From positions 1-41,804 of the forward strand of contig JAZRQH010000049.1 in the NCBI GenBank assembly GCA_045649645.1: DNA of 41,804 bases. Reading direction: 5' to 3'. How positions within the stretch are numbered: position 1 is the first letter of the stretch; each line of letters starts with the position of its first letter. The DNA comes from Eubacteriales bacterium. GTDB taxonomy: Bacteria; Bacillota; Clostridia; Oscillospirales; CAG-272. The position numbers were made by a program, and so were the translations under genes. The notes under the pieces are model-generated. The model did no database searches. It was not told the origin of the DNA and worked only from the letters and a program-made list of their open reading frames with translations. Positions 1 through 41,804 of this stretch are shown piece after piece.

Positions 1-978
1 GATCTTGAAGCTGTTGCCCGCGAGATAGCAGAGGCTGATATTATGGCAACTGCAGTAGGTGTAAATATACTCAAGTTCATTGCCAAGCCTATTTCCGAGG
101 GTGTCAAGGCAAGAATGAAGTCGGGCAAGGGTCCTCTTGATATCATTATCTGTGAGAACAAGATAGATGCCAACATCTATCTCCATGATCTTATCTGTGA
201 GTATCTCAACGACGAGGAAAGAGAATACTTTGATGCCAACTTCGGATTTGTAGAGGCTTCTATCGGACGCATGGTTCCCAAGACCCCAGACGCTATCTCC
301 GCAGAGTATCCTCTTGCGGTATGCGTAGAGAAGTTCTGTACTCTGCCTGTTGATAAGGATGCCTTCAAGGGGGAGATCCCTGAAATCAAGAATATGCTTC
401 CTTACGCTCCCTTTGAGCTGTTCATTCAGCGTAAGCTCTATATGCACAATATGAGCCACGCTCTTTGTGCTTATCTCGGCAACCTTAAGGGCTACGATTA
501 CATATGGGAAGCGGCGGCAGATATGCGTATCCGATTTATAGCTCTCGGTGCGCTGACCCAGTCCGCACAGAGCCTTGCAAAGGAGCATAATGCAGACGTG
601 GCCGATCTTAACGACCACTCCTTTGATCTTCTTACCCGTTATGACAACAAGCTTCTCGGTGATACTGTTGCCCGTGTAGGTAACGATACCAAGCGTAAGC
701 TTTCCTCCGTTGACAGACTCCCCGGCGCTATCAAGTTAGCAGCTAAGCAGGGTCTTGCCGTAAACTATATGGTAATGGGTCTTGCCGCAGGTCTGCTCTT
801 TGACCGTGATGACTCCTCCAAGGAGATCTGCGAATATACAAAAGAGAACGGCGTTGCCGCCGCTCTCGCTAAATATTCCGAAATTACAGACGAGTCTATC
901 GTTGCACTCTGTACAGAGTACTACAACGCTCTTACAAAGGACGCAGATTCCGCAATGGATCTTCTTATTCACGCATAA
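1..978 (+). CDS. Mannitol-1-phosphate 5-dehydrogenase / mannitol dehydrogenase family protein, 5'-truncated by window edge
   Basis: Frame is open from base 1 (GAT CTT GAA GCT...). Motifs TAVG, IICEN, IGRMVP, RKLYMHNMSHA and RVGNDTKRKL are typical of MtlD-family enzymes. Confidence 0.8.
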   Translation, partial: DLEAVAREIAEADIMATAVGVNILKFIAKPISEGVKARMKSGKGPLDIIICENKIDANIYLHDLICEYLNDEEREYFDANFGFVEASIGRMVPKTPDAISAEYPLAVCVEKFCTLPVDKDAFKGEIPEIKNMLPYAPFELFIQRKLYMHNMSHALCAYLGNLKGYDYIWEAAADMRIRFIALGALTQSAQSLAKEHNADVADLNDHSFDLLTRYDNKLLGDTVARVGNDTKRKLSSVDRLPGAIKLAAKQGLAVNYMVMGLAAGLLFDRDDSSKEICEYTKENGVAAALAKYSEITDESIVALCTEYYNALTKDADSAMDLLIHA

Positions 979-1005
979 GTCCCGTTTTTGGGACTTATAC
1001 CGTGA
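969..1005. terminator. Hairpin between convergent genes
   Basis: ATAAGTCCC(975-983)/GGGACTTAT(990-998), extended by TCACG/CGTGA. U-tract is weak. Confidence 0.5.
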
Positions 1006-1012
1006 TATAACG

Positions 1013-1555
1013 TTAATAGATATAGGTTATATCATTTGTGTTCAGCTTCTTTTTCAGTATAAAAAAGTAGTTGAGCTTTAATACCCATATATTATCATCA
1101 GCTTTTCTGGCTACAAGAAACCTGTCGTGCTTGAAGGAACGGGATATCACAAGCACTGTATACCCCTCGTTCCGAAAGCATACCGTCATATTATTAAGAT
1201 ATGCCCGACGGCCAAAATATCCTTTTTTTGCGTCTATGACAACAATCTTTCTGTCGGTTATATCCTCGGATATGAGCTTTGTGTATTTTTTGTACTGAGA
1301 GGTGCTTAAGATCACTGTTATACCGAAGATAACAAGGGCAACAGGTAAAAGCACCAGTAATACCGAAAAGACCACCAGCAGCACAGCGCTCGTCTCAATG
1401 GCGGCGATAATATATGACGCATAGCGTATAAGCCTTGAAATAAGGAAATACCGCCGTGTGTACCGTACGGCACGCATAGCGATATTCCATAATCCGTTTT
1501 CCTTTAACTGTCCCAAGCGGTAGGACAGAAGGGAAGTATATTTATCATAACCCAC
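1013..1555 (-). CDS. Hypothetical membrane protein (two predicted TM segments), candidate sporulation gene
   Basis: 183-aa ORF with a long hydrophobic stretch. In-frame GTG at 1555 lies 5 nt after GCGGTGA (SD-like); the track start at 1564 falls inside that SD. Confidence 0.6.
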   Translation of the reverse strand: MGYDKYTSLLSYRLGQLKENGLWNIAMRAVRYTRRYFLISRLIRYASYIIAAIETSAVLLVVFSVLLVLLPVALVIFGITVILSTSQYKKYTKLISEDITDRKIVVIDAKKGYFGRRAYLNNMTVCFRNEGYTVLVISRSFKHDRFLVARKADDNIWVLKLNYFFILKKKLNTNDITYIY

Positions 1556-1571
1556 ATATATCACCGCTTAT

Positions 1572-1600
1572 AGTATATTACTCTGTAAGCAGTTTTATGT
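1572..1600 (-). promoter_or_regulatory. Putative sigma-E-like promoter
   Basis: Minus strand ACATA-16 nt-AATATACT, overlapping the queG stop codon. Confidence 0.35.
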
Positions 1601-2360
1601 TACGTTCGATGGTTTTTCTTTTGCGCCAGCCAAAGGCACGGGACTTTAGCTCCTCATCTGACATACTGTCAAGTATCTCGGGGGTAAGCTCGAATATCCT
1701 GTCCTGCCAAAAGAAGTTAATCGGAGTTTTTGCGACGTTTTTGTTATACGGACAAACATTCTGACAGATATCGCATCCCCAGGCGGTGTGATGCTGTCTC
1801 ATAAGCGAAATTGTCTTATCGTCAAGCTCACCCTTCTGCTGGGTAAGAGCCGAAAGACAGTTATCCCTTGAGGGGCAAGCCTCGGTACATTTACCGCAGT
1901 GATGGCAGAATGATATTTCTTTTGCTTTTTCTGCGGTCACCATATCGGTAAATATACCGCCGATAAATACGTATGAGCCGTATTTTTCGTTTATAAGACG
2001 GTAGTTGTCTCCGATGATACCCAGTCCTGCCATAGCTGCAGCAGAGGTCTCGGCTATAGGCGAATGATCCGCCATACCGCGGAAGCGTCTGTCAGGCTGC
2101 ATATACTGCAGGCTCTGTACCATTCTGTCGGTAAGGTCTGCCATATATACGTGGTAATCACGTGGCACGGCATAGAGAGATATATTTCTCTCACGGCGAT
2201 CCTCGGTATAATAGGGCACAAGAAAGAGAATAACACTTTTAGCCCAGACACAGGTCCGCTCGTAAAGAGATTGATTTATTATTTTACAGCTTTCTATAGG
2301 CAGTACGCCTATATATTCGATATTTTCGTTTCTGAAAACGTATTTACATAATTCAAGCAT
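1578..2360 (-). CDS. queG: Epoxyqueuosine reductase (QueG)-like 4Fe-4S/cobalamin protein
   Basis: YAVPRDYH, AGLGIIGDN, CHHCGKCTEACP and WGCDICQNVCP motifs. ATG at 2360 is preceded by GGGTGA. Confidence 0.75.
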   Translation of the reverse strand: MLELCKYVFRNENIEYIGVLPIESCKIINQSLYERTCVWAKSVILFLVPYYTEDRRERNISLYAVPRDYHVYMADLTDRMVQSLQYMQPDRRFRGMADHSPIAETSAAAMAGLGIIGDNYRLINEKYGSYVFIGGIFTDMVTAEKAKEISFCHHCGKCTEACPSRDNCLSALTQQKGELDDKTISLMRQHHTAWGCDICQNVCPYNKNVAKTPINFFWQDRIFELTPEILDSMSDEELKSRAFGWRKRKTIERNIKLLTE

Positions 2361-2376
2361 ATTATCACCCAAAAGC

Positions 2377-2405
2377 ATTTTAACACATATAAAGAGATTT
2401 TTCAA
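2377..2405 (-). promoter_or_regulatory. Sigma-A promoter for queG
   Basis: TTGAAA-17-TAAAAT with TG extension on the minus strand. Confidence 0.6.
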
Positions 2406-2419
2406 TAAGGAGAATTTAA

Positions 2420-4399
2420 ATGGCTAACACAAAAGCAAGCTATTCAAATGACGACATTACGTTATTGAAGGGCCCGGACAAGGTTCGTAAGCGTCCCGGA
2501 GTTATCTTCGGCTCTGACGGTCTTGAGGGTTGTGAGCATTCTGTATTTGAGATAGTTTCTAACTCTGTGGATGAGGCAAGAGAGGGATTTGGTAAGGTCA
2601 TTACCGTTACCGTGTTCCGCGATATGTCTATAGAGGTAGAGGACAAGGGACGAGGTATGCCCCTTGACTATAACGAAAAGGAAAAGCGCTATAACTGGGA
2701 TCTTATCTTCTGTGAGCTCTATGCAGGCGGTAAGTACAATAACAACCAGGGCGGCGGCAACTACGAATATTCTCTCGGTCTTAACGGTCTCGGTGCCTGC
2801 GCTACTCAGTTCTCCTCTGAGTATATGGAGGTTAAGAGCTACCGTGACGGCAATCTCTATGAGATCAATTTTAAAAAGGGTAATCCTGCATCCAAGCTTA
2901 AGATAACTCCCCTTGATAAGCGCCGTACAGGTACTATAATCAAGTGGAGACCCGACCTTGAGGTCTTTACCGATATCAATATGCCCAAGGACTTCTTCAC
3001 CGAGATGCTTCATAAGCAGGCGGTAGTAAACAGCGGCATCAAGTTTGTCCTTAAGTTTGAGGGCAACGGTGGCTTTGAGACCACCGAGTATTATTATGAG
3101 CACGGTATCAGCGACTACGTTCTTGAGGCTGCGGGAACTCCTATGACACAGCCTGTTATCTGGACAACAGAGACACAGGGTCGTGACAGAGCAGACCTGT
3201 CCGAATATAAGCTTAAGGTAGAGCTTACCTGCTGCTTTACACAGAATAAGTCCTTTGTAGAGCATTATCATAATTCAAGCTATCTTGAGCACGGCGGTGC
3301 GCCTGATGACGCTATGCGTAACGCCTTCGTGTTCGCGGTGGACAAGTATCTCAAGAACAATGCCAAGTACAACAAGAACGAGGCAAAGGTACGCTTTGAC
3401 GATATCGGTGCATCTCTTGTGTTCGTTTCCAACAACTTCTCCACTCAGACCTCCTACGAGAATCAGACCAAAAAGTCTATTACAAACAAGTTTATCAAGG
3501 ACTTTCTGACCGACTATATCAAGCAGCAGCTCGAGACCTATTTTATCGAGAATCCTCTTGATGCCGAGCAGATCGCAAACGTAGTTCTTGCTAACAAGCG
3601 TAGCCGTGAAAGCGCCGAAAAAACAAGACTTAAGACACGTGATGACCTTATCAAGAATATAGACATCAAGAATAAGGTCGAAAAGTTTATCAACTGCCGC
3701 TCCAAGGACCCCGAGGAGCGTGAGGTCTATATAGTTGAGGGTGATTCGGCTATGACATCCTGTAAGCTTGCCCGCAACCCCGAGTTTCAGGCGATCATAC
3801 CCGTCAGAGGTAAGACCCTTAACTGTCTCAAGGCAGGCTACGACAAGATATTCAAGAGCGATATCATCCGCGACCTTCTGCGCGTTATAGGCTGCGGTGT
3901 CAAGATCGACGGCAAGTTCAAGACGGAGTTTCCTAAGTTCGATATCAACCTTCTCAAGTGGAATAAGATAATCATCTGTACCGATGCCGACGAGGACGGA
4001 TTCCAGATCAGAACCCTTATTCTTACCCTTATCTACCGTCTGCTCCCCGATCTTATCGACGAGGGCAGGGTATATATCGCAGAGTCTCCTCTTTATGAGA
4101 TAACGGTCAAGGACGATACCTATTTTGCTTATAACGAGTTTGAAAAGGCTGATATCCTTGCTAAGTTAGAGGGTACCAAGTACACGCTTCAGCGTTCCAA
4201 GGGTCTTGGTGAAAACACCCCCGAGATGATGTCCCAGACCACTATGAATCCCGCTACCCGCCGTCTTATCCGTGTGGATGCGGCAGATGCCGAGCAGACA
4301 GCTATCATTTTTGATACTCTTCTCGGAGACAATCTTCCTGCACGTAAGGAGTTTATCACTCTTAACGGCGCAAGGTACGCAAAGGATGCCGATATCTGA
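2420..4399 (+). CDS. Type IIA DNA topoisomerase subunit B (GyrB/ParE-like, clostridial second-topoisomerase type)
   Basis: VRKRPG, EIVSNSVDE, DKGRGMP, AGGKY, TOPRIM EGDSA/PVRGK/DADEDG, RSKGLGE. AGGAG SD present. Confidence 0.9.
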   Translation: MANTKASYSNDDITLLKGPDKVRKRPGVIFGSDGLEGCEHSVFEIVSNSVDEAREGFGKVITVTVFRDMSIEVEDKGRGMPLDYNEKEKRYNWDLIFCELYAGGKYNNNQGGGNYEYSLGLNGLGACATQFSSEYMEVKSYRDGNLYEINFKKGNPASKLKITPLDKRRTGTIIKWRPDLEVFTDINMPKDFFTEMLHKQAVVNSGIKFVLKFEGNGGFETTEYYYEHGISDYVLEAAGTPMTQPVIWTTETQGRDRADLSEYKLKVELTCCFTQNKSFVEHYHNSSYLEHGGAPDDAMRNAFVFAVDKYLKNNAKYNKNEAKVRFDDIGASLVFVSNNFSTQTSYENQTKKSITNKFIKDFLTDYIKQQLETYFIENPLDAEQIANVVLANKRSRESAEKTRLKTRDDLIKNIDIKNKVEKFINCRSKDPEEREVYIVEGDSAMTSCKLARNPEFQAIIPVRGKTLNCLKAGYDKIFKSDIIRDLLRVIGCGVKIDGKFKTEFPKFDINLLKWNKIIICTDADEDGFQIRTLILTLIYRLLPDLIDEGRVYIAESPLYEITVKDDTYFAYNEFEKADILAKLEGTKYTLQRSKGLGENTPEMMSQTTMNPATRRLIRVDAADAEQTAIIFDTLLGDNLPARKEFITLNGARYAKDADI

Positions 4400-4425
4400 T
4401 AAAAACAAAATTATGAGGTTTTAGT

Positions 4426-7400
4426 ATGCTTTCTTTTATTTTAGGTTCACCGGGAAGCGGTAAGACAGGCGAGGTCATACGCCGTGTCAAGGCTGATCTC
4501 GAAAATGAAATAAAGGTTTTGGTGATAGTGCCCGAGCAGGATATACTTTCCTCCGAGCGCTTGATATCCACCGCCATAGGAGCTACCCCGAACGTTATGG
4601 ATCTTGAGGTAGTCAGCTTCAGAAGATTCTGTAACACGGTATTCAGAACGCTTGGCGGATTATGCTATAACTATCTTGACAAGGGAGGACAGGCCATTAT
4701 GATGTGGCGTGTCCTTTCTGAATTATCTCCGGCGCTCAACACCTTCAAGCCAGGCTGCGCTACCGATATCGGGCTTGTTTCATCACTCGTTGCTCTCTGC
4801 GATCAGTTTGCAGACTATAACGTTGACCCTGTGGCTCTTGAGGATGCGGTATATTCACTTGACCCCGGGCTCCTGCCCAAGGCTGAGGATATCGCTACCC
4901 TTTATTCACGTTACGATGAGCTTATCCACGACGGGTTTGATTCGGCAAAGGATGACATCAAGCGAGCCGCTGAGCTTATCCGTCACAGCAACGTCCTTGA
5001 CACAACTAACATCTATATAGATTCATTTTCAGGCTTTACACCGGTTGAATACGAGCTTATCGAGGCTCTAATTTCAAGGGCACGGAGCGTTACCGTTACC
5101 CTATGTGCCGACACCTCGCGAGACGACGAGATATTTGAAAATATATTTAAGACCAAGAACCGACTTATAAGGCTTGCGCAGAGAAATAACGTATCGGTTT
5201 CCGACGATACGGTCCTTACGTCAAAGCGCAACGCTGACCTTACCTTCTTTGAAGGATACTGCTACGACAGCTATACAAAAGAGGTCTTTGAGGGAGAGGT
5301 TGACAGCATTACTCTTTTAAGCGCAGGGGATATCTATACCGAATGCGAGCTTGTCTGCGCTGATATAATGAAGCAGATACGCGGCGGTATGCGTTACCGT
5401 GATATCACCGTGGCAATGGGGGACAGCTCTGCCTATGCGGGTATACTTGACTCTCTGTTTGAGCGTCACGGCATACCTTATCATTTTTCGGCTAAGGATG
5501 ATATCCTTCAGAAGCCGATAGTCAAGCTTATCGTTTCGGCTCTTAATATCATAACCTACAACTGGCGTTTGTCCGACGTCATATCATACGTAAAGACCGG
5601 GCTCTGCGGTATCACAGACGAGGAATGTGATATCATTGAGGAATACGCCTCCACTTGGTCGGTACAGGGCTCTATGTGGAAGCTCGATTCCGCCTGGAAT
5701 ATGAACCCCGACGGCTATACCGACCGTACCAACGCCGATATCGCCGACAGGCTTATACGTATAAACGATATCCGTGACCGTCTGCGTGATCCCGTGCTTC
5801 GTCTTTCTGACAGTATCGACGGCAGGACCACGGCCGATGCCTGTGCAAAGGCGATCTATACCTTTATCTGCGAGACGGTGGATATACACGCATTCAGCGA
5901 TGAGGACACGGCTGTATATAATGGGCTTATCACCGCGCTTGAGCAGCTGTCTCTATGCGGTAAGGATATACAGATAGGCGATCTTGAGACCCTCAAGAGG
6001 CTTATAAGGCTCCTTACATCACAGACCGAGTTTTCCCTTATTCCCGCAACGGTAGATCAGATAAACTGTACCTCTGTCTCCGCTCTTAGGAGCGCAGGAC
6101 TCAAAAAGTGCTATATAATGGGCGCAGTTGACGGAAGCTTTCCTTCGGTCTTTAAAGAAAACAGCATTCTCAACGACGAGCTGAGAACTGCACTTTGTGA
6201 AAATAACATATCCTTACCTAACGACCCCGAGGAACTCTCGACATCTGAGCTTTACAGCTTCTGGAGAGGCGTTCTCTCGGCACAGAGCGTTACGGTAAGC
6301 TACTATACGGCAAGCCTTGACGGCAAGGAGATCCTGCCCTCGGCGTGTATATACGAGCTCAAGAGACTTTTCCCTGAGTTAAAAGAAAAAACTACAACGG
6401 ATACAAGCGACCTTGTATATGATAAGGAATCCGCCTTTGATCTTATAAACGATCCGAGATATACCGAGGCGGTAAGGGAGCTGCTTTGCGACGATCCCCG
6501 ATATGCTGATGCCATTAAGGCTCTGAGCGTGCCGATAACCACGACACTTTGCTCGGTCACCGACCCTGAAAATCTCAAGGTCTTCTCGGGAGATATCAAT
6601 CTTACTCAGTCAAGGGTGGACTCCTACGTTCACTGCAGCTTTGCCTATCAGCTTGACTACGTTCTGAAGCTCAACGAACAGCGTAAGATAAGCTATGACC
6701 CCAGAGACGTGGGTAACTTTATCCACGCACTGCTTGAAGAGTTCTTTACCTGTGTGCGTGATGCCGCAAAAGAGGGAAGAGAGATAGACAGCGCCGAGAC
6801 CGAATCGATAGTTACGAGGCTTGTTGACGCTTATCTTGAAAAGACCTGCGGTAACTCTCTCAAGGTCAGCCGACGTATGATGGCGCTCTTCAAGCGACTC
6901 AAGAGACAAGCTCTTGTCTTTGTGCACAGTATATACGATGAGTTCAGAAACTCCGACTTTAAGCCGGTGCTTTTCGAACTGCCTATAGTCAAGGGCAGTG
7001 ATAGGGGTATCTCACCCTTCCGCGCTTCGCTTTCGGACGGAAGCGAGGTGTATATATACGGTCAGATAGACCGAGTTGACACCTACGAAAAGGACGGTTG
7101 TACCTATTTCCGTGTTGTTGACTACAAGACGGGAAGCAAGGTGTTCAAGCGTTCCGATCTCGAAAAAGGTCTTAACCTGCAGATGTTCCTGTATATGTTC
7201 TCGGTTATGGAAAACAAGGAACGCTTCAGCCGTTTGGCTGACTGCAAGGGTGAGCTCGTGCCTGCAGGCGTGCTCTATTATATCGCAAGACTTCCTAAGG
7301 ACAGCCACGAGGTGCTTGTGTCCTCGGAGGAGGCTGAGCGTCAGGTCATAGAACATATCGAGAGACAGGGAATGCTCCTTGATGACGATGAAATAATCAA

Positions 7401-7668
7401 GGCGATGTCTAAGGCAGAAGGAGATATTCCTCTGCCCAAGGGAATAACCACGACAACAAAGGCTAACGCCGAGGATGCGGTATTTACCCTTGAATCGCTT
7501 AACGATATTAAAACGACTATTACCGACACCCTTGTACGCATCGCAAAGGGACTCAAAGCAGGTAAGGCTGACGCCGAGCCTATGAGAGACTCCCGTAATC
7601 CCTGCGAATACTGCCGTATGAGGGCGGTATGCAGACATGACAAGGAAGGAGGCGCAGATAATGAGTAA
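4426..7668 (+). CDS. addB: ATP-dependent helicase/nuclease subunit B (AddB/RexB)
   Basis: N-terminal GSPGSGKT and IVPEQ; C-terminal GQIDRVD...VVDYKTG...LQMFLY nuclease; Fe-S cysteines (YVHC; CEYCRMRAVC). Confidence 0.92.
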   Translation: MLSFILGSPGSGKTGEVIRRVKADLENEIKVLVIVPEQDILSSERLISTAIGATPNVMDLEVVSFRRFCNTVFRTLGGLCYNYLDKGGQAIMMWRVLSELSPALNTFKPGCATDIGLVSSLVALCDQFADYNVDPVALEDAVYSLDPGLLPKAEDIATLYSRYDELIHDGFDSAKDDIKRAAELIRHSNVLDTTNIYIDSFSGFTPVEYELIEALISRARSVTVTLCADTSRDDEIFENIFKTKNRLIRLAQRNNVSVSDDTVLTSKRNADLTFFEGYCYDSYTKEVFEGEVDSITLLSAGDIYTECELVCADIMKQIRGGMRYRDITVAMGDSSAYAGILDSLFERHGIPYHFSAKDDILQKPIVKLIVSALNIITYNWRLSDVISYVKTGLCGITDEECDIIEEYASTWSVQGSMWKLDSAWNMNPDGYTDRTNADIADRLIRINDIRDRLRDPVLRLSDSIDGRTTADACAKAIYTFICETVDIHAFSDEDTAVYNGLITALEQLSLCGKDIQIGDLETLKRLIRLLTSQTEFSLIPATVDQINCTSVSALRSAGLKKCYIMGAVDGSFPSVFKENSILNDELRTALCENNISLPNDPEELSTSELYSFWRGVLSAQSVTVSYYTASLDGKEILPSACIYELKRLFPELKEKTTTDTSDLVYDKESAFDLINDPRYTEAVRELLCDDPRYADAIKALSVPITTTLCSVTDPENLKVFSGDINLTQSRVDSYVHCSFAYQLDYVLKLNEQRKISYDPRDVGNFIHALLEEFFTCVRDAAKEGREIDSAETESIVTRLVDAYLEKTCGNSLKVSRRMMALFKRLKRQALVFVHSIYDEFRNSDFKPVLFELPIVKGSDRGISPFRASLSDGSEVYIYGQIDRVDTYEKDGCTYFRVVDYKTGSKVFKRSDLEKGLNLQMFLYMFSVMENKERFSRLADCKGELVPAGVLYYIARLPKDSHEVLVSSEEAERQVIEHIERQGMLLDDDEIIKAMSKAEGDIPLPKGITTTTKANAEDAVFTLESLNDIKTTITDTLVRIAKGLKAGKADAEPMRDSRNPCEYCRMRAVCRHDKEGGADNE

Positions 7669-10600
7669 CGATATCAGATGGACTCCCGCCCAGCGTATGG
7701 CAATAGATGCCTCAAACTGCGACCTTCTCGTTTCAGCTTCAGCCGGCTCGGGTAAGACCGCGGTGCTTGTGCGCCGTATCATAGACCGTGTTACCGACGA
7801 CAGCTATAACGGCAACATTCTTGAAATGCTGGTGGTGACCTTTACCAACGCGGCGGCCGCTCAGCTCAAGGACAAGCTCAACCGTGAGATCAAGAAGGCT
7901 ATCGCCCTTGACCCAAAGAACAAGCGTCTGCGCCGACAGCTACGTGACCTTCCCAGAGCGTCCATATGTACGATAAACAGCTTTTGCCTCGACGTAGTCA
8001 AGACCCACTTTGCAAAGCTGGGACTTTCCAATACTATCCGTATCGCAGACGAAGCCGAGAACAAGCTACTTATGACAGAGGTCATGGAGCAGACCATAGA
8101 GGAGTTCTATCTCAACGGCACCGAGCACGGTGTCAAGGATTTTGCGGCGTTCTGTGACAACTTTGCACAGCTTCGTGACGAGAGCCTTGGGGAGATATTT
8201 ATGTCTCTTTACAATAAGCTCTACTCCCGTATGGAGGGTCTTGAGCTTTTGTCAGACTGCGCCGAGAAGCTTTCACTTAGCGTTACTGAGCCCTTTATGA
8301 ACCCTTGGGGACTTGAGCTCAAAAGATATACCTGCGACAGCCTGAATGCCGTTAAACGGGGATATAGTGATGCTCTGGCTATAATAGAGTCTACCGACGG
8401 ACTCGCTCAGGCTTACGGTCCCGCTTTTAATGATGATATCGAAATTATGGACTCGACCATTGCCGCCTGTGACAGGGGCTATGAGGCTGTAAGAGAGATC
8501 TTGAAAAGCATCAAATACACAAGGCTCGGAAGTATCCGAGGCAAAGACTGCGGATATGAAGCCGAACAGGTCAAGCCTACGCGAGAGTTCTTTAAGGACG
8601 TTATAAAGAAGCTTACACCCTTATTTGCAAACGACCTTGAGACCGCAAGCTATCTCTGTGAGAAAACAAGCGAGCTTAACTCCGACCTATATAAGCTCCT
8701 TTCACACTTTCATAAAGTCTTTATGGCAGAAAAGCATAAGAGAGGTATAGTTTCCTTTGCCGACTGCGAGGCACTTACCCTCTCTCTGCTCTGTGATAAG
8801 GGTGAGCCCACCGACACCGCCCTTGAGTACAGAAGACGCTTCAAGGAGATCTATATAGACGAGTATCAGGACGTCAACAGCGTTCAGGACGCCATATTCC
8901 GTATGATAGCCGCACCCAACACCAGATTTATGGTAGGTGATATCAAGCAGAGCATCTACGGCTTCCGCGGGGCGGAGCCCGCGCTGTTCGGAGATTACCG
9001 TGAGCGCTTTGCGGACTATACCGAGGATAGGGGTGCAACCGACAGAGGCTGCAGGATATTTCTCTCCAATAACTTCCGTTCCTCTGATAAGATACTTACC
9101 TTTGCCAACGCCGTCTCCCGTACCTGCTTTGAAAAGGGGGACTCAAGCATAGAATACTTGGACGGAGACGACCTGGTCTACTCCAAGTCCGAGGAGAATA
9201 CCGAGCCGGTAACAGTGGCTCTTATCGCAAAGAACGAGGAAAAGACCGCTGAGGCGGTATACGTCTGCGACCGTATAGAGGAGCTATTATCCAAAGGCAC
9301 CGCTCCCTCGGATATTGCAATAATGCTCCGCAGTCTTTCAAGCTCGGCTTTACCCTTCACCCGTGAGCTTGAAAAGAGGGGAATACCCTATTACTGCGAT
9401 GTTAAAAAGGAGTTCTTTGACAACCCCGAGATAATGCTGGCTCTCTGCTGGCTCAACGCTATCGACAATACCAGACGAGACGTTTTTGTCTGCGGTATAG
9501 CCAAGAGCCCCGTGTATGATTTTACCCTTGACGAGCTTATCCGAGTAAGAAGAAATGCTCCTGCGGACACGCTTTTCAATTCCATAAAGGAATACTGCGC
9601 TACCCACGATTTTGAGAAGGGAAGACGCTTTATAGCCGACCTGGAGGCTCTTCGCCGTGATGCAAGAGGCATGACCGCTCATCAGCTTCTCTGGAAGCTC
9701 ATTTACGAAAAGGGGCTTATGTCTATCGTTACCAAGGATAAGAACGATGGCGAAGCTAAGGTTGCAAGGAACAACCTGCTTCTGTTCTACGATTACGCCA
9801 AGGGCTTTGAAAACGGTGAGTTCAAGGGAGTATACAACTTCCTGATATATATCCAAAAGGTCATTGATGCAGGACAGGCTCTGCCTGCGGCTGCTGCCTT
9901 TGCGGGCTCGGGTAACGCGGTCAAGATAATGACTGTGCATCATTCCAAGGGTCTGGAATTCCCGTATTGCTTCCTCTGCTCTTGCGATAAGAACACAAGC
10001 ACTCAGGATATGAAGGAAAAGCTCTATTTCCATCAGAGCTTCGGCATTGCGGCAAAGATAGCTGACCCTACAGGTCTTATCCTCTACGACAGCTATATTA
10101 TGAACGCTGCTAAATGCCGTATCACAAGGGACAATATCGACGAGGAATACCGCGTTCTCTACGTTGCTCTGACCCGCGGTATACGTAAGCTCTGGATAAC
10201 AGCCTCCGCCAAGGATCCGGAGGAGACCTATAACAAATATACTCAAGCCTCCTCACTTGTTTCGGGCACCTATATGATCCATAACCATTCGTATATAGCA
10301 TGGATACTTGCATCCCTTGAGCGCTGCGATCGTACAGCCTACGATATAGAGCTTATAGGAGACGTCGCCGATTCCCGTAAAAAGACAACGGAAGAAGAAC
10401 CGTCTGTCTCGGTGTCGGTCGACCCGGAAGAATTAAAGGATAATATCAATTACGTATATCCCTATGAAGCCGTGAATATGATACCTGCCAAGATGTCGGT
10501 ATCAAGGCTTTATCCCGATATACTCGATAACCTTGACGGCTCTATGCTGTCAACGGTCATCAAGCCGAAAACACCCTTCTTTGCCGAGGATATAGCGACC

Positions 10601-11122
10601 AACCGAGGTGCCGATATAGGTAACGCCACCCACGCGTTTATGCAGTTCTGTGACTTTGCAAACGTCGAGAGAAACGGTGTCAAGGCTGAGCTTGAGCGTC
10701 TTTGTGAGCGAAAATTCTTACCCGCAGAAGCAAAGGAATTAGTCAATACCGACTCGGTAGAGGCATTCTTTGCATCCGAGCTCTACGCAGATATACGTGG
10801 GTCCGAAAAGCTCTACAGAGAAAAGAGATTCAACGTAAATCTTGCGGCATCCTACTTTACGGAGGAGATGCAACAGCTTTTAAAGGACGAATACGTCCTC
10901 GTACAGGGCGTTATAGACTGCTTCTATTATGACGCAAACGGTGATATAGTCCTCGTTGACTATAAGACCGATTCAGTCAAGGATGCCCAAACCTTGGCAG
11001 AGCGTCACTCAAGACAGCTCTATTATTATAAAAAAGCCCTTGAAGCCATAACCGGCAAAAGGGTAGTTAAATGCATAATTTATTCTTTTGCGCTTAAACG
11101 TGCAATAGAGTGTGAAGCATGA
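7661..11122 (+). CDS. addA: ATP-dependent helicase/nuclease subunit A (AddA/RexA)
   Basis: ASAGSGKT, VTFTNAAA, DEYQD, VGDIKQSIYGFRGA, TVHHSKGLE, YVALTR and GVID...VDYKT. ATG at 7661 follows GGAGG and overlaps the addB stop. Confidence 0.94.
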   Translation: MSNDIRWTPAQRMAIDASNCDLLVSASAGSGKTAVLVRRIIDRVTDDSYNGNILEMLVVTFTNAAAAQLKDKLNREIKKAIALDPKNKRLRRQLRDLPRASICTINSFCLDVVKTHFAKLGLSNTIRIADEAENKLLMTEVMEQTIEEFYLNGTEHGVKDFAAFCDNFAQLRDESLGEIFMSLYNKLYSRMEGLELLSDCAEKLSLSVTEPFMNPWGLELKRYTCDSLNAVKRGYSDALAIIESTDGLAQAYGPAFNDDIEIMDSTIAACDRGYEAVREILKSIKYTRLGSIRGKDCGYEAEQVKPTREFFKDVIKKLTPLFANDLETASYLCEKTSELNSDLYKLLSHFHKVFMAEKHKRGIVSFADCEALTLSLLCDKGEPTDTALEYRRRFKEIYIDEYQDVNSVQDAIFRMIAAPNTRFMVGDIKQSIYGFRGAEPALFGDYRERFADYTEDRGATDRGCRIFLSNNFRSSDKILTFANAVSRTCFEKGDSSIEYLDGDDLVYSKSEENTEPVTVALIAKNEEKTAEAVYVCDRIEELLSKGTAPSDIAIMLRSLSSSALPFTRELEKRGIPYYCDVKKEFFDNPEIMLALCWLNAIDNTRRDVFVCGIAKSPVYDFTLDELIRVRRNAPADTLFNSIKEYCATHDFEKGRRFIADLEALRRDARGMTAHQLLWKLIYEKGLMSIVTKDKNDGEAKVARNNLLLFYDYAKGFENGEFKGVYNFLIYIQKVIDAGQALPAAAAFAGSGNAVKIMTVHHSKGLEFPYCFLCSCDKNTSTQDMKEKLYFHQSFGIAAKIADPTGLILYDSYIMNAAKCRITRDNIDEEYRVLYVALTRGIRKLWITASAKDPEETYNKYTQASSLVSGTYMIHNHSYIAWILASLERCDRTAYDIELIGDVADSRKKTTEEEPSVSVSVDPEELKDNINYVYPYEAVNMIPAKMSVSRLYPDILDNLDGSMLSTVIKPKTPFFAEDIATNRGADIGNATHAFMQFCDFANVERNGVKAELERLCERKFLPAEAKELVNTDSVEAFFASELYADIRGSEKLYREKRFNVNLAASYFTEEMQQLLKDEYVLVQGVIDCFYYDANGDIVLVDYKTDSVKDAQTLAERHSRQLYYYKKALEAITGKRVVKCIIYSFALKRAIECEA

Positions 11123-11158
11123 TAACAAAAAATCCACCGAAAGGTGGATTTTTGTTAT
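11122..11158. terminator. Bidirectional intrinsic terminator
   Basis: AAAAAATCCACC-GAAA-GGTGGATTTTT between convergent addA and the dehydrogenase. Confidence 0.85.
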
Positions 11159-12102
11159 GATACTACGTTTTTAGGTGTTCCGTTAAGGAAGGAGCTTACG
11201 TTGTCGTCAACTATATCGAGGAGTCTTATTCTCGTTGACAGAGGTGCCCAGGCAACGTGAGGGGTCATTATGAGGTTGGGTACGGTGTCGTTCAGCACAC
11301 AGTCCTTGGTCTGAGGCTCGGTGGTGAGAACGTCGATACATGCGCCTGCGATCCTGCCCTCGCACAATGCTCTTACCAGTCCCTCCTCGTCGTTTACGCC
11401 GCCTCTTGCAGTGTTGACGTAGAGAGCCGTAGGCTTACAGAGACAGAAGCGCTCGTAGGTCATAAGCTTGGCTGTGCCCTCGTTCAGAGGGCAGTGAAGT
11501 GAAATGATATCCGACACAGCCATAAGCTCGTCAAGGGGCAGATATTCGGCGTCGTTATCTTTTATGGTTCTGGTATAAACAACGACCCTCATGCCGAAGG
11601 CTTTTGCTATCTCGGCAACCTTGCGTCCTATAGCGCCGTAGCCGATAATACCTATTGTTTTGCCCGCGATCTCGTCGGTAGGGAACACAAAGGGAGAGAA
11701 CATGGGTGACTTGCTCCAACCGCCTTCACGGACAAAGGTGTCAAATCTTCCCACTTTGCTGAAATGCTCCAGTATAAGAGCAAAGGTGTGCTGTGCCACA
11801 GCATCGGTAGAGTAGCTTCCCGCATTGCAGACGGTGATGCCGTGCTCACGGCAGTACGCCACGTCTATGTTGTTATAGCCTGTGGCAAAAAGGCAGATGA
11901 GCTTGAGATTCTTGGTCTGTTCAAGTACCTCACGGGTAAAAAGAGTCTTATTACAGATGGCTATGTCCGCATCCGATACACGCTCGGCTACCTCGCCCGG
12001 CAGGGTGTTATCGTACTTTATAAGCTCTCCGTATTTTGCAAAGATATCGATATCTACGTCACCCTGAGTGACGGTCATTGCGTCGGTTATTACTATTTTC
12101 AT
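11155..12102 (-). CDS. D-2-hydroxyacid dehydrogenase (glycerate dehydrogenase/hydroxypyruvate reductase-like)
   Basis: ATGYNNID, GYGAIG, NTARG, DVLTTEP and TPHVAW motifs. Confidence 0.9.
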   Translation of the reverse strand: MKIVITDAMTVTQGDVDIDIFAKYGELIKYDNTLPGEVAERVSDADIAICNKTLFTREVLEQTKNLKLICLFATGYNNIDVAYCREHGITVCNAGSYSTDAVAQHTFALILEHFSKVGRFDTFVREGGWSKSPMFSPFVFPTDEIAGKTIGIIGYGAIGRKVAEIAKAFGMRVVVYTRTIKDNDAEYLPLDELMAVSDIISLHCPLNEGTAKLMTYERFCLCKPTALYVNTARGGVNDEEGLVRALCEGRIAGACIDVLTTEPQTKDCVLNDTVPNLIMTPHVAWAPLSTRIRLLDIVDDNVSSFLNGTPKNVVS

Positions 12103-12129
12103 ATCGGTTCTCCTGTGTTTTATAGGTTA

Positions 12130-12193
12130 ATTGTATTATAAATTTCTCTTTTCGTCAATAACTATTGAAAAATTTAGTTAATTATGTTATTAT
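12130..12193. promoter_or_regulatory. Back-to-back sigma-A promoters (dehydrogenase on minus, lon operon on plus)
   Basis: Minus: TTGACG(12158-12153)-17-TACAAT. Plus: TTGAAA(12165)-17-TATTAT with TG. Confidence 0.6.
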
Positions 12194-12225
12194 AATATAA
12201 TAATATTATTCTATTGGAGATATCA

Positions 12226-14556
12226 ATGCCGCGTTATATAGAAAAACTTGAAATGATGAATATCACCTGTATCGTTGCACGTAACACCCTTGCATTTCCT
12301 TTTCTTCCTCTCAGCCTTGAGATAATAGGCGACGAGGACGTGGATGCATGCGAGGTCGCGTCGGATAATCAGGAATATATCTTTATACTTGCACAGAAGG
12401 ATCCTGCAATCGAAGAGGTAGAGGCAGCCGATCTTTACGAGGTGGGTACTGTATGCCGTATCAAGCAGTTTCTGAGACTGCCCGAGGGTAACGCCCGCCT
12501 TACCATAGAGGGTGTGTACCGCGCAAAGGTGCTTAACCTTGAAAAGCTCGAGGGCGTGTGGCGTGCCGAGGTCATGACCAAGGCTATCAACGTAAACGAA
12601 AATACCGCCAAGGCACAGGCTTTGCTCCGTGAGGTCAGCCTTCAGTTTGAGGAGTTCAAGAAGTACTCTCCCAAGCTTTCCGGTGAGATAATCGCCGCTG
12701 TCAACACCATCAAGGAGCCGGGACTTCTCTGCGACTTTATTGCCGCAAACGTACTGGTCGCCTTTTCGGACAAGCAGGCGATACTTGAGGTCTTTGACCC
12801 TATCAAGCGTCTTGAAAAGCTTGCGGTAATTATGGGCAGAGAGCTGAAGATCCTTTCAACCGAGCTCAATATACATAATAAGGTCCGTCAGCAGATAGAG
12901 GACAATCAGAGAGAATATTACCTACGCGAGCAGCTCAAGGTCATTCAGAATGAGCTGGGTGAGGGCGCAGGCGACAGCGAGATAGAGGAATACGATGAGA
13001 TGATATACAACGCTCATCTGCCTGAGGCTGTTGAAGCAAAGCTCTTAAAGGAGCTCAAAAAGCTTGCAAAGACCCCCTACGCATCCTCTGAGGCTGCGGT
13101 CATCCGCTCATATATAGAGACCTGTCTTGAGATACCCTGGTCTGTCACCACCGAGGACCGTGACGATATAGATAACGCCTCAAAGATACTTGAGGACGAC
13201 CACGACGGACTCAGTAAGGTCAAGGAAAGAATACTTGAGTTCCTTTCGGTAAAGAAGCTCAATCCCAAGTTGAACAATCAGATACTTTGTCTCGTAGGCC
13301 CTCCCGGTACCGGTAAGTCCTCTATATGCGAGTCTATCGCCCGTGCTCTTGAGCGTAAGTACGTAAGAGTCTGCCTTGGCGGTGTCCGTGACGAGGCTGA
13401 TATCAGAGGTCACAGAAGGACTTATATTGCATCTATGCCCGGACGTATAGTCAACGGACTCGTCCAGGCAGGAAGCCGTAATCCCCTTATGCTTCTCGAT
13501 GAGATAGACAAGCTCACCCGTGACTCCCACGGCGACCCCTCCTCGGCTCTGCTTGAGGTTCTTGATTCCGAGCAGAATCAGCATTTCCGCGACCACTTCG
13601 TAGAGATGCCTATAGACCTTTCCGACGTGCTGTTTATAGCGACGGCAAACAGTCTTGACACTATTCCCAGACCTCTGCTCGACCGTATGGAGATAATAGA
13701 GCTTGATATCTATAACAGATACCAGAAGCTTGATATAGCAAAGCATCACCTTATCCGTAAGCAGTTAAAGAAGCACGGACTTAACGGCAGACAGCTTCGT
13801 ATAACAGACGAGGCTCTCTTTGAGATAATAGACAGCTATACCCACGAGGCGGGGGTGCGTAACCTCAACCGTGAGATAGCCTCGGTATGCCGCAAGGCTG
13901 CCAAGCGTATCGTTACCGGTAAGTGTAAGAGCTGTACCGTGACCTTAAAGAACCTGCAAGAATATCTTGGCACAAAGAAGTTAAGTGACCGTAAGATAGC
14001 AGATGCCGATCAGGTAGGAATCGTAAACGGCCTTGCATATACTCAGCTTGGCGGTGACATACTCAAGATTGAGGTTGCCGCAATGAAGGGCACGGGCAAG
14101 CTTGAGCTTACCGGCTCTCTGGGTGACGTTATGAAGGAGTCGGCAAGAACAGCCGTTACCTGCATCAGACAGAGAAGCGAAGCTCTCGGTATAGACCCCG
14201 ATTTCTATAAGGACAAGGATATTCATATCCACGTGCCCGAGGGCGCAGTTCCCAAGGACGGTCCCTCCGCAGGCGTTACCATGGCGGTGGCTCTTGCAAG
14301 CGAGCTCTCCGGCAGAAGGGTAAGACGTGACGTTGCAATGACGGGTGAGATAACCCTCAGAGGTAACGTGCTTGCCATCGGCGGCTTAAAGGAAAAATCC
14401 ATGGCAGCTCTTAAGGCGGGAGTAAAGACGGTGCTTATCCCCCGTGAAAATCTCCGTGACCTTGAAGAGGTAGATAAAACAGTTAAAGAGGGAATAGAGT
14501 TCATCGCCCTCGATAATATAGACGATGCCCTGAAGGCGGCATTGACAGAGGAATAA
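12226..14556 (+). CDS. lon: ATP-dependent Lon protease
   Basis: GPPGTGKS, LLDEIDK, HIHVPEGAVPKDGPSAG (Ser) and GGLKEK (Lys). ATG at 12226 follows GGAG. Confidence 0.96.
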   Translation: MPRYIEKLEMMNITCIVARNTLAFPFLPLSLEIIGDEDVDACEVASDNQEYIFILAQKDPAIEEVEAADLYEVGTVCRIKQFLRLPEGNARLTIEGVYRAKVLNLEKLEGVWRAEVMTKAINVNENTAKAQALLREVSLQFEEFKKYSPKLSGEIIAAVNTIKEPGLLCDFIAANVLVAFSDKQAILEVFDPIKRLEKLAVIMGRELKILSTELNIHNKVRQQIEDNQREYYLREQLKVIQNELGEGAGDSEIEEYDEMIYNAHLPEAVEAKLLKELKKLAKTPYASSEAAVIRSYIETCLEIPWSVTTEDRDDIDNASKILEDDHDGLSKVKERILEFLSVKKLNPKLNNQILCLVGPPGTGKSSICESIARALERKYVRVCLGGVRDEADIRGHRRTYIASMPGRIVNGLVQAGSRNPLMLLDEIDKLTRDSHGDPSSALLEVLDSEQNQHFRDHFVEMPIDLSDVLFIATANSLDTIPRPLLDRMEIIELDIYNRYQKLDIAKHHLIRKQLKKHGLNGRQLRITDEALFEIIDSYTHEAGVRNLNREIASVCRKAAKRIVTGKCKSCTVTLKNLQEYLGTKKLSDRKIADADQVGIVNGLAYTQLGGDILKIEVAAMKGTGKLELTGSLGDVMKESARTAVTCIRQRSEALGIDPDFYKDKDIHIHVPEGAVPKDGPSAGVTMAVALASELSGRRVRRDVAMTGEITLRGNVLAIGGLKEKSMAALKAGVKTVLIPRENLRDLEEVDKTVKEGIEFIALDNIDDALKAALTEE

Positions 14557-14558
14557 TT

Positions 14559-15155
14559 ATGGCATTGAATTTACAGAACGTAAAGCTTGAGATGACCGCA
14601 GGTCTTAAAAGTCAGTTTCCCAAAAACGACCTGCCTCATCTTGTATTCTCGGGACGCTCAAACGTGGGCAAGAGCTCGCTTATAAACACACTTCTCGGCA
14701 GAAACAAGCTGGCAAGAGTGTCCTCCGCTCCCGGTAAGACAATTACTATAAACTTCTATAACGTTGACAACAAGTTCTACTTCGTTGACCTGCCCGGCTA
14801 CGGCTTTGCTAAGCGTCCTCCCAAGGAGAGAGCTATATGGCAGAAGCTTGTAAACGACTATATGGTGGAGGCAGGCGAAAGAAGTGCTCCTATGTTCGTT
14901 ATGCAGCTGGTCGATATGAAGGTGGGTACTACTGCTGACGACTGTATGATGCTTGATTGGCTCAATGAGACCGAGACCGACTATATGATAGTTGCTACAA
15001 AGTCTGATAAGCTCAACGCTACCCAGAAAAAGGCTCAGTACGAGGAGCTGACTAACCACGAGCTCATCCGTGAGGGCACCGAGATAATACCTTTTTCCGC
15101 CCTTAAGGGTGACGGCAAAAACGAGATCTGGAACGCTATCAACAAGATAGTTTAA
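14559..15155 (+). CDS. engB: Ribosome biogenesis GTPase EngB/YsxC
   Basis: GRSNVGKSS, PGKT, DLPGYG and TKSDK; conserved lon-ysxC order. Confidence 0.95.
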   Translation: MALNLQNVKLEMTAGLKSQFPKNDLPHLVFSGRSNVGKSSLINTLLGRNKLARVSSAPGKTITINFYNVDNKFYFVDLPGYGFAKRPPKERAIWQKLVNDYMVEAGERSAPMFVMQLVDMKVGTTADDCMMLDWLNETETDYMIVATKSDKLNATQKKAQYEELTNHELIREGTEIIPFSALKGDGKNEIWNAINKIV

Positions 15156-15165
15156 GGAAGGGTAA

Positions 15166-15840
15166 ATGTTAAGCTCACTTTTAAGAAACGGTTTTTCTGC
15201 CGATGCACTTATTATGGTGCTGTGCAGTATTCCGATAATCATACTTGCCCTTTGCGTACACGAGTCAGCTCACGGTATCGCAGCAAAGTGGATGGGCGAC
15301 CCGACGGCTTATAATTTGGGTCGTATAACTCTTAACCCGGCAAAGCACCTTGATCCCATAGGCGCGATACTGATGTTTGTGTTCGGATTTGGTTGGGCAA
15401 AGCCTGTTCCTATAAATACAAGATATTTCCGCAATCCCAAATGGGGCATGGCGATTTCAGCCTTTGCAGGGCCTATGTCAAACGTGCTATGCTCCTATCT
15501 GTTTTATATCATTGCGGCACTTATAGAGAGGTATGCAGTTCCCGGCAGTCAGCTGTCAGCAAATATTCTGACTGCACTTCTGATATTCTGCATAGTGGGC
15601 TATACCCTCAATCTTTCGCTTGCGGTATTCAATCTTATCCCTGTGCCGCCCCTTGACGGAAGCCGTATACTATTTGTGTTTCTTCCCGCAAAGGCATATT
15701 TTGCCGTGATGAAATATGAAAGATTTATCTATATGCGCGTGCTCGTGCTTGTTATGACGGGTATGCTGGATACTCCTCTTGCCCTTATTCGGCAGGGAAT
15801 TACAAATCTGTTTGAATTATCTATAGCTTGGATGGTATAG
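15166..15840 (+). CDS. Site-2 protease (M50) membrane zinc metalloprotease
   Basis: HESAH, GWAKPVP, AGP and FNLIPVPPLDG motifs. Confidence 0.9.
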   Translation: MLSSLLRNGFSADALIMVLCSIPIIILALCVHESAHGIAAKWMGDPTAYNLGRITLNPAKHLDPIGAILMFVFGFGWAKPVPINTRYFRNPKWGMAISAFAGPMSNVLCSYLFYIIAALIERYAVPGSQLSANILTALLIFCIVGYTLNLSLAVFNLIPVPPLDGSRILFVFLPAKAYFAVMKYERFIYMRVLVLVMTGMLDTPLALIRQGITNLFELSIAWMV

Positions 15841-15841
15841 A

Positions 15842-16594
15842 ATGTCAGAATCATTGAATTTTAAGCTTGAGATATTCGAAGGTCCTCTTGACCTTCTGTT
15901 ATCTCTTATATCTAAAAACAAGGTCGATATATACGATATCCCCATATCCCTTATTCTCGATCAGTACCTTGAGTACCTTGAACAGATGCGCAGGATGGAT
16001 ATGGAGGTGGCGGGTGAGTTTATAACCATGGCTTCTGAGCTTATGCTTATCAAGAGCCGTATGCTCCTGCCCAAGTCACCTCTCGAGGAGGACGTAGACC
16101 CCAGAGAACGTCTGGCTCAGGCACTTATTGAATATAAGCGTGCCAAGGAAGCCGCAGTGATGCTCAACGAAAATTATATGAAATATGCAGGTCGTATAGC
16201 CAAGCCTATGGACGAGGCGCCCTTCCAGGCTATCCCCGAGCTTGCAGATCAGGATGCCAAGCTCCTTGAGGAGGCTTTTGCAAGGCTTATGCATAGAGCA
16301 AAGCAGCTTAAGGAAACAATGCAGCCTCCCGAAAAGACCCTTGAAAACCTGCTGAAAAAGCGCGTTACCCCCGTTCCCGAGCGTATCGTGGGTATAATGA
16401 GATATCTGTACAAAAACGGAAGAACGAGCTTTGACGACCTTATGCTTCAGTCAAGGACACGCTCGGATATCATAGCATCCTTTGCGGCTCTGCTTGAGCT
16501 TCTCAAGGCAAGGCGAGTTATGATAGCAAAGGACGACGGTGACGAGATCGTATTAGAGCTTAATAAGAGAGGTAAGGACTCAAATGAGCAATAA
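15842..16594 (+). CDS. scpA: Segregation and condensation protein A
   Basis: FEGPLDLLLSLI, IKSRMLLP and FAALLELLK motifs. Confidence 0.94.
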   Translation: MSESLNFKLEIFEGPLDLLLSLISKNKVDIYDIPISLILDQYLEYLEQMRRMDMEVAGEFITMASELMLIKSRMLLPKSPLEEDVDPRERLAQALIEYKRAKEAAVMLNENYMKYAGRIAKPMDEAPFQAIPELADQDAKLLEEAFARLMHRAKQLKETMQPPEKTLENLLKKRVTPVPERIVGIMRYLYKNGRTSFDDLMLQSRTRSDIIASFAALLELLKARRVMIAKDDGDEIVLELNKRGKDSNEQ

Positions 16595-17159
16595 GAATGA
16601 AAATATACTTGAGATAGAGCGTACCATAGAGGCTCTGCTCTTTGCTACGGGCGATCCCATTACATACGAAAAGATAGGCTCGCTTCTGGAGCTTACTCCC
16701 GGTCAGGTAAAGAGCATTACCCTTGATATGAAGGAGAATTATACCGACAGAGGTATTCAGCTTCTTTGCTACGATACAGCCTGCCAGCTCTGTACCAAGG
16801 AAAAATATGAGGATGTGATCAAGGATTGCCTCGGTATCAAAAAGAACGGAGCCCTCTCCAAATCAAGCCTTGAGACCCTTGCGATCATTGCCTACAATCA
16901 GCCTGTAACGAGGGCCTACGTTGAGGAGGTCAGAGGCGTTGACTCCGCCTATGCCTTCGGTATTCTCTTACAGAGAGAGCTTATCGAGATCAAGGGAAGA
17001 CTTGACGTGCCCGGCAGACCTAACCTTTACGGCACGACAAAGGACTTTTTGAGGATATTCGGTCTTTCTTCGATAAACGAGCTTCCTAAGGTAGAGGTTC
17101 TTGCCCCTGCCGAGGATCAGGCACAGACAGAGCCTGCCGAGGAAAAAAACGAGGACTAA
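16584..17159 (+). CDS. scpB: Segregation and condensation protein B
   Basis: IEALLF, LETLAIIAYNQPVTR and PGRPNLYGTT..FL..FGL motifs. Confidence 0.95.
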   Translation: MSNKNENILEIERTIEALLFATGDPITYEKIGSLLELTPGQVKSITLDMKENYTDRGIQLLCYDTACQLCTKEKYEDVIKDCLGIKKNGALSKSSLETLAIIAYNQPVTRAYVEEVRGVDSAYAFGILLQRELIEIKGRLDVPGRPNLYGTTKDFLRIFGLSSINELPKVEVLAPAEDQAQTEPAEEKNED

Positions 17160-17205
17160 ACCTCTGTATATAAGACGATAATCTAAGGAAAGGGAGGCGG
17201 TATCT

Positions 17206-17820
17206 ACGGTTTGGTTATGGATAATTGCGGCAGTTGTTGCCCTGATACTGCTTGCACTTTTCAGTAACGTAAGGATATATATCGTATACGATAAGGAGCT
17301 TTACTCCTATTACCGTGTTTTCTGGCTGTACAAGGATCAGCTCTATCCCGAAAAGGGTCCCGAAAAATATATATCCGCAAAAAAGCTAAAGAGCAGAGGA
17401 AGGAAACTTCACAAAAAGAGGACCAAGCGTCTGACCGACAAAAAGGATACTATCGGTGAGGTGTTTACCGACGTTAAGGATATGGTCACCGAGCTTCTGG
17501 AACTAATATATATCATCTTAAAGAAATTTCTCGGAAAAGTGGATATCAAGGTGCGTAAGCTGGATATAACCGTATCCACCGAGGATGCGGCGGCAACCGC
17601 TCTTACTTATGCTCTGGTGTGCGACTCTCTCAATATTCTTGTAGATATGCTCAGAAACACCGACCGCATCAGCTGTAGCTTTAATAAACTTGAGTGCAGA
17701 TGCGACTACACCGAAACGCAGTTCAAGGCTGAGGTGGACGTTCTTATCAAGATAAGAATAATCCAGGTCATCCGCGTACTGTTTGATTCAATGATGGAAC
17801 AAATTAAAACGACTATATAG
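17206..17820 (+). CDS. YtfI/DUF2953-family membrane protein, apparent ACG start (204 aa; the track reports only 17461-17820)
   Basis: Frame is open from the TAA at 17179-17181. GGGAGG SD at 17192-17197 lies 8 nt before ACG, followed by VWLWIIAAVVALILLALF (TM), a basic linker and a DAAATAL motif. Located upstream of ytfJ. Confidence 0.75.
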   Translation, partial: TVWLWIIAAVVALILLALFSNVRIYIVYDKELYSYYRVFWLYKDQLYPEKGPEKYISAKKLKSRGRKLHKKRTKRLTDKKDTIGEVFTDVKDMVTELLELIYIILKKFLGKVDIKVRKLDITVSTEDAAATALTYALVCDSLNILVDMLRNTDRISCSFNKLECRCDYTETQFKAEVDVLIKIRIIQVIRVLFDSMMEQIKTTI

Positions 17821-17836
17821 ATCGGAGGAAAATAAA

Positions 17837-18286
17837 ATGGAAAACAAGATCAGCGACATTATCAGAACATCCCTTGAAAACGTCAAGGACGTCGTTGACA
17901 GCAATACCGTTATCGGTGAGGCTATCCCCACCACAAACGGTACTGTCATTATCCCTGTTTCCAAGGTTTCTATCGGTATCGCCACAGGCGGTCTCGATTA
18001 CAAGGGCAAGCGTGCGAAGGAACAGCCTGTCAAGACTAACAATTTCGGCGGTGCAGGCGGTACCGGTGTTACCGTTAAGCCTGTAGCGTTCCTTGTAGTT
18101 AAGCCTGACGGCGGTGTTGATCTGCTTAACGTAGACCATCCCACAGAGGGCTCGGGCGACGATACGGTTGAGCTCATCGCTTCCTTTATCCGTAAGTCTC
18201 CCGACCTTATTGCCAAGCTTAAGGCATTCTTCAAGAACGACCTTGGCTTTGCACCCAAGGGTGACGGAGAAAATTCGGCAGAATAA
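17837..18286 (+). CDS. ytfJ: Sporulation protein YtfJ/GerW
   Basis: NTVIGEAI, IIPVSKVSIG..GG and FGGAGGTGVTVKPVAFLVV motifs. Confidence 0.9.
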   Translation: MENKISDIIRTSLENVKDVVDSNTVIGEAIPTTNGTVIIPVSKVSIGIATGGLDYKGKRAKEQPVKTNNFGGAGGTGVTVKPVAFLVVKPDGGVDLLNVDHPTEGSGDDTVELIASFIRKSPDLIAKLKAFFKNDLGFAPKGDGENSAE

Positions 18287-18334
18287 GCGGACACGCCCCG
18301 TCATATAGTGTAGTAAAAACTGTATGCGGGGTGT
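18281..18334 (+). promoter_or_regulatory. Sigma-E promoter plus SD-sequestering hairpin for dacB
   Basis: GAATA-16-CATATAGT. A 16-bp stem (18293-18309 with 18319-18334) covers the SD GGGGTG. Confidence 0.65.
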
Positions 18335-18337
18335 ACT

Positions 18338-19465
18338 ATGAAGCTAAAAGCAATAATTTCTATAATACTGATCCTTTCTCTGACCTATTTTTGTGTGGGT
18401 GCATCGGGTGTCGATTACGGCAAAGCGATGGAAACGATTTCACTGTCGGGTACGTCAGCCGAGAGCTGTGTGCTCTACTGTCTTGACACAGACGAGGTGG
18501 TGTATGCCTCTGATGAGCATAAGCGGCTTCCCATGGCAAGCACGACCAAGATAATGACGGCGATAGTAGTACTGGAAAACGCGGACACAGAGGACGTTAT
18601 AACCGTCCACAAGGATGCCGTGGGTATCGAGGGCTCCTCTGCTTATCTTATGAAGGGGGAGAGGGTCAGCATCAAGGACCTGCTTTATGCTTTGATGCTT
18701 GAGAGCGCTAACGATGCGGCAACCGCTCTTGCGATAGCAGTTGGTGAGGACATAGAGAGCTTTGTTTCTTTGATGAACTCTAAGGCCTGCGAGATAGGTA
18801 TGAAGGATACAAGTTTTACCAATCCCCACGGCCTTGATGATGAGGCACACTATTCTACGGCATACGATATGGCTCTGCTGTGTGATTATGCAATGGACAA
18901 TGCTGATTTTGCGGATATTGTGTCAAGCTATAGATACGAGACCGACAGCCGTCTCTTTGTAAACCACAACAGGCTTCTTAAGACCTGCGAGGGTGTTATC
19001 GGCGGCAAGACAGGCTTTACCAAGCGCAGCGGCAGATGCCTTGTGTCGGTTGCAAGGCGTAACTCAGTTACCATGTGCGCTGTCACCTTAAACGACCCAA
19101 ACGACTGGAAGGATCATAAGGCGCTTTATGACGCAGGTTTTGACGGTTACCAGACGCTTAGCTTAAAGGGTGGGGAATACACTATTCCTGTTATAAACGG
19201 CAATCGTGATACGGTTACCGTTACTGCTCCCGATAGAGAGCTTGTATGCAAAAAGGAAAATGCAGACTCTGTCAGCGTAGCCGTTTGTCACGACAGATTT
19301 ATCTACTCACCCGTAAAAAAGGGGGAAACGGTAGGTTATCTCGTATATTCGGCAGACGGCGAGGAGATAGCGAGAACAGAGCTTAAAGCTGCAGAGGATA
19401 TATCTAAAATAAAAAAGAAGACTTTTATAGAAAAAATAATTTCAGGATTGATATGGAACAGATAA
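18338..19465 (+). CDS. dacB: D-alanyl-D-alanine carboxypeptidase (peptidase S11, DacB-type sporulation PBP)
   Basis: Signal peptide; PMASTTK (SxxK), SAN (SxN) and GKTG; scpAB...dacB...rluB synteny. Confidence 0.85.
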   Translation: MKLKAIISIILILSLTYFCVGASGVDYGKAMETISLSGTSAESCVLYCLDTDEVVYASDEHKRLPMASTTKIMTAIVVLENADTEDVITVHKDAVGIEGSSAYLMKGERVSIKDLLYALMLESANDAATALAIAVGEDIESFVSLMNSKACEIGMKDTSFTNPHGLDDEAHYSTAYDMALLCDYAMDNADFADIVSSYRYETDSRLFVNHNRLLKTCEGVIGGKTGFTKRSGRCLVSVARRNSVTMCAVTLNDPNDWKDHKALYDAGFDGYQTLSLKGGEYTIPVINGNRDTVTVTAPDRELVCKKENADSVSVAVCHDRFIYSPVKKGETVGYLVYSADGEEIARTELKAAEDISKIKKKTFIEKIISGLIWNR

Positions 19466-20175
19466 GATTACAGAAGTTTGTTGCCGAATGCGGTGTAATG
19501 AGCCGCCGTGCAGCAGAAAAGGAAATAGAGGCAGGAAACATAACCGTAAACGGTGAAGCTGTTGAGGTGGGCAGAGTTATCGATCCCGCCAGAGACAAGG
19601 TAAGATTTAAGGGAAGACCGGTTATGCGTAAGCGTAACAGCCACAAGGTTTACCTTATGCTCAACAAGCCCCGCGGATACGTTACCACTATGTCTGACGA
19701 TAAGGACAGAAAGTGCGTTGCATCCCTTGTCAAGGACGTGGGGGAGCGCGTATACCCCGTTGGCAGACTTGACTACGAGAGCGAGGGTATGCTTATAATG
19801 ACCAACGACGGAGATCTTGCAAACAAGCTTATGCACCCCGCTCATCACGTTCCCAAGACCTATAACGTAAGGGTTGAGGGCAGTGTGACCAAGGAACAGC
19901 TTGCGCTGCTTAGCTCTGAGATGGTAATAGATGACTATAAGATAAAGCCTGTTGAATGTAAGATACTGCGCTCCAAGAACGGATATACCGTTCTTGAGAT
20001 GGTGCTCCACGAGGGCAGAAACAGACAGATAAGAAAAATGTGCGAGCAGGCAGGCCTTGAGATATCCTACCTTCGCAGGATCGCCATAGGCACTATCGAG
20101 CTTGGAGATCTGCGCGCAGGACAGTGGCGTTGGCTTACAAAGGAACAGATAAAGTATTTAAAGGAGTATAAATAA
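19453..20175 (+). CDS. rluB: 23S rRNA pseudouridine synthase RluB/RsuA family
   Basis: S4 domain RLQKFVAECGVMSRR; NKPRG, PVGRLD and EGRNRQIRKM motifs. Confidence 0.88.
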   Translation: MEQIRLQKFVAECGVMSRRAAEKEIEAGNITVNGEAVEVGRVIDPARDKVRFKGRPVMRKRNSHKVYLMLNKPRGYVTTMSDDKDRKCVASLVKDVGERVYPVGRLDYESEGMLIMTNDGDLANKLMHPAHHVPKTYNVRVEGSVTKEQLALLSSEMVIDDYKIKPVECKILRSKNGYTVLEMVLHEGRNRQIRKMCEQAGLEISYLRRIAIGTIELGDLRAGQWRWLTKEQIKYLKEYK

Positions 20176-20567
20176 TGCTGGAGGTATATCCTATTCAAGA
20201 TAAGGCAGAGCAGGCTGAGCTTTGCGAAAAGGCAGGGATAGTATACGATGCTGATAAGCTTGCTTACAAGGGGATCGTCGGCGGAGAGCTTATAGGCGTT
20301 GCGCAGTTCGGCATCAAGGGCAAGTGCGGCTATATCTACGATCTTGAAAATATCAAGGGTATTGATAACGAGGAGGTCCTCTTCGTTATGGGCAGAGCCG
20401 CTCTTAACTTTATCGATCTGTGCGGTATTACCGACAACTATTTTGAAGCAAGAGACGAGGGCAGAGAAACCCTTGTTTCCCGTATCGGCTTCAAAAAGAA
20501 CGGGTCGGATAAATGGTATATGAATACACAGGGGTTCTTTACCGAGCCCTGTAAGTGTGAGGGCTGA
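20175..20567 (+). CDS. Hypothetical protein, possibly degenerate GNAT-like fold
   Basis: 130 aa; AAGGAG SD; overlaps the rluB stop; native codon usage. Confidence 0.7.
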   Translation: MLEVYPIQDKAEQAELCEKAGIVYDADKLAYKGIVGGELIGVAQFGIKGKCGYIYDLENIKGIDNEEVLFVMGRAALNFIDLCGITDNYFEARDEGRETLVSRIGFKKNGSDKWYMNTQGFFTEPCKCEG

Positions 20568-20585
20568 TCTATCAGCCCTCATTTT
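20558..20585 (+). terminator. Intrinsic terminator ending the lon...rluB unit
   Basis: TGAGGGCTGAT/ATCAGCCCTCA followed by TTTT. Confidence 0.7.
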
Positions 20586-20642
20586 GTACATAGTGCCAAA
20601 AAATGGCAGGAATATTTGTTACAAATTTTTACCAGTTTTCTA

Positions 20643-20671
20643 TTGCAATATTTCCCATAATATGGTAATAT
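20643..20671 (+). promoter_or_regulatory. Sigma-A promoter of spo0A
   Basis: TTGCAA-17-TAATAT with TG extension. Confidence 0.55.
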
Positions 20672-20709
20672 ATAGGAGTAATAAATAAAAAATAACGGAG
20701 CGTGTAAAA

Positions 20710-21489
20710 ATGGAGCATAATGTTAAGATACTTGTCGCAGATGAAAACAGGGAGTTCAGACGAAGCTGTAGGGATAACCTTATGGGCTTCGGTTACCGTA
20801 TGGTAGAGGAGGCCTCTGACGGTGAGGAGGCTATGTTTCAGATAGAGAAGCATCATCCCGACATCGTTATTATGGACGTGTGGATGGGTAAGGTGGAGAC
20901 CCTGAACGTTATCCGCAACTGCGCCAGACTTTCCTACGGGGAGGACAATCCGCCTTCATTTATAATTACTTCTATAGTCAATAATCCCAATATGTTCAAC
21001 GAGCTGTCCGATGCGGGAGCACAGTACTGTGTGCTCAAGCCTCTGGACTACACCACCCTTCACGAGAGAATAAGAAGAATATACGAAACAAGAGTCAAGG
21101 ACGGTCGATATGCCTCAGCTATGCCCGAACCGTGCGAGGACCTTGAAGCACAGGTAACAAAGGTGATACATCAGATAGGCGTACCTGCGCATATCAAGGG
21201 TTATCAGTATCTCAGAACAGCTATCCTGATGACCATAGTTGACAGCGAGATGATAAACGCTGTTACAAAGATACTCTATCCCTCTGTGGCAAAGAAATAT
21301 CAGACCACGTCGTCCCGTGTTGAGCGCGCAATCCGTCACGCTATCGAGGTAGCTTGGGATCGCGGAGATATAGACGTGCTTAACTCCTATTTCGGTTATA
21401 CGATACATAACAACAGAGGTAAGCCTACCAACAGCGAGTTTATTGCAATGATCGCCGATAATCTCAGACTTACAAACAAGCTATCATAA
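20710..21489 (+). CDS. spo0A: Sporulation master regulator Spo0A
   Basis: Receiver domain plus C-terminal [32 protein letters not shown] and [13 protein letters not shown]. Confidence 0.97.
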
Positions 21490-21515
21490 ATGCACCCGTT
21501 TGGGTGCATTTTTTT
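21488..21515 (+). terminator. Intrinsic terminator after spo0A
   Basis: AAATGCACCC-GTTT-GGGTGCATTT followed by a T-run. Confidence 0.85.
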
Positions 21516-21535
21516 ATATTTCCTCGCATATCTAT
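21506..21535 (+). promoter_or_regulatory. Putative sigma-E promoter of the spoIIIA operon
   Basis: GCATT-16-CATATCTAT; spoIIIA is sigma-E dependent in studied spore formers. Confidence 0.5.
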
Positions 21536-21550
21536 GTTGTGGGTGATGTA

Positions 21551-22408
21551 GTGAACAAGCTTGACGGATATCTGTCTACCGATATTTTAACCGAGTTAAA
21601 GGGTCACGGTAGAATTAACGAAATCAGACTTAAGCGGAATTCTCCTGTGGTTATTAAAAAGGATGACCGATATATCAGACTTAACACAGTAACCGACTCG
21701 GACAGCTTTGACGTGATTCTGGACAAGTTACTTGAGCATTCTTATCATTCAAAGTTATCCGGTCTTATTGAGGGGTATATAGCCCTTGGGGAGGGTTACC
21801 GTGTGGGGGTTGCGGGACAGGCGGTGTTGCGAAACGGGACGGTCGCTAACTTAAGTGAAATCGGCTCCGTTAATATACGTATTCCTCATATAATAAGAGG
21901 TATCTGCCAGCCTGTGATCCAATATCTGAGTTTAACGAATTTCAGAGCCGGCGTGCTTATATATTCTCCTCCGGGGGTAGGTAAGACAACTCTTTTAAGG
22001 GATCTTATACTGACTCTTGCCACAGCTCCGAACTTTAAGCGTTTATCGGTCATAGATTCACGTAACGAGCTCTACCACCCCTGTATGTCAGATCTGCCCA
22101 TGCTTGATATCTATACGGGATATCCTAAGCATAAGGGTATAGAGCAGGCTATACGTACTATGGCACCCGATATTGTTATATGTGACGAGATAGGAAACGA
22201 CGAGGAGACCCAGGCTCTGCTCGCCAACCAAAGCGCAGGTGTACCGATAATAGCCAGCGCACACGGAGAAAGCTATTCTTCACTTATAAACAGAAGCAAT
22301 ATACAGAGGATGGACGAGCGTGGAGTGTTTGGGTGTTATATCGGTATCAAGCGCAGATCCTCCGGTGAAAAATACGATTTTGAGTTCACGGAGTCACAGA
22401 ATGTATAG
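21551..22408 (+). CDS. spoIIIAA: Stage III sporulation ATPase AA
   Basis: EIRL, GYRVGVAG, SPPGVGKTTLLRD, IDSRNE, CDEIG and SAHG. GTG start follows GGGTGA. Confidence 0.92.
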   Translation: MNKLDGYLSTDILTELKGHGRINEIRLKRNSPVVIKKDDRYIRLNTVTDSDSFDVILDKLLEHSYHSKLSGLIEGYIALGEGYRVGVAGQAVLRNGTVANLSEIGSVNIRIPHIIRGICQPVIQYLSLTNFRAGVLIYSPPGVGKTTLLRDLILTLATAPNFKRLSVIDSRNELYHPCMSDLPMLDIYTGYPKHKGIEQAIRTMAPDIVICDEIGNDEETQALLANQSAGVPIIASAHGESYSSLINRSNIQRMDERGVFGCYIGIKRRSSGEKYDFEFTESQNV

Positions 22409-22853
22409 ATATACTGCGATCTTTATTATATTGCTCATATCATTGTATACAGCACTGTGCATAACGCGTTACGGCAGAGAAAAGATAAGCTTTCATATTG
22501 CTGTGATAGACTTTATAACCTACGTAAAGCAGCAGATAACCTTCTTCTGTACACCTACAAATAAGCTGATAGAGGAATATCACGACACGAAGCTGCGTGA
22601 AAGCGGAATTTTTTCAAGTGACGGTATTGAAGCAAACGTTTATCTTGATGCGCGTGGTAAAAAACTCTTGAAGGATTTTTTTGCAAGGCTTGGCAAAAGC
22701 AGTGCGGAGGATCAGATAGCAAGCTGTGATTATACAATAGAAGGATTGAACGCTCTGCTGACTGAATACAGATCGGATATACCAAAGAAATATAAGGTCT
22801 ATTCAACGCTGACTCTGATAGCGGGATCAATGCTGTTAATTCTTTTGATATAG
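22401..22853 (+). CDS. spoIIIAB: Stage III sporulation protein AB
   Basis: Position, N- and C-terminal TM segments, LGKSSAEDQ motif. ATG at 22401 follows GGAG. Confidence 0.8.
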   Translation: MYRYTAIFIILLISLYTALCITRYGREKISFHIAVIDFITYVKQQITFFCTPTNKLIEEYHDTKLRESGIFSSDGIEANVYLDARGKKLLKDFFARLGKSSAEDQIASCDYTIEGLNALLTEYRSDIPKKYKVYSTLTLIAGSMLLILLI

Positions 22854-22862
22854 GGGTGAAGG

Positions 22863-23057
22863 ATGGATATAACCGTAATAATGAAGATAGCGGGTATCGG
22901 TTTTCTGGTGAGCGTATCCTATATCCTGCTCAACAGAGCAGGCAGGGATGAGATGGCGATGCTCGTATCGGTTGCAGGGGTGATAATAGTGCTCGTTATG
23001 ATAATATCTCAGCTGGGCGACCTTCTGGAAAGCGTTAAGAGCACCTTCGGTCTATGA
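22863..23057 (+). CDS. spoIIIAC: Stage III sporulation protein AC
   Basis: MDITVIMKIAGIG...AGRDE...F.L; 64 aa. Confidence 0.92.
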   Translation: MDITVIMKIAGIGFLVSVSYILLNRAGRDEMAMLVSVAGVIIVLVMIISQLGDLLESVKSTFGL

Positions 23058-23437
23058 TGCTGAAGGCAATAGGAATAGCGGTGGTGACTGTTATTGCTTG
23101 CTCAGTATTGAAGAGCACCCAGCCGAGGCTGACACCCTTTATTATTTTTTCAGCGGGGCTTTGCGTACTGATGCTTTGCTTTGCGGATATTGAAGAAATA
23201 TTCGGGTATTTTTACTCTCTGTGTGATTCAAACAGATACGGGGATTATTTCAAAGTGATGCTCAAGGGACTTGGCGTCTCGTATCTTGCAAGCGTAGGAG
23301 CGGATCTCTGCCGTGACAGCGGCGAGGAACAGCTTGCGGGACGTATCGAGCTTGCCGCCAAGGCAGAGCTGCTTATACTGGCATTTCCGCTTATCAAGGG
23401 TATAATTGAGCTCAGCGAAGGTATACTGACGTCATGA
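23054..23437 (+). CDS. spoIIIAD: Stage III sporulation protein AD
   Basis: LKGLGVSYL...CRDSGE..LAGRIELAAK motif. Confidence 0.9.
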   Translation: MMLKAIGIAVVTVIACSVLKSTQPRLTPFIIFSAGLCVLMLCFADIEEIFGYFYSLCDSNRYGDYFKVMLKGLGVSYLASVGADLCRDSGEEQLAGRIELAAKAELLILAFPLIKGIIELSEGILTS

Positions 23438-24504
23438 TAGGAAGGATAGTTTGTATAGCGGTCGTGTTGATTCTGTTCTGTACTCCGATCATGGCTTATG
23501 ACGCTTCGGAATATATAACGGATGAAATGGAGCAAAATCTTCCCGACGGTATTGTTGTGGATGATCGTATCAGCTATAGCACGTTGCTTGAAGAGATAAG
23601 TAAGGCTTTGGGTGATACGCTGCCACAGGTCGTAAAGGATACAGCTGTCTTGCTTGCGGTTATAATACTCTCAGCCTTATTCGGCACCCTTGCAGGTTCT
23701 GTAAGGACGGCAGGTGTACAACGCTGTCTTGGGTATCTTTCCACAGCTTGCATTGCTATGGCGGTGTACAATACGCTTTCGTCGGTATGGACGGAGATGT
23801 CCGAGCTTCTATCCCGTATAAATACCTTTATGACCACCCTTACCCCTGTGACCACCCTTTTGTACTCCATGGGCGGAAACCTGACCACGGCGGCACTTAA
23901 CGATACTGCGATGGGGATTATCCTGACAGTCTTTGAGACCGTTTGCTTTCACTGTATCAAGCCGATGCTGCAGGTATGCTTCGGCTTCAGTATCATAAGC
24001 GCTCTTTCATCGGGAATCGATCTTAGGGCCTTGGGCAGCTTTGTACGCCGTACCTATACAACCGTGCTTATGTTTGTAATGTCGACGATGATATGTATTC
24101 TCACTCTTCAGAATATGCTGACAAGGCCAAAGGACTCCCTTGGCATACGTACCGTCAAGTTTGCGGCGGCAAATTCTATCCCAATCGTCGGATCTGCATT
24201 AGGGGAGGCTGCGGCAACGGTAGGTGTAGGTATGTCCGCGATCCGTGGCAACTTTGGAGTTCTTGCGATACTTGCGCTTGTGATGATGATACTTCCGCCG
24301 ATCATATCAATGTGGCTTAATAAGATATCCTTTTCTCTTATGTCGGCGGTGTGTTCGGTCTTTGGGCTGACTAAGGAGCAAGAAATAATTTCAGGTGGCG
24401 CGGAACTTATGAACTTTGCGTTGGCGATAACTCTGTCCTCGGCAGTAATGTTTATCATAAGTATATATCTGTTCGCCACGGCACAGGCAGTGGTGGGAGG
24501 CTGA
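23434..24504 (+). CDS. spoIIIAE: Stage III sporulation protein AE
   Basis: Signal peptide, multi-TM, KFAAANSIPIVG motif, operon position. Confidence 0.88.
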   Translation: MIGRIVCIAVVLILFCTPIMAYDASEYITDEMEQNLPDGIVVDDRISYSTLLEEISKALGDTLPQVVKDTAVLLAVIILSALFGTLAGSVRTAGVQRCLGYLSTACIAMAVYNTLSSVWTEMSELLSRINTFMTTLTPVTTLLYSMGGNLTTAALNDTAMGIILTVFETVCFHCIKPMLQVCFGFSIISALSSGIDLRALGSFVRRTYTTVLMFVMSTMICILTLQNMLTRPKDSLGIRTVKFAAANSIPIVGSALGEAAATVGVGMSAIRGNFGVLAILALVMMILPPIISMWLNKISFSLMSAVCSVFGLTKEQEIISGGAELMNFALAITLSSAVMFIISIYLFATAQAVVGG

Positions 24505-24505
24505 T

Positions 24506-24991
24506 ATGGGCGGTATACGTGAATTTGTATACTCACTTCTTATAGTATCTGTATCAGGCTCTGTTATAACCATGTTTGCCCCCGAAAACCCGCGGGTGTC
24601 AAAATATCTTAATTTCCTTATAAGCCTTGTTATAACCTCGGTATTACTACTTCCGTTGTGTAATGCAGTAGTTAAGCTCCCGCAGATTAAGACGGGTGAC
24701 ATCGATTTTGCCGAAGGACAGGCATCCATGAGTACGTATACCGATACGGTGTTGGAGCAAGCCTGCGAGAATATAGAAAGGGAGCTCAAGGATACTCTTT
24801 ATCAACGCTTTGACGTAGAGCCTGCAGACGTAAAGGTAATAAGCAACGGGGTGCCCGAAGCTCTTGAGATTAAAGAGATAGAGGTGATCTATGACATTGA
24901 AAACGGCCTGTTGTATTCGGATACGGTAAACTATATCAGGAGTATTTTTGATAAAGACTGTGAGGTGAGGGTGACCTGTGAAGATATTTAA
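24506..24991 (+). CDS. spoIIIAF: Stage III sporulation protein AF
   Basis: Two N-terminal TMs with P....KY; operon position. Confidence 0.8.
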   Translation: MGGIREFVYSLLIVSVSGSVITMFAPENPRVSKYLNFLISLVITSVLLLPLCNAVVKLPQIKTGDIDFAEGQASMSTYTDTVLEQACENIERELKDTLYQRFDVEPADVKVISNGVPEALEIKEIEVIYDIENGLLYSDTVNYIRSIFDKDCEVRVTCEDI

Positions 24992-25415
24992 CCGTAAGAG
25001 CCTTATACTGATAGCCGTGGGCGTGCTCTGCGCGGTAATACTTCTGTTCACAAGCGAAAAAACAAAGGTATCTACCGAGGCTAAAGCAAGCTACGAGGAT
25101 ATGATAGAGCATAAGCTCACCGAGCTTATATCCGGACTTGGCGGTGTCAGTAACGTAAAGGTAATGGTGGTACAGGACTGTGGGGTAGAATACGTATATG
25201 CCGTTGATACCGAATCGTCGGCAGACAGAGAAAACAGTAAATATTACAGCGCAGGAGATGAAGAAGCTCTGTTGCTCAAGGAGATATCTCCTGTAATAAA
25301 GGGTGTCGCGGTGGTGTGTGACAGTGAAGATCCTGACAGAGCGGAGGCTAAGATAACCGAGCTTATAGCAAGCGTGTTTGATATTCCGACGACCGATATA
25401 TTTGTAGATGCATAG
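24978..25415 (+). CDS. spoIIIAG: Stage III sporulation protein AG
   Basis: GVSNVKVMV and PVIKGVAVVC ring-building motif; GTG start. Confidence 0.85.
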   Translation: MKIFNRKSLILIAVGVLCAVILLFTSEKTKVSTEAKASYEDMIEHKLTELISGLGGVSNVKVMVVQDCGVEYVYAVDTESSADRENSKYYSAGDEEALLLKEISPVIKGVAVVCDSEDPDRAEAKITELIASVFDIPTTDIFVDA

Positions 25416-25470
25416 TAATAGATAAGAAACTTACCGAATATAAATATATAAAAAACAGTGAGGTAATGCT

Positions 25471-26043
25471 ATGAACATAGGAAAAACAAAAAATCTACTT
25501 ACCGACGGAGCCAAAAGGATAAAAAAGGGCTTTTCAAGAGAAAACCTGAAGCGGAACATAATCGTCCTTGCATCTCTGGGTATAATCGGAGGAGCAGTAT
25601 ATCTGAACTGGAGCTACTTCAAGCCGGGTGACGGGGTCTCGACGGCGTCCGAAAACAAAAGCGAAAGTGAGCTTGTAGATATCGAGAACGCCGAATCTTA
25701 CTTTGCTATGACGGAGGTATCAAGGCAGAGAACAAGGGACGAGGCTCTTGAGGTGTTACAGACTATAGTTGACAACGAAGCAACACTCGAGGAGGATCGC
25801 AATGCAGCGCTTGCGGCGATAAACGTTATAGCCGCCAATATCCAGTCGGAGGGAAATATAGAATCTCTGGTTGTTTCCAAGGGTTTTGAGGATTGTGTTG
25901 CAGTGATCAGTGAGGGTAACGCTACGGTCGTGGTCAAGAGCGACGGTCTGCTTGAAAACGAGATCACACAGATACGGGAGATAGTATATACCGAGGCGGG
26001 TATACTTCCTGAAAACTTAAAAATAATCGAAAAAGCGGCATAA
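25471..26043 (+). CDS. spoIIIAH: Stage III sporulation protein AH
   Basis: AVYLNW, YF...R...R and E..IE.L..SKGFEDCV motifs. Confidence 0.9.
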   Translation: MNIGKTKNLLTDGAKRIKKGFSRENLKRNIIVLASLGIIGGAVYLNWSYFKPGDGVSTASENKSESELVDIENAESYFAMTEVSRQRTRDEALEVLQTIVDNEATLEEDRNAALAAINVIAANIQSEGNIESLVVSKGFEDCVAVISEGNATVVVKSDGLLENEITQIREIVYTEAGILPENLKIIEKAA

Positions 26044-26046
26044 CAA

Positions 26047-26160
26047 GGGGCAAGTTGCCGCGAACCCCAAAGCTCGACAAGCTCGCTTCGGGAACCCCGG
26101 CGTCCCACCCAAACTGCGCTTTGTGGCACAAATAACGTCTTTTGTCCATCACACGCCACA
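26047..26160 (-). repeat. GC-rich two-hairpin element (REP/MITE-like repeat or unannotated structured RNA)
   Basis: Long rod hairpin at 26048-26110 that pairs best on the minus strand through G-U pairs, plus a second stem at 26122-26160. Confidence 0.45.
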
Positions 26161-26179
26161 TCGTAATTTCCTATACATT

Positions 26180-26215
26180 AAAAAAGTGCTATCCGTACGG
26201 ATAGCACTTTAAAAA
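26180..26215 (-). terminator. Intrinsic terminator of glyQS (possibly bidirectional)
   Basis: AAAGTGCTATCCG-TA-CGGATAGCACTTT with a T6 run on the minus strand. Confidence 0.85.
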
Positions 26216-26223
26216 TATTTATC

Positions 26224-27615
26224 TTAGTATACCATCTTCTTAGCAAGGTAAGCCTCAAGATCCTCGATCTTGATTCTTTCCTGCTCCATGGTGTCACGGT
26301 CACGAACTGTTACGCAGCCGTCTTCCTTGGACTCGAAGTCGTAAGTGATACAGTAGGGAGTACCGATCTCGTCCTCACGGCGGTATCTCTTACCGATCGA
26401 ACCTGTCTCGTCGAAGTCAACGTTGTAGTTCTTTGCAAGCATTGCGTATACTTCCTGAGCCTCAGCAGAAAGCTTCTTTGAGAGAGGAAGAACCGCAGCC
26501 TTGAAGGGAGCAATGAAGGGATGGAAGTGCATAACGACACGTGTATCGTTTTCGCCAACCTGCTCCTCGTCGTATGCCTCGCAGAGGAGTGCAAGCAGAG
26601 CTCTGTCTGCACCGAGGGAGGGCTCGATAACGTAGGGTACGTACTTTTCGTTGGTTTCGGGATCGAAGTATTCAAGAGCTTCGCCGCTGTGTTCAGCGTG
26701 CTGGGAGAGGTCGTAGTCTGTTCTGTCTGCTATACCCCAGAGCTCGCCCCAGCCGAAGGGGAAGAGGTACTCAAAGTCGGTTGTAGCCTTGGAGTAGAAG
26801 CAGAGCTCCTCGGGAGAATGGTCACGGAGTCTGAGGTTTTCCTTAGCGATGCCGAGACCGTAGAGGAAGTTTTCGCAGTAATCCTTCCAGTACTTGAACC
26901 ACTCAAGGTCGGTGCCGGGCTTGCAGAAGAACTCAAGCTCCATCTGCTCGAACTCTCTGGTTCTGAAGATAAAGTTACCGGGTGTGATCTCGTTACGGAA
27001 GGACTTACCGATCTGACCTACACCGAAGGGGATCTTCTTACGGGTAGTACGCTGTACGTTCTTGAAGTTTACAAAGATACCCTGTGCAGTTTCGGGTCTC
27101 AGATACAGCTCGGAGGTAGAATCCTCGGTTACGCCCTGGTATGTCTTGAACATAAGGTTGAACTTACGGATAGAGGTAAAGTCCTTGCTGCCGCAGTCGG
27201 GACAAACGATACCGTTCTCGGCGATGAACTCAGCCATCTTGTCGTTGGTCCAGCCGTTGGGGTTGATGTCGAGATTGTTTTCGGCAATGTAGTCCTCGAT
27301 CAGCTTATCTGCGCGGTGACGTGTCTTGCATGCCTTACAGTCCATAAGGGGATCGGAAAATCCGCCTACGTGACCGGATGCAACCCAGGTCTCGGGATTC
27401 ATGATGATAGCACAGTCAAGACCTACGTTGTAGGGAGATTCCTGTACGAACTTTTTCCACCATGCCTTCTTTACGTTGTTCTTGAGCTCAACGCCGAGAG
27501 GACCGTAGTCCCAGGAGTTGGCAAGACCGCCGTATATTTCTGAGCCGCTGTATATAAAGCCTCTGGTCTTACATAAAGCAACTATCTTGTCCATAGTTTT
27601 CTGTCTGTTGTCCAT
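26224..27615 (-). CDS. glyQS: Glycine--tRNA ligase (homodimeric alpha2 type)
   Basis: YGG...[43 protein letters not shown] and [12 protein letters not shown] motifs. Confidence 0.97.
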
Positions 27616-27630
27616 TGTATATAAACTCCT

Positions 27631-28566
27631 TTAATAATTTTTGTATTCAGCTAACATCTCTATGGCTTCGTCGGTCTTGGGAACGAAATAGTCCTCGTCA
27701 CCGTCCTTCTTGAAGTCACCGGGGTAGGTAAGAACCTTGCCCTCGTAGGATGAATAGTTATATATTGTATCAAGGTGCTTTAAGAGGTCATCCTCTTCAA
27801 AGTTTGAAATAAGATATTCAAATACTGTAGTATACAGATGCTCTGCATCACCCTTTAGACTTGCCTTGGTGTACTTTTCCACAAGAGTTCTCATAAACTG
27901 TACATTACGCAGCATTCTGTCACTGTAGCTGTCACTGCGGTAACGGAGCATATCGATTGCATCTGCACCGTCAAGCTCCTGTTCGCCCTTCTTGAGGTCG
28001 ATCCTGAGGTTCTGCTTTTTGTCCTCGTACTCCATATTTACGGGTACGGGGTAGCTGACACCGCCAAGGGAGTTGATAAGATCGTCAAAAATAGCAACCG
28101 AAGCGATCGCGTGGTAGTTTATCTGTAATCCGGTCAGACCCTGTATCTTTTCGGTCAGATATTCGATACCTTTATCGGTATACGCCTTTGAGAGTGTAGT
28201 CGGATTACCGTCAACGGTTATCTGGGTAACCGCAGGGATATTCATATAGATAACGGTGTTTGTCTCGCAGGAGAAGCGAACAAGGATGATGGCATCAGCT
28301 CTGGAGGGAGCATCGGGTGTGACCCTGGGCTGATAGTCGGTACCTACGAGCAGAGCCGTAAAGCTTGAGCCTGTTACGGTATCGCTGTTAACCGCATCCT
28401 CAAATCCGACGATCATATCGTCTGTTTCCTCGGGCTCTACAGGCTCGGTTTTATCTGCAGGACCTAAGAACATGGACATAATTATATAAGCTACGATTCC
28501 GAATATCAGAAAGGATATACAGAACGTAATTCCGAACGTTAGAGCATTTCTTTTGAATGCTGACAT
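27631..28566 (-). CDS. LytR-CpsA-Psr (LCP) family protein
   Basis: Single N-terminal TM; LLVGTD, RADAI, LGGV, LDG..A..LRYR. ATG at 28566 follows GAGGTG. Confidence 0.85.
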   Translation of the reverse strand: MSAFKRNALTFGITFCISFLIFGIVAYIIMSMFLGPADKTEPVEPEETDDMIVGFEDAVNSDTVTGSSFTALLVGTDYQPRVTPDAPSRADAIILVRFSCETNTVIYMNIPAVTQITVDGNPTTLSKAYTDKGIEYLTEKIQGLTGLQINYHAIASVAIFDDLINSLGGVSYPVPVNMEYEDKKQNLRIDLKKGEQELDGADAIDMLRYRSDSYSDRMLRNVQFMRTLVEKYTKASLKGDAEHLYTTVFEYLISNFEEDDLLKHLDTIYNYSSYEGKVLTYPGDFKKDGDEDYFVPKTDEAIEMLAEYKNY

Positions 28567-28600
28567 TATCTCACCTCTGTAAATAATTATACATTTTGTA

Positions 28601-28676
28601 ATTATATCACAAGCAATAATAAAATTCAAGTATTTTATTATAAAGACTTGAAAAAATATACAATATAGTATATAAT
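28601..28676. promoter_or_regulatory. Divergent sigma-A promoters (LCP-glyQS on minus; tRNA on plus)
   Basis: Minus: TTGAAT-17-TATAAT (28629-28601). Plus: TTGAAA(28648)-17-TATAAT(28671). Confidence 0.75.
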
Positions 28677-28685
28677 ACACACAAT

Positions 28686-28760
28686 GCCTGCATAGTTAAA
28701 TGGATATAACAAACCCCTCCTAAGGGTTAGTTGTGGGTTCGATTCCCGCTGCGGGTGCCA
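28686..28760 (+). tRNA. tRNA-Arg (CCU)
   Basis: Cloverleaf: GCCTGCA/TGCGGGT acceptor, GTTA/TAAC D-stem, AACCC-CTCCTAA-GGGTT anticodon arm, GTGGG-TTCGATT-CCCGC T-arm, encoded CCA. Confidence 0.96.
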
Positions 28761-28762
28761 GT

Positions 28763-28793
28763 AGATCTCGTTTTTATAAACGGGATCTTTTTT
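28763..28793 (+). terminator. tRNA terminator
   Basis: AGATCTCGTTT/AAACGGGATCT followed by a T-run. Confidence 0.8.
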
Positions 28794-28832
28794 GTTAAAG
28801 GAGTTGTAAAATTTCAATAGTAGAGAAATCTC

Positions 28833-28862
28833 TTGACAAAATACAGTTAGAAATGCTAAAAT
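28833..28862 (+). promoter_or_regulatory. Sigma-A promoter of the capD-like gene
   Basis: TTGACA-18-TAAAAT with TG extension. Confidence 0.6.
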
Positions 28863-28893
28863 AAGTAAAAATATATATTATTATGGAGATGTT

Positions 28894-30804
28894 ATGGATA
28901 AATCGATCAAAAGCTTTCGTTTCAGTAAGTTTATGGTCATGCTTGCAGATGCAATGGTTATACTGCTTGACGTTGCGATAACACATTTCATATATAGAGA
29001 GTTTTTCCGTTCCCTTTCGGGCAAACATCTTGTTATGGCAGCCTTTACATCCGCTGCCCTTGTGGTTTTTGTTCTGAATGTTCTTGGGGCATACAAGCGA
29101 GCATGGAAAAACTTCGGTATAAAGGATTATGTTCTTTGTACCATAGGTGTTGTCAGCAGCTTTTTCTTTGAGATGCTCGGGGTCTTTGTTGTTATGCATG
29201 GTGTTCCGTATCTGTTTTATGTTTCTTATTGTACTGTGGCTGTGATCAGCATACTTGTAATGCGATTTGTGTTTAAATTCAGTTTCGACATTATTTCTGC
29301 TGCGGGCAGAAAGTCAGCTGACGTTAAGCGTACTCTTATTATAGGTGGAGGAAACACCTGTGCAAGTATCATTAAAGAGATATACCTGGCTCAGGATGAT
29401 GATTCTGAAACCCAGCTTGCATACTTTGATCCTGTTTGTATTGTAGATAACAACCGCCGTAAGCATGGTACAAAGGTCAGAGGTGTTCCTATTGTAGGAG
29501 GCACCGATGAAATTCCCGCTGTTGTCGAGAAATATAATATTGAACAGATTATTTTTGCTATTCCCACGTGTCCCGATGACATAAGACAGGAAATATTGAA
29601 TATCTGTTCAGAGACCAATCTGCCTGTGCGTCTGGTTCCAAAGTTCAGTAATCTTCTGATGAATGCTGAAAGTACAACTATACTCAATAAGATACGTGAT
29701 ATTAAGATTGAAGACCTTCTTGGACGAAAGTCTGTGACCTTTGATAACGAAGATATCAAAAACTTTGTATGCGGCAAGGTGTGTATGGTAACCGGCGGCG
29801 GCGGTTCTATCGGTTCTGAGATAGTCCGTCAGCTTGCAATGTACAATCCTGGGAAGATCGTTATTGTTGATATATACGAGAATAATGCCTATGATATACA
29901 GCAGGAGCTTCGTATGGAGTACGGCTCAGATCTGGATTTCGTTACACTTATTGCTTCGGTTCGTGATTATCACAGGATGAATCAGATTTTTGATACATAC
30001 AAGCCGGATATAGTTTTCCATGCGGCCGCTCACAAGCATGTTCCTCTTATGGAAAACTCTCCCGCTGAGGCAATTAAGAATAACGTTCTTGGTACGTTTA
30101 ACGTTGCGACTATTTCTCTTGCTCATGACGTCAGCCGATTTGTTATGATTTCGACCGATAAGGCAGTGAACCCTACTAACGTAATGGGCGCCTCAAAGCG
30201 TTGTTGCGAGATGATCATTCAGTATCTTTCTCAGCAGCCCGACAGTAAGACCGATTTCGTTACGACCCGATTCGGTAACGTTCTTGGATCTAACGGTTCT
30301 GTAATTCCTCTCTTTAAGAGACAGATAGAGCAGGGTAAGCCGATAACCGTTACTCACCCTGACATCATTAGATACTTTATGACCATACCCGAGGCGGTTA
30401 ACCTTGTGCTTGAGGCCTCTGTGCTTGCACAGGGCGGTGAGATTTTTGTGCTTGACATGGGTAAGCCTGTGCGTATAGTATCTCTTGCCGAAAATCTTAT
30501 CCGTATGTACGGCAAACGTCCTTATAAGGATGTTGAGATCAAGTTTACCGGTCTTCGACCCGGCGAAAAGATTAAAGAGGAGCTTCTTATGGATGAGGAG
30601 GGATTGCAGAAAACCTCCAATGAACTTATATTTATCGGTAAGCACATAGAGCTTGATGAAGAAATCTTCATTAGAGACATACACGCCCTTAAGCAGGCCG
30701 CAACAGACGACGACGAAGCGGGAGTTATCTCGGCACTCCACCGTATTGTTCCTACATTTGTTACACCGGAAGAATTTAACACAAAGGAACTGTCAAAAAA
30801 ATAA
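28894..30804 (+). CDS. CapD/PglF/EpsC-like membrane-bound UDP-GlcNAc 4,6-dehydratase (polysaccharide biosynthesis protein)
   Basis: Four N-terminal TMs, IEDLLGR, TGGGGSIGSE, HAAAHKHVP, STDKA, MGASK, RFGNVLGS and GLRPGEK. Confidence 0.92.
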   Translation: MDKSIKSFRFSKFMVMLADAMVILLDVAITHFIYREFFRSLSGKHLVMAAFTSAALVVFVLNVLGAYKRAWKNFGIKDYVLCTIGVVSSFFFEMLGVFVVMHGVPYLFYVSYCTVAVISILVMRFVFKFSFDIISAAGRKSADVKRTLIIGGGNTCASIIKEIYLAQDDDSETQLAYFDPVCIVDNNRRKHGTKVRGVPIVGGTDEIPAVVEKYNIEQIIFAIPTCPDDIRQEILNICSETNLPVRLVPKFSNLLMNAESTTILNKIRDIKIEDLLGRKSVTFDNEDIKNFVCGKVCMVTGGGGSIGSEIVRQLAMYNPGKIVIVDIYENNAYDIQQELRMEYGSDLDFVTLIASVRDYHRMNQIFDTYKPDIVFHAAAHKHVPLMENSPAEAIKNNVLGTFNVATISLAHDVSRFVMISTDKAVNPTNVMGASKRCCEMIIQYLSQQPDSKTDFVTTRFGNVLGSNGSVIPLFKRQIEQGKPITVTHPDIIRYFMTIPEAVNLVLEASVLAQGGEIFVLDMGKPVRIVSLAENLIRMYGKRPYKDVEIKFTGLRPGEKIKEELLMDEEGLQKTSNELIFIGKHIELDEEIFIRDIHALKQAATDDDEAGVISALHRIVPTFVTPEEFNTKELSKK

Positions 30805-30810
30805 ATTTAT

Positions 30811-30853
30811 TACACCCCGACGCATTGCAACGGGGTGTATTTTGTGTTATAAT
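30811..30853 (+). terminator. Terminator with an embedded sigma-A promoter for the next operon
   Basis: TACACCCCG/CGGGGTGTA plus TTTT; TTGCAA(30825)-17-TATAAT(30848) with TG. Confidence 0.75.
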
Positions 30854-30860
30854 AGATGCT

Positions 30861-31505
30861 ATGATCAGAATAACAAAGCCCTATAAGGATGATATGATTA
30901 TTCCTATATCAGTCAGCCTTTCGAATGACGAATTGAATATAGACGTGTATGAGGAGCTGTTGGCACTTGCCGAGGAATATGCCGAAAGATATGAAGGCAA
31001 ATATTTTTCTGAGGAAGCGCTGAGATTTCTCGATGCAAATATAGAAATCGACGGTTATATCAGATATGACGTTGCGCTGGAATACTACGTTGTTTTTGAA
31101 GGAACAAAAGCAAGTAAAAGCGGTATAGAAACCGTTGATATAGAAAACGCCGAATATACCGTTGATGAGACCGAGTTTGAAGCAGACATTATCAGGGAGA
31201 ACGGGCAGCCCGCTTCACTGATAGTAAGAGACGGACGTATAGCGGCTATTTCTGCGGCAAACTATTTTATCGAAGATGATGAGGATGAGGTGGAGCTGGC
31301 GGTGGAGACCCTGCCCGAATTCAGAGGTCAGGGCTACGCTAAAGCCGTGCTTTGCGATATGGCGCACAAGATCATAGATATGGGCAAGGTGCCTACCTAC
31401 CGTGCCTCCTGCTTCAATACTGCGTCTATAGCTACAGCTCTCGGCTGCGGTTTTACCGAGATAGGAAAAGAATATTACTATAACTGTTACAAGGAGGAAG
31501 AATAA
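30861..31505 (+). CDS. GNAT family N-acetyltransferase
   Basis: ELAVETLPEFRGQGYA (motif A) and NTASIATALGCGF (motif B). Confidence 0.85.
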   Translation: MIRITKPYKDDMIIPISVSLSNDELNIDVYEELLALAEEYAERYEGKYFSEEALRFLDANIEIDGYIRYDVALEYYVVFEGTKASKSGIETVDIENAEYTVDETEFEADIIRENGQPASLIVRDGRIAAISAANYFIEDDEDEVELAVETLPEFRGQGYAKAVLCDMAHKIIDMGKVPTYRASCFNTASIATALGCGFTEIGKEYYYNCYKEEE

Positions 31506-33217
31506 TGGCTTTTGATGCAGGAATGTTATCAGCGTGCGTATATGAGCTTAAGAATAGGATCATCGGCGCAAAAATAGACAAGATATATCAGCCGGGCAGA
31601 GAAGAGCTGGTGTTCAATCTCCGTCCCGAGGGAAGAAAAGAAAACTTAAAGCTCCTTATGTCTGCCGGAGCAAATACCCCAAGAATAAATCTTACCAATC
31701 TTTCGTTGCAGAATCCTTCTGTACCCCCTACCTTTACGCAGCTTCTTCGTAAGCATCTTCAGAGCGCAAGGATCACAGGTGTCGAGCAGCTTGGCTTTGA
31801 GCGTGCCTGCCGTATAGATTTTGAGGCACGTGACGATATGAACTTCAAAACCAAGAAGTCTATCGTCTGCGAGATAATGGGTAAGTACAGTAATATCATT
31901 TTCTGCGACTCTGAGATGAAGATCATATCCGCTATCAAGATAGTCGATCTTACCACCAGCCATAAGCGTCAGGTGCTTCCGGGTATGATATACGAGATGC
32001 CGCCGTCCCAGGATAAGATAGATCCGCTGACCGAAACTAAGGAGGGTTTTGAGGCAGCTGTCGCTGAGTGGCAGGGGGATCTTTCCAAGTTTATAACCTC
32101 CCGATATATGGGTATCTCTGCCCTTGTGGCAAGAGAGATCGCATTAAAGGGAAGCTGGGAGTCTTTTAAGTCTGTTATTGACAGAATTAAGAATTGCGAT
32201 TTTGTACCCACACTTATCCGTGATGATGAGGGCACACCAAAGGAATACTGCTTTATGCCCATAACACAGTACGGCAGTAAGATGAAGTGTGAGGTATGCG
32301 AGTCCTTTGGCGAGCTTATCGACAGCTACTTTGATGAAAGAGAGCGTACCGACCGTATCAAGCAGAAGGCAAGCGATCTCTTTAAGCTCATCGAAAACGC
32401 AATATCCCGCCTTGAAAAAAAGACAGCATTACAAAAGGAGGATCTTCGCAACTGCGCCGACAAGGAGGAGCTCAAGCGCTACGGAGATCTTATAACCTCA
32501 AACATTTACGCGCTCAAGAGAGGTATGCATAAGGCTACCCTTATAGATTATTACGACCCCGATATGGCAGAGGTCACGGTGCCTCTGGACTACCGACTGG
32601 ATCCCGCAGCCAATGCGCAGAGGTACTATAAGAAATACAACAAACTTAAAAAAGCAGAAACAGAGCTGCAGAAGCAGATGGATATCTCAGCTACTGAGCT
32701 TGACTATCTTTACAGCGTGCTTGAATCCTTTGACCGTGCAGAGGGCGAGCTTGAGATAAACGAGATCAGAAGAGAGCTCTACGAGTCGGGCTACGGCTCC
32801 CGTATGAAGAACTATACTCAGGTAAAGCAGCAGCAGACCAAGCCCCTTGAATTCGAGACCACCAACGGCTACCGTGTTCTCTGCGGTAAGAATAACACTC
32901 AAAACGATCGTCTTACCTTTAAGCTGGCGTCAAAGGGTGACTATTGGTTCCATGCCAAAAATATGCCCGGTTCCCACGTTATAATGTTCTGCGACGGTAT
33001 GGAGGAGCCTCCGGCTGAAGACTTTACCGAGGCTGCCGTTATAGCCGCAACCCATTCCAAGGCGTCGGATAAGGCGTCTGTTGAGGTTGACTATTCGCTT
33101 GTAAAGAATATCAAGAAGCCCGCAGGCGCAAAGCCTGGTCTTGTTATCTATCATACCAATTATTCGGCTTACGTAACACCCAACAAAGCGGTTTGCGATG
33201 CCCTTGCAAAGAAATGA
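31505..33217 (+). CDS. rqcH: Ribosome quality control factor RqcH (NFACT/FbpA family)
   Basis: MAFDAG, KIYQP, LRKHL, EIMGKYSNI, NAQRYYKKY, GKNNTQND and WFHAKNMPGSHV motifs. Confidence 0.94.
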   Translation: MAFDAGMLSACVYELKNRIIGAKIDKIYQPGREELVFNLRPEGRKENLKLLMSAGANTPRINLTNLSLQNPSVPPTFTQLLRKHLQSARITGVEQLGFERACRIDFEARDDMNFKTKKSIVCEIMGKYSNIIFCDSEMKIISAIKIVDLTTSHKRQVLPGMIYEMPPSQDKIDPLTETKEGFEAAVAEWQGDLSKFITSRYMGISALVAREIALKGSWESFKSVIDRIKNCDFVPTLIRDDEGTPKEYCFMPITQYGSKMKCEVCESFGELIDSYFDERERTDRIKQKASDLFKLIENAISRLEKKTALQKEDLRNCADKEELKRYGDLITSNIYALKRGMHKATLIDYYDPDMAEVTVPLDYRLDPAANAQRYYKKYNKLKKAETELQKQMDISATELDYLYSVLESFDRAEGELEINEIRRELYESGYGSRMKNYTQVKQQQTKPLEFETTNGYRVLCGKNNTQNDRLTFKLASKGDYWFHAKNMPGSHVIMFCDGMEEPPAEDFTEAAVIAATHSKASDKASVEVDYSLVKNIKKPAGAKPGLVIYHTNYSAYVTPNKAVCDALAKK

Positions 33218-34104
33218 TAATTAATATTGATATCTCCCGCAAGGGAAAAACGGTTAAGGAAATACTCTTTGGCGAGCTTGGGCTTTCGAGAGGTCAGGTC
33301 GTATCCCTTAAAAACGGTGACGGTATCCGTGTCAACGGCGAGCACGTTACCGTTAGGTATGTTCTCAAGGAGAATGATATACTTGAACTTGATGTTGAGG
33401 ATAGCGAAGAGGATATGAACGATCATATCACGCCTGTAGAGATACCTATTGATATTCTTTATGAGGATGAAGATGTGGTATGTGTCAACAAGCCCTCGGG
33501 TATGCCTACTCACCCATCACATAACCATCATACCGACACCCTTGCAAATGCGTTGGCGTATTACTACGCTCAAAAGGGAATCCCCTTTGTTTTTCGTGCG
33601 GTCAACCGACTTGACCGAGAGACCAGCGGCGTTGTTCTTGTTGCCAAAAACAGAGCCGCATCCGCCAAGCTTTCAAAAAGCCTTCAGGAAAACAAATTTG
33701 AAAAGATATATTATGCCGTGGTCTGCGGCATACCTGAAAAGGAACAGGGAAGGATCATAGCATATATATCCCGAAAAGAGGGCAGTATCATATTCAGAAA
33801 AGCCAGTGAAAGCGGTAAGGGATCTGAATATGCCGAGACTCTTTACTGCTGCAAAGAATATTATGATGATCACACCCTTCTGGAGGTCAAGCCTATAACG
33901 GGCAGAACTCATCAGATAAGGGTTCATATGCAGTATATCGGTCATTGTATATACGGTGACGGCTTGTACGGTGCCGAAGCGCGGGAGGGACTTATGCTCC
34001 ACGCGTCATCTCTTGCCTTCCCGTTGCCTGACGGCAAGACGATCACTGTTTCTGCACCCCTGCCGCACAGATTTAAGATATTCAGGAGAAATGATGAAAT
34101 TTAA
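33214..34104 (+). CDS. RluA/RluD-family pseudouridine synthase
   Basis: ILYED, NKPSG, NRLDRETSG, TGRTHQIRVH and LHA. ATGA overlap with the rqcH stop. Confidence 0.92.
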   Translation: MIINIDISRKGKTVKEILFGELGLSRGQVVSLKNGDGIRVNGEHVTVRYVLKENDILELDVEDSEEDMNDHITPVEIPIDILYEDEDVVCVNKPSGMPTHPSHNHHTDTLANALAYYYAQKGIPFVFRAVNRLDRETSGVVLVAKNRAASAKLSKSLQENKFEKIYYAVVCGIPEKEQGRIIAYISRKEGSIIFRKASESGKGSEYAETLYCCKEYYDDHTLLEVKPITGRTHQIRVHMQYIGHCIYGDGLYGAEAREGLMLHASSLAFPLPDGKTITVSAPLPHRFKIFRRNDEI

Positions 34105-35191
34105 AGGATTTCTTGATAAATATTTTTCAGCGATATCGCGATTTTGTATGCTGCTTGCGGCCCTGTCAGCCGTGATATTGGTCATATCGAAGCTGTCAGA
34201 AGGATTTTCCGACTGGTTCAACAGATACGTCAGCTCCTTTTGCCGCCTGATTATATCCAAGATAACAGGGGTTCTGCCTTTTTCTTTGGGCGAAGCTATG
34301 TTTCTTTGCTTGCCCTTGTTTATATTTATAGCGCTGTTTATATATTTTAAGGTATGCTATGAGGATGATATCAAGGCAGGCAGATTTATAGTGTCACTTG
34401 TTACCTGTCTCTCACTTATGTTCAGCTCCTTTGTCTTTATGTTCGGAGTTGCTTATAACGGCTCGCCTCTTGAGGATAAGCTGGGTCTTGAGGCAAAGGA
34501 CGTGATCTATAGCGAGCTTGAGCACACCGCCGACTGTCTTGTTGACGAGATAAATGAAGTCATTGATGAGGTTGAGTATATATACGACGGCTCGTCAACC
34601 ATGCCATATTCCTTTAAGGAGCTTAACGTTAAGCTCAATGATGCCTATGATTCCTTTAGCCGGAAGCACAGCTTTGTTCCTAAGCTTAGATCCAACGTCA
34701 AGATCCTTGCAGTAAGTCCGATAATGACCTATACCCATATATCGGGTATATTCACTTATTATACGGGTGAAGCAAACTTAAATATAAACTACCCCGATTA
34801 TTCCATGCCTTATACTATGGCACACGAGATGGCGCATCAAAGAGGTGTAGCTCCTGAGAACGAGGCAAACTTTGTTGCTTTTTTAGTATGTCTCGAATCA
34901 GAGGATGACTATATCCGCTACAGTGCGGCTATGAGTATGCTTGAGTACGTTCTTTCGGCAATGCACAAGGCATCAGCTGATGAATATAACAGCTATATCT
35001 CTGACATGGACCTGCGCATAAGAGGAGAATTGGTAGCGTTCTCAACCTTCTTTGACAGATACAGGGACTCGGTTGCATCAAACGTTACCGATACGATAAA
35101 CGATACCTATCTCAAGGCTTCGGGTGATAATGCGGGCTCTCAGAGCTATGGAATGGTGGTGGATCTTGCCTGTGCGTATTATGCCGATTAG
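34091..35191 (+). CDS. DUF3810-family membrane-anchored putative zinc metallopeptidase
   Basis: N-terminal TMs, PFSLGE, TGEAN and HEMAHQRG...ENEANF. ATG at 34091 follows AGGAG. Confidence 0.8.
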   Translation: MMKFKGFLDKYFSAISRFCMLLAALSAVILVISKLSEGFSDWFNRYVSSFCRLIISKITGVLPFSLGEAMFLCLPLFIFIALFIYFKVCYEDDIKAGRFIVSLVTCLSLMFSSFVFMFGVAYNGSPLEDKLGLEAKDVIYSELEHTADCLVDEINEVIDEVEYIYDGSSTMPYSFKELNVKLNDAYDSFSRKHSFVPKLRSNVKILAVSPIMTYTHISGIFTYYTGEANLNINYPDYSMPYTMAHEMAHQRGVAPENEANFVAFLVCLESEDDYIRYSAAMSMLEYVLSAMHKASADEYNSYISDMDLRIRGELVAFSTFFDRYRDSVASNVTDTINDTYLKASGDNAGSQSYGMVVDLACAYYAD

Positions 35192-35383
35192 CATAATCTA
35201 TGTCCCTGCATAAAATGTTATCAGTACTGTTTTGTTTCGTACTAAATGAAATATCTATTAATTTTTCCAAAACCTCTTTATTTTTTTGAAACAATGTGAT
35301 ATAATAACTTGAATAATTTATACATATGCAGTTTTGCTTTTACAGTTTGCGATAAATAATTTTTGAGAAGGGTGACATTTCGC

Positions 35384-36673
35384 ATGGAGAAAATCGTTAT
35401 CAACGGCGGTCAGCCGCTGTATGGTGATATTGAAGTCAGCGGTGCCAAGAACGCAGCGGTTGCTGTTGTTTACGCCTGCCTGCTGGTTAAAGAAAAGATA
35501 GTCCTTGAAAATATACCTCCCATTGTTGATATTGGTGTTTCTCTTGAAATACTCAAGAGCATGGGTGTTAAGATAAAAATGCTCAAGAAGGACGTGGTCG
35601 AGATAGACGCGTCCGAGGTTCAGCAGGGAAGCAGCCCCGCAGAGCTTGTAAGACGTATGAGAGCATCCTATTACCTTATCGGTGCCGAGCTTGGCAGATT
35701 CGGTAAAGCGAGCGTTGATTATCCCGGCGGTTGCGATTTCGGTGTTCGTCCCATCGACCAGCATATCAAGGCATTTACCGCTCTCGGTGCAGACGTTGTG
35801 GTAGATAATGGACGTATTGAAGCAACCACTCAGAACGGACTTCAGGGAGCTGAGGTGTTCTTTGACGTTGTAACGGTAGGTGCTACCATGAACCTTATGA
35901 TAGCAGCTGCCTGTGCAGAAGGCACTACTGTCATTGAGAATGCTGCCCGTGAGCCCCATATCGTTGACCTTGCAAACTTCCTTAACTCCTGCGGTGCAAA
36001 CATCAAGGGCGCAGGTACCGGCACCATCAAGATCAAGGGTGTCAAGGAGCTGCACGGTTGCACTTATGCTATCATCCCCGATATGATCGAGGCAGGTACC
36101 TATATGATCGCCGCAGCAGCAACCGGCGGCAAGATGAAGATAAAGAACATCATTCCCAAGCACCTTGAATCGGTTACCGCAAAGCTCAGAGAGATGGGTG
36201 TTGCCGTGTTCGAGGGTGACGATTACATTATAGTCGGTGCTGTACCTGAACTTAAGCGTGTTAACATAAGAACTCTTCCTTATCCCGGATTTCCTACCGA
36301 TATGCAGCCTCAGATGTGTGTGCTGCTCTGTCTGGCTAATGGGGTCAGCCTTTTAAGCGAGGGTGTGTGGGATAACCGCTTCAGATACGTAGAGGAGCTC
36401 AAGCGTATGGGCGCAAACATCAAGGTCGACGGCAAGACAGCAGTTGTCGAGGGTGTCGAGAAGTTCTCGCCTGCAAAGGTAAGAGCGGTAGACCTGAGAG
36501 CGGGAGCCGCTATGATCATAGCAGGACTTGCTACCAAGGGTAAGACCGAGATAGAGGACATCCACTATATTGAGCGCGGTTACGACAACATTGTTGGCAA
36601 GCTTGCCGCTGTCGGTGCTTCTATCAAGAAGGTAGTTATTCCCGACGAAAACGTTTTTGAGATAGCTAACTAA
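35384..36673 (+). CDS. murA: UDP-N-acetylglucosamine 1-carboxyvinyltransferase
   Basis: SGAKNA, MRASYY, PGGCDFGVRPIDQH (catalytic Cys kept), PYPGFPTDMQ, DLRAGA and ERGY. Confidence 0.96.
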   Translation: MEKIVINGGQPLYGDIEVSGAKNAAVAVVYACLLVKEKIVLENIPPIVDIGVSLEILKSMGVKIKMLKKDVVEIDASEVQQGSSPAELVRRMRASYYLIGAELGRFGKASVDYPGGCDFGVRPIDQHIKAFTALGADVVVDNGRIEATTQNGLQGAEVFFDVVTVGATMNLMIAAACAEGTTVIENAAREPHIVDLANFLNSCGANIKGAGTGTIKIKGVKELHGCTYAIIPDMIEAGTYMIAAAATGGKMKIKNIIPKHLESVTAKLREMGVAVFEGDDYIIVGAVPELKRVNIRTLPYPGFPTDMQPQMCVLLCLANGVSLLSEGVWDNRFRYVEELKRMGANIKVDGKTAVVEGVEKFSPAKVRAVDLRAGAAMIIAGLATKGKTEIEDIHYIERGYDNIVGKLAAVGASIKKVVIPDENVFEIAN

Positions 36674-36677
36674 AATT

Positions 36678-36706
36678 AACGGTGCATCATTTGATGCACC
36701 GTTTTT
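36678..36706. terminator. Terminator between convergent murA and the radical SAM gene
   Basis: AACGGTGCATCA/TGATGCACCGTT plus TTT; overlaps the last codons of the radical SAM ORF. Confidence 0.8.
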
Positions 36707-38249
36707 CCATGGTATGTTCATTTCTGTTGATAATGTAGTAGTTTTCTTTATCAAAATTAAAGCTGTAAATATATAAATTATTACCTCTGCAACCCTTGAA
36801 TTTTCCGTCATCTGAGTTTATAATATCCCTTAAGTGCTCGGTGTACAGTCCCTGAAGCTCCTTAGGGGGATTTTTGTTTTCGTGTATCAGGGTGTCAAGG
36901 GCAAGCTTGCCCAATGCTGTTTCATCTTTGCGTAGTATATCTACAAGCATCATTCTGCATTCGTGCTGGGAGCACTTTTCAAGTCCCTTTATTTGCATAT
37001 CACAAAGCGCGGAAAAGAACCTAAAGGGTGACTTAACTGTCCGAAGCACGTATTCCATAGTGTTTTCGAATCGGCCGCTTGAATAAAACCTGTCTATCGT
37101 TGCGGCTATGCGCTTGAGACGGTATAGCTCGTTGTAGGACATATAATTATTTGAAAGCACCGTGTAGGGTGAGTCGCTTTCGTATATATATCCGTGTTCA
37201 TCCGAGCCGTTTCTTATATACGAACCCCTAAGCATTTTAAGAAAGCCTAACTGCAACTTGTGACAGCAGGATATAGCACTGTCAAAGGATTTTGCAAAGC
37301 TGTCGATATCCTCGTAGGGAAGGCCTGCGATCAGATCGGCATGGATATGAATGTTGCCGTATGACTTTAATCTTGTCAGATTTTCTATTACTTGTGAACT
37401 GTCTGTTTTTCTGTTGATGGCGACAAGTGTCTTTGGGTTGGTGCTCTGTATACCTGCTTCGAACTGGATCTTACCCGACGGCATTTTTGACAGTATCTCA
37501 TAGCATTCCTCATCCAGCAGATCCGCCGCTATCTCAAAGTGGTAGTTGAGCGTGTATTCGTCAGAGCACAGTGCTTTCCATATCTTCTTTGCACGTGCAA
37601 TGTCGTAGTTGAAGGTGCGATCGATGAATTTTATTATTCTCGGTTTGCTTTCCAGCTTCTCAAATTGCTTTAACTCTGCAAGTGTCTGCTCTGCGCTCTT
37701 TGCCCTTATACCTTGGGACAGAGAGGATAGGCAGTAACTGCATCGGTAAGGACAACCTCTTACTGATTCGTAATAAAGTATGTCACCCACCGCAGGATAT
37801 ACGTCGTAGAGTATACCCATCTCTGTGAAGTCATTGCGGCATAAACCGTCTACGATCCTGTATTCTTCGGGAGAACTGCATATATCAGCTATGACTGCTT
37901 CACCTTCGCTGCGTATAAGTATATCAACGTAGGGGTGCTCTGCAAGGAACTCTTCGTTTTCAAAGCTGACCTCGGGTCCACCGAAGATTATGTAGGAGTC
38001 GGGCATGAGCTTTTTCAGGTCTCTTGCATATGACAACATCTCGTTTATATTCCATATATAGACCGAAAATGCGTAAATATGAGATTCTGTGCGTACAAGC
38101 TCGTGCAAAACTCTTGCTTTTTTGTCCTTTAGGGTGTATTCTAATATATGGGTGTCAAAACCCCTCTTATCAAGTGCGGATGCAAGATATCTTACCGCAA
38201 GGTTGGTATGTGTAAATGATGAATTTAACGCAAACAGAGTAACTTTCAA
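36687..38249 (-). CDS. B12-binding radical SAM protein (DUF4080-type)
   Basis: HTNLAVRYL, SVYIWN, GGPEVS, RGCPYRCSYC, DRTFN and DLIAGLP. TTG start follows AGGAG. Confidence 0.88.
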   Translation of the reverse strand: MKVTLFALNSSFTHTNLAVRYLASALDKRGFDTHILEYTLKDKKARVLHELVRTESHIYAFSVYIWNINEMLSYARDLKKLMPDSYIIFGGPEVSFENEEFLAEHPYVDILIRSEGEAVIADICSSPEEYRIVDGLCRNDFTEMGILYDVYPAVGDILYYESVRGCPYRCSYCLSSLSQGIRAKSAEQTLAELKQFEKLESKPRIIKFIDRTFNYDIARAKKIWKALCSDEYTLNYHFEIAADLLDEECYEILSKMPSGKIQFEAGIQSTNPKTLVAINRKTDSSQVIENLTRLKSYGNIHIHADLIAGLPYEDIDSFAKSFDSAISCCHKLQLGFLKMLRGSYIRNGSDEHGYIYESDSPYTVLSNNYMSYNELYRLKRIAATIDRFYSSGRFENTMEYVLRTVKSPFRFFSALCDMQIKGLEKCSQHECRMMLVDILRKDETALGKLALDTLIHENKNPPKELQGLYTEHLRDIINSDDGKFKGCRGNNLYIYSFNFDKENYYIINRNEHTMEKRCIK

Positions 38250-38276
38250 AATATTTCTCCTAAGCTTAGTTGATCT

Positions 38277-38305
38277 ATTTTACCATACCAAAACAATTTT
38301 ATCAA
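38277..38305 (-). promoter_or_regulatory. Sigma-A promoter of the radical SAM gene
   Basis: TTGATA-17-TAAAAT with TG extension. Confidence 0.6.
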
Positions 38306-39312
38306 GTGAATATTTCCTTTATAAGCTTTTCCTGATATTCTTCCTTAAGTGAAAAATCCATAGCTGATATGTATATCTTCTCAAGTGCAAAATGCTCATT
38401 TTCTATTTTTGCAAGCAGGGAATAAGCGTCTGACAGTAGCTGATCTTTTCTGAGTTCTGCGTTGCCGTCGAGGGTGATGCTCTTTGATATAAAGTCATCC
38501 AGATCTATCTCTTCTCCGCAGTCGGTGTTAATGCAGAAGAGCACCTTATCCAAAGGAAGATATAACATATTTACTTTGTTTGTGTCGAGCGCATCATAGG
38601 ATACCGTGATCTCACTGTCGCAGAGTGTTTTAAGTATATTACCGAGGAAGATATGTCCTATGCCGTAGCTATCCTTCAGGTTATATATGACCTCCGCTTC
38701 ATCCTTGTACGGCTCAAATCTGTGATATCCCTTCATGGTGATGCCGTCGATCAGGCGTACTGATCTTCTGCCTCTGCGCTGGGGGATCACGTCGGTATAA
38801 GATCTTGTAAGGATATTAAGCGCCTGAATATCTGTAATCTCCGTTAAAGCACGATGGTGTACTCGGTCAAGAGTAAGAGCGGCGTTGAGATATGAATATA
38901 CGTCCTTATACAGACACATCTTTAGGTTAGCCGATTCTGTGATATGCTCCTGTGAGGACTTAAGTATATTTTTGTTCCAGAACCTGCCGAGATCGATTAT
39001 CTCATCGGTTACTCCCGGATACTTTGGGTCGGCTGTATGAGGAGCGGTACCGTCACTTATCCCCACCGACAATTCCTTTATTATCACACCGTCAAGGGAA
39101 TACGGATCACTTGAGCAGTAGAATCTTTCTACGCTCATACCCTTACTTTGCGCTTCCTTTGCTACGGCCTTCATAAGTGAGCTTTTGCCTGTTCCCGGAC
39201 CCCCCTTGATGATGTAATGCTTGTTTAAGCCCTTGAATATATCCCCATAAAAATTTATAAATCCGCGACCTGAGTTAGCGGATGCAAAGAAATTCAATTC
39301 CGAATTACTCAT
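38302..39312 (-). CDS. PRK06851-family P-loop ATPase (uncharacterised, spore-former associated)
   Basis: FASANSGRGF, IKGGPGTGKS, CSSDPYSLDG and DGTAPH. ATG at 39312 follows GAGGTG. Confidence 0.8.
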   Translation of the reverse strand: MSNSELNFFASANSGRGFINFYGDIFKGLNKHYIIKGGPGTGKSSLMKAVAKEAQSKGMSVERFYCSSDPYSLDGVIIKELSVGISDGTAPHTADPKYPGVTDEIIDLGRFWNKNILKSSQEHITESANLKMCLYKDVYSYLNAALTLDRVHHRALTEITDIQALNILTRSYTDVIPQRRGRRSVRLIDGITMKGYHRFEPYKDEAEVIYNLKDSYGIGHIFLGNILKTLCDSEITVSYDALDTNKVNMLYLPLDKVLFCINTDCGEEIDLDDFISKSITLDGNAELRKDQLLSDAYSLLAKIENEHFALEKIYISAMDFSLKEEYQEKLIKEIFT

Positions 39313-39356
39313 AATATCACCTCTAAGGTATATTATGCTAAAATACAATTTTTGTT
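39310..39356 (-). promoter_or_regulatory. Putative sigma-K promoter plus hairpin over SD/start
   Basis: AC-16-CATAATATA; inverted repeat CATAATAT-ACCT-tag-AGGT-g-ATATTATG. Confidence 0.45.
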
Positions 39357-39373
39357 ACCCAATAGGAGACCAA

Positions 39374-40555
39374 ATGAAGATTCTGTTTAAAAACTTCAAG
39401 ATCATCAATAAAGGAGAGATACTGTCCGAGAGCGCGCTGTCTGTGACCGACGGATTTATAGACGGATTTGTCGCATGTGACGAGAGCGGATATGACCGTA
39501 TAGTGGACGGTATGGGTGAACTCTATCTTTCTCCCGGATTTATCGATATACATACCCACGGCAGCGGCGGATATGACTTTATGGATTCGGTTGCCGAGGA
39601 ATACGACCTTGTTGCGGTCAATCACGCAAAGTACGGCTGTACGGCACTCTATCCTACAACAGTGAGCGCATCCGAGGAGGAGCTCAAGGCGTCCCTTTCT
39701 GCATTCAAAAAGGCAAAGGAAATGAAGAACGGTGCAAAGCTGCTTGGCATACATCTCGAAGGCCCTTACATTTCCAAAAACCAGAAGGGTGCTATGGACG
39801 AAAAGTATATCCGTCTTCCCGATCCCGAAGAGTATAAGGAGCTGTTTGCTCTGTCCGATGATATCGTGCGTATGACCGTTGCTCCCGAGCTTGAAGGCTC
39901 GGACGAGCTTGGTGTGTTTATGCGCGAGCATAACGTAATACCCTCCATCGGACACACAGATGCTGTCTTTACCGATATCGAGAGAGCTCACGAAAAGGGC
40001 GGCTATTCCATAATGACTCATCTATATTCCTGTATGCCTCTTACTCACCGTAAGAACGCCTGGCGTATTGCAGGAGCGGTTGAGGCAGGAATCTATCTTG
40101 ACAGTATGTATGTTGAGCTTATTGCCGACGGATGTCATCTGCCTGCCGAGATACTCAAGATGGTATACAAGTTCAAGCCTGAGGATAAGATAGTTCTTGT
40201 TACCGACTCTATGCGTGCTGCCGGTATGGGTGAAGGCATATTCCGTTTTGGAAGCTACGCCAACGGTTATGATATCGTAGTTGAGGACGGCGTTGCAAAG
40301 CTTATGGACAGAACTGCTTTTGCAGGCAGTGTTGCTACCACCGACCGTCTTGTCCGTACAATGGTGACTATGGCTGACGTCCCTGTTGAAAAAGCAGTCC
40401 GTATGCTTACCGAGAATCCTGCGCGCGCTATGGGTATATCAGATCAGTATGGTATAATAGAAAAGGGAAGAGCTGCTGACCTTACCGTGTTCGATACTGA
40501 TATTAACGTTAAATGTACACTTGTAGACGGAGTTTTTGTTCATGATGTTCTGTGA
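39374..40555 (+). CDS. nagA: N-acetylglucosamine-6-phosphate deacetylase
   Basis: PGFIDIHTHG, HLEGPY, APEL, GH, THLYS, IADGCH, LVTDS and AGS. ATG at 39374 follows AGGAG. Confidence 0.93.
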   Translation: MKILFKNFKIINKGEILSESALSVTDGFIDGFVACDESGYDRIVDGMGELYLSPGFIDIHTHGSGGYDFMDSVAEEYDLVAVNHAKYGCTALYPTTVSASEEELKASLSAFKKAKEMKNGAKLLGIHLEGPYISKNQKGAMDEKYIRLPDPEEYKELFALSDDIVRMTVAPELEGSDELGVFMREHNVIPSIGHTDAVFTDIERAHEKGGYSIMTHLYSCMPLTHRKNAWRIAGAVEAGIYLDSMYVELIADGCHLPAEILKMVYKFKPEDKIVLVTDSMRAAGMGEGIFRFGSYANGYDIVVEDGVAKLMDRTAFAGSVATTDRLVRTMVTMADVPVEKAVRMLTENPARAMGISDQYGIIEKGRAADLTVFDTDINVKCTLVDGVFVHDVL

Positions 40556-40641
40556 TGTTCATGAAAACTTCATATATATTTGATTTTCGATACATAATTT
40601 ATTGATATAATTATTTTGATTAAATATAAAGGAGAATTCCT

Positions 40642-41804
40642 ATGAAGCAGATTAAAATTATAGTTTCTCTTCTTCTTGTGCTTTGTATGCTTGTTCCTAT
40701 GAGCAGCTTTGCACTTTTTGATGATATGTATGACGTGTGTGTATGGCAGTCTACTCCTACACTTGACGGTACTATCGACAATGCAGACGGCTGGTCTGAT
40801 CCTACCGTTCTTGACAACAGTACACTTGCGGTTATCAGCCACAACAAACAGAACGCAATCGATATGAACGCTAAGTCGTATTTAGCGTATGATGAAAATT
40901 ATCTCTATTTTGCGGCTGAGATCGCTGAGTTTGGCGAAAATATGACTATCGATAATCTTCTTTGTCCTTCTGACCTTACCGAAGCTATAGACGGCGGAGA
41001 TTACGGCTTTGACGGTGACGTTTTCGCACTTACTATTGATTTACTTAACGTTCTTTCTTCCGATCCTGCAAACTACGAGAAGAACGCACCCTTCTACTGT
41101 GTAGGCTTTGACCTTGAGGGTAACGCTGCTGTTTATCATTCCAACGGCACAGCTGACGAGATCCTCAGCTCTGAGCTTGGCGAAGCATCGGTTACCTTTA
41201 CCGAGACAGGCTGGACCTTCGAGGCGCGTGTATCACTTGAAACAGTTGTAGCAGACGTTTGCGCTGCTGCAGGCATGGGTGCCGAAAATTTTGATTGGTA
41301 TGAACTCAGATTCGGCAACGTAGACTCCAGAGCTAACTTTGTATACAAGTCCAACCGCTTTGACCTTGAGGCTGAAGAGGTTATTACATACGCTGAGTAT
41401 GCCTCTGTTGCCGACACCGCACTTGACGGTATGCCCGGTTATATGCTTTACGGCTCTCCCGTTAAGTCCTTCGGTATCATATACTATCTCAACCATGAGC
41501 ATAGCGGTACAGACTTCTATTATGTATCTAATGATGATTTTGCAACCTTTGATAAAGAGGGTGTAAGGTATCTGGTTTGCGATGAATGTGCAGATTTTTA
41601 TGAAAAGGTTACAGTACCTATGATCCCCTTTACTGATGTAAAGGCAGGAATGTGGTACGAGCAAGCACTCCTTCGTTGCTATAACTGGGAATATTTTAAG
41701 GGTATGTCCGAGACTACCTTCGGTCCTAACGTTACAATGACCAGAGCCATGTTCGTTCAGGTAATTGCAAACTTCTGGGGTGTTGACACATCCGAGTACG
41801 CTTG
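40642..41804 (+). CDS. Secreted S-layer-homology protein with N-terminal CBM9/DOMON-like domain, 3'-truncated by window edge
   Basis: AAAGGAG SD; signal peptide MKQIKIIVSLLLVLCMLVPMSSFA; PTLDG..W..AYDENYLYFA..GWTFEARV; SLH motif FTDVKAGMWY...GMSETTFGPNVTMTRAMF. No stop before the window end. Confidence 0.85.
   Translation, partial: MKQIKIIVSLLLVLCMLVPMSSFALFDDMYDVCVWQSTPTLDGTIDNADGWSDPTVLDNSTLAVISHNKQNAIDMNAKSYLAYDENYLYFAAEIAEFGENMTIDNLLCPSDLTEAIDGGDYGFDGDVFALTIDLLNVLSSDPANYEKNAPFYCVGFDLEGNAAVYHSNGTADEILSSELGEASVTFTETGWTFEARVSLETVVADVCAAAGMGAENFDWYELRFGNVDSRANFVYKSNRFDLEAEEVITYAEYASVADTALDGMPGYMLYGSPVKSFGIIYYLNHEHSGTDFYYVSNDDFATFDKEGVRYLVCDECADFYEKVTVPMIPFTDVKAGMWYEQALLRCYNWEYFKGMSETTFGPNVTMTRAMFVQVIANFWGVDTSEYA

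Follow-up and report, generated by a model that had tools for sequence, protein, structure and literature searches.

Promoter motifs within Shine-Dalgarno-masking hairpins at dacB and other sporulation genes of a gut clostridial genome

The window, meaning the whole stretch of 41,804 nucleotides that was analysed, comes from a gut clostridial metagenome-assembled genome. An earlier note on it had proposed that up to five loci, namely a hypothetical gene at 1555 (hyp1555), dacB, spoIIIAA, spoIIIAH and a gene of family PRK06851 (NCBIfam), carry mother-cell-type promoters with a common 16-nt spacing, and that part of each promoter is complementary to the Shine-Dalgarno (SD) region downstream. The features of these leaders are:

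1553 to 1600, minus strand: hairpin before the GTG start codon (1555-1553) of hyp1555, with an outer stem pairing 1600-1596 with 1558-1554
1593-1586 with 1570-1563, minus strand: main stem of the hyp1555 hairpin, pairing the last codons of a queG-like gene (1593-1586) with the SD region (1570-1563)
18281 to 18309, plus strand: promoter-like element of dacB, with -35 GAATAAG (18281-18287), 16-nt spacer and -10 CATATAGT (18302-18309)
18293 to 18334, plus strand: SD-masking hairpin of dacB, with 5' arm ACGCCCCG (18293-18300) and CATATAGT (18302-18309) and loop 18310-18318
18319 to 18334, plus strand: 3' arm of the dacB hairpin, ACTGTATG and CGGGGTGT, covering the SD; the ATG start codon is at 18338
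21488 to 21511, plus strand: intrinsic terminator of spo0A, lying just before spoIIIAA, with a 10-bp stem and a T-run
21506 to 21555, plus strand: leader of spoIIIAA, with GTG at 21551, a -10-like CATATCTA (21527-21534) and a weak stem
25426 to 25475, plus strand: leader of spoIIIAH, with ATG at 25471; SD masking not significant against shuffles
39310 to 39356, minus strand: leader of the PRK06851 gene, with a promoter-like element AC-N16-CATAATATA (about 39356-39329) and a hairpin pairing 39337-39326 with 39322-39310 around a 3-nt loop

The -45..+5 region of each of the five loci was folded against 300 dinucleotide shuffles, and masking was measured as the energy needed to free positions -15..+3, ranked among 1,689 genes of the genome, whose calls and start codons come from our own simple caller. 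dacB has the strongest ribosome-site-masking hairpin among these roughly 1,700 genes. Its fold reaches -24.5 kcal/mol (z -5.66), with none of the 300 shuffles equally low, and its opening energy is 22.9 kcal/mol (rank 0.001). A regex motif search finds ATA-N16-CATATAGT at this gene, so that the 16-nt spacing is real here. The element, which we take to be of sigma-E type by likeness to the B. subtilis consensus, has a -35 that overlaps the TAA stop codon of ytfJ (18284-18286). GAATAA-N15-CATATAGT is nevertheless present in nine of ten same-genus dacB orthologues even where it no longer overlaps the ytfJ stop; in the remaining one, L013, CATACTTT stands in place of CATATAGT.

Up to 30 relatives per gene were scored for an opening energy at or above the 95th percentile of the genome and for beating shuffles; the resulting counts come from relatives that are not independent and from only 30-40 shuffles per sequence. 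Among dacB orthologues, 16/26 reach the percentile. The earlier note had let its proposal depend on an excess over shuffled and housekeeping controls, and such an excess is found at dacB, where 16/26 orthologues beat shuffles as against 5/133 for seven control genes (amidohydrolase, ytfJ, orf17461, spo0A, queG-like, murA and lon), and at several other sporulation genes. The controls reach the percentile in 2/133 cases, and random genes of the genome beat shuffles in 15/150.

The remaining four loci of the window fall into two groups. Folds of moderate strength occur at hyp1555 (-12.7 kcal/mol, z -3.15) and PRK06851 (-9.4 kcal/mol, z -2.89; opening energy 9.0 kcal/mol, rank 0.059). At hyp1555 a 50-nt block is invariant across the six closest genomes; one orthologue covaries (TCTTGAA/TTCAAGG), two are without the stem, 6/17 reach the 95th percentile and 7/17 beat shuffles. 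At PRK06851 the partner of the SD and of the ATG start codon (39312-39310) is the -10 itself, and the stem is invariant in six same-genus loci, with variation confined to the loop; 6/30 orthologues reach the percentile and 10/30 beat shuffles. Neither spoIIIAA (-9.9 kcal/mol, z -1.55, fraction 0.087) nor spoIIIAH (-2.8 kcal/mol, z -0.57) differs significantly from 300 shuffles in -45..+5. Their opening energies are 11.0 kcal/mol (rank 0.026) and 3.6 kcal/mol (rank 0.45), and their orthologues beat shuffles at control-like rates, in 3/29 and 2/30 cases. The masking claimed for five loci thus holds strongly at dacB and moderately (z about -3) at hyp1555 and PRK06851, but not at spoIIIAA or spoIIIAH. 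Likewise, the 16-nt promoter spacing is real at dacB and PRK06851 (AC-N16-CATAATATA in the regex search), whereas spoIIIAA and spoIIIAH are unmatched by the regexes used and hyp1555, which lies outside our own gene set, is without a CATA -10.

Genes beyond the window also have an anti-SD arm within the spacer of the promoter, immediately 5' of the -10, and this arrangement is conserved at cwlD, sigG, spoVT and a gene for a DUF3792 membrane protein. Orthologues reaching the 95th percentile and beating shuffles number 17/30 and 15/30 for cwlD, 19/30 and 16/30 for sigG, 11/30 and 14/30 for spoVT, and 7/10 and 9/10 for DUF3792. The stems are of 6-16 bp, the gap between anti-SD and SD is 20-32 nt, and ATA-N16-[C/A]ATA motifs are conserved within the stems of dacB, DUF3792 and cwlD orthologues. 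Eight heads of sporulation transcription units, picked by family before their opening energies were seen, have a median opening energy of 7.85 versus 3.94 for 926 heads of transcription units (MWU, one-sided, p 0.0007). Among the 45 genes with the strongest masking, 42 are annotated and 10 bear sporulation or germination family names. A crude sigE/sigK class defined by motif has no significant shift in the -45..+5 comparison that the earlier note had proposed (MWU p 0.12-0.38) and a weak one in -70..+5 (p 0.02, or 0.056 without the loci of the earlier note). An expected trade-off with upstream terminators is absent from the pooled median opening energies (8.09 with, 8.74 without, p 0.97). SD-masking stems occur at non-sporulation genes too, including those for an L-lactate dehydrogenase (C214:2864), an oxidoreductase (C218:878) and a Fic protein (C5:9280).

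Chance or base composition might account for such pairings, because the CATA of a -10 complements TATG at a start codon, and a C/T-rich spacer is an easy partner for a G-rich SD. Several PRK06851 and spoIVA stems are indeed mere CATAT/ATATG pairings, shuffles that keep the SD match the opening energy at some loci (10.7 versus 10.6 at L051), and spoIIIAA and spoIIIAH lie within their shuffles. Against this, dacB, cwlD, sigG, spoVT and DUF3792 beat shuffles in 47-90% of loci, compared with 3.8% of the 133 controls and 10% of the 150 random genes. This excess rules out chance for those five genes; chance still stands for spoIIIAA and spoIIIAH, and as a general explanation it is highly improbable.

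The arms of dacB, DUF3792 and cwlD vary in sequence across orthologues while pairing is kept; in the dacB family at least seven spacer positions have more than one pair type. At spoVT, paired cells make up 75.9% as against 35-50% when slid, with 16 double-change cells versus 9.2 in shuffles (2/500). Compensatory change, which the earlier note had asked of the orthologues, is present at dacB as well as at several further sporulation genes. RNAalifold on MAFFT alignments returned just 12 pairs for dacB and zero for DUF3792 and spoVT, a consequence of register shifts in the arms. In the dacB family the sense strand has a folding advantage of 4.6 kcal/mol over the antisense (25/26 loci), compared with 1.46 for 300 random genes, which bears out the suggestion that G-U pairs favour the coding strand; for DUF3792 the sense-strand advantage is -4.3 kcal/mol (9/10) against -1.46. 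These data speak to the idea that the inverted repeats are DNA operators for a dimeric regulator overlapping the promoter, such as SpoVT in autoregulation or SpoIIID, and do not act as RNA. The -10 is bracketed by repeats, the spoVT repeat is nearly perfectly Watson-Crick with no sense-strand bias (+1.3 kcal/mol, 13/30), and the Fic gene has three inverted-repeat copies around a sigma-A promoter that look operator-like. Across orthologues, however, the arms diverge widely in sequence but stay complementary, which leaves no half-site in common; at dacB and DUF3792 the sense strand is strongly favoured through G-U pairs; and the SD is always one of the two arms. We regard operators as an improbable explanation.

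Somewhat less improbable, although still unlikely, is that the hairpins act chiefly on behalf of the upstream gene, as 3'-end stabilisers or factor-dependent terminators without a U-tract, the SD falling in the 3' arm merely because it is G-rich and nearby. A co-directional gene lies close upstream in most cases (51 nt at dacB, 52 at DUF3792, 63 at cwlD and 110 at sigG), and many other top SD-masking stems are ordinary terminators with the SD of the next gene in the 3' arm (C68:598, C203:17103, C63:290, C97:11754 and C172:30729). The dacB stem, by contrast, has no T-run, as the earlier note had observed, and was not called terminator-like in a search that did call the spo0A terminator. The upstream genes at PRK06851 and spoIIGA are divergent, and although the intergenic length in dacB orthologues ranges from 38 to 162 nt, the 3' arm moves with the SD in every case.

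At dacB the best explanation, and probably the right one, is that a sporulation-type promoter belonging to the gene itself is nested in an RNA hairpin that would silence read-through RNA only; the case is weaker at hyp1555 and PRK06851. The 5' arm of the hairpin would be the promoter spacer and/or the -10, and the 3' arm the SD region. Read-through RNA from upstream, which at dacB would come from ytfI-ytfJ, would bear both arms and have its ribosome-binding site sequestered, whereas RNA from the internal promoter would start in the loop, without the 5' arm, and be translatable. Since the conserved -35 and -10 are within the stem, a transcript begun there would be without the 5' arm. By computation, the opening energy falls from 19.8 to 3.4 between long and short isoforms at dacB, from 21.0 to 4.9 at cwlD and from 14.4 to 2.6 at spoVT, or overall from roughly 15-21 to 2-6 kcal/mol once the 5' arm is gone. 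What the sequences show directly is that the hairpins exist, exceed shuffles and controls, are conserved although their arms change, and contain promoter motifs; where transcription starts, that read-through RNA is made and how translation responds are inferred.

If transcription started upstream of the 5' arm, the stem would instead be part of the functional sporulation mRNA, where it could lower translation, set its timing or tie it to that of the upstream ORF, with no discrimination between isoforms. hyp1555 has the classical layout of translational coupling, with the last queG-like codons as 5' arm and the upstream stop TAA (1580-1578) in the loop. The -10 as placed in the earlier note would leave PRK06851, hyp1555 and spoIIIAA with a leader of only about 10-11 nt (about 11 nt at PRK06851) and the SD at its very 5' end; these promoters may have been misassigned. 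The leader of B. subtilis sigG itself is reported to have a small RBS hairpin that damps translation 2-4-fold (PMC5942855). What makes this alternative improbable is that conserved -35/-10 blocks of fixed spacing lie inside the 5' arm or loop at dacB, DUF3792, cwlD, spoVT and sigG, and that in dacB orthologues L010-L012 the arm begins about 25 nt past the ytfJ stop, too distant for a terminating ribosome to open.

The promoter-nested hairpin is likewise put forward for cwlD, sigG, spoVT and DUF3792, with weaker or sporadic use proposed at spoIVA, yabP/yqfC-family genes, dpaA and spoIIGA. Its presence at the forespore-type spoVT and sigG and at spoIIGA, of Spo0A/sigma-A type, means that it is not specific to mother-cell promoters, contrary to what had been supposed. 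The companion view that sigma-A genes are free of such stems holds for the controls in the window but fails genome-wide, where sigma-A-type promoters with an anti-SD arm occur at C218:878 and spoIIGA (C233:1069). We consider it likely that the design is a recurrent, non-universal trait of the heads of sporulation transcription units, irrespective of sigma factor.

The masking principle is already known from phage T4, Bacillus sigG, sigma-B genes and sigma-54 insulators. No description of the design at dacB, cwlD, spoVT and the other genes was found in the literature searched, and the novelty lies in its recurrence and conservation at more sporulation genes than previously described. In the IS10 transposase gene, externally initiated transcripts fold back so that an upstream segment pairs with the ribosome-binding site; there too incoming transcripts are masked, but it is a mobile element that is guarded against outside transcription. 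In phage T4 genes e, soc, 49 and I-TevI, as reviewed (PMC3014915), a late promoter is nested in a hairpin sequestering the translation initiation region: the promoter sits in the DNA for the 5' strand of a helix conserved in related phages, early read-through RNA forms this inhibitory helix, and late transcripts are without it and well translated. The promoter in the 5' strand and the masking of read-through RNA alone are shared, although T4 uses gp55 late promoters in a phage temporal programme and the programme here is one of bacterial development. Levy et al. (bioRxiv 10.1101/086108) describe sigma-54 promoters in which a CT-rich anti-SD in the non-transcribed part shuts off the gene that follows, but only on read-through RNA, with a proposed protection of developmental and envelope genes. 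In both cases the anti-SD lies in a promoter part that the gene's own transcript is without, but the sigma-54 motifs are short (3-5 nt, within 25 bp of the SD) compared with the longer stems and sigma-70 family promoters here (bioRxiv 10.1101/086108).

In B. subtilis sigG (spoIIIG), a hairpin of at least 20 pairs was proposed to block translation of read-through from the spoIIG operon, and the PsigG transcript is reported to be unable to adopt this large hairpin (Mearls et al. 2018, PMC5942855). sigG of the present genome and its relatives is laid out in the same way, the promoter spacer supplying the anti-SD arm, but in the present genome it is not downstream of sigE, which is on contig C233, and the design here reaches dacB, cwlD, spoVT and others. 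For B. subtilis sigma-B genes, McCormick, Lalanne et al. (RNA 2021, PMC8208050) describe a long isoform, from an upstream promoter, that sequesters the SD in an extended stem, and a translatable short isoform whose internal promoter starts in the loop or downstream arm. Start sites, translation efficiency and DMS probing are experimental there, whereas the clostridial hairpins are computed from the sequence of a gut MAG, at promoters that look like sporulation types (sigE/K, sigF/G and Spo0A-type sigma-A). The likeness lies in a promoter nested in an SD-sequestering stem whose pairing is kept as its sequence changes, in the sigma-B genes across other Bacillus species, and those authors suggested that their scheme could extend to other sigma factors (PMC8208050).

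The five loci at which an earlier note had described hairpins masking the Shine-Dalgarno (SD) sequence lie in the following gene context, as annotated with Pfam and NCBIfam:

1578-2360, reverse strand: queG-like gene
GTG at 1555, reverse strand: start of a hypothetical membrane-protein gene (hyp1555), next after the queG-like gene
17837-18286: ytfJ
18338-19465: dacB, next after ytfJ
20710-21489: spo0A
GTG at 21551: start of spoIIIAA, in the spoIIIA operon that follows spo0A
25471-26043: spoIIIAH, same operon
28686-28757, forward strand: tRNA gene between a LytR-family gene and a polysaccharide biosynthesis gene
ATG at 39312, reverse strand: start of a PRK06851-family ATPase gene
ATG at 39374: start of an amidohydrolase gene, divergent from the ATPase gene

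When the -45..+5 region of each locus was folded and compared with 300 dinucleotide shuffles, the signal was strong for dacB (MFE -24.5 kcal/mol, z -5.66), moderate for hyp1555 (-12.7 kcal/mol, z -3.15) and PRK06851 (-9.4 kcal/mol, z -2.89), and not significant for spoIIIAA (-9.9 kcal/mol, z -1.55) or spoIIIAH (-2.8 kcal/mol, z -0.57). Three of the five loci show real SD masking, dacB to an outstanding degree, while the two spoIIIA genes show no excess over shuffles. At dacB the 5' arm, ACGCCCCG plus CATATAGT (18293-18309), comprises the promoter spacer and the -10 element, and the 3' arm, ACTGTATG plus CGGGGTGT (18319-18334), is the SD. At PRK06851 the -10 itself is paired to the SD and start codon across a 3-nt loop, and at hyp1555 the 5' arm is formed by the last codons of the upstream gene. 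A 50-nt block here (1551-1600, reverse strand), which runs from the last part of the queG-like gene into the first part of hyp1555, is identical in six genomes (L094-L099); its flanks differ in coding sequence, and the proteins are only 73-94% identical. No curated Rfam family matches the stems at gathering score, the sole Rfam match in the window being the tRNA gene at 28686-28757.

For a genomic background, a simple gene caller of our own gave 1,802 genes covering 88.5% of the source genome (2.08 Mb, 235 contigs, 46% G+C), in which the window is contig C49. The opening energy, the computed cost of freeing positions -15..+3 from RNA pairing, was calculated for those 1,689 genes that had 100 nt of sequence before the start. 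Its median is 3.3 kcal/mol on -45..+5 (95th percentile 9.4, 99th 14.4) and 3.68 on -70..+5 (95th percentile 10.04). Among these genes dacB ranks at 0.001 (22.9 kcal/mol), spoIIIAA at 0.026 (11.0), PRK06851 at 0.059 (9.0) and spoIIIAH at 0.45 (3.6). ATP-grasp (carbamoyl-phosphate-synthase-like) genes that are near-identical, as are their upstream stems, occur on two short contigs (G000:C23:883-1905 and G000:C116:987-2009), either a recent duplication or an assembly duplicate.

Orthologues, up to 30 loci per gene, were drawn from 60 relatives of the same genus, family and order. Starts were placed by tblastn plus an SD score, opening energy was computed on -70..+5, and each locus was compared with 30-40 shuffles in which only the upstream part was shuffled and the SD kept. 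For calibration, 150 genes were drawn at random from the genome, and 15 of them exceeded their own shuffles at 0.05 or lower.

Table. Masking at orthologous loci (gene; loci at or above the genome 95th percentile; loci beating their shuffles)
dacB (median 11.7 kcal/mol); 16/26; 16/26
hyp1555 (six loci near-identical); 6/17; 7/17
PRK06851; 6/30; 10/30
spoIIIAA; 5/29; 3/29
spoIIIAH; 1/30; 2/30
DUF3792 gene (10 of 30 loci passed the tblastn filter); 7/10; 9/10
spoVT; 11/30; 14/30
sigG; 19/30; 16/30
cwlD; 17/30; 15/30
spoIVA; 6/30; 6/30
Control amidohydrolase; 0/12; 1/12
Control ytfJ; 0/27; 0/27
Control orf17461; 2/14; 2/14
Control spo0A; 0/6; 0/6
Control queG-like; 0/14; 0/14
Control murA; 0/30; 1/30
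Control lon; 0/30; 1/30
Controls, total; 2/133; 5/133

Set against controls run through the same pipeline, these counts support dacB strongly and PRK06851 and hyp1555 moderately, and leave spoIIIAA and spoIIIAH unsupported. Masking at spoIVA is sporadic and dramatic in some genomes, such as locus L182 (23.4 kcal/mol).

The dacB stem might be read as an intrinsic terminator. We rejected this, since no T-run follows (the bases directly 3' of the stem are ACTATGAAG); nor does the stem appear among the terminator-like sites called in 17000-26500, where the spo0A terminator is present. The end of ytfJ lies 51 nt before dacB with no terminator-like site in between, and the ytfJ-dacB order is kept in 27 of 30 dacB loci sampled across the family and order. 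From B. subtilis we take ytfJ to be a forespore-type and dacB a mother-cell-type gene. The promoter-like blocks GAATAA-N15-CATATAGT are kept in nine of ten same-genus genomes, the tenth (L013) having CATACTTT. Within the genus, changes in the spacer arm are matched by changes in the SD arm, as CCCCG/CGGGG, CACTCCCGTC/GACGGGGAGTG, GCCTGTC/GACAGGT and AACCCGTC/GACGGGTT. When the sequences were tabulated with the -10 as anchor, two or more pair types occurred at no fewer than seven spacer positions, a count biased towards pairing by the use of each sequence's own fold. In more distant genera the stem is rebuilt from unrelated sequence, for instance ACCCTCATAT/ATATGAGGGT in L023. At dacB the sense strand has a folding advantage of 4.6 kcal/mol over the antisense strand, with 25 of 26 loci in agreement, compared with 1.46 for random genes (n = 300), which points to RNA and not to a DNA palindrome; spoVT shows no strand bias in sense versus antisense folding.

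Compensatory covariation had been proposed as a check on the stems. Pairing is kept despite differing arm sequences among relatives at dacB, cwlD, sigG, spoVT and the DUF3792 gene. RNAalifold on MAFFT alignments finds little: just 12 pairs at dacB, and at spoVT and DUF3792 no consensus structure. This weak result arises because the arms shift register. Scored on a hand-set structure, covariation at spoVT is modest (16 double-change cells versus 9.2 in shuffles, 2/500).

Sigma-factor consensus sequences and gene compartments follow those of B. subtilis and are assumed to hold here, with the exceptions of spoVT and dacF. In C. difficile, spoVT belongs to sigF/sigG and dacF to sigG (PMC3789822). 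At dacB, DUF3792 and cwlD, the 5' arm contains conserved blocks that resemble a -35 and a -10 and are spaced 16 nt apart. If transcription is assumed to start about 7 nt after the -10, the start sites at these three genes would fall in the loop. Opening energies were then computed for a long isoform, read in from upstream with the anti-SD arm, and for a short isoform from the gene's own promoter.

Table. Modelled opening energy of the two isoforms, kcal/mol (gene; long; short)
dacB; 19.8; 3.4
cwlD; 21.0; 4.9
sigG; 17.1; 5.8
DUF3792 gene; 15.0; 2.4
spoVT; 14.4; 2.6

In seven families (dacB, DUF3792, spoVT, PRK06851, spoIVA, sigG and cwlD) the per-family median distance from anti-SD arm to SD is 20-32 nt, long enough to accommodate a -10, discriminator and short leader. 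Under the same start assumption the leader would be only 10-11 nt at PRK06851, hyp1555, spoIIIAA and spoIIGA, which casts doubt, for these genes, on where the promoter was placed or on the model.

Beyond the window, 42 of the 45 most masked genes of the genome were annotated (C6:1106, C193:3001 and C158:21229 were left out), and 10 of the 42 carry sporulation or germination family names: CwlD, DacB, SigG, a second SigF/G-like ORF, SpoVT, SpoIIGA and YlmC/YmxH, together with a GerXA-like gene, YtvI and a sigK/E gene, the start codons of these last three being doubtful. The top-masked genes also include the DUF3792/TIGR04086 membrane-protein gene behind yajC. At cwlD and DUF3792 the anti-SD arm sits directly 5' of a conserved [C/A]ATATA -10, 16 nt after ATA; at sigG and spoVT it is part of the spacer that separates GTATAA from CAATACTT or GATACTA; and at spoIIGA, which has a TTGACA-N21-TATAAT promoter, the -35 overlaps the arm. 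Eight heads of sporulation transcription units (SpoIIID, SpoIIP, two YabP/YqfC genes, a SpoVB-like gene, a sigK/E gene, SpoVT and SpoIVB) were chosen by family search before their energies were looked at. Their median opening energy is 7.85, while that of 926 transcription-unit heads is 3.94 (one-sided p 0.0007). Left out of this set were YlbJ, whose start is uncertain, and the operon-internal SpoIID-like gene, a second SpoVB-like gene (b) and sigE, with opening energies of 2.9, 2.1 and 1.7, respectively. The family search of the source genome did not find SpoIIM, BofA or SpoVK. In a 681-aa open frame at G000:C159:222-2267 (forward strand), the N-terminal residues 2-226 are SigF/SigG-like and residues 230-680 correspond to the last two-thirds of a glycyl-radical enzyme; the frame is probably an assembly mis-join or frameshift and not a real fusion.

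The masking had been expected to be specific to mother-cell promoters and enriched across the sigE/sigK regulons, and neither expectation held. The same design occurs at sigG, spoVT and spoIIGA; masking is broader than mother-cell promoters, graded and not universal. Genes whose start has a sigE- or sigK-like motif at a distance of 8-45 nt were set against all other genes, and on -45..+5 no clear shift was seen under this crude definition for ATA-N16-CATA (n = 13, p 0.12), for CATAnnnT (n = 100, p 0.25) or for either type of motif combined (n = 53, p 0.20; 0.38 without the loci of the earlier note), these motifs being noisy and most matches probably not promoters. The combined class shifts weakly on -70..+5 (p 0.02; 0.056 without those loci). 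A looser -10 expression, [CA]ATA, was dropped as it caught mostly sigma-A TATAAT boxes. No trade-off was found between upstream terminators and hairpin strength (p 0.97). This tells against the proposed interpretation, as do the absence of strand bias and the modest covariation at spoVT, the meagre RNAalifold yield and the stems at genes unrelated to sporulation.

Similar stems occur at non-sporulation genes, namely ldh, a sigma-A-promoter oxidoreductase gene and a Fic gene. The L-lactate dehydrogenase gene after rnfD (G000:C214:2864-3829, forward strand; L001), a housekeeping gene, has its SD and start masked at 17.5 kcal/mol, among the strongest stems of the genome, with a CATACCAT box in the 5' arm, 16 nt after ATA, that may be a mother-cell promoter or a product of chance. 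The oxidoreductase gene (G000:C218:878-2155, reverse strand) has a canonical TTGACA-N17-TATAAT promoter whose spacer, CCCACAAAA, pairs with the gene's SD region, TTTTGTGAGG, an instance of this design in which the promoter is of the sigma-A type. In the 75 nt upstream of the Fic-family gene (G000:C5:9280-10326, forward strand), a TTGACT-N17-TATAAT promoter is bracketed by three alternating-orientation copies of ATATGCAGAAA / TTTCTGCATAT, an arrangement that resembles an array of operators and extends over the SD as well.

Spore formation requires that each gene be expressed in the proper cell and at the proper stage, and to our knowledge its control has been studied almost wholly in terms of sigma factors and transcription. 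A promoter nested in an SD-masking hairpin is the best available interpretation of the stems and is partly supported, as a design that is neither regulon-wide nor mother-cell-specific. A bolder proposal, which we advance tentatively and consider rather doubtful, is that insulation by anti-SD arms forms a general, fast-evolving layer across sigma factors in the sporulation of this clostridial order, enforcing fidelity. Such a layer would take in Spo0A/sigma-A (spoIIGA), sigF/G (the sigG and spoVT promoters), sigE (dacB, cwlD, the DUF3792 gene, yabP/yqfC and spoIVA) and sigK (dpaA and PRK06851), would evolve quickly through compensatory change, and would secure compartment and timing wherever transcription of a forespore or vegetative gene runs on into a mother-cell gene, for example from ytfJ into dacB. 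If true, sporulation would have a second, post-transcriptional fidelity layer, in which promoter-built hairpins make read-through RNA untranslatable; it would be cheap to evolve and invisible to transcriptomics, as mRNA present would not mean protein made. It would also account for sporulation genes lying directly behind unrelated genes without terminators, carry the B. subtilis sigma-B isoform rule over to gut clostridia and their sporulation cascade, and make an anti-SD arm directly 5' of a -10 a signature for sporulation promoters in uncultured sporeformers.

Our literature searches turned up no account of such hairpins at dacB, cwlD or spoVT, or as a recurrent clostridial or sporulation-wide design, the sigG paper being the only one to come up; the main text of a study of C. 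difficile start sites (PMC3789822) does not contain the word 'hairpin', and its supplementary promoter tables may bear on start sites. The same layout is known elsewhere. It was established by experiment for B. subtilis sigma-B genes, with start sites in the loop and pairing conserved across Bacillus, and those authors suggest that the scheme could apply to other sigma factors (PMC8208050). It is likewise described for B. subtilis sigG, with read-through from spoIIG (PMC5942855), and, again by experiment, for the T4 genes e, soc, 49 and I-TevI (PMC3014915). At sigma-54 promoters, short anti-SD motifs are reported in the non-transcribed part (bioRxiv 10.1101/086108); such insulators belong to a -24/-12 promoter and are CT-rich motifs, 3-5 nt long and no more than 25 bp from the SD, whereas the stems here have promoter motifs of the ATA-N16-CATA and GTATA-N17-CAATACT types, arms of 6-16 bp and a gap of 20-32 nt. 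Judged by sequence, they would act like sigma-54 insulators without being members of that class, and appear to add members to an already known form of isoform-selective translational control.

Follow-up and report, generated by a model that had tools for sequence, protein, structure and literature searches.

In a Clostridia genome assembled in 235 contigs (GCA_045649645.1), the Shine–Dalgarno (SD) sequence of an S11 DD-carboxypeptidase gene (hereafter dac) lies within the 3′ arm of a predicted 16-bp hairpin, the 5′ arm of which consists of spacer and −10 sequences of the gene's own putative sigma-E-type promoter. We consider it fairly probable that this hairpin is an RNA-level translational insulator of dac. 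The pairing of promoter with SD recurs in diverged relatives of the family and order, although similarity between the sequences themselves is gone. The window, that is, the whole stretch of DNA that was analysed, comprises 41,804 nt of contig JAZRQH010000049.1, and the features that concern us are as follows:

17837..18286, + strand: ytfJ CDS (GerW family sporulation protein), with stop codon TAA at 18284–18286; Pfam Spore_YtfJ, 7.8e-20
18281..18285, + strand: −35-like GAATA of the sigma-E-type promoter, overlapping the ytfJ stop TAA and invariant in 10/10 genus loci
18286..18301, + strand: 16-nt promoter spacer, with its C-rich 3′ part (18293–18300) contributing the anti-SD half of the 5′ arm
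18293..18309, + strand: hairpin 5′ arm, ACGCCCCG-T-CATATAGT, with T18301 bulged; found in both MFE and centroid structures
18302..18309, + strand: −10-like CATATAGT, the upper half of the 5′ arm, identical in 9/10 genus loci
18310..18318, + strand: hairpin loop GTAGTAAAA, 9 nt, with the predicted transcription start within it at about A18315
18319..18334, + strand: hairpin 3′ arm ACTGTATGCGGGGTGT, pairing with 18293–18309
18328..18333, + strand: SD sequence GGGGTG, inside the 3′ arm and 4 nt before ATG 18338; fully paired in the long RNA
18338..19465, + strand: S11 DD-carboxypeptidase gene (dacB-like); Pfam Peptidase_S11, 4.8e-55, and PBP5_C, 5.5e-10
19453..20175, + strand: rluB-like pseudouridine synthase gene; Pfam PseudoU_synth_2 and S4; 13-nt overlap with the end of dac

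The original prediction had described a hairpin of 16 bp with a bulged T, a 9-nt loop and two G-U pairs (G18295-T18332 and T18306-G18322), and an SD in its right arm 4 nt before the start codon; all of these are present at the positions given. RNAfold returned the hairpin as both the MFE and the centroid structure at −24.6 kcal/mol, with 8 G-C pairs in the stem, compared with an average of −12.75 kcal/mol for shuffled sequences (z −4.59; 0 of 200 shuffles folded equally well), and it was retained when folded within a 221-nt context. By itself such an energy is not rare, since the genome contains, in 4.15 Mb strand-bases, 1011 non-overlapping local structures that reach −24.6 kcal/mol or lower, but the placement of the hairpin is: at only 24 plausible gene starts of the genome does a single hairpin of −20 or lower hold the SD in its 3′ arm, and dac ranks third among them. 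The computed unpaired probability of the SD window (positions −15 to −5) of dac is 0.00 in the long RNA, a value matched by 1 of 500 control genes, and only 0.36 in the RNA from the predicted +1. Among the 45 gene starts in the window, dac has the least accessible SD, the next lowest value being 0.19. The original prediction treated the hairpin as one case of a wider pattern, which is not borne out within the window, where no other of the 45 starts stands out by SD accessibility; the other clear cases of a promoter/SD hairpin are on other contigs of the genome. Rfam covariance models gave no match in 17000–19600 at E values up to 1, and a search for RNA sequencing runs covering 16600–20200 returned none.

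The start codon of dac lies 51 nt downstream of ytfJ, and the gene product has a hydrophobic, signal-peptide-like N-terminus, as read from the peptide sequence. We apply the label dacB provisionally, on the grounds of family, synteny and promoter type; no model tells DacB from DacF, and NCBIfam yielded only sub-threshold matches to generic DD-carboxypeptidases. YtfJ scored 111.6 bits against NCBIfam TIGR02874, narrowly below the cut-off of 116.3, and neither the ytfI-like ORF nor the 130-aa ORF after rluB had an NCBIfam or Pfam match. In 44 of 46 loci the next gene after dac is rluB, the interval between the two being −46 to +60 nt in most of them, and within the genus rluB overlaps dac or starts 1 nt after it in seven of the ten loci and 9–15 nt after it in the remaining three. 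In B. subtilis, dacB presumably sits in the same scpA/scpB ... rluB neighbourhood. It is controlled there by sigma-E, as the original prediction held and the literature supports, and is repressed by SpoIIID, while ytfJ is a sigma-F (forespore) gene, so that ytfJ and dacB belong to different compartments.

The promoter motif was scored as defined in this analysis, after mapped C. difficile promoters, with an ATA-containing −35, a spacing of 16–18 nt and a CATA(C/T)AnT −10. GAATA-N16-CATATAGT, which had been predicted as a sigma-E motif with its spacer and −10 in the left arm, is present and scores 12 of 12. GAATA-N16-CATA was found in 10 of 10 genus loci, including three (L007–L009) with an 11-nt insertion that comes with a second, downstream GAATAA restoring the N16 spacing, and a GGACA is also conserved within the spacer. 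Scores of at least 11 of 12 were obtained for 16 matches in 2737 spacer positions versus 12 in 260,461 background positions, and the full score of 12 for 11 versus 0, with the genus supplying 9 of those 11. The −10 box of mapped C. difficile sigma-E promoters in Table S7 of PMC3789822 is matched by CATATAGT, and in the rows of that table for spoIID, spoIIID, spoIVA, CD2445 and CD1884 the transcription start, judged by eye, is the 6th nt past the 8-mer. From this spacing we infer that dac transcription would start at 18315, within the loop, where the original prediction had also placed it.

A covariance model built from six species of the genus matched all ten (10/10). In the alignment fitted by this model, 86.5% of 155 cells are paired, compared with 30–55% in slid controls, both sides have changed in 6 of 16 pairs (12 cells), and none of 500 shuffles attained the observed value in four of five pairing measures; all of these values refer to an alignment fitted to the structure by the covariance model itself. 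It was used because plain MAFFT of the ten genus sequences misaligned the 3′ arm of L007–L010. When the six closest sequences were aligned by plain MAFFT, covariation was weak, with two double-change pairs, a value equalled by 166 of 500 shuffles. The compensatory changes in both arms that the original prediction suggested looking for were thus found in the genus, on the model-fitted alignment. Changes in the relatives preserve pairing by means of wobble pairs and register shifts. Beyond the genus, the covariance model found no match at E values up to 1 in 80 further loci (in L011–L030, the best scores were 11–13 bits, with E above 0.8), which indicates that sequence homology of the hairpin ends at the genus. 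A metagenome scan with the YtfJ protein gave 338 pattern matches, of which none was confirmed.

The architecture of the spacer extends further than its sequence. The SD window was at most 0.2 unpaired in 17 of 27, 11 of 20 and 34 of 70 ytfJ-dac spacers, 62 of 117 in total, counted over kin loci that are not statistically independent; it was more than 0.2 unpaired in the other 55, and the architecture is therefore not universal. Further loci were sought by a contig profile search with a six-sequence YtfJ alignment, and start codons outside the genus were picked by rule or by eye, the rule agreeing with manual curation in 44 of 47 cases. Controls, all drawn from the source genome, gave an SD window of at most 0.2 unpaired in 35 of 500 genes and in 11 of 100 genes located 35–150 nt behind a co-directional ORF. 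At the same loci, 0 of 26 ytfJ starts had an occluded SD, the ytfJ SD being open in 26 of 26. Motif scores of at least 10 were found in 50 of the 117 spacers, leaving 67 without; in 44 of these 50 motif-bearing loci every MFE partner of the SD lies upstream of the predicted +1, and SD accessibility rises from about 0.1–0.2 in the long RNA to about 0.5 in the RNA from the predicted +1. In 42 of 47 loci, among them all ten of the genus, the sense strand has a more stable fold than the antisense strand, the mean difference being 5.2 kcal/mol; a fold specific to the sense strand argues that the hairpin acts as RNA.

Taken as a translational insulator, the hairpin would work as follows. RNA entering from upstream, be it the sporulation transcript of ytfI-ytfJ or a longer message of the operon, would contain both arms, and its SD (18328–18333) would be tied up in the 16-bp helix by the transcribed copy of promoter spacer and −10 box, leaving ribosomes unable to start on dac. 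RNA from the gene's own sigma-E-type promoter would begin in the loop at about 18315 and carry only the 3′ arm, with a free SD. Because the stem in the genus has no U-tract, RNA polymerase probably passes it and reads on, and rluB would then be transcribed from upstream. Indirect support for read-through RNA comes from a scan of the + strand from lon to the gene after rluB, which found no canonical terminator. A vegetative lon...rluB RNA would still translate ytfJ, given that the ytfJ SD is open in every one of the loci inspected, and since ytfJ is a sigma-F gene in B. subtilis, it is no less likely that the upstream RNA comes from a ytfIJ sporulation transcript. This reading predicts a +1 near 18315 and translation that depends on loss of the 5′ arm.

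A G+C-rich stem-loop that begins 7 nt past a stop codon also resembles an intrinsic terminator, and the hairpin might terminate the ytfI-ytfJ transcript in a factor-assisted or U-poor manner, or stabilize its 3′ end, in which case insulation would operate at the level of transcription and the hairpin would overlap the dac promoter and SD as a by-product of the very short spacer. The original prediction had excluded a terminator for want of a U-tract. For the genus this is upheld: no U-tract is present in the window, where only 2 T occur in the 8 nt past the stem and the terminator scan did not list the hairpin, and TTTT before the dac start was found in 0 of 10 genus loci, even if the tails of L008 and L009 are U-rich. 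It does not extend to all relatives, since TTTT lies between hairpin and start in 15 of the 117, compared with 22 of 500 control genes, and some lineages with such a T-run probably use the hairpin for termination. The analogous spoVT hairpin of the same genome is likewise followed by TTTTTATAT. The organism does, however, use canonical terminators with a long T-run, such as the one after spo0A (21488–21511). Termination at the stem would also require a promoter inside dac for the closely linked rluB, and only weak sigma-70-like matches occur there. Moreover, a pure terminator needs no SD as its 3′ arm, yet the SD holds that place in 62 of the 117 loci. Termination or 3′ stabilization is thus an unlikely account of the hairpin, if one that deserves to be kept in view. 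Far less probable is translational coupling, in which the dac SD would be opened only by ribosomes that unwind the foot of the stem as they complete ytfJ, tying the amount of dac product to that of ytfJ on one mRNA. In the window and in seven other occluded loci, 7–8 nt do separate the ytfJ stop codon from the 5′-most nucleotide that pairs with the SD, but this distance is not conserved: its median is 15 nt, it exceeds 15 nt in 12 of the 28 occluded loci, and it is 15–17 nt in L007–L009 of the same genus. From the usual ribosome footprint, we estimate that a ribosome terminating 7 nt away would unwind no more than the first few base pairs out of 16. Such coupling is also at odds with a separate conserved promoter motif inside the spacer and with the different compartments of ytfJ and dacB in B. 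subtilis.

Insulation of translation would be unchanged in its logic, with only the compartments differing, if the promoter in the hairpin were read by sigma-G/F or sigma-K and the gene were a dacF-like forespore enzyme. GAATA is also a common −35 in C. difficile sigma-F/G promoters, one relative (L027) has GAATA-N17-GAAAATAA, with both boxes of the mapped C. difficile dacF sigma-G promoter, and family models do not separate DacB from DacF. On comparison of the motifs, however, that of dac is nearer to the mapped sigma-E promoters of C. difficile than to its sigma-F/G or sigma-K promoters: the genus −10 CATATAGT at N16 matches sigma-E rows such as CD2445 and spoIVA, whereas sigma-G rows have a CATA-type −10 about 1 nt further off that ends in AATA or ACTA, and sigma-K promoters carry AC rather than ATA at −35. 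We regard control by one of these other sigma factors as rather unlikely. C. difficile CD1291 dacF was considered as an orthologous case with a mapped start and rejected, as it adjoins a SASP gene and not ytfJ, and no other carboxypeptidase is listed in the C. difficile sigma-E promoter table. The inverted repeat could also act as DNA, with a dimeric regulator of the dac promoter using it as a palindromic operator, or it could be a functionless product of chance. It overlaps a promoter, and both the repression of B. subtilis dacB by SpoIIID and the conserved GGACA in the spacer would suit an operator. The G-U pairs, however, give a fold specific to one strand, the sense being the more stable in 42 of the 47 loci; the wobble pairs and register shifts of the relatives would not be tolerable for a DNA site; the architecture of the repeat has been kept while its sequence was lost; and no shuffle folded equally well. 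We find a DNA site or a chance repeat scarcely credible.

If the hairpin is indeed a translational insulator, sporulation genes specific to a compartment or a time can sit in the tight operons of small genomes without leaking, and a putative mother-cell cortex enzyme can be encoded between ytfJ, a forespore gene in B. subtilis, and a housekeeping rRNA-modification gene. On the same condition, sporulation promoters of uncultured Clostridia could be sought by means of conserved anti-SD segments in promoter spacers. The promoter/SD hairpin arrangement occurs in three genes of the genome, namely dac, a CwlD-like amidase gene and spoVT, and the arrangements at dac and spoVT are also seen in other genera. 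We suggest, tentatively, that these gut Clostridia (Oscillospiraceae, Eubacteriales) may employ promoter-in-hairpin insulators as a general grammar, in which a sporulation gene would lie behind a co-directional gene, its own promoter would supply the 5′ strand of a helix and its SD the 3′ strand, with or without a U-tract, and expression would be possible only from the compartment-specific promoter. Were this true, mother-cell, forespore and housekeeping genes could be interleaved in one transcription unit.

The mechanism itself is not of a new kind, and its logic has precedents in a few other genes. In IS10-type fold-back inhibition, transcripts that enter the element fold so that an upstream segment pairs with the transposase start region, and the element's own transcript, which starts inside, escapes; this concerns a mobile element, whereas dac is a chromosomal developmental gene. 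Among the papers covered by our literature search, none described a hairpin at dacB, and only the case of B. subtilis sigG (spoIIIG) came up. For that gene, the account in PMC5942855 describes a large hairpin proposed to block translation of the read-through transcript, which cannot form in the transcript from sigG's own promoter. The two cases share a sporulation gene just behind another operon and a hairpin expected to form on read-through RNA only, and they differ in the gene and the sigma factors, in having no sequence relation and in the length of the stem (20 or more bp in the sigG account compared with 16 bp at dac); the sigG case is based on experiments cited there, and that of dac on comparison only. 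For phage T4, the description in PMC3014915 covers genes e (lysozyme), soc, 49 and I-TevI, in which the SD and/or AUG is sequestered in long early transcripts, an arrangement conserved in related phages and, for gene e, associated with a 100-fold reduction cited in the same source. Such a helix over the SD/AUG in long transcripts is what is predicted for dac RNA. The T4 genes belong to a phage temporal programme with the phage sigma factor gp55 and dac to a bacterial developmental programme, there is no homology between them, and the effect described for T4 was measured, whereas that at dac is predicted from sequence comparison. If our reading holds, a mechanism described for a single gene of B. 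subtilis and for phage T4 would be extended to a conserved locus present in more than 100 species.

The elements of the hairpin ahead of the S11 DD-carboxypeptidase gene (dac) all lie where the original prediction of a stem built from promoter and Shine-Dalgarno (SD) sequence had placed them:

18281-18285, plus strand: GAATA, overlapping the upstream ytfJ stop TAA (18284-18286)
18293-18309, plus strand: 5' arm ACGCCCCG-T-CATATAGT, pairing with the 3' arm
18301, plus strand: bulged base T18301 of the 5' arm
18302-18309, plus strand: -10-like box CATATAGT, sixteen nt beyond GAATA
between 18309 and 18319, plus strand: 9-nt loop GTAGTAAAA, as read from the sequence
18319-18334, plus strand: 3' arm ACTGTATGCGGGGTGT, pairing with the 5' arm
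G18295-T18332 and T18306-G18322, plus strand: two G-U pairs in the stem
18328-18333, plus strand: SD GGGGTG, 4 nt upstream of ATG 18338

RNAfold returned exactly the 18293-18334 hairpin as both MFE and centroid structure, at -24.6 kcal/mol (z -4.59; dinucleotide-shuffle mean -12.75, with equally good folds in none of 200 shuffles), and it still formed within a 221-nt context. Its placement is rare, its energy is not: when the entire assembly was folded on either strand (4,150,842 strand-bases, span 60 nt), 1011 non-overlapping local structures reached -24.6 or lower, and only 24 plausible gene starts had an SD contained in the 3' arm of one single hairpin of -20 or lower, dac ranking third. 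Accessibility was measured as the mean unpaired probability from -15 to -5 relative to the start codon (the SD window). For dac this was 0.00, the lowest among the 45 starts of the window (next 0.19), against a median of 0.45 in 500 control genes with a good SD, where 1 fell at or below 0.01 and 35 at or below 0.2; control genes were all drawn from the window's own genome.

The gene lies in a co-directional series, assigned by Pfam unless stated:

12214, plus strand: lon
14559, plus strand: GTPase gene
15166, plus strand: M50-like protein gene
15842, plus strand: scpA
16584, plus strand: scpB
17182-17820, plus strand: ORF in the ytfI position, between scpB and ytfJ, without Pfam or NCBIfam match
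17837-18286, plus strand: ytfJ
18338-19465, plus strand: dac, S11 DD-carboxypeptidase gene with PBP5 C-terminal domain
19453-20175, plus strand: rluB-like pseudouridine synthase gene, overlapping the dac end by 13 nt (19453-19465)
between rluB and spo0A, plus strand: 130-aa ORF, placed by order along the strand
20710, plus strand: spo0A
after spo0A, plus strand: spoIIIAA

Since no NCBIfam model tells DacB and DacF apart for this gene, 'dacB' is a label by context. Rfam gave no matches in 17000-19600. The sole clear plus-strand terminator in 12000-22500 lies at 21488-21511, 3' of spo0A; the TTG listed as the spoIIIAA start (21500) falls within this canonical terminator, so that translation of spoIIIAA probably begins further downstream. 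The ytfI-position ORF is open from 17182 and codes for a hydrophobic N-terminus from about 17209, behind GGAGG at 17193-17197, with no ATG, GTG or TTG ahead of 17461, which hints at a non-standard start codon or an error in the sequence.

Mapped sigma-E promoters of Clostridioides difficile have (G/T)(A/C)ATA, 16-18 nt and CATA(T/C)AnT (PMC3789822, Tables S6 and S7), and several rows (spoIVA, CD2445 and CD3494) combine GAATA-N16 with a CATA-type -10. In the same source, sigma-K rows have AC at -35; in sigma-F/G rows GAATA or GTATA is shared, the -10 differs, ending in AATA or ACTA, and the CATA-type box lies about one nt further away than in sigma-E rows. From this comparison of boxes and distances, sigma-E appears to be the best fit for the putative dac promoter. 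In five sigma-E rows inspected by eye, transcription was mapped to the 6th nt past the 8-mer (PMC3789822), which places the predicted dac +1 at A18315, inside the loop. We infer promoter use, this +1, read-through and the translational block at dac alike.

Upstream RNA could come from more than one source. In 44 of 46 loci the gene after dac is rluB, usually at -46 to +60 nt, and given the overlap in the window and a gap of only 1-15 nt in the other genus loci, the space between the two genes is too short for a separate rluB promoter. Some transcription through dac is thus probably needed for rluB, in line with the original argument that a vegetative mRNA could pass through to it. The ytfJ starts of the ytfJ-dac loci are open (at or below 0.2 in 0/26, median 0.52), so vegetative read-through RNA would translate ytfJ. 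PMC3416734 and PMC517825 list ytfJ of Bacillus subtilis under sigma-F and dacB under sigma-E, the latter in agreement with the original statement; by analogy, the hairpin may mainly stop forespore transcripts from yielding a mother-cell enzyme.

YtfJ was found in 60 of 61 related genomes, with a dac gene downstream in 28 of the 30 loci fetched. All ten species of the genus keep GAATA-N16-CATATAGT, one with CATACTTT as the -10. In three of them (L007-L009) the ytfJ-dac spacer exceeds that of the window by 11 nt; L007 and L009 carry GAATAA twice, as the stop-codon copy and a downstream copy, and L008, whose stop region reads GACTGA, has the downstream copy only. That copy keeps the 16-nt distance to CATATAGT in all three, and a distance regained in this way indicates that the promoter is under selection. 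All ten loci were matched by a covariance model trained on the six closest genus sequences. Covariation of the arms was seen in the alignment fitted by this model, which leans towards structure: 86.5% of 155 cells were paired (30-55% with slid partners), 6 of 16 pairs changed on both sides (12 cells), and none of 500 shuffles attained the observed value in four of five measures. Examples are CCCGTC/GACGGG to CCTGTC/GACAGG in L009 and GCCCCG/CGGGGT to AACCCG/CGGGTT in L008. In a plain alignment of the six closest sequences it was weak, with 2 double changes, matched by 166 of 500 shuffles. The promoter spacer also contains GGACA (18289-18293), conserved in L001-L006 and L009, which resembles the core of the SpoIIID box. 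Repression of B. subtilis dacB by SpoIIID is reported (PMC517825).

Although the covariance model found no match outside the genus, the architecture recurs there. Set 1 comprised 27 of 30 loci, after dropping L015 (no in-frame start) and L023 and L026 (no dac), and set 2 comprised 20 of 30 order-level loci (nine without a dac match, L051 without an SD-bearing start). Set 3 added 70 loci from MAG records named Oscillospiraceae, Eubacteriales or Clostridia, out of 80 fetched (6 without a dac match, 2 without an SD-bearing start, 2 duplicates of earlier loci), with starts chosen by a rule that agreed with manual curation in 44/47. The SD window was occluded (at or below 0.2) in 17/27, 11/20 and 34/70 loci, 62/117 in total, counts that overstate independence because related genomes are kin and that include some error in the choice of start codon beyond the genus; 11 of 100 control genes likewise 35-150 nt behind a co-directional ORF reached this value. 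A sigma-E-type motif scoring at least 10 of 12 was present in 22/47 spacers (sets 1 and 2) and 28/70 (set 3), and scores of at least 11 occurred at 16 of 2737 spacer positions versus 12 of 260,461 other positions in the same loci. Every MFE partner of the SD lay upstream of the predicted start in 44 of the 50 motif-bearing loci, where the SD window rises to about 0.5 unpaired in RNA starting there; for dac in the window it goes from 0.00 in the long RNA to 0.36. Clear cases with unrelated sequences are L045, L058, L094 and L119.

Folding was more favourable for the sense than for the antisense strand in 42/47 loci, by 5.2 kcal/mol on average, and in 10/10 of the genus; the element therefore acts as coding-strand RNA rather than as palindromic DNA. 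A minority of lineages have a hairpin resembling an ordinary terminator with the SD in its 3' arm, TTTT occurring within 12 nt before the start in 9/47 and 6/70 loci versus 22/500 controls. That of this genus does not look like one, judging from the absence of TTTT in all ten loci, which agrees with the lack of a U-tract first noticed in the window. Translational coupling from ytfJ to dac is unlikely as the conserved function: in the window only 7 nt separate the ytfJ stop codon from the helix, but the median distance is 15 nt, and 12 of the 28 occluded loci exceed it.

The blocking arrangement may not be confined to dac. Ten of the 24 starts with an SD in a hairpin were annotated. Besides dac, three hairpins of the window's own assembly (G000) are of this or a similar build:

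C193, 34093-34139 (L072:44-90), minus strand: hairpin of a CwlD-like Amidase_3 gene (237 aa), -25.8 kcal/mol, z -6.5
C115, 22604-22658 (L073:55-109), minus strand: spoVT hairpin, -24.7 kcal/mol, z -5.4
C42, 1090-1144 (L063), plus strand: hairpin holding the SD of a 665-aa ABC-ATPase gene, -24.3 kcal/mol

For the CwlD-like gene, the 5' arm contains GAATT-N16-CATATATA and the 3' arm the SD GGCAGGTGA; a co-directional 276-aa ORF without Pfam match precedes the gene by about 60 nt. The spoVT gene, likewise closely behind a co-directional ORF, combines a sigma-F/G-type GTATA-N17-GATACTA on the 5' side of the stem with AAGGAG on the 3' side, and a T-run (TTTTTATAT) follows, giving a terminator-shaped version of the dac arrangement. 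By eye, its helix persists with changed sequence in about half of 28 related loci, including several other genera (L163, L164, L170, L172, L176 and L178); the SD window was at or below 0.2 in 8/28, the fixed window being off-centre for the spoVT SD. The 5' arm of the ABC-ATPase hairpin overlaps a sigma-70-like TTGCAA-17-TACAAT, and the build may thus also occur with a vegetative promoter.

The literature searched gave no account of such a hairpin at dacB. In sigG, a very large hairpin has been proposed to keep spoIIG read-through transcripts from being translated, and is unable to form in transcripts from the sigG promoter (PMC5942855). Phage T4 follows the same logic in e, soc, 49 and I-TevI, whose late promoters lie within the region encoding the 5' strand (PMC3014915). 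The dac hairpin would act as these do, a helix in the long RNA blocking translation and RNA from the gene's own promoter escaping it, and it would therefore be a well-conserved further case of a mechanism already known from sigG and T4.
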